Origin: Phoronis australis
Taxonomy: Eukaryota; Animalia; Phoronida
Direction of reading: 5' to 3'
DNA: 64,000 bases
Assembly: GCA_002633005.1 (NCBI GenBank)
Contig: NMRA01000254.1
Span: forward strand, 305,021 to 369,020
The notes beneath the pieces are model-generated. The model was not told where the DNA came from, did not search any database, and saw only the letters and a program-made list of their open reading frames with translations. The position numbers were made by a program, and so were the translations under genes. Shown here piece by piece: positions 1 through 64,000 of this stretch (positions within the stretch are counted from its first letter, which is position 1; every line of letters starts with the position of its first letter).

Positions 1-659
1 CTGAGATATCGGGATACGAATTTAGCCAATTTTGACAGTTTCAAAAATCCCTAAAAGTACTCATCTTATGCGGCTCTAAAAATAGACAAAAATTATTGAA
101 ATCTTTTAAATTTTCATGAATAAAGTAGTCGAAGGTGACACCTGATCAATAACACAGGTTCAATATTTCAACGTTACTTCCACTGCGTAACGTAACTGTC
201 GGAATTTTACTAAAATTTAACTACCGCCAGGCTGAAAACTTGTCGGAAACAAATAGTATCCATGGAAACCAAAAGGGGGCGTTTTGAAAAAAAATAAAGT
301 TGGTCTGGAGTCAGTGGGGCCAATGTCATCTCACAAACAAAATATAAAGAGAATCTGTGACATAGCGTTTATCACCCTCTGCCTGGTCTATTCGCGAACA
401 TGCTCTTAAATACCCGTGACTGCGTGTGGGAAGTTGCGATTGAGTGCTCTGAAGTCGATATTTTTAAAGTACAATTACACCACTGTTTAAGGTTGCAAAG
501 TGAGTTTTTTGATATCCTTCTATAGAAAAAGCTTAAATCTCTCTGATGAAATCATCTGTTTCCTTTTAAACGAAACTTAAGTCCTGAAATTAGACCGGGG
601 AAGGAGGCCAAAAACGGCGGTTTAGCTAGTTGTCCCTTCCTGGTTATCTCTTCCTGGTT

Positions 660-3465
660 ATAGCTATAAAAGACTGATATGACGTTTCGTCCCAGCTCGC
701 CTAATCAACCGTCTGCGAAACTTTTCTAGGTCATGTCGTTTGACCTTCATGCTTGGGAAGCGCGTTTTAATATTCATTATGTTGTTAAAGCGACTATAAA
801 CTTCGTACTGTATCGTGTGACTGGCAAAGTACGAGGTGGTGTCACACCTGATCAGAGCATGAAAAACCAACAAGGATGTTGCCGAATCTCTTGGTAGTTT
901 GTTGAAAACTGCTTCAATACATTTAGGTATATATCGTCGTTTCCTTGATGTAACCGACATCACCCAGATATGTTCGCATTGCATTTGTTGGAAGTGTGAT
1001 ACCAGAAGGAGTAGAATATTAGGGTCCCTGGAAGAAATGACCACTGTATTAAACTAGCTGTGGACAGCCTGCAGTACCAATCTTGATTCTTCATGTGTGG
1101 ATTTCAGAGCTGACCTCAACTCAGTAGTATCTTTAGGTGACTTGTCTTCCAGCTCGCCTTTGAACCCTCCAGCAACTAGATGTATAACCTCTTTATCTTC
1201 AGGTGCCTGCACACACAATTTCTCTGACAAGAAATGTGCTAGGTCTGTTTTTCTCAACCAGTCCCAGAAAATTTAAGCAAATTTAATGAAGCGTTACGTC
1301 ACGATTTTCCACAAGTCGCCCGATTGGCCGTGTTCCTTTACTGTGCTGTTTTATGGTTGTGTCCTTGATTGTTTCTTCTCTGGATCTTTCAAATACATTA
1401 TCAATTTTATGATATCGGGATCCTGTGGTTAGCACCGTTTTTACGAATCAGCCAGGTCTTCAAAGATCAACATCAGGCTTCCCAAGAGTGATCAGTAGTG
1501 CTTAACCACCAATAATAAAGCAAGAGGACCTGTTAGGAAGAAGAATTGTTTCAGGACTGCTACTACTTCAGCAAGTAACCATTTATTTCGAGTGCGCAAT
1601 TTATTTGCTACTCGTTACAGCACGGGAAGTGGGGACCGGAAAAAGCTCTTGTTTGAGCGCAGACGGCAAATCAACTGGCCGACTAGCCTCATAAGGCGTA
1701 ATTAGACGGCGAAGGACATCCCAGTCTGCCCCATGAAATATCTTCTTGTCTATGTCTATGTTTTTGGTTTATTTCACCACATCATATAAGGTGGCATATG
1801 CCAGGCTATTATGTTTGCGCATAGGCACATGAATTCACACTTCTGCCTTATCGCATTGCTCAGAGATGATTAATCTGTCTTGAACACATTTCTTAATTTG
1901 CCGTGCGAACGAGAAGACCTGGGCAGTGGAAGGACGAGACCTCTGTCATAACTGTCTCTAAGGTGTCTCGCTTTCGTGGCTTCGCTGTGAAGTTGTGTAC
2001 TCCAACAGTGCAGACCATACAATCGTTAAGTTTGTTCAATTATACGAGATCCCCGATTATTGGAGAGTATCCACCTGCATAGTGCTGACATCGTTTTGGT
2101 ATTATCGATGATGCCACTGCCTTACTGTCCCATTTACTCATTCCACTGCTTGGTTAGCATCTACCTGACAGAACTTATGAGGAGATGTCTCGAATACAAA
2201 ATTTCATGCTTGAAACTCTGGCCAAACAAACTTTGGAAGCTGATTCACCTCGGCTAAATAGAGCGGACCACGTCAATTCAGGTTGTCACACTTCTTGTAG
2301 TTGCAGTTCCCAAATGTTATCTCGTTGAGTGCGAGTGCACTGTAACAATGTCGCAACCATGTCCAGAAGCTGAATTTACGTTATCAGATCTATACTTTTG
2401 ACAGAATCACCCAGGGAATTAATAGTCATATCCTGGTTGAGAAATGTTTCTGTGGATCATCATCTGCATGCATACTGATAATGCTAGCGTGACAGTCCTC
2501 GTCCGCTTCTGCAATAAACGAGAGAAGTCTTAGCACCAGGAGACGCCACAGACTTGTAGAGACAGTTTGTGTGCCCTCCTAGCTTTGTTGTACGATTTTC
2601 CACCGAGGACCAGTGTCCACAGTGCGTTAGCCAAGTAGTCCACCCTTAATCCACACCTCAGCTAACCCAGAACCCCTCATGTGATCTCCAATGGCCTTGA
2701 TGAAATTCATCGATACGTGACGGCCCCCTATAAAGCGAGGTATTTTAATACTTAGTTAAAACTTATTGGAACCGGCCACTTAAGCTCCATTTGTCTGCAG
2801 TGACTGTGAGGGTGGTATGTCTCTGCCCAAAATGGGACGTTATGGTCATACATCCCTTTATATCAGCATCTTAAATCAAGTTGTTATGTCAACGATACTT
2901 TTATGACCCATCTAAATAGTGAGATGTTTGCAAAAAGCATCGATAATTCAGATTTTTAATTTCAATTTTCAGACTTTATTAATGAGCATTTATAACATAG
3001 TGAAGATGAAATAAAAAGCTTAACATGTGTCATAATGATTTTCCAGACCTTCAAAACATACCTGTAGGTATAGACACATTATTTGTCATGTGTACCTGTA
3101 AATTGTTTAAGTTATACCAAAATTTGGAATTTTCGGTGATGGCGGAAGTTAATTAGCATAAGTAGGGAACTTTATGATTTTCATTAACAAAATTAAATGA
3201 TCTAAACACACTTATACTATGGTTTTTGTAGAAACAATTTCCTAATGATACATCGTACTTCTGGTCCCAAGAATGTTTCTATCTTGTTAGTTTGGCGGCC
3301 ATTTTGTTTATGCAAATTAGATGGTCAAAAACTCAAAATCCAGCTTGGTAACATGCATAATCGACATCAGCATACATGAACCATGATTATGCTAAAAAAT
3401 AGGCCCCCCACTTTTACTACAAAATGACTCCAGCGTGCACATTTTCCAGAAATGCTTCTAGACTA
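660..3465 (-). mobile_element. Decayed Academ (AcademX-type) DNA transposon
   Basis: Broken minus-strand frames give XPG/FEN-like motifs (STHEE..RLVL.A, SRDPNILLLL, FHALIRCDTTS at 664-1257) and transposase-like segments (GGRHVSMNFIKAIGDHMRGSGL, GGKSYNKARRAHKL at ~2560-2730; HKFCQVDANQAVE, ALCRW at ~2060-2175). The right end reads TAGTC on the minus strand at 3465. Left boundary is approximate. Confidence 0.7.
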
Positions 3466-3559
3466 ATCCGAGAACCGACAAAGCCACGTAGAGACAATGA
3501 AGTGGCACTTATTTGCACATGTGAAATATTTCCAGTCATACCAAGGTTTCTCAAGCAAT

Positions 3560-3812
3560 ATATATTTCAGTTGTATCCGTAATGTACGACCAAGGTTATT
3601 CTTTGAACCGTTCTTCGGTTTTATCAATTTGCAACAGGTGGTGTAACCGTAGGTTTTGTGCTCAGTCAAAATCGAAAACTTAATTTCTGTCGAAGAAGTT
3701 AAGACCGAAGACCAAAGTATGATTTTGTGTTCATAAAACAGTCTTTTCTGAATTTTTAACTTCGGTGTCAACTTAGACAACCTTTTTGTTTTTAAATCTT
3801 AAGTGAGTTTTC
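3560..3812. repeat. Fragment of interspersed MITE-like family A
   Basis: Shares 'aagttaagaccgaagaccaaa...ttttctgaat...ttcggt.tcaactt.gacaa' with 5750-5850 and 10040-10160. Confidence 0.6.
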
Positions 3813-3974
3813 AGGAAGATTTCTCTGTATTAACTTACATCAAAATCTTCCCGCCACGCATTTGGGGTTTCAGACAGCTAATATGATCTTACTAAAAATT
3901 AAGTACTTTTTGAATCAAACAGTTGAGTATTATTGAATTTTGAAGACACATTAGCTTGTTCTAAGTTGCCACCA

Positions 3975-4810
3975 CAGGATGTAATGGGTGGAAGACGTGT
4001 GGTCACTTAACAGTCAATTGCAGTGGCGGAACACAACAGATCAGAAGACGAGAACGATTTTCACCTTGAACTGGACAACTATTATGCAACCATAGAGAAG
4101 ATTGGATACGGATAAGAAGAATCACGCAATGAACTCTATTTCCAAATTGGCGGACTTTCGCCGGGCTTGGAAGCAGTATGGACTCGACCGTCCTGCACGG
4201 GAAGTGCCGCAGCCAAGTTCAGCGGAATCCCCCACCCCTCTCATAAATTCACAAAATAGACACTTAGTAATCATTGAAAAAGGCCACAGTAAGTCCGACT
4301 CACTCGTATTCACTAATGCCATGACGGAATGAGCACCGTCTAAACAGAATGCATACGCGTACATGTACGTGTCGTAGCACTAGATCTGGGCTGGGGATGA
4401 GGGTCTGCCATCACTCGCCTTAGAATGGAACCAGTTCGTTCGTTATTTATAAAATTTGCAAATACACTTACAATTTGACGAGCACTTCATCGTAATGTCG
4501 TTTCTGTGTTTGGTCAAAATGCGATTCCTTGAAATACGCCAAACAAAGGGTGGCTCCCGAACGGATTGCATGTTCCAAACTGACATTCTTCGTACAGCGC
4601 TCAAAGCGATGCCATTTCTCTACAACTTTCACTTCCTTCGGAAATTTGAACACAGAGATGTTTTCTGTCAAACTGATATTAATACCGCCTCCACAAGCTT
4701 ACCTTTATTTAATGTCTAAAGAAGGCGGCTCTCGGTGGACTTTACTCACAACTTCTCTGTATCACACTGCTAAAAACAACGGTGGAGACGGTCTTCCACC
4801 CATGACGTAC
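3975..4810 (-). mobile_element. Old Kolobok-like relic with THAP-domain remnant
   Basis: Minus ORF 4468-4671 reads ISVFKFPK...KW...LC.AYF.E.HF (THAP pattern). Inverted subterminal motif atgggtggaagac (~3986) / gtcttccacccatg (~4790). Termini not resolved. Confidence 0.5.
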
Positions 4811-4899
4811 ATTCCCGTTATCAGATTTTTTTAATTTTCAGCTACACTAAAGGTTATTAAACTGCATTAATATAAGTCTTTTTCAGACACTACGGTCGG

Positions 4900-5850
4900 G
4901 TTGCGAACTCTATAAGACCAAAATGTCTTAGCCCCGTTTCATGAAATTTATCATTTGCATAATTATGACCAAAATTAGCTTAAGGTTAGACTGAAAGGTA
5001 GCCTGTTATGGAGTAAGCTTAAAAAATTCGGTCTAGTGAGTATCAACTGTACAGGAACAAATTTTGCTTATGTTTTTCACTATCTAATGTTCCTAAATAA
5101 TAATTGGAGATTGTCTGCTTTTGAATGGAGTACCGGCAAAGCGGCGTGGACTCGTACAGTGTAGATCCTCCACAGTGCAATTTAAAGTACTTGCACCTGA
5201 CACATAGGCCGATTTAGGGGGGAGGGGGGGGCAGGGGGCACGGGTCCCCCCTTGGCTGCCGTAAGCATAAATGGAACAGCAACAACATGCGTGAAGCGAC
5301 GAAATATTGAGTAAGCAACTAGGACGCGGAGAAGGGGATGTCCCAGATCGCGGCGTTCCCGTTTTTTTTTAGTCCACCGGTAAGTTTTCTAACAGATGGT
5401 TCACACACCCGGCTCCCGCAACTTCGGGCCTGAGCTACACATACAATCGCACTTTGCCCGATTCCCCGAGACAACATGTTGCACCCCCCGTATGGTATCC
5501 TAGATCCGCCACTGTGACCAAAGATATTCTCCAACCATAGGCTATCAGAATCTGCACACGTAAATGAAATCCTAATTTTATCCATCATGTTTTATATAAA
5601 TCCCCATTTAGCGGTTTCAAGGCCAAGGTGATTCTTGAAACCGTATTTCACCAACCGCCTCGCTTAGTTTTGTAAACTTGCAACAGTTGGCGGAAGCGTA
5701 GTGTGTATGCTCACCTACATGTATGTCTAAAACCGACTTTATGTCTGTCCAAGTTAAGACCGAAGACTAAAAGCAGACTTTGTATTCATGAAACGGTATT
5801 TTCTGAATGTTCATTTTCGGTCTTAACTTGGACAAATTTTTAGCCTTGAG
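4900..5850. repeat. MITE-like family A copy, interrupted by a GC-rich MITE
   Basis: ctataagaccaaaatg.cttagcc.cgtttcatgaaatt at ~4910 matches ~9549; the 3' part matches 10040-10150. Confidence 0.6.
5203..5514. mobile_element. GC-rich MITE (CAGTGGCGGATC-type end, hAT-like)
   Basis: Ends cataggccgatttaggg / cctagatccgccactg are imperfect inverted repeats with G/C runs; related ends at 26634-26782 and ~58620-58733. Confidence 0.5.
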
Positions 5851-6001
5851 TTGCAAAAGCTTTTATACGGATGCTTACAACCCGACAATTGTCCTCCAAT
5901 ACCTTTGAAAAACGACAAAGCGTGGCTAATTGAGTAAGCTTAGCCGTAGAATTGCCCAGAAATAAACTGTTTGTAACATCGTCTTGCCTTTGGTATTTCA
6001 G

Positions 6002-6109
6002 GGTGCGTTTTCTATGGATTTATTTCATTTATGTTCAGTATGGTCAGTATGATGACCCTGTTCACCATCAGCCTCACGAGATACCTTGTCGTCTGCCACC
6101 GTCAAGAAG
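6002..6109 (+). CDS. Opsin internal exon (TM3)
   Basis: tttcAG...GTgcgt; encodes (G)CVFYGFISFMFSMVSMMTLFTISLTRYLVVCHRQE; phase 1 joins in frame to 8904. Confidence 0.88.
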
Positions 6110-6462
6110 GTGCGTATACTAACAATGTGTTATGAAAAATCGACAGCTTAGTCCGGGTGTTCCATCGAAACAGGAACCTCTGTGCAAAAATATATCCCCG
6201 ACTCGAAAACAGACTCCTTCACCTTTAAAACAGCTAACCAGCCCAAAAAAGGCGAACCCTGGTCTTTAAAGCAGGAACCCGGGGATGGGACAGGACACCC
6301 GGAGACCAAAACACCGCTCTCGTACTCTCTGTCAAACATTGTTTGATGAAAAAAATCTTCCTAGTTTAAATAGCTGTTGACTGTTTGAACAAAATTTGCG
6401 TTTTACGTTATTCTGCTGCTAAGGTGTGGTGCAATCTTATGCATCGTCTTTCGGCACCATGA

Positions 6463-6560
6463 AATATTGCGTCACCTATTGGCCAGTTTCTTTTTCCCCT
6501 ATTTTCTTTAATCAACTGTTTTTTTTCCACGAGGTTTCTCACGTCACAATAAATTAATCA
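6463..6560. repeat. Interspersed repeat fragment
   Basis: aaatattgcgtca.ctattggccagtttcttttt...aatcaactgtt recurs at ~17963-18060. Confidence 0.55.
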
Positions 6561-7344
6561 ACAACTGCACTCCAAAGTCGAAATAATATTATTTTTATTT
6601 TTGAAATTAGTTTTTGGATAAACTACTGTATAATTTGAAATTATTAAATATTTACAGACATAACAACGTGTTGAGAGTATAAATTATGTTGAGATTCTCA
6701 CAAAGACAAAATGTACGAGTTTTACCTATAAAAATCAAATTACGTAGTTAATATAAGTGCCAACATACTGTTACCTGAGCTGTATGTTGGCACTTGTTTT
6801 CCAAAATTGTTGTAAATATGATCCTGATGATGTCTAATGAAAAGACGAAACGTTGAATTGAACATGAACTTGTGCGGCGATCGTCCAGTTTTTGGTTTAG
6901 TTGCAACAGCTGGCTACGTGCATAGAATATAGGGTTTTGGGAACATCGACCTCGGGAAACATCGGAACAGGAAAATTTCAGTTCTGGGTTATATCGGTCC
7001 CGAGGAATATCGTAAAGCATCGGGTCTTTAATAACGGCAGGGAGTCACATTTCAAATAAACCACTGGCACCCGGGTGCTTAACATATCCGGTATACTCTT
7101 TCATTTAGGACTGTCGCTGTTCTCTTTTGATGTGCAGCTTTGAAGTGGTGTGCACTCACGCGTGAGTTCACGCACTTGAATCGCTGGAGTAGGCCTACAC
7201 TTAACGTTGGTAACAACGAGTGAAAGACAAATCATATTTCGCGCACGTAGCCCCAGAAACAACTAAAGGGGTTTGAGAATTTCTTGCCAACTGAAAGTAA
7301 AGACGTGGCCGTCGTTTGGCGATTAATAGGGTTGTCATTTTCAC

Positions 7345-7550
7345 TTTGGCTGTCTTATGCGATAAAAAACGAGACGCACATCTCTAAGTCACCATTGTCT
7401 GCCGGGACCTCTTGCGCGCGAACAACGAGACCGAGTGCGCGATCAGATATCAGGGATATTGTCATGTATACTGTATGTGGTACATGTAATAAGGACATCT
7501 TACGCGAAAAATAAACATATTTGTCCACCACAAAGTTTGGTAAGTAGAAA
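7345..7550. repeat. Unclassified interspersed repeat
   Basis: Reverse-complement similarity to ~43185-43399 (ccaccacaaagtttggtaag / cttaccaaacttcgtggtgg; both yield an AD-N-x-DLEM peptide). Confidence 0.55.
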
Positions 7551-8903
7551 CACCACTGTTTTGTGACGTTTAATTTTGTCGCGTTATGCAGTGGCTCGAA
7601 ACTTTCTTCGGCGAATTCGGAAATTTGAAAGTGTCCGAAAATGTTATGAAAAGCGTCAAAGATCGATTCTGCATATCCCATGTTCACGTGCCCTTGCTTA
7701 CAAGTCATCGGAAGGGCTGTTCTCGGTTAGTGTTTTTTTAACTTGGATTTGGTAACAACCAAATAGCGGTCGGATTAACAAGACTTGCTTTATATTTGCC
7801 CGATATCTGCCTAGAAACATAAAAACTCACGCATACGTTGGAAATTCTAGTTCGTATTTTGCGAGTTGATACGAGCTGACAAAAATCTCAGCTCGCATTT
7901 CCAAATTTCAGGTCGCAAATGCTACCTGCAGCTCGTTATGTCGAGCCCTGTAGGGTCTCCGTTTTTGTATCTTACTGTAGGTCGTCTAAACTCACTTGAG
8001 AACGTGCACTTAATCATCCATACATGTATTTCGAAAAATCAAGAAATTTTTTAGTTCAATAAGACAAATTTGCGAATACAAAACTATATTTTCCCACTAA
8101 ATGGAACTTGTAAAGTTTTATAAACATTGGGTCTAGGTTGCGCGCGCAAACGTTTCGTTTTTTGGATATAACAAAGCCATTTTTGCCAGGTCTAATTTAT
8201 AACATTGGCAGTACTTGTTTGGGTCAACTGGAAACATTTGAGGGAAACCAATACGATGCCTTCACCCCTTGGTCTGTCGAAAGGGTTGAGCTGGGTGGCA
8301 ATTAAACAATTTTAGGCATTCACTGGGCGATCGATGATGCAATAACGGGGACACATACACGATTTCCGAATGGGAGATGATAAATCCCCAAAAGGGTATG
8401 CCGGTGACTCTATCTTTTAGATCGTGCCTTACGGCGTGAGGGGGTTCCTCTAGGTCTCCACTCACTAGCCACTGACCAATTACTAAGCTTGAGAAAACAT
8501 TTGAATCCATGCGATGGCCATTGGGATACGTTTTAAGTCAATGTGATGAAGGCGATCCAGTTTTAGAAATATGTTTAATGTTAAGTATTTAAAAATACTG
8601 GCATTTTTTCTTAGTGGTAACTACTTAGAAATGTGCCAGCATATAATTTTGTTGACTTCTGAAACCAGTTGTTGATTCTGAGCTCGAGCATTTACATGTA
8701 CGAGCTGCCAATTCTACACAGGCCCAAGATAACTCGTTATCTGAGTAGTGGAACGCGTTGAGATCGATTTTCTAATGGTTGGTGCCAGAGGGCAGGTAGT
8801 TGTACGTCGTAATTTAAAAGAAATCAGGGTATTATGACATGGAAATTGTAATCGCGCAAGTAAAGCGAGCAACTAATGACTTTCCATCTTCTCTTCCACA
8901 CAG

Positions 8904-9235
8904 TTTCTGCTAAGGTTGTGAACAAGAGGAGCACCGCGTCTTTGATCGTGCTCATCTACATGTACGCCATCTTTTGGACAGTCTGTCCATTGATGGGCTG
9001 GGCCCATTATGACGTGGAACCATTCGGTTACAGTTGCACCATACAATGGATCAACGGCAGTAAGTCGTACGTGGCTTTCGTCACCGTGTTCTGCTGTTTC
9101 GGGCCTATGCTGGGAATGGTGTTCTTTTACATGAGAATAAGCTGGTTCGTGTACATCAACTCGGAGAAGATAGAGCAAAGGCTAACTAGAGCAAACAAGA
9201 AGTCGAAAACCTCGAAGTCAATCCATACGACTAGG
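8904..9235 (+). CDS. Opsin internal exon (TM4-ECL2-TM5-ICL3)
   Basis: cacacAG...GTgagt; FWTVCPLMGWAHYDVEPFGYSCTIQW carries E181 and C187 equivalents; phase 0 donor. Confidence 0.93.
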
Positions 9236-9492
9236 GTGAGTTGAGGCGTACCGACTAGAGAAATCAACAGCTGCAGGCCCACAAAATTCACAAATGTTGT
9301 ACATACCATGCGCGGTTGGCACGAGATTTATTAAACAATTTCATTCGCCCGTTGTTTAGGAATACAGTACGGAATTTTAACAACGTCTCTCTTAAATAAA
9401 CATGACACTTCAGTATTTGCTGAGCTCGTTCACAAATGCATATATGTATTATTCAGGCATCTTTCAGTAGTACGAATATTTTTGTATTCTCC

Positions 9493-10174
9493 AGGGTCCC
9501 GTTTAATGAAACATTTTCTGGCTCAACTTTGACCAAAATCAGGTTAACCTATAAGACCAAAATGCCTTAGCCACGTTTCATGAAATTCTTAAGACCAAAA
9601 TTAAGACTTAATAGCCTAAATATTGGACTTAAATGTATGGCCTAAATGACTAAAACGTTGTGTTGATATTTTCGCAATCTTTTACGATTTAATGTCCCTT
9701 AACAATGTCAGATTGAAGATCATCTGTTTTCATTCCGAGAAACGGTAAACCACCCTCGAGACTATGAGTGCACGTTTGAAATGACATTTTCCAGCCATGC
9801 CAGGGTGATCCAAATTGAATCCAAAATGTTGTAAACAGATGTCTTTCAAATTTTCAAGACCCAATATTCCTGAAACCATATTTCACCGAACAAAGCCTCG
9901 CTCAGTGCTATGAATTCGTAGCAGGTAGCGAAAGCACACGTATATGTTTTTTATGTAGAACGGAATATAGATATTTAACAACAACAGGTGTCGTGTATTC
10001 AACCAATTTTTCATAACTACGTAGAAAACCGAACAAATTTCTGTCTAAGTTAAGACCGAAGACCAAAAGCTGGCTTTGTAGTCCCGAAGCAATAATTTCT
10101 GAATTTTTGTCAGAATTTCGGTCTTCACTTAGGCAAATTTTTTAAGTCTTAAGTAACTTTTCATGTAACAGTCC
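9493..10174. mobile_element. MITE family A, most complete copy (Harbinger-like), in last opsin intron
   Basis: Imperfect TIRs gggtcccgtttaatgaaa / tttcatgtaacagtcct; internal similarity to the 3560-3812 and 4900-5850 copies. Confidence 0.55.
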
Positions 10175-10203
10175 TTTATCACTGTATGGAACGTTAATTT
10201 CAG

Positions 10204-10593
10204 ATTGGTCTAATGCTATGCTCCGGTTACTTCATCGCATGGCTGCCCTATGCTATCGTGAGCTACATCGCAACATTTGGCGACCCAAGCAGCATTCCTA
10301 TACGTGCTACGGTAGTTCCGGTGCTTCTTGCAAAAACCTCCATGGGATACAACCCAGTTGTTTACTCTCTAACTAGTAAGTCATTTCGTGCCGAAATCGC
10401 CAAGCTTTTCAGAAAGATATTTAGGCTGCAGGAACCTAAACGAAAGGAATCGGTATCTGCGACAGCAGTGAGCACGGTATCGAAGGCGGGAAATCGTGCT
10501 GGACCAAGCACGTCTAAGGTTGTACCATCGCAAGGCACTGATGAAATAACAGAGGTGGGCGAAGGCAACCCCAACAACGAAACAGCCTTTTAG
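10204..10593 (+). CDS. Opsin terminal exon (TM6-TM7, C-tail)
   Basis: tttcAG; phase 0; AWLPYA, LLAKTSMGYNPVVY (retinal-binding Lys296 plus NPxxY), Ser/Thr-rich tail, TAG stop. Confidence 0.95.
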   Translation: MGLMLCSGYFIAWLPYAIVSYIATFGDPSSIPIRATVVPVLLAKTSMGYNPVVYSLTSKSFRAEIAKLFRKIFRLQEPKRKESVSATAVSTVSKAGNRAGPSTSKVVPSQGTDEITEVGEGNPNNETAF

Positions 10594-10834
10594 ATTTGTG
10601 CAAACCATCGCGATTGGCGAGTTATGGGCAAGAAGGACACAGCTCGCTTCAGTCTGAACATAGAAGCCATTTTGCGGACGCACCAGCACAAGTCAGTGAT
10701 TAAATGACGGAGGTGGACGGTGGCAGCTCCAACAATGAAACAGACTTTTAGATTTGTGCAAACCGTCGCGATTAGCGAGTTGCGGGAAATAAGCACACTG
10801 CTCGCTTCAATCTGAACTCAGAGACCATTTTGCG
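10530..10834 (+). repeat. Diverged 158-bp tandem duplication spanning the opsin stop codon
   Basis: gaaacag.cttttagatttgtgcaaacc.tcgcgatt occurs twice, with the TAG at 10591 and at 10749. Confidence 0.85.
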
Positions 10835-11316
10835 TAAATAATTTCAGAAAACCAACTGTGCTCTTTTAAGTTTAATGTTATGAACATCTAAAATAATTTC
10901 GGTTAACATAAAAAAATTCTGTAAATTGCAAAGTTGTAAGGCCAATCTAACGTTTTTTTTGCTTGAAAATAGATAGCACAATCTGTGAAACATATTGTGC
11001 CTGTCGTGCTGCATTATGGCGGACGCCACCACGTCCGTGTGTCCAGGAGTCTGTTTAATGGAAAGTGGCTGAAGACTTGGGCAATTCTACAGTCCCTGAG
11101 AATAGACCGTACGCATAACGTCTATTTACTGTAAATGATGCGCTCATAATTACATGAACTTTTTATTGAGCTTTCGTGAAGTGAGAGAGTAAGACCGAAT
11201 TTTTGTCTTAAGTCATCAATCAATTTCATGAAAATTTCAAGAAATTGTAAAATACAACAACAAGAATGGATCAACTGAAATTTGAAATTTTCGGATGTAA
11301 TAACTTCCTTTGTCAA

Positions 11317-11600
11317 CACTATATTAGCACAAATTTCTGTTTTTGTTGACAAAAGAAGTAATTACATCCGAAAATTTCAAATTTCAGTTGATCCATTCTT
11401 GTTGTTTTATTTACCGATTTATATTCTACATTTCATGAAACAATAGTATCCTTGGGAGGATCTGGATCGCTTATTTAGTTTCAGATTTATTTTCTACGTT
11501 AAGAAATTGTAGAAATGGTACAATTTGGTAACAGCTTACCTTCGACAGAGCTTTTCTTCCACCCGATAATTCCATAGCACTAATTTGTGCTAATATAGTG
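11317..11600. mobile_element. CACTA-ended MITE (EnSpm/CMC-like)
   Basis: Perfect 19-bp TIRs CACTATATTAGCACAAATT / AATTTGTGCTAATATAGTG; internal part recurs inverted at ~18232-18325. Confidence 0.7.
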
Positions 11601-12548
11601 TAACTTCGTATGATGCACGAGCACTTCAGAGTCAAAAAGTCATGTGATTAATAGGTGACAAGATAATGTGACATCAAAGGAGACTTCTGTCGTGTGCGAG
11701 CCACGACATAGTTTGTACAAAACTACTGTATAGCAACTAAAATATATCGCTGAGCAATAATTGCTACTGTGCACACGTTTCAGTTTTTAGCGAAACTGTA
11801 AAACCAATACAGAGATTGTCTTGAAAGCAAAAAAACACAAAATACAGTTATAGCTTTGCAATATTTAGACGGAAACTTTGGTTTGGCCTGTTAACGAAAT
11901 TGTAGGAAATCAAGGGGCATATTCCTCCTTCAGGAAAACTTTCGTTGTAGTTGCAATTGACTTATATAGGCCAAGGTGTCGCTATACACGTCAAACAAAA
12001 CACGTGACACACACAGTTTTTCCCTTAAATTCTTTGGTAAAATGTCATGTCGCTGCTTCCGCAAATTTCTGTGCTATTTAATGTGTCACGATTTTTACCC
12101 CCGCTAGCCGAGCGCGGTTCTAGGCTTGGGCCGAAACGTAGTTTTAGAGAAAGGAGAATTTTTCGGAAATTGAGTGTGGTAGCCCGAATTTTGGTGTATC
12201 TCCGAAATACAAGATCGAAAAAATGTAACAGCTTTGGGTTCATTACATTGTTTGTTTCCTTCAGCAGAAGTAACTGTTAACATGTTTGTCATCATTTTAC
12301 TGCAGGGAGCAAATGAAGCATTGCTCAGGCCGACTTATAGGGTAAATTTATCCTCTTAGCTCCCTATAAATCCGACATTGGGTAACAATTCTGCTCGAGG
12401 CCTGCCCGAGGGATCGGTCTCTGTTTTTTCATACAACCACTGTTTGTTCCTATCCTCTGAGTTCTTTCGTCAGCTACGTTGGCATGTTTTTGTTTCCTGC
12501 AATGATTTATAGTTCCCCCGGTTATAGTTCCTCTGCTTACGAGGCCTG

Positions 12549-12686
12549 GGTAGAGTTCAGTAACTATAGGATCTCGCTAAAACCAAGTCAAAGTCACGTG
12601 GTCTCATTTAAAATACACGGCAATGTCTCGCGTAATCTCGCGAAGTCTTGTTTTTTAGCAAGGTTCTAGCGTTACTGAACTCTAAC
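12549..12686. mobile_element. 138-bp Harbinger-type MITE (family B)
   Basis: TIR GGTAGAGTTCAGTAAC, CTG target duplication; sister copies at 32654-32791 and ~61488-61605. Confidence 0.75.
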
Positions 12687-12699
12687 CTGCAGTTTATGG

Positions 12700-13295
12700 T
12701 GTAACAGGAGTGCCATGGACCTGATTATGTAAGATATATGCGCCCTCTAGTGGTCAAGCTGTGTATTACGTATGGAATTTTCCTATGATGTCGAGTCCTT
12801 TGGACATGGCCAAATATGGTCAGAAGCTAGGAGCTATGGGCCTCGCCCTTCAGATCGTGTCTGATTGGTTGAAATTGTGTACTTAAGCTTTGTCTCTGTC
12901 AGACACGAGGAGTCCAGTCGCAGAGTTCAAGAAGCAAACATTTACACCTTCACTCACACCAAATTGCAACTGTTTGTGCAGCTTTCGGGCTCCTCCCGAG
13001 CTTGATTGCATCTCACCTTTCGGATCTGAATAACCAAATTGCCCCGTTCTTGCACACACAACTATTAATCAGCGACTGGCTTGCCCGTGTATCAGAACTG
13101 TATAATTCACAACGCTGCGATACTAAATCATGGAACAACTGGATTGCTTGTAAGTGTGAAATATTGTAGTTATATATTCTTCCAATAAACCTATGTATTA
13201 TTCACCAACTTTTTGTTTTCAATATCACCCTCAGTCCGCACCGGGATCGTAAAATCGGGGCGCCTTGGTCGTAGATACCCCCCCCCCCCGTTACA
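12700..13295 (+). mobile_element. Solo LTR (Gypsy-like, 4-bp TSD)
   Basis: TGTAAC...GTTACA termini, ATGG duplicated at 12696-12699 and 13296-13299, AATAAA at ~13184. Confidence 0.88.
12740..12753 (-). promoter_or_regulatory. CTCF-type motif inside the LTR
   Basis: Reverse complement reads CCACTAGAGGGCGC, matching the CTCF core consensus; binding not demonstrated. Confidence 0.5.
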
Positions 13296-14749
13296 ATGGT
13301 TTCTGCTGGCTCTAAGTGGCGAGTTCGTTCACAACGTGCAACACGTGTCGTCTGGGCAGCGGGGAACGTGATCTTACGACAACTGGAGAACATCAACTCA
13401 TCGACTCCGTTTTATTAAAGCTACCTCCTAATTGTCTATAGCTACGATGGTCGTATTCTGAACTCTGTTTTGAATGCGAACTAAGGTCCACGTTTTCGTC
13501 ACTCGCAATGATTTGTTCTTCTAAAATCAGTGTAACCCCAAATTCGTAGTGATAACCTGCGTACGACCGACTTAGCTACAACCAATCGTGCGGCCCTTGG
13601 TTAAACGGGGCCCAATACTGTTTGAAATCCCACGTATTGTGAATTACTGGATCAAGCCAAAATTGCAAACTTCAAAACTGGAGTAAACCAAGACCGTTTT
13701 GATGTTGATGATTTTCGTTGAAGCATTTTATTAACCCCATTTGGTCCATCATTTTATCACGTGTAATGATAAACAATAAATCGCCATATTAAAAACTCCA
13801 ACTAAGGGCTTCACTTTGAATCCAAAACAATGATTTTCAATAGTGGCGCTGTTAGGGAGTTTAAAGGACATCTGAGCGACTCGATTGCCACCAGGTAGCG
13901 CTCGGGAACAAAATTCCTTCTTTTTACGTTTGAACATATTGAGAGCAGAAGGCAATTCACCAGCATGATGATGTTCGTAATATAAGTAACCCACGTGATT
14001 TGCCTGAATACTTACATTCCTATGGCAAGGTCCCTTGCTTCACTTGCGACACCTAGTGAATTTCCAATTCCTTATCGTAATAATTGTGTGCATATTTACT
14101 GTGGTTGTATAAGATGTTGCGTTGTGTTTATGGGGCATTGCGGATAGGTCCGTTCACCAGAATCTTTTTGTAGCATTTCTCTTGAAACATGAACACTAAA
14201 ATTACAGAACTATTGGCTCCTGTCATTCGAATAAAAACTTTTATGTGAATTCCGAAAATTAACCTTAAACATTCGTGTGAACTGGGATGGCAATATTTTA
14301 TTCTAAATATCACTTCGCATAAAATCAAGTGCCATACTTTATTTACACACTGTACTTGATTGCTTGGTAACCGACAAATTCTTCAGAATTTTGGGTAAAC
14401 CGCCAGAGACGCTAATTGTATCTTGAGTCGTAATACAAGGAAGCAATCAAATGACTTACAGTGTACCTTGTTAACTCAGGGAAAACGGGCGGCGTTGACA
14501 GTTGTCAAGTCAAAATGAAGCCACTGATCATAACACAAATTACTATTGAGGAAATCTTCAGAGTCATATGGATTTGGGATGGGTTGCATAAAACTTAAAC
14601 TATCCGCTGGATAAGTTCGATTGTTGCTTGACGTCAGGTGCATTGCGCAACAATAACAACAAGGCATGTGCTAATGTGACGTCATTGTTGCCATACGACG
14701 TGTAACTTTTATGCAATGCAACTGGGCCCTGCTGTACAGTTCTGCTTAA

Positions 14750-16627
14750 AGGCGAAGGCAACCTTTTTTCATGTCATTTTGAGCTAAAATAAGGTTGGTT
14801 GGTTATCCTAGACATATTTTCCACTTAATCACAGCTTTTTGTAATTTTGTTAATTACTCGTCCGCTACTCCGGAAGTGACGTTTTAGGAGGCAAGCATTT
14901 CGCGCTAATTTCTTTTCATATAGTCTGACTGTGAGAGCTGCCGAGTCAGTCATTGTTTTACCTCGGTTGTGTTAAGTTACGTCGTCGTTTGCTTTCATTT
15001 ACTAGTCAGTCAACATGCCACACTGTTGCTGCGTACCGGGATGTACTAATTATCGTCTCACGCGCTTTGGGAGTACCTTAGCATCGCTTTCCGATGGATT
15101 ACACACTTCGTCGTACTTGTCTCGTTCGTGTGAAGAACGCAGCGTTACCCGTCCACGCAACGTACAAAGCAGTCGAGAATTACCGTGTGTGTGGCATGCA
15201 CTTTCTGCAGTCCGATTAAGAAAGGGATTTGTACGCTGAACTGATGAAGGTCCCTGCGAAACAACGCCTGAAGAAGGATGCCATTCCGTGTGTGTTGATT
15301 CCCGGCAATGCCCCGTCGCCACCCCCGAGAAGTGCGTTTTTGAAGAGAGAAGCCTCGCGAGCTGTGGCCAGTACAGTGACTGGAGCCAGTGGAGGCACTT
15401 CATCCACTGTCACCCGTGCCTCCGAAACGTACCCAGAGCGTGCCATTCCTGGAACCAGTAGTGATTCGCCCTGTGCTGTTTTCTCCAGCCCAGGGCCTCT
15501 AGTAAGCAGCCCTGCAGCGATATTGAGTAGTGGGAGTGATTGCAGGCCCAGTTCGACACCCAGTGAAGAGGACAATTCGTCGTTCAGTGAACAGATCGGT
15601 GAGCCAAACTTTGATAAGTTTATTGTGGACTTGTCTATTCAGAAGGTGCCAGGTGTGTGGCGAGGGAGTCACACGACACGATGTAAGCAGTTTGGGTGCT
15701 CANNNNNNNNNNNNNNNNNNNNNNNNNNNNNNNNNNNNNNNNNNNNNNNNNNNNNNNNNNNNNNNNNNNNNNNNNNNNNNNNNNNNNNNNNNNNNNNNNN
15801 NNNNNNNNNNNNNNNNNNNNNNNNNNNNNNNNNNNNNNNNNNNNNNNNNNNNNNNNNNNNNNNNNNNNNNNNNNNNNNNNNNNNNNNNNNNNNNNNNNNN
15901 NNNNNNNNNNNNNNNNNNNNNNNNNNNNNNNNNNNNNNNNNNNNNNNNNNNNNNNNNNNNNNNNNNNNNNNNNNNNNNNNNNNNNNNNNNNNNNNNNNNN
16001 NNNNNNNNNNNNNNNNNNNNNNNNNNNNNNNNNNNNNNNNNNNNNNNNNNNNNNNNNNNNNNNNNNNNNNNNNNNNNNNNNNNNNNNNNNNNNNNNNNNN
16101 NNNNNNNNNNNNNNNNNNNNNNNNNNNNNNNNNNNNNNNNNNNNNNNNNNNNNNNNNNNNNNNNNNNNNNNNNNNNNNNNNNNNNNNNNNNNNNNNNNNN
16201 NNNNNNNNNNNNNNNNNNNNNNNNNNNNNNNNNNNNNNNNNNNNNNNNNNNNNNNNNNNNNNNNNNNNNNNNNNNNNNNNNNNNNNNNNNNNNNNNNNNN
16301 NNNNNNNNNNNNNNNNNNNNNNNNNNNNNNNNNNNNNNNNNNNNNAGCAACAGTGTGGCATGTTGACTGACTAGTAAATGAAAGCAAACGACGACGTAAC
16401 TTAACACAACCGAGGTAGAACAATGACTGACTCTTGGCAGCTCTCACAGTCAGACTATATGAAAAGAAATTGGCGAGAAATGCTTGCCTCCTAAAACGTC
16501 ACTTCCGGAGTAGCGGACGAGTAATTAATAAAATTACGAAAAGCTGTAATTAAGTGGAAAATATGTCTAGGATAACCAACCAACCTTATTTTAGCTCAAA
16601 ATGACATGAAAAAAGTTGCCTTCGCCT
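14750..16627 (+). mobile_element. Non-autonomous Kolobok family 1, copy 1 (contains assembly gap)
   Basis: TTAA on both sides, termini AGGCGAAGGCAAC; frameshifted THAP start MPHCCCVPGCTN...VCGMHF...RLKKDAIP from 15015; CQVC motif near 15650. Confidence 0.88.
15703..16345. other. Assembly gap
   Basis: Run of N. Confidence 1.
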
Positions 16628-18497
16628 TTAAAAACAGTAAGGAGACGTAAATTTGCCAAAAATAGATTGTTCAAAGCATGTAATTGTTGTTGAGTATTTT
16701 AAATGTTAAAACGTTTTAAGAAATCATAAATTCTCAGTGTTGTATTTACAGAGACATGGAAGTAAATAAAGTATCTTATGTTACACGCAATCATCATAAT
16801 TTGTGCCCGCAGCCATGGCTGATAAATTCAACCGCATGTACAAAATTATTTGAATAGCACTCTTTTGACCTGACCACGTGACTCAAAACTTGACTGCTGA
16901 TTGGACGTGCTATTGAAAGTATGAAACATGTACAGTACGTAGTCTTTGAGATTTTTCGTCAGCAAATGATCTCAACAAAAGTAACGGCCCATGGTTCAAT
17001 TTTTGAGAATTATTAATGTAGCGTTTTATCTCGCGTACACTGGGGTTGCTCACAATGCGAACCACATTGATCCTTCAATTAAAAAGTTCGACATCAAGAA
17101 CTTTTCAGGAAACCGGACCGAAGTTTGTCGTACTGGATGAAAGTGAATTAACAAATCATGTCTTGTCTTTTTAAAAGGAAATACTAGCGAACCAGATAAA
17201 AGATTAACCTGGATGCACCATTTTCAACATAGTTGGAGGTATACGCTTTTAGTTTAAAAGCACTGCGAGTTGCACGTGTCTCGCAAGTTCTCAGAACTTG
17301 GCCCGTTTCTTGCGAAAAATCGAGATCACGTAAGAGCACACAAAACAAGCGTATGAAAAGTGTTTCGCGAGAAAGCTTGAATCTCGCATGCACTCTGGGC
17401 AAAATGCCGCGAGACTTGAATATTCGGGGAAAAATCCTTGATCCATTTCGTAAATTTTTTTCGCTGTAAGTGTCTTGCGTTAGGGCCCGCATCCTCGGCA
17501 CGCATGGAACACGCTTAATTTGCCCCAAATTTTCCAAATTAAAACGTTACCTTTTAGCTAGGATGCCCAATGAGGCGTGTGCTTTTTATCATAAAATTAT
17601 CCTTCCAGGTAGTCCATTTGCAATGTTTTCGCATTTTCAAGAATCAATTCTGACATAGTTACATCAACTTCATTCAAAAACTCACTGATACTTCGTCGGC
17701 GAGGAGACAAAACCATGGGAACCTGATGGGTGTCACGTACATTGTAGGCTGGGACAGTTGAGTAGAACTAATTTGCACACAACATGTGGTAAAGGCGCTC
17801 ACATCAGCGACATAAAAAGAGCATTGACGTTTTAAGTATAGAGAATATGAAGTGTGTGCATCGTAGAGCGTATATTTGTGTAGCCTTGGTACAAAGCTGT
17901 ATACTAAACATACAGCTTTGCACCGATGTGTGTAAAAAACTGGTGAGATAAAATCTGACACAAAAATATTGCGTCATCTATTGGCCAGTTTCTTTTTTCG
18001 CCGATTTTTCAATCAACTGTTCTTCTTTCACGAGCTCGCGTACACATCACAACAAATTATTTATTGGAGCTGGTTTCTCTTCATTATAAGTTTTTAGAAT
18101 TTCGATACCGCAAAACCGAATTTCAGAACAAATTTGCTGTTGCGAAGTTGTCGCAAAAATTAGGAAATGGCGCATGCGCGTGACATGAGCGTACTGTTTT
18201 AAAAACGACGACATACTTTTCATTGTTAGATAACGTAGAAAATAAATCTGAAATTAAATAAGGCGATCCAGATCCTCAAGGATACTGTTGTTTCACGAAA
18301 TGTAGAATATATATAGGTAAATACCTATATATATTTTACAATCCGAGATGTACGCTAACTGTGTGTGTATGATAAGCATAGCGTTTACATTTGGCTTCCA
18401 GAAATACTACTAAAGTGATTTTTGGAGACCAATATCCTCGTCTACTTGAAATGTTGCTTTCGATAAACAGTATCCCCAATACTTTGCGTTGACCATT

Positions 18498-18522
18498 ATG
18501 GTGTTTCACGCTTTGTATACTT
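18498..18522 (+). CDS. Candidate first coding exon of mosaic receptor (MVFHALYT)
   Basis: ATG...t|GTAAGG phase-1 donor; joined to 26847 gives the signal-peptide-like MVFHALYTLLFGFSFCIWTKHVDG. Confidence 0.45.
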
Positions 18523-18902
18523 GTAAGGTCAATTGTTTGTTATGGATTTCTACACCTTAAGCGGGTATTTTAATCGAGATTTCTATACTTCAGGTTGTAT
18601 TTTTTGTGACAACCACGTGAACAGAACAGAAAACAATTTTTTGATAATAGGTGGAACATCGCAAAATTCTTTGAAAACTTTTGAATACCGAAACCAATCA
18701 AGTCAGTGCTGTACGCGTGAGAACGACAATCTTCTGCACCATGGACTGTATTTTAGGCTGAAATGAACTGCACTCAGCTCAAAGCTTCACTCTGCCGACG
18801 GATGGCAAACACTGGCATTTGTTTACTTTCATAAACCAATCAGGCGTCTTTGCCGATTGACCCACGCATAACACTTGCGGAGTTAAATCGTTACTTATGG
18901 AA

Positions 18903-21487
18903 TAATTACTCTGCACGTGCAAGCGCAGAGTACTGTTGTTCCTGGGTTTTCTTCAATTTTATTCTTATTCTTCTTATTCTTCTTATTCTTCTTATTCTTC
19001 TTCTTCCGACCAACTTTGAGGCTTAATAACTCCAAATTGGATGCAGGTACGGTCTTTAAATTCAGCATATGACTTTTGACAGTATATAAATTTTGATTGG
19101 TTATATAATCATATTCCATATTGCACCGGAAGAGGTCGTATGGTGCAAAGGTCATATAATTTTCAAAATGCTACTCCTCCTTCAGTTTTAAAGCTATCTT
19201 TTTCAAATTCGGTGCACAGGTATAAGTCAACATGACAATTTAAAAAATTTCTTTTCTAAGAAATCGAGTCATCCAATCAGGTGAAATAGGCCAAAGGTCA
19301 TTAGGTGCAAACTAAAATTTTGAGCTAGACACTTCAAATTGACAGGTCTGATTGCCACAGGTAAATCAAATCGGAATCCAAAGTTTCAGGTCATTTAGTG
19401 CAAACATGGGGTCATTAGGTGCATTTTACTTCTGAAAATTTGACCTTTTCAATCAGCAAGTATTCTGATGTGTCAACCGTTAGACAACTGTGATTCTCAG
19501 CGTTAAACACATTTTCCATGGGCTTTGCAATAATTCTCCTGAAGATGCTTAAAATGCACCGGATAAGGTTAATTAGTGCAAAGGTCATGTAACGTTCAAA
19601 ATGTTATATCTCTTACGTTTTTCAAGGAATTCTTTTCAATTTCAGCACACTGGTGTAAGTCAACATGCCAATTAAATACACTACTTTACTTCGCAATATG
19701 CCTAACCAATCAGAAAAAATAGGTCAAAGGTTATTGAGTGCAAACTAAAATTTTGAGCTAGGGACTTCAGAATTACGTATCTGTTTACTAAGTGCGATTG
19801 AGTATGATTTCTAAATTTTCAGGTCATTTGGTGCACCAATGGGGTCATTAGGTTTTTTTCTTCGTAAGATATCGTAATGTATTTCAAGCGAAGCACATGA
19901 TATTACCAGCAGCTTTTCTTGCGCCCTGATTGCAGTGCAATCAAAGAACACAAGTCGTCATTTACCTATTGTGTTGTTTATTGCTTATTTGACGTGCATT
20001 TCTTTAATCTTAATTTACTTTTAAATCAAATTAGTAAATTCATTTTTTTTAAATCATTTCATTTCTAAATACACTAATATTTACAAACAATAAGATCTTT
20101 GCAAATGAAACACAGGCACGCACACACGCTCACACACATATCTAAATTACAGAAATTCACGGTTGGTCTAAAATAAATAGGCATTGATGGTTTCCCAGAA
20201 GGCAGTTTTGCGGGGTTGTATATTCCTTACTTTACAGTAATTATACAAGAAACATTGAAATTGTGAATATTTAGGAATAATCTGGCTTCTAGAACATTTA
20301 TGGATGAAATACTGGCAAATAGTTAATATGGTATTGATATCTTCAAAATTACATCCAAAATATGCTGTCAGAATAGCATTTCTATCCAAGACTAAATCGT
20401 GTTGTGCAGTTACGTAAATTAAAAGTTTCTGAATTTCACACCACAAAGTTTTCACAGAACCACATTCCACAAACATATGGTTAAAAGTCTCAACAGTTCC
20501 ACAAGATGGACACTTGTCATCACTGACTAAGTTCATCTTTTTCAAAATAAGTTTTGTAAACAGTTTTCTATGAATATAGAAGTACTTAAAGGTTTTAACA
20601 TAAGGAGGTAACAAGAGTTTGTGTGGAAGAACATAAATTTGTTTAATTCGTTGTCTAGAGTAAATGTCAGTTAAGCTGTACTCTATATCAGGAGGAAAAA
20701 CAATTTTGGAAAGCAAAATATTTCTAGAAAACAAATTAGTAATTTGGCTTGACTGGGGATGTATGCATTTTGAAATTGAAAGATCAGCTTTCAACTTAAT
20801 CGCACGTCTCAAAGCAGCATAATGAATCCAATTTGAAAGCTTGTATCTATTTTTCAAAACCTCCCAAGACAGAAATTTATTAACAAAGTTCAAAAGATCC
20901 TTCACAAAAGTAATACCAGCATCAAAGAAACTATTAAAGAATACAGACCTCCTATTAATCAATATGTTTTTATTATTCCAAACTACTTGGTTTACAATTG
21001 TTATGTCCTTATGTAACTGAGCACCAATTTCTTCCCAAGCAATCAAGATGTCAAGATAGAAGGTATCAATATTTGCAAGAGACAGCAATTTACAATCATA
21101 ATTTGATTTAAAAACCAAAAAACCTCCATATGTTTTAAAAATATACCAAGGAAACACTTTGGGGACATTAGGTGCATTTTTCTTCTGAAAGTTTGACCAC
21201 TTCATTCATCTTGTATTCTGAAGTGCTTAAAGTAAAACATGTGTGATTATTAGCATTAACCACACTTTTAATCGAGTTAACAATTACTCGCTCATCGGGG
21301 CTCATAATGCACCGGAAAAGGTCAATTAGTGGAAAGGTCATCAAAAAATTAATATGTAATTTCTCTTAAGATTTTAAAGAATTCCTTTTCATATTGGTAA
21401 ACGGGTTGCTGTCAGTAACTTCCCATAATAATTCCAGTAATACGCAAGCGCAGAGTCCGTTATTGTCACGCCGTGACCAAAATCTTT
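18903..21487 (+). mobile_element. Helentron-associated non-autonomous element (HINE/DINE-1-like)
   Basis: 5' palindrome tactctgc...gcagagta, (TTCTTATTC)n at ~18961-19005, ~433-bp tandem units starting 19122, 19555 and 21308, 3' gcaagcgcagagt followed by the GTCACG-C-CGTGAC hairpin. Confidence 0.7.
19854..21159 (-). mobile_element. 5'-truncated L1/Tx1 retrotransposon (ORF2 C-terminus plus 3' UTR)
   Basis: Open frame 20168-~21160 with VWNNKNILINRRSVF, GITFVKDLL and zf-RVT CPSCGTVETFNHMFVEC; short poly-T at 19853; near-duplicated tgggg[t/a]cattaggt flanks. Confidence 0.88.
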
Positions 21488-22680
21488 CAACTTATATCTT
21501 GCAATTCAACATTCAAACCTCACCGGCCATCAGTTCAATGACCGCCATTTTATTAATAGTGCTGTTTTTCGTTAAAAATCGATAGTGTTCCACTTGGTTA
21601 TCTCGAACAAAAACACGAACAATTTAAATGAACCTCAGAGTCAGACCGAGGATGCGCAACCTACAGTTTTTTTGTAACATAGCACGTGCTAACAACTTGC
21701 AAATCGCCTGGTCCTCGTGGATCTTATCTTATGGTTTTTACCGTCTTATATATGACATCTCATCGTTCAAACATACCATAATGAAACTTTCTGGAAATGT
21801 ACGGTACGTAATTGTTACTAAGGATGAATAGCAACAGTCATTTTCGACTCCTTTTTACCTCATTTTGCACTTCTATGTACGCTCTGTTTCACTGGAAAAA
21901 CTCACTCGATGTAACAAAACATATTTTGCTGTTATTTCGAATAGTGTCACCTAAATGAAAATTGGCAAAGAGACTAAATGTTTACAAGCGATATAGGACT
22001 ACTAATTGGGCTAACAAAAATGTGAACCCATGCAACTTAACTTTTCCTGAAGCACGCATTTTTAAGTCGTGATTTCTTGACGATTTGTATTGAAATTTAG
22101 GGATTTTCAGTACTGTTTAATGTAGAGCTCCACTTTAAATTTGTATCTTTTTCCAGAACAGAAACTTGCCAGTCGTCTGCTTCTTCTGCCACTTCAATTT
22201 GTTTTTAACCGTGTTCAAAATACGAGATTTTGCGCACGCCCGATCCTGTAAACAAGGTGGCACGCACGCCGTTCCAGCTTTTTCCGTCTTAGGCGGAAGG
22301 GAAATCATTGTAACGTTGGATACTTGTTCATTCAACGAAATTCATGAGGGTATCGATCGTGGCTACGCAGCGTAACTTGTAGGGTTGGTGCAGTATATTT
22401 AGTAAACAGCTTTGCACCAAGGCTAGCTGGCTGGCTACCTGGCTTTCACAACATGTATTAATTAACAGTATCAATCATACATCAATAACTTGGAGCGCTA
22501 CAATGACAGGCGTACATTTGAAGAAGCATGTCCGACTCGGATAGTTGGTCAAAAGGTTGCTACTATATATTTCCCAGAATGATTATCACAAAACGTTTTC
22601 CTTGACAACATACATACACTGTAGGTTCAATATCTTGGAGCGCATTTGAAATGTCAGTGTGACAGTAATGACGTGACAAT

Positions 22681-25600
22681 GGGGCTATTCGGAGAATTCT
22701 CCTCGCGGTGTCGCTGCTGTACTAGTGGTGATTGAATTGCGCATGCGTTGCTGTCTGCATGTAAACAACTGGCAAAAGATGGAATTGTTATCAAAATACG
22801 TCGTCGCGCTAAGCCTTATTACTGCTAATTTCCTTGCTGCAAGTCTTCGACAGGTGGCCACAAATTCCCAAAAGATCTAAAGGTTACTATATTCGTGGAC
22901 AATTGCGGTTAAAAGGGTCAACTAACTGACAAAAAGTGTGTGAATGCTGAAGCCCCGTATGTGCTCTATGACTATGCAGTAGCGTTCCATTCGGAGACTA
23001 CACAACTTTACTTAGTAAGTTCTTAGCAGTCAGTTTCTACTCTAACATCGTTCGGTGATGTTATCCCCACCAGTTACCCCACTGAATAACATGTTTATTG
23101 AGTGGAACTAAGTGTTTCTTTTAGGAAACTCACCGGGACTCGGATGCCGGGTAGGCTAGCAGCACATATTCATATTGTCCGGGGTGGGAGTGCTCCCAAA
23201 ATAAGAGGTGTGTGGAACGTGATGCACAGAAGTCAAGGGTGACTTTTTCACAGCAGTTTCTCTTCAAAACTATGCTGTTTCTAATAAAATTCTATAGATG
23301 AGTGAGTTTCCTTATTTTATCGCGGACCCCACCCCCAGGACTACCAGATCAGTTATCAATTAACATGAATAAGCCTTAATTCAGTAAATGTAATAACATT
23401 GCATTGGAAAAAAATTGACACCTAGAATGAGTTTTACTTGTTGATAAATACACATTGTAACATCACTTTTAGTCCGTTTCACATATTTTAATTCAGATAT
23501 TAAATGAGACTTGGGTACAAAGGTTATTAGTTTCTACATATAAACATGAAGATGAAACGTCAAGTTTGTTCTGCCTTACAAAAGTAGTTTTGTCTTGTCT
23601 TATCTTTTGCAATTTGCTAATATTTCTCCGACTATTCTGTCACAGGTGAGAGAAAACAGCTGAAACCAACCGCCCGACCGTCCATTTTACCTTTGGACAA
23701 TAACCTGAGAGAATTGAACGTAATTCAGAAAGTCAGCACTTGATATGCCTGATCATGGACTCCGTCGCAATGTTGTTTCTTTCTGTGCTTTTTCAGTGTG
23801 CCATTTGTTTTTAAATACACTGATAATTGTTTATTCTCGAATCTTGTGCATAACAGATTCTTATCCAGCTACCTATAATTGAAAACATACTTTTCTTGCA
23901 TAAGGAACTTGTGTTCATAGACAAGCTAACACAAACCTTAAAATTGTTCAAAGGCCTTCTTAAGAAAGCTCTAAAAATAATTACACACACAAAAAAATCA
24001 AATGCAAAGGTCAACGGGAAAATGACAATTCGCAAGCGTATTCGATATTCTCTTCAGCTTTATCAAGAATAAGCACAAGTGCACTGCATGGGACTTTAAT
24101 ATTGTGGTTTCAATACATGGTGACAAACTTGCCTGTTGATTAAAAATTTATTCAATCATCAAAGTGTAACATTAACGGGCTTTCTACTGACAATAAGACA
24201 ATCGATGCAGTCACTGAATGTCATTTCCCCATAATGTGTACCAAATTGAAAAGATTTTACCATTAGTATAAGCCTTTCTTCTGAAAGGAAAACTTAATGT
24301 CACTCAGCTTTTGGCTTTCATTTCACTGGGATCTAGTTCCAATGGCCTATAGAAGCGCTTGTAAAAAAGGTCCAGTTTCGACACGTGGCTTTCTTTCATG
24401 TAACCTCATTCAGCCTCAATAACATTCACAATTAGACCCTTGAAGGTAAACACAGCAGAATATCACTTGAATCGTTTTGAGCCCAAAATCAGACCCTGAA
24501 CTAGACCAGAGTGTCACTAGGTCTTCTTTAGTTTCAGTCCCTCATGTTTCTTCCAGGAGAGGAAATAAGCTATTGTCCGCACATGACTCATTGCCTATGA
24601 AATGGCATCCTCGCCAACAAGGCTTACTTGTGTAGCAGTCAGATATAGTTCCTCCGAATACACAGACAGTCCACAGGCACATTGTTTTATGGTAACTTAG
24701 TACTGTAATTCACATTTCTGCAGGGCCACTGATAGGTCTACAGTTTCACATAAAATTAAATAATTACTATTTTCAGAAACCAAGGGTGTATATAATAAGT
24801 ATTGCATAAAACTGTCTTTATTTTTTATTCGTAGCCATAACAATTCTTTAAACACATCACCTGTCTGCAAAATATACAAGTTTTTTGAGACAACTTTGTT
24901 ACCCATTTTCAAGCCTGTTTAATTTTGATACTTTCAGCAATTTTAAACTCCGATTACAGATTCATGGGTCTGTCAAGCATACTTCTAGTCTAAGGTTGAG
25001 GGAACCGTTTCTCACACTTTTAATTTTTCTTCTAACAGAAGATATGAAGACTTGGGTCATTTAAAAATGATGGATAATCTTTCTGTTGTTTAAGACTAAT
25101 AACAAATCCTAAGACACCATCAAAAATGCAATTTTCACAAAAATGGCAGTCATTTGAATTTATAACGACTTGCAACATTCCAAGGCATGAGTGAAGACTA
25201 TTCTGTCACTGTGAATTCAGAAAATGTAAGATATTTTCATGGGTTTACAATTGATAGCAAAACAGTTTCATAAAATAAAGTTGTTGGGACTTCATGAAGG
25301 TTAAGAATTACCTCACCATGCGCTTTCCCCCAAACATGTATTACCTGTTATTTCAAAACAATCAGTTGTACCAAATATTACAACCACAACCCCCAATGCC
25401 AATCCCCCGCTAAGGATCTGAATAAGTAAATTAACAAAATGTCTTACATACCTTTCTTTAAAAATAGCTGTTCCTTTTCAAAGGCTTTGTTCGTTGTCTC
25501 CAATATTGAAAGTACATGTGGGCTTTGACAACAGATCTGCACTGGATGGGAAGATCTTGTTGGTTAGCTGCAGTCAAATGCTTAAAACCAATGTTTGTCG

Positions 25601-26279
25601 ATTCATGGACGGTGCAGAAGCGTTGCATATCTCCTCTGCACGGTTCAGGCCCTCAAACCTAAAAAACAAAGGTTGCGCGAAAACAGACGTGATGAATTTC
25701 CATTTCAACGTGTAATGTTTTTTAGAAGAGATATGATAGGGAGTAAACAAATAATCTAATGCAATGTATATTTGTCATATGCCCTTTGCCATTGGGCTTG
25801 GATTGTAATCTTAACTCATTAACCTGTATCGAGTTGACAGCATAAACATTCAGCATTGATTGATTTAACTGTCACTGATAAACTGTTAGAAATCATTCCA
25901 AACAATAATAATGCTTTGATGTACGAAAAGATCCCGATTGCTACGTCAAGTGTCGTAACACATATCAAGACGACAAACAAAGATTAGCCCGACTGGCGAC
26001 TGCCGCGAAGTCGACATTGGCGAGTACAGTACCTCAGTTAACAGGCATCAGTAGAATAATCATGGAATAATCGTTAAAATAATCACAAGCCTTACCTTTT
26101 TATAAGGTCCTGCTTACTTCCTCTCATAGACGCACCCTTTTCACGCAATCTCAGATTCAGTTGGCACGGCTGCAAGCTATTTCGCCATGTATTTAAAGGG
26201 CTCGCGAAATCGAGGCTGTTAATCTATCACCACTAGTACACGCGCGCCCTATAGTTATTGTAGATTTCCGATTAGCCCC
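22681..26279 (+). mobile_element. Full-length decayed ISL2EU (Harbinger-related) transposon
   Basis: TIRs GGGGCTA.TCGGA with inner gtactagtggtgat, AT target duplication. THAP remnant on + (HKFPKDLK..W..AVKR, ~22860), YqaJ-like nuclease remnants on - (CGLSVY.., VQG..., VFTFKGL, ~24420-24680), SAP-like first exon on - (LREKGASMRGSKQDLIK then GTAAG, ~26096-26189). Confidence 0.8.
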
Positions 26280-26633
26280 ATTTGCAAGAGGTCGACCACT
26301 TTTTCACAGAGCTTGCACCGGGATCATTCATTTAGTATCCGTAGTGTTGGTTAACACTCGACACAACTATGCCCTGTTCCGGAAGTGATGTTTAGAGGGT
26401 TTGAATTTCCAGCCATTTTGTTTTCACATAGTGGATGTGAATAATGATATGCAAAACTTAATGCCCAAATAATCCCTCATTAATAGCGTAATGGAATGGA
26501 TTTTGCATCAAGCGCTGTGTCGCCATTCATTCCATACTTTAGAGATATCTGCCTTTTTCTGTCGCGTCCCCATAGAGTTCAGTGTAAAAATCGACTTATT
26601 TACCTCGTATTCCACGCTCTCCTTCTCATAATA

Positions 26634-26782
26634 CAGTGGCGGACTTAGGGGGCGGGGCAAGGGGGCGCCTAAAATTCTCCCATATATCATTTGGCAGTTC
26701 GGGGGTACGAATGTCTGAAGGCAAAATCCTGGCTAATACTCTGCCCAGCCCCTTCTAACTCCAGATCCTGGATCCGTCCCTG
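26634..26782. mobile_element. Short GC-rich MITE
   Basis: cagtggcggact...ggatccgtccctg TIRs; internal sequence shared with ~58620-58733. Confidence 0.6.
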
Positions 26783-26846
26783 TAATCCGTATGGCTTGCC
26801 CAGATGACATCGTGCACTGTACCCCAAAATTAACCTGTTGTTTCAG

Positions 26847-26906
26847 TGTTGTTCGGATTTTCTTTTTGTATTTGGACAAAACACGTCGATGGATGGTCTC
26901 CCTATG
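26847..26906 (+). CDS. Mosaic receptor exon: signal-peptide second half
   Basis: tgtttcAG...g|GTAAGT, phase 1/1, 60 nt; LFGFSFCIWTKHVDG-WSPY with V-x-G cleavage-like site; runs in frame into VDLAYGRPT. Confidence 0.65.
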
Positions 26907-27127
26907 GTAAGTATTCACTTAGCAGACACAGTGCAATATACATACGTGTATGTAGGAAAGTATTCTATGGATCATTGCCAAGGATTTTCAATGCAAAACG
27001 TGAAATTAATGCAGTTTACATGCTAAGAATTGTACAACAACACTTGGCTTACTTCAAAATCTAACTGCTTCCTGGTGGTTTGTAATTGGCCCAATTATTT
27101 TGCACACCCAGCAGATGCCAACATTAA

Positions 27128-28142
27128 AGGCGAAGGCAACCTTTTTCCATGTCATTTTGAGCTAAAATAAGGTCGGTTATCCTAGACATATTTTCTACTT
27201 AATTACAGCTTTTCGTAATTTTGTTAATTACTCGTCCGCTACTCCGGAAGTGACGTTTTAGGAGGCAAGCATTTCGCGCCAATTTCTTTTCATACAGTCT
27301 GACTGTGAGAGCTGCCGAGTCAGTCATTGTTCTACCTCGGTTGTGTTAAGTTCCGTTGTCGTTTGCTTTCATTTACTAGTGAGTCAACATGCCACACTGT
27401 TGCTGCGTACCAGGATGTACTAATTATCGGCTCACGCGCGCTTTGGGAGTACCTTTGCATCGCTTTCCGATGGATGACACACTTCGCCGTACTTGGCTCG
27501 TTCGTGTGAAGAACGTAGCGTTACCCGTCCACGCAACGTNACAAGCATTCCATTGAGGTAGGCATAACAACGCACACAGCGCATTTGCACCAAGATGTGT
27601 CACCACGTCTGTCCTAAGTAGCCGCCTCGTTTCTCTCAACAGATGCCTGTGCCTGTGCGTATTCTGCCTCGTTATACTCGGGCTCAAACATGTACCCACC
27701 CACTGAATGTCCGTGAAAAAATTCCTCGTCACCACTGCTGTGAACAAGGTCTCCGTTACTTACACTACTGTCACTGTAATACGGGTCACCGACTCCAGCC
27801 ATTTTCAACTTACAACACACTAAACAATCCCTAAATCCAACGTACATGTAGTTGAGTTCTCTACTAACCTATCTTGCCGCAGAATACTCGCCGATGGGAA
27901 GTGATGGCGACAATTGTTGAAAAACAGCACAAAACAAAAGTAGAATAAAACAGATTCGCACGGTGAAGTGAACGCAAAACCAAGTGGCGGGAAACGCTTG
28001 CCTCCTAAAACGTCACTTCCGGAGTAGCGGACGAGTAATTTATAAAAATATGAAAAGCTGTAATTAAGTGGAAAATATGTCTAGGATAACCAACCAACCT
28101 TATTTTAGCTCAAAATGACATGGAAAAAGGTTGCCTTCGCCT
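27128..28142 (+). mobile_element. Kolobok family 1, copy 2
   Basis: TTAA TSD, ~150-bp TIRs, THAP start on +, convergent KolX-like start on - (GYMFEPEY...WCKC...MPTSMEC); single n at 27540. Confidence 0.9.
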
Positions 28143-29142
28143 TTAAATGAACGTTTTAGTTTGTAAATTCACGTTTCTTGTCCAATTTTCAAAATTCAAA
28201 AGCCTAGTCACGTGTACTTTTCACGAACTATTCAAATATGCTATTTACAAACTTTCAACGACGAAATTTAAAAATACTGTTGTCGCCCCAGTGTGCTTGT
28301 GATGGGTCTGTCTATCTCAAAAGCAATAACATCAGTAGCCTGATTCGATGTATTTGTCAACAACAGCATGGCGCCTTTGATCAATGCCGGCAGATTCCGG
28401 GGTACGCAAAGCGGTCCAGTTGCCCAATATCGTCCTGTTAGGGTGTCAAAGTAGATTCTATTCATGGGCAAGACCCGGGGTGCGTTCCGTAAATGCGAGA
28501 GTTTCAAGAAAACGCAAGAACACGCGGGAATTCGCGAGATCTAGCCACGTATTACACGTGAAACTCGTGATTAAACTAGATTCCCCATAAAATGCTCAAA
28601 AATGTTTCTGGGCTATATCTTGAGCTGGTTTTTCAATCACAAAAATATGTTACCTGTTAAACACTTTCAACCAGGCGTGAGAAGGATCTAATAAGCAATA
28701 ACCCGGTTTCACATTTAGTACTTGCGCTGTTCAAATCCATGAACGTTTTCTAGAATTTCATGATGGCGGCAGGCTTTCGGCATAACTTTCTCATTTGTTC
28801 AGTAACGCAAGTGCTCCTGTGTCCTGAGGTACTTGTGGCAAGCATCCCAGACAAAGGCCACGCCACAAAAAACACGCGAATTAACATTTTGTTTTCCCAC
28901 ATTTCAACATTCCGAGTTGGCTGTCCAATCACTTTGTTTCAGAGGCAGCCATATTGATTCGATTTTAATGCAACATACTGATACTTGCGAAACCCTAGCA
29001 AGACCTTACCTCCCACTTATTTGCGTGATAGTTGCGTGTTTTTAAATTTTCAATAAACTGGCACGACGGAACCCATGGCGAACTTTTTCCCATTGGAAGC
29101 GCTTGCACGAGATTAGTGTGGTTTGTATCGTTTGCTTCGAAG

Positions 29143-29418
29143 TCGACCTTGCCTATGGCCGCCCTACGCTGCAATCAGGAGAAACAGGTACCAACGGAAG
29201 GAAACCGCAAGGATGGGGAGGATCGCAACTGGCTGTGGACGGCAACGATAGTCCAGACTTCTCAGAAAACAGCTGCACCCATACACCAAGTGTTTCCCAT
29301 CCATTCTGGATAGTCGATGTTGGCGGGGGAGAACATGAGCAGCACCAAGAAGGAGAGGAACCTCGTTCTCGTTACTACCCGATAAAATATGTCATGATAA
29401 CAAACAGGCTTGCGGCTG
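29143..29418 (+). CDS. Mosaic receptor exon: F-type lectin domain, N-half
   Basis: DLAYGRPTLQS...LAVDGN...SCTHT...PFWIVDVG...VMITNR; AG/GTAGGT, phase 1/1. Confidence 0.88.
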
Positions 29419-31403
29419 GTAGGTGAAAGCATTCATAATATATGCGGGAGATTAAACTACCTTAGCTCCTATCTTTAATGGTAATACACGTGACTTTGGC
29501 TGCTACCGTATGCTTTAAGGACTGCTCTCAGCACACCAATGGCATTAATTGCCATATGTGATGATCCGTTTTCCTTATTCACTTACATTCGGCTACCATA
29601 CGTCACCGCAATAATCCTGACGTGGCCTTTTTTTCAGGCACCTATTAAACAAACCACCTGTCTTGTGTTCCTGCAGTGACGCTGTATGGCAAGAGGTGGC
29701 TTCTTTACTTTACACTTAAAGACGTATTTGCATGTTCCTAGTCATGCTCATGTATGGCAGAAACTGAACAACAATGCTCTTTTTACGTAAACTACGCTAA
29801 ACAACACGCAGTTGTGTNTCCTATCTTTAATGGTAATACACGTGACTTTGGCTGCTACCGTATGCTTTAAGGACCGCTCTCAGCACACCAATGGCATTAA
29901 TTGCCATATGTGATGATCCGTTTTCCTTATTCACTTACATTCGGCTACCATACGTCACCGCAATAATCCTGACGTGGCCTTTTATTCAGGCACCTATTAA
30001 ACAAACCACCTGTTTTGTGTTCCTGCAGTGACGCTGTATGGCAAGAGGTGGCTTCTTTACTTTACACTTAAAGACGTATTTGCATGTTCCTAGGCATGCT
30101 CATGTATGGCAGAAACTGAACAACAATGCTCTTTTTACGTAAACTACGCTAAACAACACGCAGTTGTGTTCATTGACATCTTGGAAACGTGAAAACAAAA
30201 AAAATTCTGAAAATAGGTGATCTCGTGGGGTCACATGGCCCGCATAATGAAATGTTATGCCTCAGTACCACTTCACGATACTTACTGGACACGGTTCTTT
30301 ACGCCAACTCATGACGGTTGAGATGGATGTTTAATGAATAACGCAGAACGCCTCAAAACAAAACACCGGCCTGCATCATTTTCAGTCGCGGTCCCGAGTC
30401 CCCTTATGTATGGGTAAGCAAAGTTTGAAACCCAATGATTTGCCATTCAATGAGAAAAAAATCAAATACGTATCGTTTTTGGTCATCGGACCACCAGATA
30501 GATTTTCAAAAAAGATACAAACCAGAACCAACTATGGTTTTTGCCTTGATTTACGTTTTCTTTCGTTACTATGTTATTGCTGGTAGTATACGGGGAGAAT
30601 AATACATCTAGAATAATATCAAACCGTTCAAAGGAGGCTTTAATTTAGGATTATAAATAACCTTATCTGTTGTCTGTGCATTTAGCCAAATCTCTCCTTT
30701 ATCATGTTATTTAACTCTGTAAAAGCTTATAATTATACAATCATGCACGTTTTCAATTGAAGTTGTAAACCTACACGTATACAAATGCTGCATAATACAT
30801 TTTTTTGCGATTAACAAGACCATGCAATTTCCTTAAAATTTAGCAAATATAAAGGAACATTCATAGCGGAACGATAATATCATTACCATGTCAAAAACTC
30901 CGACACAGATTTTCGTTTTCCTTTGATGGAAGACTTAATTTTTTCATAAAACCCTTAATGGTCATAGATTTGATGGCATGCAAAACAGATCTTGTGAAGG
31001 ATTTGAGAACAACGAGTAGATTATAGTATCAGAATATTTCATTCGAATCTGAGAAGCTAGTTTCGAGACATGATATTCCGAAACTAGACAAATTTTGGTC
31101 TTTTAAAGCCAAACTTAAGCGTCACCTAATCGTCTGTTATGTGTTTGAAGAAACAGTAAAGGTTTGCGATCACTTGTAAAGAACATGTTCTTTGTTGAAT
31201 GGTCAGCACTGTTTACACAAAACCTCGGGATCAAATGTTCTCTTTTGTCTTACTTCAGTGTTATTCTTGCCTCGGTCTAAAGGTACATGTAGGAGCGACC
31301 CTGTTTTATTTGATTTTAGTTTACCATAGTAACCGTCTTGAAACTTGCTTTATGTGGCAACAGTACCTTGAGTTGACAAAATTATTGTTTATTTGCAAAT
31401 AAG

Positions 31404-31610
31404 GTGAAAGACTGAAAAACTTCAAGGTAATCGTCTTTGAAGATAGCGCTCGCCATCTTTGCTATCACTTCCGCGGCGAATTTCCGGCAGGTGGCACGAG
31501 GTTACTGAGGTGCGCCGACGACATCCGCGGTCACTCCGTGCAGATCATGATTGCAGGGGATTCTAAAATACTAAGTCTGTGTCAAGTGGCTGTGTTCCAG
31601 GAATACCCAG
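31404..31610 (+). CDS. Mosaic receptor exon: F-type lectin domain, C-half
   Basis: GERLKNFKVIV...LCYHF...GGTRLLRCADDIRGHSVQI...LSLCQVAVF; AG/GTAGGG, phase 1/1; absent from the ORF track. Confidence 0.88.
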
Positions 31611-32009
31611 GTAGGGAAATATGAGCAAAAGTGCACTGCGTATATCCTGCCCAGATTATTAAACGTACTGTATGTAAAGGCAATCTACATGTACGATTCA
31701 TTATCTGGGCTGAGCAGCACATCGTGAAGACTATTATCTCCTTCACTCGCTAGGCGTCGTTCACGTACAGTGGCATTAGCTTTTAGCGAACAGGAGCAGC
31801 TGAATTTTGTGGGATCCTGAGCCTTTTTATAGTTAAGGGAAGCCATAACTCGACACTGGTTATCTAAAATCATCTTTAAGAATATTTGATAAGATTTCTG
31901 GGGTTGGATAGAACTGACAGTAGGTTGTTAATTGGTTTTTGTGACTTTATAGACCGAGCATGACCTCAAGCATTCAGGAACTGTCGGTTATTTCTTTCAC
32001 TTTAGAAGT

Positions 32010-32230
32010 TACAGCGATGGTTAATCCCTTTACAAGATACAGCGATGATTAGTCTCTTTACAAGATACAGCGATGATTAGTCCCTTTACAAGATACAGGG
32101 ATGATTAGTCCCTTAACAAGATACAGCGATGATTAGTCCCTTAACAAGATACAGCGATTATTAGTCCCTTAACAAGATACAGCGATGATTAGTCCCTTAA
32201 CAAGATACAGCGATGATTAGTCCCTTTACA
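32010..32230. repeat. 28-bp minisatellite, ~8 copies
   Basis: Unit TACAGCGATGATTAGTCCCTT[T/A]ACAAGA, head-to-tail. Confidence 0.95.
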
Positions 32231-32653
32231 GAAGCCATTTTCGTGACATCACTGTTGAATGTTTCTCAAATATATTTTACCAAACTGAGTTGCAAAACCC
32301 AGTAAAGGTTGTTGTTTTCGATAACTTGACGACAGTGGCGATAGCTTGAGCCCTCTTTAAAGGAACTTTATCGATTTCACTACAGGAACTCAAACGTTTG
32401 GGACTTTTCGGGACGTGAGCTATTTTTCGAGACGAGTTTTTCAGTTGTCCAATACAAATAATTGACTAAAGGACATTGTCCATTTTACGGCCGAAAATAA
32501 ATTTTAGGATTATTCTTGCCATTGTCTGTCAGGCATTTGCTGAAATCAAGCCAGGCGACTTCACTGGTTAAATGCGCTTAAAATACTCTGGCATTTATCA
32601 ATGAGGTTAAGCTCCGCCAGCATAATGTTTGACTACGACTGCGGGGGTTCCAG

Positions 32654-32791
32654 GGTTTAGTTCAATAATTGTCTCTTTTTCGAAAAAGTAGCCAAAGTCA
32701 CGTGCTCTCATTGGAAATGCACGGCGATATCGCGCGGAATCGCGCAAGATCTTGCTTTTCTAGCACGGCACTATCGTTAGTGAACTCTACC
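32654..32791. mobile_element. 138-bp Harbinger-type MITE (family B)
   Basis: Similar to 12549-12686; CAG target duplication. Confidence 0.72.
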
Positions 32792-32908
32792 CAGGTTCGA
32801 TTCCGCGCCGAGGCTGGTACAAGTGTACCTGTGCTTTTCTCGCCGATGATGTCCCTATAATGTGACACGATTGTTTTAATACTGCTCATTAAACGCTCTT
32901 TCTCCCAG

Positions 32909-33079
32909 GTTGTTGGGAAGCGGGTAAAGAAGAACCAAGCAAACCGGTGCACGTTGACTTCACGGGCAGAGACTGTCTCGATCATTGCAAACTGCCACAT
33001 CTTGGCGAACATCCTGCATGTCGCGTTGGAATCGATGGTCGAACGCAAATGAACAAGTGCACAATACCGCCGTGTATAA
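32909..33079 (+). CDS. Mosaic receptor exon: shortened kringle-like domain
   Basis: ctcccAG...a|GTACGT, phase 1/1; CWEAG...TGRDCLDHCKLP...HPAC...KCTIPPC with six Cys. Confidence 0.75.
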
Positions 33080-33311
33080 GTACGTATGCAATGAGAGTGT
33101 ACTATTCTGTTAAAGGTGAATGTCTGGTTAAACGGGATCAACTGGCTATTTTGGTTGTCAAGCCAAATGTCATCAGGAACCAATACAAGTTTATGTAAAT
33201 AAGACGACAGTAAACGAATTTCAAACCCAGAAGAACTTGAACACACAAGGATGTAAAACAGTGCTAAAATGCATCAAATGTGGCCCATTCTAATTCATTT
33301 GCATGCTTAAA

Positions 33312-33385
33312 TACACACATACATACATGTATATTCATGCATTCATACATACATACATACATACACACATACATACAAACATACA
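33312..33385. repeat. Imperfect (CATA)n microsatellite
   Basis: catacatacatac... runs. Confidence 0.85.
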
Positions 33386-33590
33386 TGCACAGATGCATAT
33401 GTATTTAAGTGTACATTGATATATGCATATACAATAAATATTTAGACAGACATCTAGTGAGGCTTTAATGAATGCTGTTCCGCTGATGAGGTTATTACCT
33501 TAGGACATCCGGTTTTACACGACAGTGCGTCACGAGTAGTGATATGAAGCAATAACGTAACACTATTTGTTCCCTTTTGTACTCCCATAG

Positions 33591-33596
33591 GAGCCC
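33591..33596 (+). CDS. Candidate 6-nt microexon of mosaic receptor
   Basis: ttcccttttgtactcccatAG|GAGCCC|GTGAGT; frame-preserving, phase 1/1. Confidence 0.5.
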
Positions 33597-33878
33597 GTGA
33601 GTGTTTTTACGACTTCTTTTGAATTTGACCAGCTTGCCTGCCGAAGCAATATCGTTCTTCATAGACTATTTTGCGGTTCTACGACAACGTCATCATTTTA
33701 TCCTTCGCTTGAAAGGAGACCGTGACAAGCAACATCTTCCCACGCATGCCGAGAATGAAACCATTCCTAACATAGGCAGAGAATAAGACGAGGCCTATTC
33801 TAAACCGGTAGCTGGTTTAAACCAGAAATGAATTTTGATAGGGAGGTGCGGGTTAATTTCCCCTTTTACTGTTCACAG

Positions 33879-34064
33879 ACGATTTTGAACCAGTATTAGA
33901 ATGGAGCGAGTGGACACGCTGCTCGGAAACGTGTGGCAAGGATAGCTACAGGTTGAAGCTGCTGAAAAGATGCCATCGACCAAGGTATAGCGGAACCCCT
34001 TGTCCGTCAAAGGCCGCAGTCGGCAACATAACAGAAAAATGTGTTGTTCGTAAATGCACACTTA
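33879..34064 (+). CDS. Mosaic receptor exon: thrombospondin type-1 domain
   Basis: ttcacAG...a|GTAAGT, phase 1/1; WSEWTRCSETCG...RC..PRYSGTPC...EKC...C; absent from the ORF track. Confidence 0.9.
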
Positions 34065-34574
34065 GTAAGTAGCCTATATGTGAACCCTCTAGGTTGGGTG
34101 GCGTTACCTTGACAGTGTGACGCAGTTTTTGCAATACAGCCTCTTTTACAACCGCATTTCCTGAACGTTCCGCGTTCGAATTGTTTCACTGAATACTAAA
34201 GTTCTATTGCCCGCCTAATCTGGACCAGTTCGTGTATGCCAACAAAACTACTTATGAGGCATCACACACCTGACACACATTAAGTAGAAACCCCGTGAAT
34301 AGGAGGAGACTAGGGAGCTGCTTGATATTTCTGATTTGGGTGCAGCACTTAATGTCTTTACACCTCTCGACCACTGTGAACCGACCAAGGTCATTCCCAA
34401 AAACGCAAGTGGACTCGTGTGCCGTGTCGCACGTTTTGATTATCCCCCTTTTCCGGAAGAGAGTTTATGCACGCATACACGTTAGTTATTTAATCCTTCC
34501 AAATAAAAAAATATTCTTCCTAAAAGTAATTGATGATGACTAGGAGTTGATCACTCGTAGTTCTTTCGCTGTAG

Positions 34575-34952
34575 GACATGGCGTGAAACTAAAACTGAAG
34601 ACGGTTAAGTTGTTCGCCAGAGAAAACTTCCCCGTCACTTTGCAGTGCAATTACACTGTGGACGAAAGTTTTGTCGTGACTGGTGTGAGATGGTGGAAAA
34701 GCACACAAGATGCTTCTAGTATGACGAAATTCTTCGAGAAAACATGGAGTGGCGGAAGCCCACACGCCACCGGCAGCATACACACCGGAGATGGTGAATT
34801 TCTAGGAAGTGCGCAGCTTCCAAACGGAGTTGCTGGATACAGGATTTTCAGTGTAAGAAAGGAGGACGAAGGAAGATACAAATGCGCAGTTGAAGCAACA
34901 TCTGGAAAAGATGACGGAGAGGTGTCAGCTGAAATAGACTTGAGAGTCAGTA
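34575..34952 (+). CDS. Mosaic receptor exon: Ig domain A1 (V-like)
   Basis: VTLQCNY...VRWWK...DEGRYKCAV; AG/GTAAGT, phase 1/1. Confidence 0.92.
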
Positions 34953-35016
34953 GTAAGTCCATATTTGTTTACAATCCAACGTATTGCTTCAGTTTAGCTA
35001 CAGTGTAGAACATCAG

Positions 35017-35369
35017 TGTACTCACGATCGACATCGTATGCACAATCGACACCCTGTTTTTACCCGTTATATTGAATTCCGTACAAGTCTTGGACACAAA
35101 GAACCGCGTGCGCGCCATCTTGCTTACTGAATCGCGCGTGCGCAAAATCTTGTTTTCATGAACGCGGGGTTGAAGTTGAAGTTGTAGAGGTAGCAGACGA
35201 CTTGTATGTTTCCATTTTTCATCTTTGAAGAAATTGTAAATTTAAAGCAGAACATTAAATAGTACTGAAAATTCCTATGTAAATTTAATTTAATTGAATA
35301 ACTACTCGTCAGGAAATCATTACGTGCTTCAGGAAACGATGAGGTCTGTGATGTCGATCATGGGTACAC
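35017..35369. mobile_element. MITE
   Basis: TIRs tgtactcacgatcgacatc / gatgtcgatcatgggtaca; internal part recurs inverted at ~22165-22275. Confidence 0.6.
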
Positions 35370-36501
35370 ATTTTTGTGAACCAAGGGAGTTGTCTCCTAT
35401 CTCTTGACCTATTAACACTTAGCTGACGCTATTTGAAAGCCCAACAAAGTATGTATCATTACATCAAGTAAGCTTTTCCAGAAATACCATGGAATGTTCA
35501 CGGAAGTGAAAAATACGGTAAAAGGCTGTTCAAGATAGGCACATCTTTGCCAAGTCTTGACTGGATTTCTCACAATCAAGTATTATGACCATAGTTCTAA
35601 CCTCACCAGTTGCACTTCTTTGACAATGTTAAGTAAATTGTCTTTTCTTACAATCGATAGACGTACTAATTCTATCGAAAGAGAAGCTAACTTTATGCTT
35701 TGAAAGTGTTGACGTGACTGCACGCTACCAAAAATTTATTCCTGTCTGTGAAATGTAGCATGAACGTGATGAATAAATGACCAAACACAGGGCGTAAACT
35801 TACTAAGTAGCGTTCTCACAGCTTATGCCAGGTATTTTCCTTCGAAAGAGTTGTCTTTTTACGAGAAAAGCATGACGTATTCAATGTGTCACGGAACCTC
35901 CTACATGTTTTTGCTACTTGTATCTTCAGGAACCAAAGTACCAAAGTAGGGAGCAGTTTGTGGTTGATGAGCTCAACTTTATATTACAACGTGTTGCTTG
36001 CAGACAACTTGTAGGATTCTTTTTATTATCACACCCGAAACACGTTAAAATATGCGAAAATAGTTTTTCTTTTCTGGCAATGTCTTTCTGGTAAAATTAA
36101 AACGTCCATCGATAGAGATAGTGACCGCACCGATAGAGATAGAAGTACGCCGATAGGGACAGTGGTAATTAAGCCGATGATTTGTCTGTCGATAAATGTA
36201 GTGACTGTACTTTTAGAAATTGTTAGAAGATAGCACTAACAAAAGAGTTCACGTGTTCACCTGAATAAATGTTGTTAACGAGAACGCCTCTGCAGTTTGC
36301 CACAAATGAGGACAAACTGTATTTGGAGACCGATCAGAAAGAAATTTCAAATCATAGTTTCGTGCCCTTTATGATTAATGAATTATTAGAAGGCCTACAG
36401 TTTGTAGATTGCAGTGTTGTTCGTTTCGACAAGATGCAGGTCTCACTTCCATCTGTTTCCATGTAGAAGTGTTCAACCTTAAACATGACTACCATTCGAA
36501 G

Positions 36502-36846
36502 GTCCACTTGTGATCAGTCTCCCTCGAGAGACGTTTGCTTACGACAACACTACAGTCAAAGTTGAGTGTCGCGTCTCCAGCATTGCTAAGGAATTTCCCA
36601 TTACTCGGGTGGAATGGTTCTTCAACGGTCACAAAACCGTATCATACAATGTACGGCACGACAGAGAATCACCGGATGTAGGAGGTCGACTGAAATGGAG
36701 ATTCTCAAAAACCAGCCTGACCAAAGTTGAAAGCAAGTTATTTCTTGACCAAGTAAACCAACAAGACCTGCTCTCGAACATCACCTGTGCTGCTAAAGCA
36801 CAGGGCGACTGGTTCGCCAATGCGGTCTCGTTCCTTTATGTAGGTG
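36502..36846 (+). CDS. Mosaic receptor exon: Ig domain B1
   Basis: VECRV...VEWFFNG...ITCAAKAQGDW...LYVG; AG/GTAAGT, phase 1/1. Confidence 0.9.
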
Positions 36847-37169
36847 GTAAGTGATGGTGATTTATGGAAAGTTTAACCACTTCATCCATTGGACTATTGA
36901 AAATGAATAGACATACTGTATTTCAGATTGACCTATTACTATTTTAAGTGCATAGGTTACGATCACATTTAATGTGATTCTATAATAAATAAGTCGACAC
37001 AATGTTTACAACGTAGAACAAGAAAAATGCACTAAATGATAATTATTTGACATGAATCAACTAAAGGCAGACTAACAAAAATATGATGCACCAAACAAAC
37101 CTGACCTTTGTTTGTTTTAGATTGCGTTGAATGAAAAGCATATAAGTTATATTTGTCATTTATTCCAAG

Positions 37170-37559
37170 GCCTTTCAAATTCAGTAACCGTTCAGCCTTC
37201 TCGCGTCTACACCAAGCCAGGAGCTAGTGTTATTTTGCCGTGTCGGTATAGCGTAGAATCTGGCTTCATGGTAAGATCCTTGGAGTGGAGGGAACACCCT
37301 GGTGATAGTGCTCTTTTCAAACAAGAGTGGATTCGTGACATGGCGATTGCCTGGTGGCGTGATAACCTGCATTTTAGCGACAGTGCTTACCACACTGACT
37401 TTGGAGAGTTCTTGGGAAACAAAAAGAAGCCGCTAGGAAGGGCTAACCTCAGGCTATTTAAAGTGAGGAAAGGTGGCAAATATTCATGCATCATGAAGGT
37501 TCGCTCGTCAACAGGGGAAGACAAAGCATACGATGATGACATTGACGTTATTTTGGGCA
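37170..37559 (+). CDS. Mosaic receptor exon: Ig domain A2 (V-like)
   Basis: VILPCRY...LEWR...GEFLG...GKYSCIM; AG/GTGAGT, phase 1/1. Confidence 0.92.
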
Positions 37560-37575
37560 GTGAGTAGTTAATTAA

Positions 37576-39038
37576 AGTAGAAGGCAACATTTTTTCATGT
37601 CACTTTTCGTAAAAATACAATTCTCTGATTATCCCAGACATCTGTTTCAATTAATTACGGCTTCTCGTACTTTGATTAATTAGTCGTGCCCTACTCCGGA
37701 AGTGACGTTTAGGGAATTAAAAATTTCATGCCATTTTGTTTCTGCGTTTGAGTGTACTGTGAAGATCTCTTCGTCCTGGTTTCCTAACTTTGACGTCACC
37801 ATTTCCCATCGACGAGTATTCTAAGACAAACTGGGTTGTTACAGAAATCAATTACTTTGTATTCAGGGATCGTTTAGTTTGTAGTAGCCTGAAAATGGCT
37901 GGATTCGGCGACCCATATCACAGACACAGTGACGTAGTGACGAGGAATTTTTTTAACGAACGGTCAGTCTGTGGATACTGTATTTGAGCCCGAGTTTAGT
38001 GAGGTACAACAGGCACAGGCAGCTGTTGAGAGGTATGAGGCACAGACTGAGAACGTCTTGGTCCAAATCCACGGCGTACACTGTTATGCCGACCTCAATG
38101 GAATGCATGTGCTGTTCCCAGTAGATGGTGACTTGAGCATCCAAACCGCTTACATGTACATCCTGCCGTGTGACTCCGTTGTCACACACCTAGCTCCAAT
38201 ACTTTAATCAAGTCCACAATAAACTTATTAAAGTTTGGCCTGATCACTGGACGACGAACTGTCCTCCTCACTGGGTGTCGAACTGTATTCACTCCCACTA
38301 CTCGACATCTCTGCAAGGCTGCTTACAGGCTCTGGGCAGGAGGCAACACCAGCATAGGGCAAATCACTGCTAGTTCCCGGAATTTCACGCTCTGGGGTAC
38401 GTTCTGAGGTACGGGTGACATTAGATGAAGGCAGGCTCCAGTCACAGGGGCTCGCGAGGCTTCTCGCCTCAATATGCACTCCTCGGGGGTGGCAACGGGA
38501 CAGTGCCGGGAATCAACAGCGTTGTTTTACAGGACCCTTCATCAATTCCGCAAAAACATCTCTTTCGTAATCACACGGAAGAAAATGCTTGCCACGCACT
38601 CGGTACTTCACATATTGCTTTGAACGTTTTGTGGACGGGTAAAGCTGCGTTCTTCACACGAACGAGCCAATTACGACGAAGTGTGTCATCTTTCGGAGAG
38701 CGAAGTAATGACATTCCCAAAGTGCGAGTGAGACGATAATGAGTTCATTCCGGTACGCAGCAAGCTTGCGGCATGTTGACTGAGTCGTAAACAAACGCAA
38801 ACAACGAATGAACTTATCACAAGCGAGGTAAAACAATGACTGACTCGACAGCTCACATAGTCAGACTATATGAAAACACTATGTCCGGAACTTCTTAACC
38901 CCGTAAACGTCACTTCCAGAGTAAGGCACGGCTAATTAATAAAATTACCGGAAGACAGTAATTAACTGAAGATATGCTTGGGATAATCAGCGAACCGTAT
39001 TTTTACTAAAATTGACATGAAAAAGGTCGCCTTCTCCT
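37576..39038 (-). mobile_element. Kolobok family 1, copy 3 (older, reverse orientation)
   Basis: TTAA at 37572-37575 and 39039-39042; KolX start on + (MAGFGDPY, FEPEF, MPTSMECMCC), THAP start on - near 38774. Confidence 0.88.
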
Positions 39039-40232
39039 TTAATGCTTTGTAAGTCGAAAATAAACATTGTATAAAACCAGTATTAGCTGTTGCCGGAACC
39101 AATTGTCGGAGTGTCAATACATTTGAAACTTGCGACAAGGCGAGAAATGTTCTTTCGAGTGATAACCTGCATAACACACGGCGTCAAAGTAATACTCAAG
39201 AAACTAACTCGTGTGAAAGAATGAGTGCCATCTTGGTCTGCTTCGGTAGTTTCTCAGTTTTGTTTTTGTCGAATTTAACAAGGAGTAGCTCCAGGAACGA
39301 GTTTCAACTTACACAGCCAAATTTCTCAAGTGGAACAAACTCGAGTCAAATTTTGTCAGATGCTTTTCACTCAGTCGTCAAAGAACAAGTTGTTTTCGAA
39401 ACAACTTGCATCTCTATTAAATGCAGTGTTTAAATTATACACATACCACCCAACCAGGAAACAGATCGTACATGTAATCCGCTGTCTAAATGTTAAAAGG
39501 GTACCAAACCCGGCTTCAGGTAATCAATAGATACTAAAAACGACTTTCCCATCCAGTACTATGAAAAAATAATGCTCAGCAACCTTTGACAACCCTCAAC
39601 AGTTTGGAGGAAAAATTGAGAATTGCTTTCAAAGTCTGCTAAACGGGGCAAGCGTAACCTACGCTTTTAGCAAATTAAGTGGCAACAGTGGGAAAAGACC
39701 ACCAACCAAGGACCATCATATCCAATCTGTGACATAGAGGGTATGTGTTTTAATTGATGCTACATTTAACGTGGAAGGTTGACCCCAATGATGCATTAGC
39801 AGGTGACACATCAAAACAATTTTTAGTATCCTTTGAAAACATGAACGGTGGGTCGAGGTGTGTCTTCTCATCACCTATCAGACGGCGAATATGCCCTCTT
39901 ACCGTGAGAATCTTGCCGGTACTTTCCAAGATGACGCAGCTTGTATTTAGACTTTCTCTTTTCGCGAGTAGTGACTGCACCTAATACATTTTGAATATTT
40001 CCTCCCCAGATGATTGTTAGGACGTAATCGGTCGGTTTAAGCAGCTGATCCGCTTTCTGTTCCGGCGTCCTACATACATGTACTGTCTCAAAAATTTTTG
40101 AACGTTGTATTACTTTACTTCTTTCCTCTTTCATTCATGTATTTGTGTAAGTAATTAAATCTACCATTTCCTTTGTGTTTGAGCTGTTATGTCAGACTTA
40201 GTGAAACAAAATTTGTCTTTCATATTTGTCAG

Positions 40233-40601
40233 ATCCTGTTTTCGGCACAATCTCTCAAAGAGCATTTGCTCCCAGAGGTTCAACTGCCAAAATTTCTTGT
40301 CAAGTTGCAAGCCACAGCCCGAGGAACTTTCTATGGAAAATTGGGTGGTTTAAGAACGAACAACTGATTGGCTTTTACCAATTTGACGACCACGGCCCTT
40401 CATGGAATCTCAAACAAGGACAGGTGATAGACAATCGTATTCACATTGAGCCCGGACGCCATACTTGTACGCTTCACAAATGCGGCATCTCGCTTCTTCT
40501 GGAGGACGTAGGGTACGCTGACGAGAAGTCAAAGTTCACGTGTTATGCGAGTGCTCAAGGAAACTGGGTGCTAGAATTGTACTCTCGAATTCACGTGGGT
40601 G
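40233..40601 (+). CDS. Mosaic receptor exon: Ig domain B2
   Basis: ISCQV...IGWFKN...FTCYASAQGNW...IHVG; AG/GTATGG, phase 1/1. Confidence 0.92.
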
Positions 40602-42344
40602 GTATGGTATATTTTGAACTACTACTTGCATGCTCATCGATGTCAGTTTGACCTTTAAGCTTGAAGTTTATCGTTCATTTGATTTTGTGCTGTGTTGTGG
40701 GCTTTACTTTGCTCAGTGCAATACCCAAAATGCCCGTGGTATCAAGATACTCAAGCATTAGAAAACCACAAGGGAGTGAGTGCACTACCCTCTAACATTG
40801 CGCCACCTTTACTGAAAATTGGTCCTGTGGAAACATGATGAACGACGCAAGGAATTCCGTGTGCGGGCATCATTGCGCATGCCCTGGTCGGAAATATACA
40901 TTGTACCGCTCACATCACCACCACTTGCACACGCCTTTATGCATTGTTCTTGTTTGGGCTTAAGCCACTGGATCGGAGCTCCCTTTATTTTGTCATGACT
41001 TAATGTTACGTACGACGTCGGTTTCATTGCCTTAACCATTCCACAATGCTAATGCTTTCGTAGCACTGTGAAAGAGTGTATGAGTGCACTTGCTTGGCTT
41101 CGCCGGTTCCAACGACTTCTATTGCAATCAGTTGACCATGCGTAACCGGGAAAGAAGTACAGCCAAGGGCAGTCATTGAGTTCAGGATTGGTGTTTGATG
41201 GAAGCACTGAACACTGAGTTAGCTGTGGGTTTTGCCGGGTAGTGCAAACATCAGTGGATTTGCCGCCTCTGTTCCACTCTGCCAAAGGCTGTGTGAACCA
41301 TCTGACGGGACAGCTTTGGGTAATTTCATTGTTAAATCGCCACGTGTGACAACTCAAACTTTATTCTGACTCCCATTTTTGTCCCTATTGCTCGCAATGA
41401 AAATGACAACAGGCTAAGAGAAAAGTAGTTAAAAAGTAAAACTGCACTTTTTGGCCCCAAACCACAACTCTCCTGTTAACACTGGATTCTGAAAGCAAGT
41501 TTAATACAGATTCCACGAATGTGGTGCAAAAGTGTTGTCACCCAATTAGATTATTTTGCAGTTATCTGAGGTCCACCTAAAATCGCAGTATATGTTTTCT
41601 GAAAGAAAAGCGACCAGAACGGTCGATTTTAATGAAATCTCTTTTAAATGAAAAATTCACCAGTTACCTCAAAACGCTGTTCGAAAATTTCAATTAGTCT
41701 TTTCGCTTGGTTTCTATGACATGTCAACTCGCAAAATGCAAGGTACCTTTGTAAAAAATAGCAGTCGTATTCGTCTTTGTTACATTACGCAAATACCAGA
41801 ATTAAATTTGGAAAGTCTCAGCAAAATCCACAGAGTCGTTTTCGAGAACTCGTTTTCCTAAGTTCAAATTAAATCAATTTGCAAAGCCGAGGAAAAAATA
41901 AATCGTGAAAGGTTATACTTTCAAGGTCCTCGGTTAATTATTCGGTGAAAATTTGCTTTCGGTCGATATAACCTGTACACCCCTTAGCTACGGTCATTAT
42001 TTCAACATTGAACAACAACATGTCATTTGCATTTGCAGTGCATAATTCACTTAATTAACAAAAAAACGTTTAATTTAATCCAAGTCGAGTGCATCGATTC
42101 CAAATAGGTCACGGGCGTAGCCAACATATTAAGTGGGTCAAGCTGGTGCATTGTGGTCCGCATAAAAATAGACACACCACGCGCTGTTAAACTCCTAACC
42201 CAAGTACAAAATGGATACAGAAATCAGGTCGGTGGCTAAAGCACGTCGTGAGCATGAGAACTTACAGCGGTTGTTTGCTTCCAACGTGGTTCTGATCAGT
42301 CTTTTTGCCAAGCTACACGGTATTTATTTCGTACCGTAATCGTT

Positions 42345-42510
42345 CGGGTTAACGCCCTGGGCGGTTAAATTGGCGAACCCAAAAAATCGGGGGAGGGCGG
42401 TTAACCTAGCAGTGGGCGGTTAAATCGAAAATCCACCTAAAGTAGGGGATGGGCGGTTAACCGAACATGGGCGCTTATTACGACAGTCAACCGCCCTGGG
42501 CGGTTAATCT
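42345..42510. repeat. Cluster of GGGCGGTTAA motifs
   Basis: Five copies at irregular spacing within ~160 bp. Confidence 0.75.
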
Positions 42511-43399
42511 TACCTGGCGATCTAAATCCCGACACGACACTAATACTCGGAACGCGTAGCCCTTTTCAAAGAGCTTCATCGTCACGTCGCCAAATGACTG
42601 TAAAAACGTCATAACAGCGGATGATCCCAACAAAGGTTCTCTTGCCCTCAGATTAGTCATTCACTATTAAATTAACAAAATTGCTGAGTAATAGCCCCGT
42701 GCCGTCCTGCGGTGCGCAGACGACAAGTGACTACGAAGCCTCCACTTGAATTAAAACTGTTTCAAGATGTGACCCTGCTTAAGTGCGCGCGTGCAAGCTT
42801 CACGTGTTGCAGAGGTCAGACATCAAATTTATGGTCTCGTACTAGATGTAGCTGTCAAGTTCTGAGTCAGAGAGCAGTTTTAAAATTGGTTGTAATAAAA
42901 GTTTGAAAAACTTAACTCTGCTGTTTTTTTGTGTTTGGGATGTTGTAGTCGACACTCCGTGACTCAATGACATTTTCTGCGTATGGTTTTGCGGCTAGCT
43001 GTCTTATCTCGACAGACCGGCATTGCTCTCTTGCCGTTACGCCAAACATGTCATGCAAAGAAGTAAGACAAGGATCGGGGGTGGTCGAGCCAGTCGTCGA
43101 TCATGAATAAAATTTCAAGCAAATGCATAAATATGTTACAAAATGTCAGAAAACAGCAATGTTTCAATTCATTATTCTAAACGATCACCTTACCAAACTT
43201 CGTGGTGGAAAAACATTTATTTTCATGCAAGATGTCCAGATTATCATATTCATATCACTTGTAATATCGCACTGCGGCACTGTTCGGTCCCGCTGTTATC
43301 GCGCAATGTCTCAGTCGGCTGACAATCGTGACTTGGAAATGCCGTCAAGTAATATAACGGCCTCTTTCAATATGCATCTCGTTTTTTATGGCTAAAGAT

Positions 43400-43686
43400 N
43401 NNNNNNNNNNNNNNNNNNNNNNNNNNNNNNNNNNNNNNNNNNNNNNNNNNNNNNNNNNNNNNNNNNNNNNNNNNNNNNNNNNNNNNNNNNNNNNNNNNNN
43501 NNNNNNNNNNNNNNNNNNNNNNNNNNNNNNNNNNNNNNNNNNNNNNNNNNNNNNNNNNNNNNNNNNNNNNNNNNNNNNNNNNNNNNNNNNNNNNNNNNNN
43601 NNNNNNNNNNNNNNNNNNNNNNNNNNNNNNNNNNNNNNNNNNNNNNNNNNNNNNNNNNNNNNNNNNNNNNNNNNNNNNNNNNNNNN
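43400..43686. other. Assembly gap
   Basis: Run of N. Confidence 1.
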
Positions 43687-43919
43687 ACAATTGGTGAAAA
43701 ATAGCACAAAACAAAAGTAGAATAGAACAGATTCGCACAGTAAGCTCAACGCAAAACCAAGTGGCGGGAAGCGCTTGCCTCCTAAAACGTCACTTCCGGA
43801 AAAGCGGACGAGTAATTAATAAAATTACGAAAAGCTGTAATTAAGTGAAAAATATGTCTAGGATAACCAACCAACCTTATTTTAGCTCAAAATGACATGG
43901 AAAAAGGTTGCCTTCGCCT
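43687..43919 (+). mobile_element. Kolobok family 1, copy 4 (right end only)
   Basis: Near-identical to ~27910-28142; followed by TTAA. Confidence 0.9.
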
Positions 43920-46307
43920 TTAAAACAGGGTTCAGTGCCCTTTTAGAAATTCGAAGATGGCGTACGAAACTGTGGACTCTTGTGTAGACGGCATGTTCGA
44001 CAAAGGATCAGTGAAAACAGTTCCTTCTGCAGACCTGGGTCAGAATCTTGTTTTTGTACTCTGAATCGAAGTTGTCACGACAACTGTATGCTCGTGCTCG
44101 AGTGTGTTATGGTTTATGCAGATGAGAGCATTCTCTTAATCTGCACTTGAAGACTACAAGAAACTTGATATAATCTCCAGGAAGAATTCATAACTTCAAG
44201 TAAAAGCACGAGATTTCAAGTAAAAAACTCGAGATTTTGCGTAAAATGTAAGATTTTGAGTCCGCACTGGACCTTATTCAGGTGCTAAGAGACAACGTAC
44301 AGTATCTGTCACTAATATGACACGATTTGGACCCACAGATAGGAATACAAACGCAGTCACGTCATATGTTCAAAAAGTGCAGGCCTTTACTTTTCTGATC
44401 CCAGTAACCATGGGGGCAATTTATCAATTGATTTTTTAACAAAATTATGTGTTTGGATTAATCTGTATTCTCGACAACGGGTGGCACCAGTATTATACTC
44501 CCGAGGAGTTGAAAAGGATTAGTATTGACCAGGTCTATGAACAGCGAATAATTTTCTAAGTGTTTAGCAACTTGTCGAGCTGCTTACGTCTAGCGTAATA
44601 ATTAGTAGTTTTTATTTTAAATTTGGTTTGATTTGGCGTAGTCCAAAACGAGAAAACGATGTCATACAGAACAAGCGATTACCTTTAATGCTGAGGTCAA
44701 AATAAATGTAAACTACATGTAGGATTAGAAATTAATCCATGGTGTACTGGAAAACAGAATGACAGACATTTATCTCGAGTTCGCACTAAACTAGAGAGGA
44801 CGGATGTCAAACCGAATTCCCTTTAATTTAGGAAGATTAGACCGGTCTTTGTCTGAGTTCTTTCCAATATTCCTTCCACTGGTGGCGATTACTTTTCCAA
44901 AAGTTTTAAAGCTCATATTGTCTGATTTGTCTGTCTTTGTGTCTAATAGTGACGTCATCAGTGTTTCCTCTTCAGCGACTAATTGCCGTCACAACATTGA
45001 GTACATTAGACATGTCTAGGCTGCTTATTTCACTAAAACTCGTGAAAGTCCGATATGCATGTGATACATGTATTTTGTTCAGCTTCAATAAATTTCCTCA
45101 GTTGGTTGTTCTAGTTCGTGCAACTTTCCCCTTCCGGTAAGTCCGGGATTTCCCTTACGAACAAAATCTAATTAGTGCGAGTTTTGCCTTAGTATCAATT
45201 GCTAACGCCACGTTCATTGATTTGCTTTCACTGGACTAGCGCATAGTGAACAACCTGCGAGTAGCAGATAAAGCTATTCTGTATCAAACCATGCACCTGG
45301 TAAGAGTTGCAATGCGAGAAATTTTGTAAAGAAAAAATGTAGTAAAAATCGGAAGCCGTTCACCATGCATGTACGTGGTACTCCACTCTTAACTGCCTGA
45401 TGGCTTGGAACACTGAAGCCCAACGTTGTATGTATGTACATGTACATGTAGCAAGAACAGTGAGACTGCGATGTTGACCACGCAAAATTACGCGGGTGAA
45501 AGGCGAATGTCTCTCGATTAGGCCGGAGCTCATTAGCAGTAGCCAAAATGGCGGCGGCCATTGGTGTGATAAGTCTGCAATGTTAGAATGTTGATGTATG
45601 GAATAGAATTCACGAAATATGAAAACAATTTACTGTTTCTGATTAATAAGAAAAGTTCAAGTACACAATACCCCGACCAGAACTATGGCAAACAGCCCTG
45701 GTCCTCCCAGCATCTTCACCTTTCTTTTCCACTGAGCGAAAAAAGTTTTGTTTAAAAACATTTGAAAGTGTGTTGGAAGTAGGCCAATAACGCTTAACCA
45801 ATTTTTGCTGATGTGAGGTGTCCTAGGTATAACAGAACTCTCTGCAGAATTTCTACTCGCCGCTAGCCACATATATTAAGTTTGGAATACTAAGAAATAA
45901 GAAGGAACATTATTTTTTTCATCGACAACAATCTAAAAATCAATCACAGGCCATTTGTAACTTTCACTTGCAGTACGAACCACTGAACTGAATGCCCATA
46001 CAACCCAGCGAACACCAGTTCTTAATGAGATCGGACTAGGTAAAATCGAATATGACAAAAATTGGTGAGTGCCACCATATTATGGTACGCCTGTCGTTTG
46101 GAACAAACGAGCATTCTTGTAATTACATGATTGTTACCCTAAAGTAAGCGAGTCTTCAATATTAGTTGTGCTCAGATGTGTGCGAGCAGGTCTAAACAAG
46201 TCTAGGTTCCTCAAGTTGCACCAAATTAAGAAACTATGCGACATTTTCCAGCAGCTACCGCCTTGTTACATTAGACTACTAATGGCATTTCCGTTTGTTA
46301 CCTGCAG

Positions 46308-46709
46308 ACGAGAGCACCTCGGTTAAAGTTGAACCACGCGCCCTTTACACTAGAGTTGGACCGGGTGTTGACGTAAGCATAGCCTGTCGGTACACTGTTC
46401 TAACAGGTTATTACTTGGATCGTATAGAATGGACCCGTGGCGACTCTACAAAGATCTTCCAGCAGTATTGGAGGAATTTCTCGTCCTCCGTTGAATGGTT
46501 CGAGAGATTTCGCACCGAACCCAGACGGGCAAATGTCTCTAGCAAAGGAACGTTTCTTGGCAACACAGTTTACCCCAATAGAGTTGCTGGCCTCAAAATA
46601 CATAACTTCAACGAAGACGACGCTGGCGTTTACAGCTGTTTAGTTAAACTTGTCTCCAGCACTGGGCAAGCTGTTGAGATTAAAGATGAAAGCAATGTCA
46701 TGGTTAGAA
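46308..46709 (+). CDS. Mosaic receptor exon: Ig domain A3 (V-like)
   Basis: VSIACRY...IEWTR...GTFLG...DDAGVYSCLV; AG/GTAAGT, phase 1/1. Confidence 0.92.
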
Positions 46710-47585
46710 GTAAGTCGCGACTGTTTGAGAAGCATCGGACGTTTTGTTCGAACACAACCGACGGTGTTCAGTGATGTGGGTGTTAGAAAATCCAGGAAGT
46801 CAAAAAATTTTGTTTGACAACTTCTTTGCCAATACGTCTGGCAAAAAATGAGTGCAAATGATCAAAGAACACAATAAACAGTCTTACCTTTTTAAGAGAT
46901 AAGTCTGAATATTTGGGCTTTCTGGTTTTCAGCATCTTTTCACTGGGATCCCGGTGGCACCGGTAACTATCGGCTGGCAATGCACACAGGATTATTACGC
47001 TACCTCATTGTGCGGGGCTGGTGACCAATTAGCCTATTAGAGTACCGTGTTTGTCATTACGAGCATAAGTATTTTGCATGTTGAAATGTGGAACTGTCCT
47101 CTGTCACTGGCTCGAATCTGAGGATCATCAAGTGCAAACTTGGACTAGAAAACCATCTGTATAAAACATAATACACCCGAGCACAGAGTAATAAACACCT
47201 ACTCCATCTTAAGTTCGTACACTGTACATGTACAATAGCAAAAAATGTCAAAAGCAATTGCAAAATAGAATTCGAGTCTGGACCCTGTACCCAAACTTTT
47301 AATTCCTGACTTAGACTCAATACGTGACCGATCATATCGCACTATTCGCAACTTTACTCAAGCATACACCCATGATCTGGCTGTTTTAAGTCCTTCCAAA
47401 AATCGTACCCGTTAAAACAGATGTAAATCCGACCATGCCCTCGTTGGTAGACCTGTATGTACTGCTAAAAGGGTTGTCGTTTAGGAAAACAGACCTGTGA
47501 TATCATGCAGGCCAAAATATCCAACTAGGCCTTACAACTTTTTGGTGGTCGCATACATGTGTATACGTGACATTCTTTTTCAAAG

Positions 47586-47951
47586 GCCCAGTAACGGTGT
47601 CCATGCACTCGAAAACCCACGCGCAGAAGGGTCATACTGCAAATGCGCAATGCGTGGTGAAGAGTGACGGAAGAAATTCACACGGTCTTGTTCACGTCTT
47701 CTGGATTATCAACGGACACAGGGTGGCGTCTTACATTCCAGCCCGCAGCAAAGCGATGGAGCTGCTTGAAACCCGTGAGAAACACAGACTGGGGTCTGTA
47801 ATCAAGCAGATGCGGGGCGACATGAACAACATTGAAACAACTCTGATGGTGAGGAACGCCCAGTACGAAGACGAACAGTTGGAAATCGCGTGCTCTGCAC
47901 GAGCTTATTTGGACTGGGATGTCAAGGCCGCGACACAACTTCGTATTGATG
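47586..47951 (+). CDS. Mosaic receptor exon: Ig domain B3
   Basis: AQCVV...VFWIING...IACSARAYLDW...LRID; AG/GTATTT, phase 1/1. Confidence 0.9.
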
Positions 47952-48372
47952 GTATTTAAAATTGCTACTTCCTTATACATGTATAGAGGCTTAAGATATG
48001 TGATACCTTTCGTGTGTGGAAGAATCGAATAGTTGAGGACACCAGTAGTACTTTTGCAAAGTTCTAAAGAGTGATAGCCAAGGCCTTTTCCACAAACTGG
48101 CTACGCTTTCATTTGGAAAACCAACCTTTTCCCTGCGTTTTCAAAAGCTGTTTGTACTTTTGTTGAAGTACTAGCTATTTCTGAAAAATGTTTAAATATA
48201 GTTTCATTCTACAGGCCCAGAAGAGCCGTATGATTATTACCGTGTTTGCGCGTTCGACAAGTCGAGATCCGCCATAACAACGGCCACTGTTGAACACACC
48301 AGTGTAACGCCATGTAGAACTGGCACGGTGTAAAAGTTGTCTATGGTGTACAATTGTTAGCGTTCACTTTAG

Positions 48373-48594
48373 ATTGCACCGTCTTTGGATGTGAACACTC
48401 TGGGAAATGCAACAGGTACTCCAGCAGATGTGCGTGTACCCAGAACTTTCGTGGAAGAAATTGTGAACTTGACGTGGACGAATGCCGCCAAAAACCACCA
48501 CCTTGCAGTAAAATGTCTTCGTGTGTAAACGTCTTTGGCTCATACAAGTGCACGTGCAACGTGGGTTACTATGGAAATGGTCGCACATGCCAGG
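48373..48594 (+). CDS. Mosaic receptor exon: EGF plus calcium-binding EGF
   Basis: CEHSGKC...CAC...GRNCE then DVDEC...CVNVFGSYKCTC..GYYGNGRTC; AG/GTACGT, phase 1/1. Confidence 0.95.
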
Positions 48595-48743
48595 GTACGT
48601 CATATATGATGCTAAAGTCATCTTTTTCAATCTTTCTTCTTAGCCAGAACGATTATTCGCAATTTATGACCTCTCGAAGCCAGACTGTTAGCGTCGTTCT
48701 CCAAGTTGTCGGCTTTTACATTCTAGATTATAGCACCGAATAT

Positions 48744-48970
48744 TCTGCGCTCCAATTGGTCGCCAATGTGACCTCAGATCGTGTTTGGCGACATGGGAAA
48801 AATCTCAAGTCACCACGAAGTCCCGAGAATGGGGCACGATAGGACCTTTTTTAGTCTGTGATTTCTACGCCGGATAGTCAACGTCAGATTTCATTCATTT
48901 GGTGACCTGGGATTTTTGCCAGGTCGCCAAGTGCGACATGGCGCTTACATGTAGCTAACTTCGAGCGCTG
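48744..48970. mobile_element. Palindromic MITE (hAT-like ends)
   Basis: ctgcgctccaa / ttcgagcgctg ends; inner inverted ttggcgacatggg..aaatc.caagtcacca / tggtgacctgggattt..ccaggtcgccaa. Confidence 0.5.
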
Positions 48971-49915
48971 AAAGTGAATGCATTTTATCGAGAGAATCTT
49001 TCTATTTCAAATTTATTGAAGCAACGGTGAAATAATCTGAAAAATGATAAAAAGATGAACTCTCGTACCGATTTAATTTTAAGTTTCATTTATTAATAAA
49101 TGATGTTGCTTCTAAAATATGATTTACGAAAGCCTTATCAATCCTTAGAAGTGGTGGCTGCAAAAAGAAAAGGAATGGCTCCATAATGTTTTGAGCTTCT
49201 CGAAGTTTAGGTACTTCCTTGGGCCTAACAAATCAATTTGAACCTGCATGCATTATTCAAGACCGGATATTAAGGGTCAAATCCTGAAAATGTACGCTCC
49301 CAAGTTTAAATGTCGCCGGGATTACGCAGATCACGCTTGGTGCAAACCACAATCTTGTGAAGAGTTTGTGTCAACAGACGACACTGATAACATAACAGGC
49401 CGAATAGCAAAAAATGAAAAGTCAGCAATCTGCTGTTTATAGTGTAACCTGAAGGCGAAATATTGGTTGATGTTGTGAGTGAACGTTTCTAAATGTTGAA
49501 GTCTTAAAAATTTGGCCTGTGTTTTCACTGAGTTGAGAAACAGCTTTTTGTTTAGACCACATACATTATAAAACTGGTCCTTACTGATCTTAGAGCTTTT
49601 AAGTTCTAAAACTTAAAAGTCTCTTGGCCTGGAATGATTTGACAGTTGACTATTTGTTCAGACGAAACCCATAAAAATTCAATTCACCTCATCTAAAGAA
49701 AATACCAACTGTCATTTTTGTGCAGCCCAGAAATCCTCTCGTCAAAGAAAAGAGCGATTTCAGATCATTTTTATTACGACACAACGTACACTGGCATAAC
49801 CTAGAACTTGTTTTTAACACATTTTACGGGTTTAATGCCGCTTTAAACAAACTATTTAGGTAAAAGGACACATAAAACGCAATACACTCATTCCATCGTG
49901 TGGTGTTCATTCTAG

Positions 49916-50026
49916 CCAACCCCAGATGCAACACTCAACCTTGTAAGAACAATGGAGTGTGCTTTGACGATCCTCACGGCTTCAAGTGTCTGTGTTTGAA
50001 GGGGTTTACCGGAATTCGTTGCGAAA
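49916..50026 (+). CDS. Mosaic receptor exon: EGF domain
   Basis: ttctAG...a|GTAAGT; NPRCNTQPCKNNGVCFDDPHGFKCLCLKGFTGIRCE; phase 1/1; absent from the ORF track. Confidence 0.93.
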
Positions 50027-51323
50027 GTAAGTTGTATGTTCAGAAAACTATGCATATATAGGTACATTTTTGTTGTAAAATTCCGTTTGCACAAAGTGCA
50101 AGAGGTTGGCCCTTGTCACAGTGAAGCTGTATCATTGGATGAAGAGTTGCGCAACTTCAATGTCGCCAATTTCTTTTCTGAACCAGACACCAAACAAAAT
50201 ACATTTGGCCGTCATTTAAATTACATTGGCAAGTGACCAGTTCAGTATCGACTCGAAGATTAACTAAAGGCGATCGACGTTTATAATTATAATTTAAATT
50301 TCACACAAAGTCGAGTAAAGTTTTTGGTGGCGATGGGCAATGCGTAGGTTGTATGGAGGTACGGCAAGCAACTGCTCAGGCAAGAGAGCGTGTTCTTAAT
50401 TTCTTCGGCTTTGTTAGGAGATGCTTTTCTTCAAAATTTCACAAATGCGTACTGACGATTTCCGACTAGGGAAAAGCCCCACTGGGACCTCTTTCAAAAA
50501 CAAGGTTTTAAAAAGACTACATGATACTCTTTCTGGAAATCTTTGCATGTCCGGCACGTGTGGAAAATGTGAGCAAGATTTCAATATTTTCGCATATTTT
50601 GAACTTTAAAATGACCGCTAATATATTCCAACGTGATCAGTGATTGCTAGTCGACAGAAGCCGCGTCAGACTTTGCTTGGAGCAACCTACTGTAACTGTC
50701 CACCACATACACTGTACCTTAAAAACATGGCTGAACGAGGGCAGTGTGGACGGCATTATAATTTTCCGAAAGAACTTTTCCCTTTTTTCCGAAATACCTG
50801 TCGAATATCTTTTTTACCCAAATTCACTTCGGTAACACGACGTTTCTCCAGTGTTGGCCCAGTCGTATAGTGTGCGGTGACGACCCCTGTTGTCTTCCTT
50901 CTGTTTAGGTCGTGACGTCTACAATGCCAAATAGTGCACGAAGTAATATACATCTATTCCTCCTAGACCTACATGTTTAAAGGAGATTGCTAGCTTAGTA
51001 CATGTAGGTATTATCCAACTCACGACAATCAAAAGATTATAACACGACTGTTGAAACTCCCAAGTCTGAAATTATGCTAAATGCTATGTAAGTACATGTA
51101 GACATACATGTACAGTATACAGTACGTTTCCAAAAGGTATAACCTGTGAACAGAACTTCCCGTGGTCTGCATCAGTTTGCACTGGATGCAGTGATCATTC
51201 AGCACGACCTCTCCACACCATTGTAGAAATTGTGTAGTTTCTCTTTGTTTTAATTTGAAGTTCTTCCAGGAAATAACAGAGTGTCACAAAGCTTAGTAGT
51301 ACTCAATTGTTTTGAATTTCCAG

Positions 51324-51438
51324 ACAGGATCATCAAAAGACACGAAGGTCTTCCTGGTACCGAGTTTATTTATATTCTCCTGGCCGTGCTTGGAGTAATG
51401 TTTGCACTGGTGTTGCTCATATGCTTGTGGCGAAAAAG
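51324..51438 (+). CDS. Mosaic receptor exon: transmembrane helix
   Basis: FIYILLAVLGVMFALVLLICLW followed by the RKR stop-transfer; phase 1 acceptor, phase 2 donor. Confidence 0.9.
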
Positions 51439-52029
51439 GTCGGTCTTTTCGTTTGTATTTTTCTGTTGAAATGTCAAAAATGTTTGTAAATCAGCAGAAG
51501 AGACATTTGCAACACTGCAAGGGGGTTGCGACGATTAGAGACATCTCCCAAGATTTGTTGATTTGTGAGACGAATAGCTAATTTCGTGGAATTACTAGTT
51601 GGTGCGTTAAACAAAGAAGCTGCATAGCAAATCCACGTAATTTTGATGAACTAGACTTTTTGCTCAATATCCAGTCAAGGATAAAAATGCCATACCACAA
51701 CTGCAGGATGTGAAATCGGTTGCCACCCGGTCACTACCCAGAAGAAATAAGTGACGTTTTGCGGCGCTGAATTTTATTCTTGATGGCGGCTACCGGGTGG
51801 TTAGAGTTAGGGAGGAAAGTGAACGTCAGCCATACTCTCTTCATCAGAGACACACCTGAGATTTCCCACACCGATCCGGCACCGAACTTGTCAGATAAAT
51901 TTGAATTGCCTGTTTTCTCTTGTTATACTGTGACAAGAAGGAATGAGCAAAGCTCACTAGATGAAACTGCAAATTCGTCAATGAAAATTCTTTTGTGTTT
52001 AACTGAATACATCTACGCATTTTCTTCAG

Positions 52030-52228
52030 AATGCGCTCAGACGGCCTTACGCACGAGGAAGCAGAGCCATGGAACGACGAACTGCCTGGACCTCCGATAG
52101 TGGCGCTGGTGGGAAACACGTGTCCAGGACTGCACAAAAGCAGACAGTCTCATAGACATAGCAAGCGAAAACGGTGGAGTAACGATCAAAATATAAATAA
52201 TACTGAGTTAATAATACAGTATCAATAA
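52030..52228 (+). CDS. Mosaic receptor terminal exon: cytoplasmic tail
   Basis: ttttcttcAG phase 2 matches the TM exon donor; MRSDGLTHEE...LIIQYQ*; AATAAA overlaps the stop. Confidence 0.72.
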
Positions 52229-52689
52229 AAAGTCCTACAGACCGAGCTGTTCATTCACATATGGCATATTGCAGACGATTTTAAAAGTTTCAGGTAATAA
52301 TTAAGGTTGAACTGAACACAGCACAGCACAACACAACGGCCATCATTTTGTTACGGAAATTTTTGGCTCTCGTACTATTTCAAAAGTTTCTCCCGTGTTT
52401 CACCAGTGTTTCACTTTATAGAGGCACAAAATTAGGTCCGAACAAATCAGGTGAAGCTAGACATTATCGCCAATTAGTCTCGTACTAAATTTGTCAGAGA
52501 CAAGAAATTATTTTCCAAATGCGACAAGTGTGCGCACAAAGCGGAGAATTACTGTACACGTCTACATTTCCTATTTCGTCTAGGGATTTTGTAATAAACC
52601 AGACGATATTTAAATGGAACAGAGCATCTGGAGGGAGAAACTATGGTACCCATACTCAACTGGACTCAACTTGCATGTAGACCCTTTAA

Positions 52690-54677
52690 AGGAGAATGCC
52701 ACCCGATTTAATTAGTGTTTTTACCGTATTAATCGCTCTATATCGACATCACCTCGTATATGGTCGATCTTTCCTCGCCGAAAGGTGTCGTTAACCTGTG
52801 AGGAAAACGACGCGGCGACGTCAGTGGTTCTACTGCAGAGTGAGTGCCGCTATGGTGTGGTGTATCGTTCCCGCTTGTGCGAACTATGAATCTGCGAGGA
52901 AAGCGTGTATATCTTTTTTTTTTTCGATTTCCTAGAGAACCCATAATGCTTCGAAAGTGACTCGCGCTAGTGAAGAATGAAAAGTACGCCGCTAATAGCA
53001 AGTATGAGGCCGTGAAACTTCTTAGTGTCTGTCCGCAGTAGCCTGCATTTCGTCGGATCGGTTGTTGATCAGTTTTTGATTATGGAGAATTGTGGTTGGC
53101 CATGAAAACATAAACAAGTACAATTAATTCAAGGCGTTAGAACATAGCGTTTTATGTAACCTGATAGATGACTTACTCGTTCGTCAGGCTTCTGTTAGGT
53201 CCTCTGATTGTATAATATTTTCGCCAGTTCTTTTCCGGTCAGCCCTAAACAATCATCTTAAGCACACCTCTGTTTAGATGCGGTGCAAAATTAGGATGGT
53301 CTGTGAAACACATCTACGTTTCTCCAAGAAGGCGTTTCACTTGCGGAATTCCGTGGCAGCAAACGCAAGCGTCAGTCGTTTCCATTATCGTGCAGTTAGC
53401 TCACTGACATCATGACAAGTCATTCAAACGGTTTTCGGAACTCTCCATATGTTCCGTTGTCTGTGCACATTCGGAGCCTCTCTATTATTTCTTGATCAGT
53501 GTATTCCGGTTCGAACTGCTAGCGATCGACCTGTGAAGTCATCGTCGGATGAGCACTCGCCAAAGGCGGGATTGCGAGTTGCCACGTTGACGTTTATTAT
53601 TGTGCGTTCTGTTTCAAAATGAATTATTTTCACCCTAACCAATTCTTCTATAAAATTGAAACAAAAGTATGTCTCATTAGATACAATTTGTAATGCCTTG
53701 GAGTGTTCGTGAGTGAAAATGTTTTCAGAAGCCAGCAATGAATAAATCACTGCGTTACCGGCTTTAGATAAAAAAAAAACTAATTGACCGGGCACCGACT
53801 GAGGCCGTGTGAGCGCATGCTAATCCAGTGTTTGCTGACAGAAAGCTGTTGTGAAACAATAACTCGATTTCATATCCTATAGTCAGATGTTATGGGAATC
53901 TTTATTTAGATATCCAAATAATTCATTATTCGAATCATTGTTATTGTATCACTTTTGCCCGGACGATTCTGTGGAAGGGTAACCTGACTTCTCGGCCCCC
54001 GACGAGCTAGTAAGTAGATTTGCAGTTTTGCGGCTAATTCATCAAAATAATCACGTGCACATGTTTTTCTTTGGCTCACTAGTATAGACTCTTTGTGACA
54101 GGATGTTTAGTTTCCAACTTTGTCTGGTTTGTGTTAGCGATGTCTTCAGTCTGGCCGCGATGGGCCTGATCGGGTTTCGAATCACTGGCCGGGATAGCAG
54201 GTGTTTTGTGTGTTTAGAACTGAAAAAATCGCCAGTCTAAAATTACAACACATAGTTATGTTCTCCTGTATGTATTTCATGGACGAATAATTTGAATTTA
54301 TCACCGAACAGACCCCAAACTCCAGCGACCGACATTGGCAAAGTGGTCTACCGAACTTTGTAGGTACGGTGCGTTCAAATACCTATAAATCGGTAACAGT
54401 GAAATGAAACAACACGTTTGTTCAAAAAGTCGGTGTTTTTGTAAGGGTTTTACATCGAATTTTGATGATTTGTTGGTGTAAAACGATGAATTCAAGCGAT
54501 AAGCTGACACCAGCACTGCTGAACAGACTGCATTCTAACCTCTGACGTCATTGGTTATTTTCAACACCTCCGTCTGCCGTCGGGTGTCAGGTAAAAGAGC
54601 TGTACTCGGTGTTATCAAGTGGAACTACTCGATCTAAATTGATACAAACTAGGTTTTTTTTTGGATGGCATTCTCCT
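52690..54677 (+). mobile_element. Non-autonomous Kolobok family 2
   Basis: TTAA TSD, TIR AGGAGAATGCCA; decayed THAP on + from ~52852 (MVWCIVPACAN...RFPRE...LHF); KolX on - (FEPEYT...CTIMETTDACVCC, ~53345-53515). Confidence 0.85.
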
Positions 54678-56664
54678 TTAATAAAAAGGTACCCTTTCTT
54701 AGATTCTGTTCCGTAGAATAACTACATGCATTTCGCCGGAATGCCCTAATTTCTACACAAATGTGTACAGTTTTTTGCTTCCACATTAATTGTCCCCTGG
54801 GACACACAGTGACGTCTTCACTGCACAATTTTCCCCGGTTGCAAAGTGGGCCCGTGGAATTGATTGCCTGGAGGTATTGCAATGTAAACTTCGCAGCATT
54901 CTGTAGTATAGAACCGAGAATTGCTGTCTTTCTATGTCGGGTGGGGAATTAAGACCGATCACGGTATTAGTTTATGGGACCAAATATCGTTACTGGTTTT
55001 TTTTTCTCAATGGTACTTTTTTAATTTGCTTTCCGGACCGTACATTTTTAAACTAAAACCGTGTCGCAGCGCCTGGTCCGATAATCTCCTTTGATTACCG
55101 ATACTGATTAGGTTCGCGTAAGACCGCTGTAGTGGGTTGTTATTTCATGGCCATCTTCCCTGCGGAATACCACTGAAACCCCTATCAATAGATTTACTAC
55201 CAAAATGAACTTGTACAGGCTCAAGCATGCCATACCCCAAGCATCAGAGTGATGCTGATAGGTTTAGCCAGCAGCTCCATCTTGACGCTTGGGCACGAGG
55301 CTGCTGAATTAGGAGTAGCCTCCTTGAAAACGCACATTGTACATGTACAGCAGATCTACAACGTAATGAAACAAAATTCGACCTAACATTTTCATATTAC
55401 AACACCGCCTTTCATAAAATTGGCATGAATCGCCTGCACTTACAGGGCTAATTGATGGTTTACAAACTCTAATTAGCCGGTCACGGAAAGCTGGCGGTGG
55501 AGTGCTTTCCCACTGATATACTTACTTGTACCTGGATCCAATCTCTACAGTACAGTGTATGTTACCCTCAACGCGCATCTACTTCCTTGATACTCCACAC
55601 GGCGTAGTACTACATCACTACTCAGTTAAAAAATCTTTCTTTCCGCCAACAACTGTTTTGTTTATAGTTCCCCGACAGTTCTAGTTTCCAGCGAGCCATT
55701 TCTCTCGTTGGCTGCTCAGTCGCGACACATTTTGTATTGTTTTTTAGTAATAGCCATTCACAGGGGTCCTGCATTTTGAAAACCAATTTAATGCAAGTCA
55801 TTTTGTGTAGAAAACCGGTTCCCAAAATTGGGGTCCCTGTAAGTGACTATTATCAACTTTTCTGCATTTTGCACCTGCATTTGTTCTATACGCACTAAAA
55901 ATTTTATAAAATTTGAAAGGACAAAAACCTATTTTGTTCTGGTATGCATCACGACTAAGAAAAAAAAGAGAAAAAACACACGTGCACATGATTTTTCAAA
56001 AACCTCAAAATACATACAAGTTAGTTTTAATGAAGCTATATTTTGCCTCGTATAACTGGCTAAAACACAAAAATCGAATTAGGTCTGTTAGTCTCATAAT
56101 TTCGAACTCATATTCCTTACTGTGCTAGGACTCCATTTCCGTTACCAGCTGAAGGCATTGAGTACGTGCGCTATTTTGAATTTGCAATTTTAGGATTGAC
56201 TCGATGATGATTGCCATATAAAACCTTGGTGATAGCAGAAATGAATGACAGAAAAAGGCTTGACTCGATTTTCAATTTTTAGCCAGCTGAACAGGAAAAA
56301 TGCAGCTTTAACGTAATGGTTTGTCAACAACTGCTTTAGGAGGAGGGGCGGGGGGACGGTTGATCCAATTTGTCAAACAGACGTAAAGCAGTTTTACGAC
56401 GTTGGCTATTTTATAGAATGTTTCAAATAACAAATTACTTCAACCCAATTGAAAATTTGATTTTGCTTTTTGTTTGTGTTGCATGAGGTGTTAAATGATA
56501 CCAAGTGACATCAAATTTCTCAATGACGTCATACTAAAATATAGGAAAACCATACACCCATGTACACATTTGGTGACTAAACTTAAAACATAAACGGCAA
56601 ATTTGAATTTATTAATGAACAAACTTCTCGTCTCAGATTACACACGTCAATACGAGCATTTGAT

Positions 56665-56950
56665 TGTCGACCGTAATTACACTCGTAATTAGGGACGAGA
56701 CCTCGTGTATGCCTGTAATTACGCTCGTAATTAGGACCGAGACTTTGCTCGTGTTTTACGACCGAAATCTTTCGCCCGTAATTAACTGGTATTGACCACC
56801 GAGACTTCGCTCGTAATCAGTAAATCGAATTGGAAATTGATTTGAAGTTCATGTGACCGCTGAAGCAGGTGTACGCTTGTAATTTTACGGTTGTATTTTT
56901 CGCTCGTAATTTTACGATCGTAATTGTACGGTCGTAATTTTACGCTCGTA
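56665..56950. repeat. Array of short CGTAATT/TACG motifs
   Basis: Many copies of (t)cgtaatt(ac/ttacg); inverted echo at ~57468-57498. Confidence 0.65.
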
Positions 56951-57834
56951 TGTTTGCACAATTGTTATGAAGTTTTCTGAAGGTTCATTGATATTTTTCA
57001 CTTGCTGCCCTAATAATCAAGGGCATTTGAAATTGGTCTGTTTAAGTACATATTGAGGTGGCAAAATATATATCTAGCAGGTTGTCAGGCAATGGTTTTA
57101 CTATAGTTTTTGAAATTATCATGTTTTTTCAATATTTAGTTGAAGTTAGATTCTCTTACACATAGAAATGCGTGCAAATGACATATGGCATTGCAAAAAA
57201 CATAGATTAAAATTTTTTCGGGGGGGTAGATAATGTAGTATAATTTCTAAATGTTGGTGGCAAACCATTCATTTTTATTCAATACATTTCAATAACAAAC
57301 CATTTGCACCACAAAACAATATCAGTCGTGTATTAGTAAAACCGTTGGTGGCTGGCGTCTGGCTAAAATTATGATCGAAAAATACCAGCTTGAAATGATG
57401 AGGGACGTAACACTTCTTTAGAGCTCACGTGACCTACAAATCAATTTCTCATTGGATATAACGAACAGAGTCTCAGTCGTGATTACGAGCATAATTACAT
57501 TCCCCTCAAACTAAAAATGCAAAAAAAAAATTGTCTGCTGCGAAAAAATCGATGGCGGCTCAAATTAAGTTGTGTACTGAAGAGTTCAGCGCTAGGCTTA
57601 CGCAAGACCTTGCTCAGTTCGTACACGGCAATATCTCACGTATAATCTACCTAGAGAAGTTTTGCTTTTTAGCGAGCGTTACTGAGCTCTACTACTATGG
57701 ATGCCATCCGAGGTTTGTCCTCGGCACAAACGGAGGCCCCCCGCGGCCCCCATCCATTAATTTCGGGGCCTGGGGTACATCTAGGTATACCAGCATCACA
57801 TTGAATTGCGACGTGTGACCCTAACCCGGGTAAA

Positions 57835-58019
57835 CATGGACGGCGCACCATAGGAAGGTTGGGGGGCTATAGCCTCTCATATTTTTCAGTGCTGCGCCGC
57901 CCATGATACAAGCGGAGCACCACAGGGTGGCTGGGGGCCCTCACCAGTAACCATGGGCGGCGCACCATAGGGGGTTCGGGGGCTATAGCCCCCACTTTTT
58001 CAGTGCTGTGCCACCCATG
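57835..58019. mobile_element. Two adjacent ~70-bp MITE copies
   Basis: catgg.cggcgcaccatag...ggggctatagc...tttttcagtgctg.gcc.cccatg at ~57835-57905 and ~57952-58019, each with CATGGGCGGCGC-type TIRs. Confidence 0.7.
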
Positions 58020-61000
58020 CTTGGTAACTGATGAGAAACTGCAAAAAACCGCTGAATAATGTCGGAATGACAGATTTAGCAACTCACGAGTGAATATCGT
58101 GTATCCCGGTGGCGGCGTGGGGGTACTGCCTCCGTGAGACAGTCGTAATTTGTGCACACTCCTTCTAGCTCGACTCATGGCGGTGGCATTGGTGGACGAT
58201 ATGATATGCACATGAACAGGTATTTAAAATTATCCAAATCTTCACTCTAAGACGTTGGAAAACCATTATATAAGCGAGTGATTTTTTTAGTCAGACGCCG
58301 CGCCAGGAGCGACGGTTCGCCACAAGCCATGAGCGCTAGTGCCAGCCATTTAGTGAGACTCACCAGGCGGTCGAACCGGCGCTCCCGGCGCGGCGTCAAA
58401 TTGACCCCGCGCCCAGGCCTGTTGCAGGCCCGTAGGAAGGCAAAAATTATTGGGGGAGCACAAACCATTTCAGCCCATCGCTTCCACCGCCGCCAACCCC
58501 CCTCGCCCCCGCGTGCTCCCGATGCCACCATATTTGTACCGAATCTCCACGGTCCGCCTTAGGTGCCATCGGGGGCAACTAAAGCGGCGGTTTTAGGGGT
58601 CCCCATAAGGTCATGGCCCCCTACTTTCCCCAGATTCCCCTTTGGCAGTTCGGGGGTGCGAATTTCTGACGGGTAAAACCCTGGCTAATACTCTGCCCTG
58701 TCCCCCCAACTCAAAATCCTGGATCCGCCCCTGGGACAATCCCGGGAATGCAGCCATCAAGAGCTGAGTAACCATGGACCAACACGGAGAGTAAGAATGG
58801 GCCTAGGACCAGTGGGTAGCGAGGAGTTGCCTCAAGTAGCTATGTCTGAAATCCAACTTTGTGAAAATACGACATTCTCAATTAACTACATTGTAAATCT
58901 AGTTGCTGGTCAGCTCATCTGTGATTCACTTGAGACAGGCAACTCGTACTGGCCGTCTGCGCTCGCTCTAAGGTCAAGATTCGTTTTATTATGATCCAGT
59001 TTCGGGAAAACTTGAAGGAGTTTTTTTGAAAAGGTGAGTTCCCGTAGTCCCTGGTATAGTGCCTTTGGGGGTATTTCAAAATCCTTAGTTGAAACACGAC
59101 CGGTAGTTCAGTTTCTGGTGGCTGGGAAAAAGAATAGTGTGTTCCAAAAATGTACACATTTGGCTTCCTGAACGCCTTGAGTTCAAATTCAGTTCCCGTG
59201 GATCACTAAGATTCTACGCGAGCCTACTGCACATTTACATCTTATTTTTAACGTGGGTACGTCAGTCATGACGTACACGCGAATCCTGGCAAGCAATCAA
59301 TTCGGTTTTGAAGAACAATACTACTGGAAACTAAAAACACCAAGGAATTGCAAAGACAAGCTTACCAAGCAATGAGTTTAATTTTATTTATTTAGGATTT
59401 TTAAAACTTTTTTTCTATCTACGGTTTGTGAGTCTGCATGCTCGCAGGTTTTAACGGGTATCCGGCGAAATATGGGAGATGGGGCATTCGTATAAGGTGT
59501 ATTTTTGCTCATTTCAGAGGTACCTATAACGGTTCACGAAGTAAATTTGAACTCCCTAAAAAAAACGCTGAAATCTTTGTTTGTGATTGCGAGATTTCTT
59601 TGAGTGCCCCCTTTCGACACGGTCATCACAAATAGTAGCCTAGACAGCAGTGTTTTTCACATGTGGGAATTCCTTACAAACAACTCATAGTAACCATCTT
59701 CACAAGAGATAATATTCTTGTGATACTACGGGAAACGGTAATATTATTTTACACTACTAACCATCGGAAATAGTCTACCCTTTTGTGTAATTGAAAAATA
59801 GCTGTCTTCACGTTCTTCAAAATTCCACCCTTTCGATGGCGACAAGCTGCTGTATTTTATTCACATTTCTGGTTGTTTGTGTCGAATGGCTGTGATGTGC
59901 ACGAATGTTTTGTGATTTTTTTTGATGAATTTGGAATCTCAACTTCCTTCGTGAATTAAAATTCGGCAGTGCCGGATTTACATATATAAAGAGACAAAGG
60001 GACATTCACCCCGAACTGCACCACCGAAAGAGGACACCATCCGAAATGGGTCACCTTAAGATGAAAGGCTAAACATCATTAAGTTTGGAAAAAAGAGTGA
60101 CAGTTTATTTCACCGTCGTGTGGTCCCAAAACGATGCAGGAAGTGAACTCCTTCAAGATGAAAACTGGTTGCACGATTTCACAAAAACAGGAAAATAGAG
60201 GTAATCGATTCCAACATTGGGTGCTCTCTCCGTGAGAGGCCCTTTAAGAATTTGCCAATAAAATACAAAAAAATGTGGCCATTTGAATGTCATCAACTGC
60301 CTCCTTCAAGGGTGGGGCCCTTAAATATGAAAATATCTATGATTTTCACTCAGGAAATACCCGGCAGTTTGATGTTACCTGTCAGGTCATCAATTTTATC
60401 AAGTAAATATACAGTTTCGAGAAAAAAATAAATCGAAAGTTGTCTCCATTACTTGATCCGGCCCTTGCCAGAGAGGGACCTCTGGAAAAATATAGTTTTG
60501 CATACGCTACGCCATTACAGCGTTCGGTCGTTCAGTAACTTTTCCAGAGGTGAGGGGTGCTGAACGTGCGATAAGATATGTCTCTTTTGTTGACTACTCA
60601 GCTCAGTCTTTTGTCCCGTATGATAACAAGCAGGCCAATTATCTCCCAGGCTTCAATCGAATCGTATGGTGGTTGCACGCTATTATCGAACGCGTATGAA
60701 CATTGTCAAACCCAGTGCGTTGGAAATCCGTTTGATCAGAATAGATTGTCTTGTAGTTGGGCGATTTTAAAAAGCTGAACATGATCAGCATTTGACGAGG
60801 AATTCAGAAATGCTATTATTTATAACTTAACTTTGATTCTTATCAGCCCAGCCCAGTGAGGCTAGACGATCTGATCGGAGTTTGAATTAGAGCAATTATC
60901 GAACAAAAGAGTGCATGCCCTCCAACCATGAATGTCAGAATGGAGTTAATCAGTCGCCGGTTTAAGATATTGGCTACGAGGGTAAACTTCCCAACTTGTT

Positions 61001-62714
61001 GTTGGGCTATAGAATCGAACAAATTGGGAGCAACGGGATCGATGCCGTCGCCCGGCGTCCGATGTTTACAAAGTTCGAAATATATGTATGATTGATCGTG
61101 CACGTTTTCAAGTGCGTTTAGACGACATGTGGTGCAAAAGCGGAAATCCTATAACGGCAATGTCTTGGCCAGGGTCCTCAAAAAATAAACCATGCAGTGA
61201 TGCAGAGTTCTTAAATATGGTTCTTGAATGTGCTCAGTCAGTCCGCCACGAGATTTCGCAGTCTTTCTTTTCTCGACTGTCCCCGTCCCCGCCGTATGTC
61301 AGTTGCCACGGTTGAATCCTGACGCCTGAAAATTTTTGGGAGCTCGTGCCTGGACCCCCTACAGCATTGTCGGTGTTGGTATTGGCCATGCAGGGGTTCG
61401 AGACTTCAGTCATTGCATAGTGCCGAGGCACCACAGCACATTGTCATCAAACTCTTTTTTCACGAAAATCGTCGATGTCCTATGCCAGTAGAGTTCAATA
61501 ACGCTAGGACCGCGCTAAAAATCAAAATTGATATTGACGAGTGTTTTAAATAACTGCACCTGATTTTGGCTAGATTTTAGCGAGATCCTAACGTTACTGA
61601 ACTACGTTAGTATGCGGGAACAAGGTTGATAGTTCTGCTATTGCCTTAGTACAACTGAGCGTTCCCTGGGAAGTGAAAATTTTGGTGACATTTGTGCCGC
61701 AAGCACGACCTAATTGGTTGACCATTCTTCATTACCAGAGTTTCTTCAAGGCTAGGTACGATTTATCATTGATAAGTGTCGGTAAATTTTGCAGTGGTTG
61801 TTTATTTGTCNTGGGAGCTCGTGCCTGGCCCCCCTACAGCATTGTCGGTGTTGGTATTGGCCATGCAGGGGTTCGAGACTTCAGTCCCTGCATAGAGCCG
61901 AGGCACCACAGCACATTGTCATCAAATTCTTTTTTCACGAAAATCGTCGATGTCCTATGCCAGTAGAGTTCAATAACGCTAGGACCGCGCTAAAAATCAA
62001 AATTGATATTGACGTGTGTTTTAAATAACTGCACCTGATTTTGGCCAGATTTTAGCGAGATCCTAACGTTACTGAACTACGTTAGTATGCGGGAACAAGG
62101 TTGATAGTTCTGCTATTGCCTTAGTACAACTGAGCGTTCCCTGGGAAGTGAAAATTTTGGTGACATTTGTGCCGCAAGCACGACCTAATTGGTTGACCAT
62201 TCTTCATTACCAGAGTTTCTTCAAGGCTAGGTACGATTTATCATTGATAAGTGTCGGTAAATTTTGCAGTGGTTGTTTATTTGTCCCATAGATCATAAAC
62301 AACGAATTCGCGACTGTTACTTCGTGTGCTACTTCCGGTTAATGCATCGGGACGGAAATTCTGAGCAGCAAACTTTCGTACCTATTTTACTACTTAAAAG
62401 TACGAAAGAAAACGCCTTCGCTCAGTAGAATTCTATTTTTTGTTGTCGGCAAACCATTCTAATCATCGGCTCGCTTGTAGCAAATAAGAGGAATAGTCTA
62501 TAGCCAACTTGTCAGAGCAATCCAATATGGCCGACGAGGAGGGGCTTTTCGTACTGATTAAAATTAACAAGGCAGTTGAAAATACTCTTCAAATTAGTAA
62601 TTGCAGGTATTGGTGCTTAACTTGAGGTTCGTTTAATGAATACACATCCATGAAACATCTGATGTAGCAAGCTAGAGTTGTTTGCCACTGCGTCCTTGTG
62701 ACTCTGTGGCTTAA

Positions 62715-64000
62715 AGGCGAAGACAACCTTTTTTTCATGTCGCTTTTAGCAAAAATAAGGTCTGTTGATTATCCCAGAAATATTTTTCACTTAATTACAG
62801 CTTTTCGTAATTTAATTAATTTCTCGTCCTCTACTACGGAAGTGACGTTTTGGGAGGCAAGAATTTCGTGCCAATTTCTTTTCATACAGTCAGACTGTGA
62901 GAGCTGTCAAGTCAGTCATTGTTCTACGTCAGATGTGATAAGATCGGTCGTCGTTTGCTTTTGTTTACGAGGCAGTCAACATGTCACGCTGTTGCTGCGT
63001 ATCGGGATGACTCATTATCGTCTCACACGTGCTTTGGGTACCTTGCATCGCTTTCCAAAGGATGACACACTTCGCCTTACTTGGCTAGCTCGTTCGTGTG
63101 AAGAACGCAGTGCTACCCGCTCACGCAACATACAAAGCAGTGGCAAGCATTTTCAGCTGTCACGTTGCGACAGAGATATGTACGCTGAATGGGGCTATTC
63201 GGAAAATCTACCATAACTAGAGGACGTGCGTGTACTAGTGGTGATAGATTAGCAGCCTCGATTTCGCGAGCCCTTTAAATACATGGTGAAATGGCTTGCA
63301 GCCGTGCCAACTAAATCTGAGATTGCGTAAAAAGGGTGTTTCTATGAGAGGAAGTAAGCACGACCTCATACAAAGGTAAGGTTTGTGATTATTTTAACGA
63401 TTATTCCATGATTATTCTACCAATGCCTGTTAACTGAGGCGCTCGCCGATGTCGACTTCGCGGCAGTCAGTCGCCAGCCAGAGTCTGGTTAATCTTTGTA
63501 TGTTGTGATATGTGATACGATACTTGACGTAGCAATCGGGGTTTTTTCGTACATCAAAGCATTATTATTGTTTGGAATGATTTCTAAAAGTTTATCAGTG
63601 ACAGTTACATCAATCAATGCTGAGTATTTATGCTGTCAACTCGATACAGCTTAATGAGTTAAGATTACNGGCCCAGTTTGGCACCCAGTGAAAAGTACAG
63701 TTCGTCATCCAATGAACAGATAGCTGAGCCTAAGTTTATTGTGGACTTGTATTGGAACTATTTAGGAGGTGCCACATGTGTGACGAGGGAGTCGCACGGC
63801 AGGACTTTGTAAGCAGTTTGGGTGCTCAATTCACCATCCACTGAGTATGTCGCGGTACACTCGGGCAAGTGGGACAGTTCTTCCTCTGTACGTGAGACGA
63901 TAATGAGTACATCTCTGTAGGCAGCAACAGCGTGGCATGTTGACTGACTCGTAAACAAAAGCAAACGACGACCGAACTTATCACCACCGAGGTAGAACAA
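62715..64000 (+). mobile_element. Kolobok family 1, copy 5 (interrupted, runs off window)
   Basis: TTAA+AGGCGAAGACAAC start, THAP start at ~62981, internal part resumes after the n at 63669. Confidence 0.85.
63191..63668 (-). mobile_element. ISL2EU terminal fragment nested in Kolobok copy 5
   Basis: Reverse complement of ~25803-26279; preceded by AT. Confidence 0.9.

What the first reader, a model, noticed from the sequence alone, without database searches (positions are those of the whole stretch)
18498..52228. Mosaic receptor: F-lectin / kringle-like / TSP1 / 6 Ig / 3 EGF / TM
Seen: up to 17 candidate exons with canonical AG/GT sites and compatible phases splice without stops into ~1275 aa. 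Several exons (lectin C-half, TSP1, third EGF) are missing from the ORF track. Known: F-type lectins bind fucose in invertebrate immunity and gamete recognition (e.g. oyster bindin); Ig plus lectin proteins (FREP/CREP/GREP, VCBP) are mostly secreted. I know of no described protein with this domain order. Inference: a lineage-specific, exon-shuffled glycan or cell recognition receptor (immunity, allorecognition or fertilisation).
Basis: partly seen in the sequence, partly recalled or inferred. Interest (0 to 1): 0.85.

Follow-up and report, generated by a model that had tools for sequence, protein, structure and literature searches.

The report
Lectin-headed six-Ig membrane receptor
This animal gene is transcribed and spliced into a message coding for a membrane protein with an altered fucose-lectin domain at its tip and three repeated pairs of immunoglobulin-like domains as a stalk, and it likely works as a cell-adhesion or recognition tether, though its ligand and role are untested.

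Summary
The gene is real. RNA reads span 14 of 14 introns between a signal-peptide-like exon (26847-26906) and the stop exon (52228), 10-48 reads each. I find 16 exons and 1,273 aa, not 17; the first (18498) is untested. Order: F-type-lectin-like, kringle-like, TSP1, six Ig, three EGF, TM, 68-aa tail. Refinements: the six Ig domains are one odd/even pair repeated three times; the lectin keeps the cation motif but fails the fucose motif; 'kringle' rests on cysteine spacing only; the tail has no ITIM/ITAM. One of three raw-read RNA runs shows no spliced reads, so expression looks restricted. No relative was found, but an exon of the neighbouring opsin found none either, so this partly reflects weak searches or a poorly sampled lineage. 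Nine paper searches listed no such architecture; the main F-lectin survey was not readable. The scan had not noted it elsewhere. Best reading: an exon-shuffled adhesion/recognition tether working like Drosophila furrowed. Allorecognition has no positive support. An apparently new architecture of a common kind, function unshown.

The parts
18498..18522 (+). Candidate first coding exon (start of signal peptide, 8 codons + 1 base); inferred only
   Evidence: Gives a plausible signal peptide with the next exon, but is one of 21 candidates and not covered by a read lay
26847..26906 (+). Exon for the hydrophobic/C-terminal half of a predicted signal peptide
   Evidence: Joint 26906>29143, 17 reads, longest short side 60 = exon length; only AG between the in-frame stop at 26831 and the donor
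29143..29418 (+). F-type-lectin-like domain, N-half (cation motif, His, 15-residue insertion, first Arg)
   Evidence: Best PDB hit FBP32 3cqo E 1.2e-10, also eel lectin 1k12; joints
31404..31610 (+). F-type-lectin-like domain, C-half
   Evidence: FBP32 3cqo E 8.9e-6; joints
32909..33079 (+). Six-cysteine module, kringle-like by spacing (gaps 20,3,10,12,4), with the long C2-C3 loop missing
   Evidence: no Pfam, PDB or fold match; likeness to kringles is from recalled consensus
33879..34064 (+). TSP1 repeat; holds a minor internal donor at 33984 that shifts the frame
   Evidence: PF00090 24.3 bits, cut-off 21.6; minor joint 5 reads vs 38, stop about residue 292
34575..34952 (+). Ig1 (odd type, V-like)
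   Evidence: V-set E 3e-5; z 15-23 to Ig3/Ig5
36502..36846 (+). Ig2 (even type)
   Evidence: V-set_CD47 25.2 bits, cut-off 21; z 15-19 to Ig4/Ig6
37170..37559 (+). Ig3 (odd type)
   Evidence: z 23-28 to Ig1/Ig5; weak Ig_3 hit
40233..40601 (+). Ig4 (even type, two extra Cys)
   Evidence: z 15 to Ig2, 6.8 to Ig6; weak Ig hits
46308..46709 (+). Ig5 (odd type), carries an RGD
   Evidence: V-set 27.6 bits, cut-off 26; RGD at residue 846
47586..47951 (+). Ig6 (even type), carries an RGD
   Evidence: No Pfam hit; z 19 to Ig2; model is a beta-sandwich tied between V-set Ig and jelly-roll matches
48373..48594 (+). EGF1 and calcium-binding EGF2
   Evidence: EGF_CA 41.7 bits, EGF two stretches
49916..50026 (+). 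EGF3
   Evidence: PF00008 37.5 bits, cut-off 21.5
51324..51438 (+). Short stalk, single transmembrane helix, basic stop-transfer
   Evidence: Only 19-residue window with mean hydropathy above 1.6 (peak 3.07) in the RNA-linked frame
52030..52228 (+). Cytoplasmic tail and stop; one Tyr, no ITIM/YxxL, a basic KRKR stretch
   Evidence: joint 42 reads; AATAAA overlaps the stop at 52224

Best explanation
The locus is one expressed, 15-to-16-exon animal gene for a single-pass membrane protein whose stalk of six Ig-like and three EGF domains is predicted to hold a lectin-like/six-cysteine/TSP1 head away from the cell, where it likely acts as an adhesion or recognition tether in a restricted set of cells. 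Shown: exon chain, splicing, reading frame, domain order, threefold repeat of an odd/even Ig pair, altered fucose motif, a tail without catalytic domain or ITIM/ITAM. Inferred: it was built by shuffling and tandem duplication of phase 1-1 exons; the rod would be about 35-40 nm long (textbook domain sizes, recalled); the head binds a glycan other than plain fucose, or a protein, on a facing cell or matrix; the basic tail anchors it or hands the signal to a partner rather than signalling itself. It would work like Drosophila furrowed (a membrane mosaic with a degenerate F-type domain and a genetically shown adhesion role) without being a member of that family.
For: 14 of 14 joints in RNA; open 1,273-aa frame and phases; Pfam TSP1, V-set, EGF above curated cut-offs; lectin halves match FBP32; odd-odd z 15-28 and even-even z 6.8-19 against odd-even z -0.7 to 4.4; one TM helix, no tyrosine motif; odd Ig profile best matches B7-H3, contactin, DCC, VCBP3, even profile Sidestep VI, neurofascin, mostly adhesion/recognition proteins; exon bins empty or near-empty in X3, which does cover the repeats; two RGD motifs; furrowed precedent in PMC12221842 (passages).
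Against: No ligand, cell type or phenotype is known. Two of the three fucose-contacting basic residues (His, first Arg) are in place and a third Arg sits one position early, so fucose binding may survive and fit an immune role. The Ig matches are generic. RGD can arise by chance, and the Ig5 one sits where Ig3 has PGD. The first exon, hence the signal peptide, is inferred. The Ig6 model gave no Ig match in Foldseek.
Confidence: 0.55

Rival explanations
1. Innate-immune pattern receptor: the lectin head binds microbial glycans and the protein captures or helps engulf microbes, with the minor frameshifted splice form as a secreted lectin.
For: F-type lectins act in innate immunity (PMC5712786, PMC12221842); cation motif, four structural Cys, His and Arg kept; a minor donor at 33984 would give a ~292-aa product without TM; VCBP3 among odd-Ig matches.
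Against: Fucose motif not met; single lectin domain; no ITAM/ITIM; no paralogue in the window; the short form is 5 reads against 38 and could be a decay target.
Confidence: 0.2
2. Allorecognition or gamete-recognition determinant, like Hydractinia Alr, Botryllus fuhc-tm or oyster bindin, with allele-specific binding.
For: V-like tandem Ig plus TM as in Alr and fuhc-tm; no detectable relatives, which fits fast evolution; near-absent in one of three raw-read runs; 4 of the 6 exonic differences listed change the amino acid.
Against: Depth on Ig2 is nearly the same at 90% and 96% read identity (21.5/14.6 vs 20.5/14.6), so no strongly diverged allele in two samples; no gene cluster in the window; no tyrosine motifs. 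The difference table showed 40 of 151 rows, so 2-3% allelic divergence of the fuhc-tm kind is neither shown nor excluded.
Confidence: 0.12
3. A diverged member of a family already annotated in other invertebrate genomes (F-lectin/kringle/TSP1/Ig/EGF mosaics of amphioxus, hemichordates or spiralians).
For: Reviews report large expansion of F-type domain architectures in hemichordates and cephalochordates; my searches used single exons or three-sequence profiles and missed even opsin relatives; the main survey (Bishnoi 2015) and its supplements were not held.
Against: HMMER over 1.84 billion representatives with the even-Ig profile gave 14 hits, none with lectin, kringle, TSP1 or EGF families; 10 of 14 looked up were generic Ig proteins or unnamed.
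Confidence: 0.1
4. The exons belong to two or more separate genes or to a chance chain.
For: Only neighbouring joints are seen; minor alternative donors exist (33984, 41319); an assembly gap lies in the Ig4-Ig5 intron.
Against: All 14 joints seen in both runs at similar read counts, one strand, one frame, same presence/absence pattern; reads skip the gap directly.
Confidence: 0.03

Closest known systems
Drosophila furrowed / CG9095 (F-type domain, C-type lectin domain, CCP repeats, TM); from passages of PMC5712786 and PMC12221842
   Same: Type I membrane mosaic with an N-terminal F-type domain that departs from the fucose motif; adhesion role shown genetically for furrowed
   Different: No C-type lectin or CCP domain here; stalk is six Ig plus three EGF; six-Cys and TSP1 modules added
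F-type lectins MsaFBP32 (PDB 3cqo) and eel AAA (1k12)
   Same: Both halves of the domain match; cation motif and four structural Cys kept
   Different: Membrane-anchored single domain; His-to-Arg spacing 41; Asp replaced by Ala; vicinal Cys pair absent; last basic residue one place early
Amphioxus VCBP3 (PDB 1xt5, 2fbo) and mollusc FREPs
   Same: V-type Ig domains joined to a glycan-binding domain; VCBP3 matches the odd-Ig profile at E 1e-6
   Different: Lectin is N-terminal and F-type, the Ig pair is repeated three times, and there is a TM and tail (VCBP/FREP order and secretion partly recalled)
Botryllus fuhc-sec/fuhc-tm and FcoR; Hydractinia Alr1/Alr2 (passages of PMC12065747, PMC8282982)
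   Same: Tandem Ig-like domains, EGF in fuhc-sec, single TM
   Different: No lectin, six-Cys or TSP1 module in those as described; no ITIM/hemITAM here; extreme polymorphism not shown here

Membership tests
F-type lectin (FTL) family | Sequence similarity to solved F-type domains over both halves | tested here: met
   3cqo E 1.2e-10 and 8.9e-6; five further fucolectin-type chains for the N-half
F-type lectin (FTL) family | Cation motif h2DGx | tested here: met
   AVDGN at residue 59; motif as defined in PMC5712786
F-type lectin (FTL) family | Fucose motif H-x24/26-R-x-D-x4-R/K | tested here: not met
   His75 to Arg117 spacing 41, Ala at +2, basic residues at +6 and +8, none at +7; the exon joint inside the motif is fixed by 24 reads
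F-type lectin (FTL) family | F-type jelly-roll fold | not tested
   The domain lies on two exons and was not folded whole
F-type lectin (FTL) family | Binds fucose | not testable with these tools
   Needs a binding assay
Kringle domain | Six cysteines in kringle order, Pfam/structure match | tested here: inconclusive
   Six Cys, gaps 20,3,10,12,4; no Pfam hit at E<=1, no PDB sequence hit, single-sequence model pLDDT 50 with no fold match; kringle consensus is recalled
Thrombospondin type 1 repeat | PF00090 above cut-off, WxxW, CSxTCG, six Cys | tested here: met
Immunoglobulin superfamily | Cys-Trp-Cys core with 70-85 residue spacing in each of six domains | tested here: met
   6 of 6: spacing 73-84, Trp 15-17 after the first Cys
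Immunoglobulin superfamily | Ig profile above curated cut-off or clear Ig fold for each domain | tested here: inconclusive
   2 of 6 above cut-off (Ig2, Ig5), Ig1 just below, Ig3/Ig4 weak, Ig6 none; the rest linked by internal homology; Ig6 model: about half of the top 50 VIA rows are V-type Ig at Z 6-7.5, top row a non-Ig sandwich at Z 8.2, Foldseek no match at E<=0.001
EGF-like domains | PF00008/PF07645 above cut-off | tested here: met
   EGF_CA 41.7, EGF 28.5 (two stretches) and 37.5 bits
furrowed-type (FTLD-CTLD-CCP-TM) | C-type lectin domain and CCP repeats | tested here: not met
   No such Pfam family on any of the 14 exons scanned, and RNA joints leave no room for further exons
Invertebrate allorecognition proteins (Alr, fuhc, FcoR) | High allelic polymorphism | tested here: inconclusive
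   Two samples only; six exonic differences among 40 of 151 rows shown; no depth loss on Ig2 between 90% and 96% identity
Invertebrate allorecognition proteins (Alr, fuhc, FcoR) | ITIM/ITAM-type tyrosine motifs in the tail (FcoR, some Alr) | tested here: not met
   One Tyr next to the C-terminus, no ITIM or YxxL/I
Invertebrate allorecognition proteins (Alr, fuhc, FcoR) | Genotype predicts fusion/rejection | not testable with these tools
   Needs crosses or aggregation assays
VCBP / FREP-type Ig-lectins | N-terminal Ig, C-terminal glycan-binding domain, no TM (recalled) | tested here: not met
   Lectin is N-terminal and a TM exon is spliced on

The most novel reading that the evidence does not exclude
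The founding member of an undescribed, fast-evolving self/non-self or gamete-recognition receptor family: a re-purposed F-type domain and a loop-deleted mini-kringle read a non-fucose ligand, three tandem V-like Ig pairs give allele- or species-specific binding, and a frameshift splice releases a soluble head as decoy.
Probability: 0.13. Interest if true: 0.75.

Novelty: new variant of a known kind. Interest (0 to 1): 0.4.

Why it matters
It is an RNA-verified example of a membrane-anchored F-type-lectin/IgSF mosaic with an order I could not find described, and it offers three testable oddities: an F-type site that has lost its Asp and cysteine pair, a possible loop-deleted kringle, and a triplicated Ig pair. 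If it proved polymorphic and allele-specific it would add an independent invertebrate recognition system. As it stands, one-off mosaics of these modules are expected in marine invertebrate genomes and no function is shown.

Tried and rejected
Homologue searches were blank or generic: word-indexed searches with the odd-Ig alignment (6,423 candidates, 0 passed), the lectin N-half (0) and an opsin exon as control (0); HMMER with the even-Ig profile (14 hits, generic); metagenome scans (191 stretches, 0; 168, 0); NCBIfam (1 weak hit in 12). These are weak evidence of absence. No whole genome is held, so paralogues were checked only inside the window. The protein atlas gave no result. No RNA holder was listed by the index; runs were added by species label. 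Folding the six-Cys exon alone gave pLDDT 50 and no fold match. The Ig5+Ig6 complex job gave no verdict (score 0.01). Earlier-finding look-ups by sequence and words showed nothing. Rejected: a signal exon at 22779 (its donor is phase 0, the next exon needs phase 1); extra exons at 28293, 28945 or 43947 (RNA joints skip them); a split into separate genes. Nine paper searches listed no paper whose title or abstract start describes this architecture; I saw listings only for most. Bishnoi 2015 and Mahajan 2018 were not held.
Full report
Observation. The window is animal-type DNA of about 40% G+C with little CpG depletion (o/e 0.95); no genome is held. Reading the + strand gave 14 domain exons from 29143 to 52228 with AG/GT ends that splice into an open frame. 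Two read lays tested the model. One search (36400-56399, four runs, 90% identity) listed the five joints from Ig5 to the tail at 41-48 reads each in X1+X2; 50 further joints were not shown. One search (26420-46419, X1 and X2, 96%) listed the eight joints from the lectin N-half to Ig5 at 10-38 reads and a new upstream joint 26906>29143 at 17 reads; 10 rows were not shown. So 14 of 14 introns between 26847 and the stop are seen, all on one strand, all with the predicted skip length. The upstream exon is 60 bases, starts in phase 1 and has no in-frame ATG, so a further exon is needed. The refutation 'transcripts split the region' is not met at the level of neighbouring joints; no long read was available.

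Expression. X3 shows no read on the five 3' joints and zero depth on the Ig2, Ig5, EGF3, TM and tail bins (under 1 on the Ig3, Ig6 and EGF1-2 bins) while covering the repeats as X1 and X2 do. X4 (contigs, 32 million letters) shows no joint either, which is weak. Expression therefore looks tissue-, sex- or stage-restricted; which is unknown. Two minor donors appear: 33984 inside the TSP1 exon (5 reads against 38), which shifts the frame and stops at about residue 292, and 41319 in the Ig4-Ig5 intron (8 reads against 24).

Domains. Lectin: both halves match striped-bass FBP32 best (E 1.2e-10, 8.9e-6). The review PMC5712786 (passages and parts 2 and 4 of 9) defines a cation motif h2DGx and a fucose motif H-x24-R-x-D-x4-R/K (His52, Arg79, Arg86 in eel AAA). 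Here the cation motif and four structural Cys are present, but His and Arg are 41 apart (an insertion of about 15 residues), Ala replaces Asp, the vicinal Cys pair is absent and the next basic residues are at +6 and +8. The joint inside this motif is fixed by 24 reads, so it is not a modelling error. The six-Cys module has gaps 20,3,10,12,4; by recalled consensus this reads as a kringle that lost the long loop between Cys2 and Cys3, but Pfam, PDB sequence search, a pLDDT-50 model and two fold searches gave nothing. TSP1 and the EGFs pass Pfam cut-offs. All six Ig exons have the Cys-Trp-Cys core; only Ig2 and Ig5 pass a cut-off. Pairwise scores split them cleanly into odd (z 15-28) and even (z 6.8-19) sets with odd-even z of -0.7 to 4.4: one two-exon unit triplicated long ago (about 25-33% identity). 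The odd profile matches B7-H3, contactin, DCC and VCBP3, the even profile Sidestep VI and neurofascin. Against this, the Ig6 model (pLDDT 74 best, 50-58 for the other four) had no Foldseek match at E<=0.001 and its top rows were non-Ig sandwiches; in the wide search about half of 50 rows were V-type Ig domains, tied with jelly-rolls. There is one TM helix, eight N-glycosylation sequons, RGD in Ig5 and Ig6, and a 68-residue tail with a basic stretch and no tyrosine motif.

Relatives. None found, and no paralogue in the window. The control matters: an exon of the upstream opsin also found nothing, so single-exon searches are weak here or the lineage is poorly sampled. Earlier scan notes call the genome a marine invertebrate and list another Ig/TSP1 surface receptor in it (unchecked); none describes this gene.

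Polymorphism. Six exonic differences were among the 40 of 151 rows shown, four non-synonymous. Ig2 depth hardly changed between 90% and 96% thresholds, so neither sample carries a strongly diverged allele there. fuhc-tm alleles differ by only 10-15 of about 535 residues (PMC12065747, passages), a level my data neither show nor exclude; Alr2 has 183 sequences in one population (PMC8282982, passages).

Mechanism. The best reading (0.55) is an adhesion or recognition tether: a rod of Ig and EGF domains presenting a three-module head, with a tail that cannot signal by itself. The closest working analogue is Drosophila furrowed, whose F-type domain is degenerate and whose adhesion role was shown genetically (PMC12221842, passages); it is not a member of that family, lacking the C-type lectin and CCP domains. 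Rivals: immune pattern receptor (0.2), allorecognition or gamete receptor (0.12), diverged member of an annotated family (0.1), split genes (0.03). Ligand, cell type and function are all inferred.

Novelty. Nine paper searches (listings, plus passages of five papers including PMC5877582) showed no such architecture, and neither F-lectin review contains the word kringle. But the same review says mosaic F-type proteins are many and expanded in hemichordates and cephalochordates, and the survey that lists them, with its supplements, was not held. Verdict: observation confirmed, interpretation partly supported, a new variant of a known kind, interest 0.4.

Noticed in passing
window 8864-9241 and 10198-10590, + strand (further exon near 6002-6110): A rhodopsin-family GPCR gene (7tm_1 E 1e-11 and 3e-4) with Lys in helix 7 before an NPxxY motif, so likely an opsin (diagnostic recalled); one exon found no relative in a word-indexed search.
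   Followed up: partly
window 14746-16631, 27124-28147, 37572-39044, 43687-43925, 62709-63843: Five or more copies of a repeat with inverted ends and a THAP-like zinc-finger start, 68-97% alike; three lie in introns of this gene and draw reads on both strands. TTAA at the ends suggests a Kolobok-type element (recalled).
   Followed up: partly
window 29467-30171 and 61337-62285: Near-perfect two-copy repeats (352 and 475 bases, 98%) each split by a single N: likely contig-overlap assembly artefacts; no exon affected.
   Followed up: partly
window 33984 and 41319: Minor alternative donors: one inside the TSP1 exon (frameshift, possible short secreted form or decay target), one intronic spliced to Ig5.
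   Followed up: partly
window 52224-52229, 52593, 53741: AATAAA overlaps the stop codon; two more lie downstream among repeat-derived reads, so the 3' end is unresolved.
   Followed up: no
window 32000-32230: 28-base minisatellite, 8 copies, in the intron between lectin and six-Cys exons.
   Followed up: no
window 42332-42473: Short inverted-repeat element giving many opposite-strand joints in all runs, a high-copy hairpin repeat.
   Followed up: no
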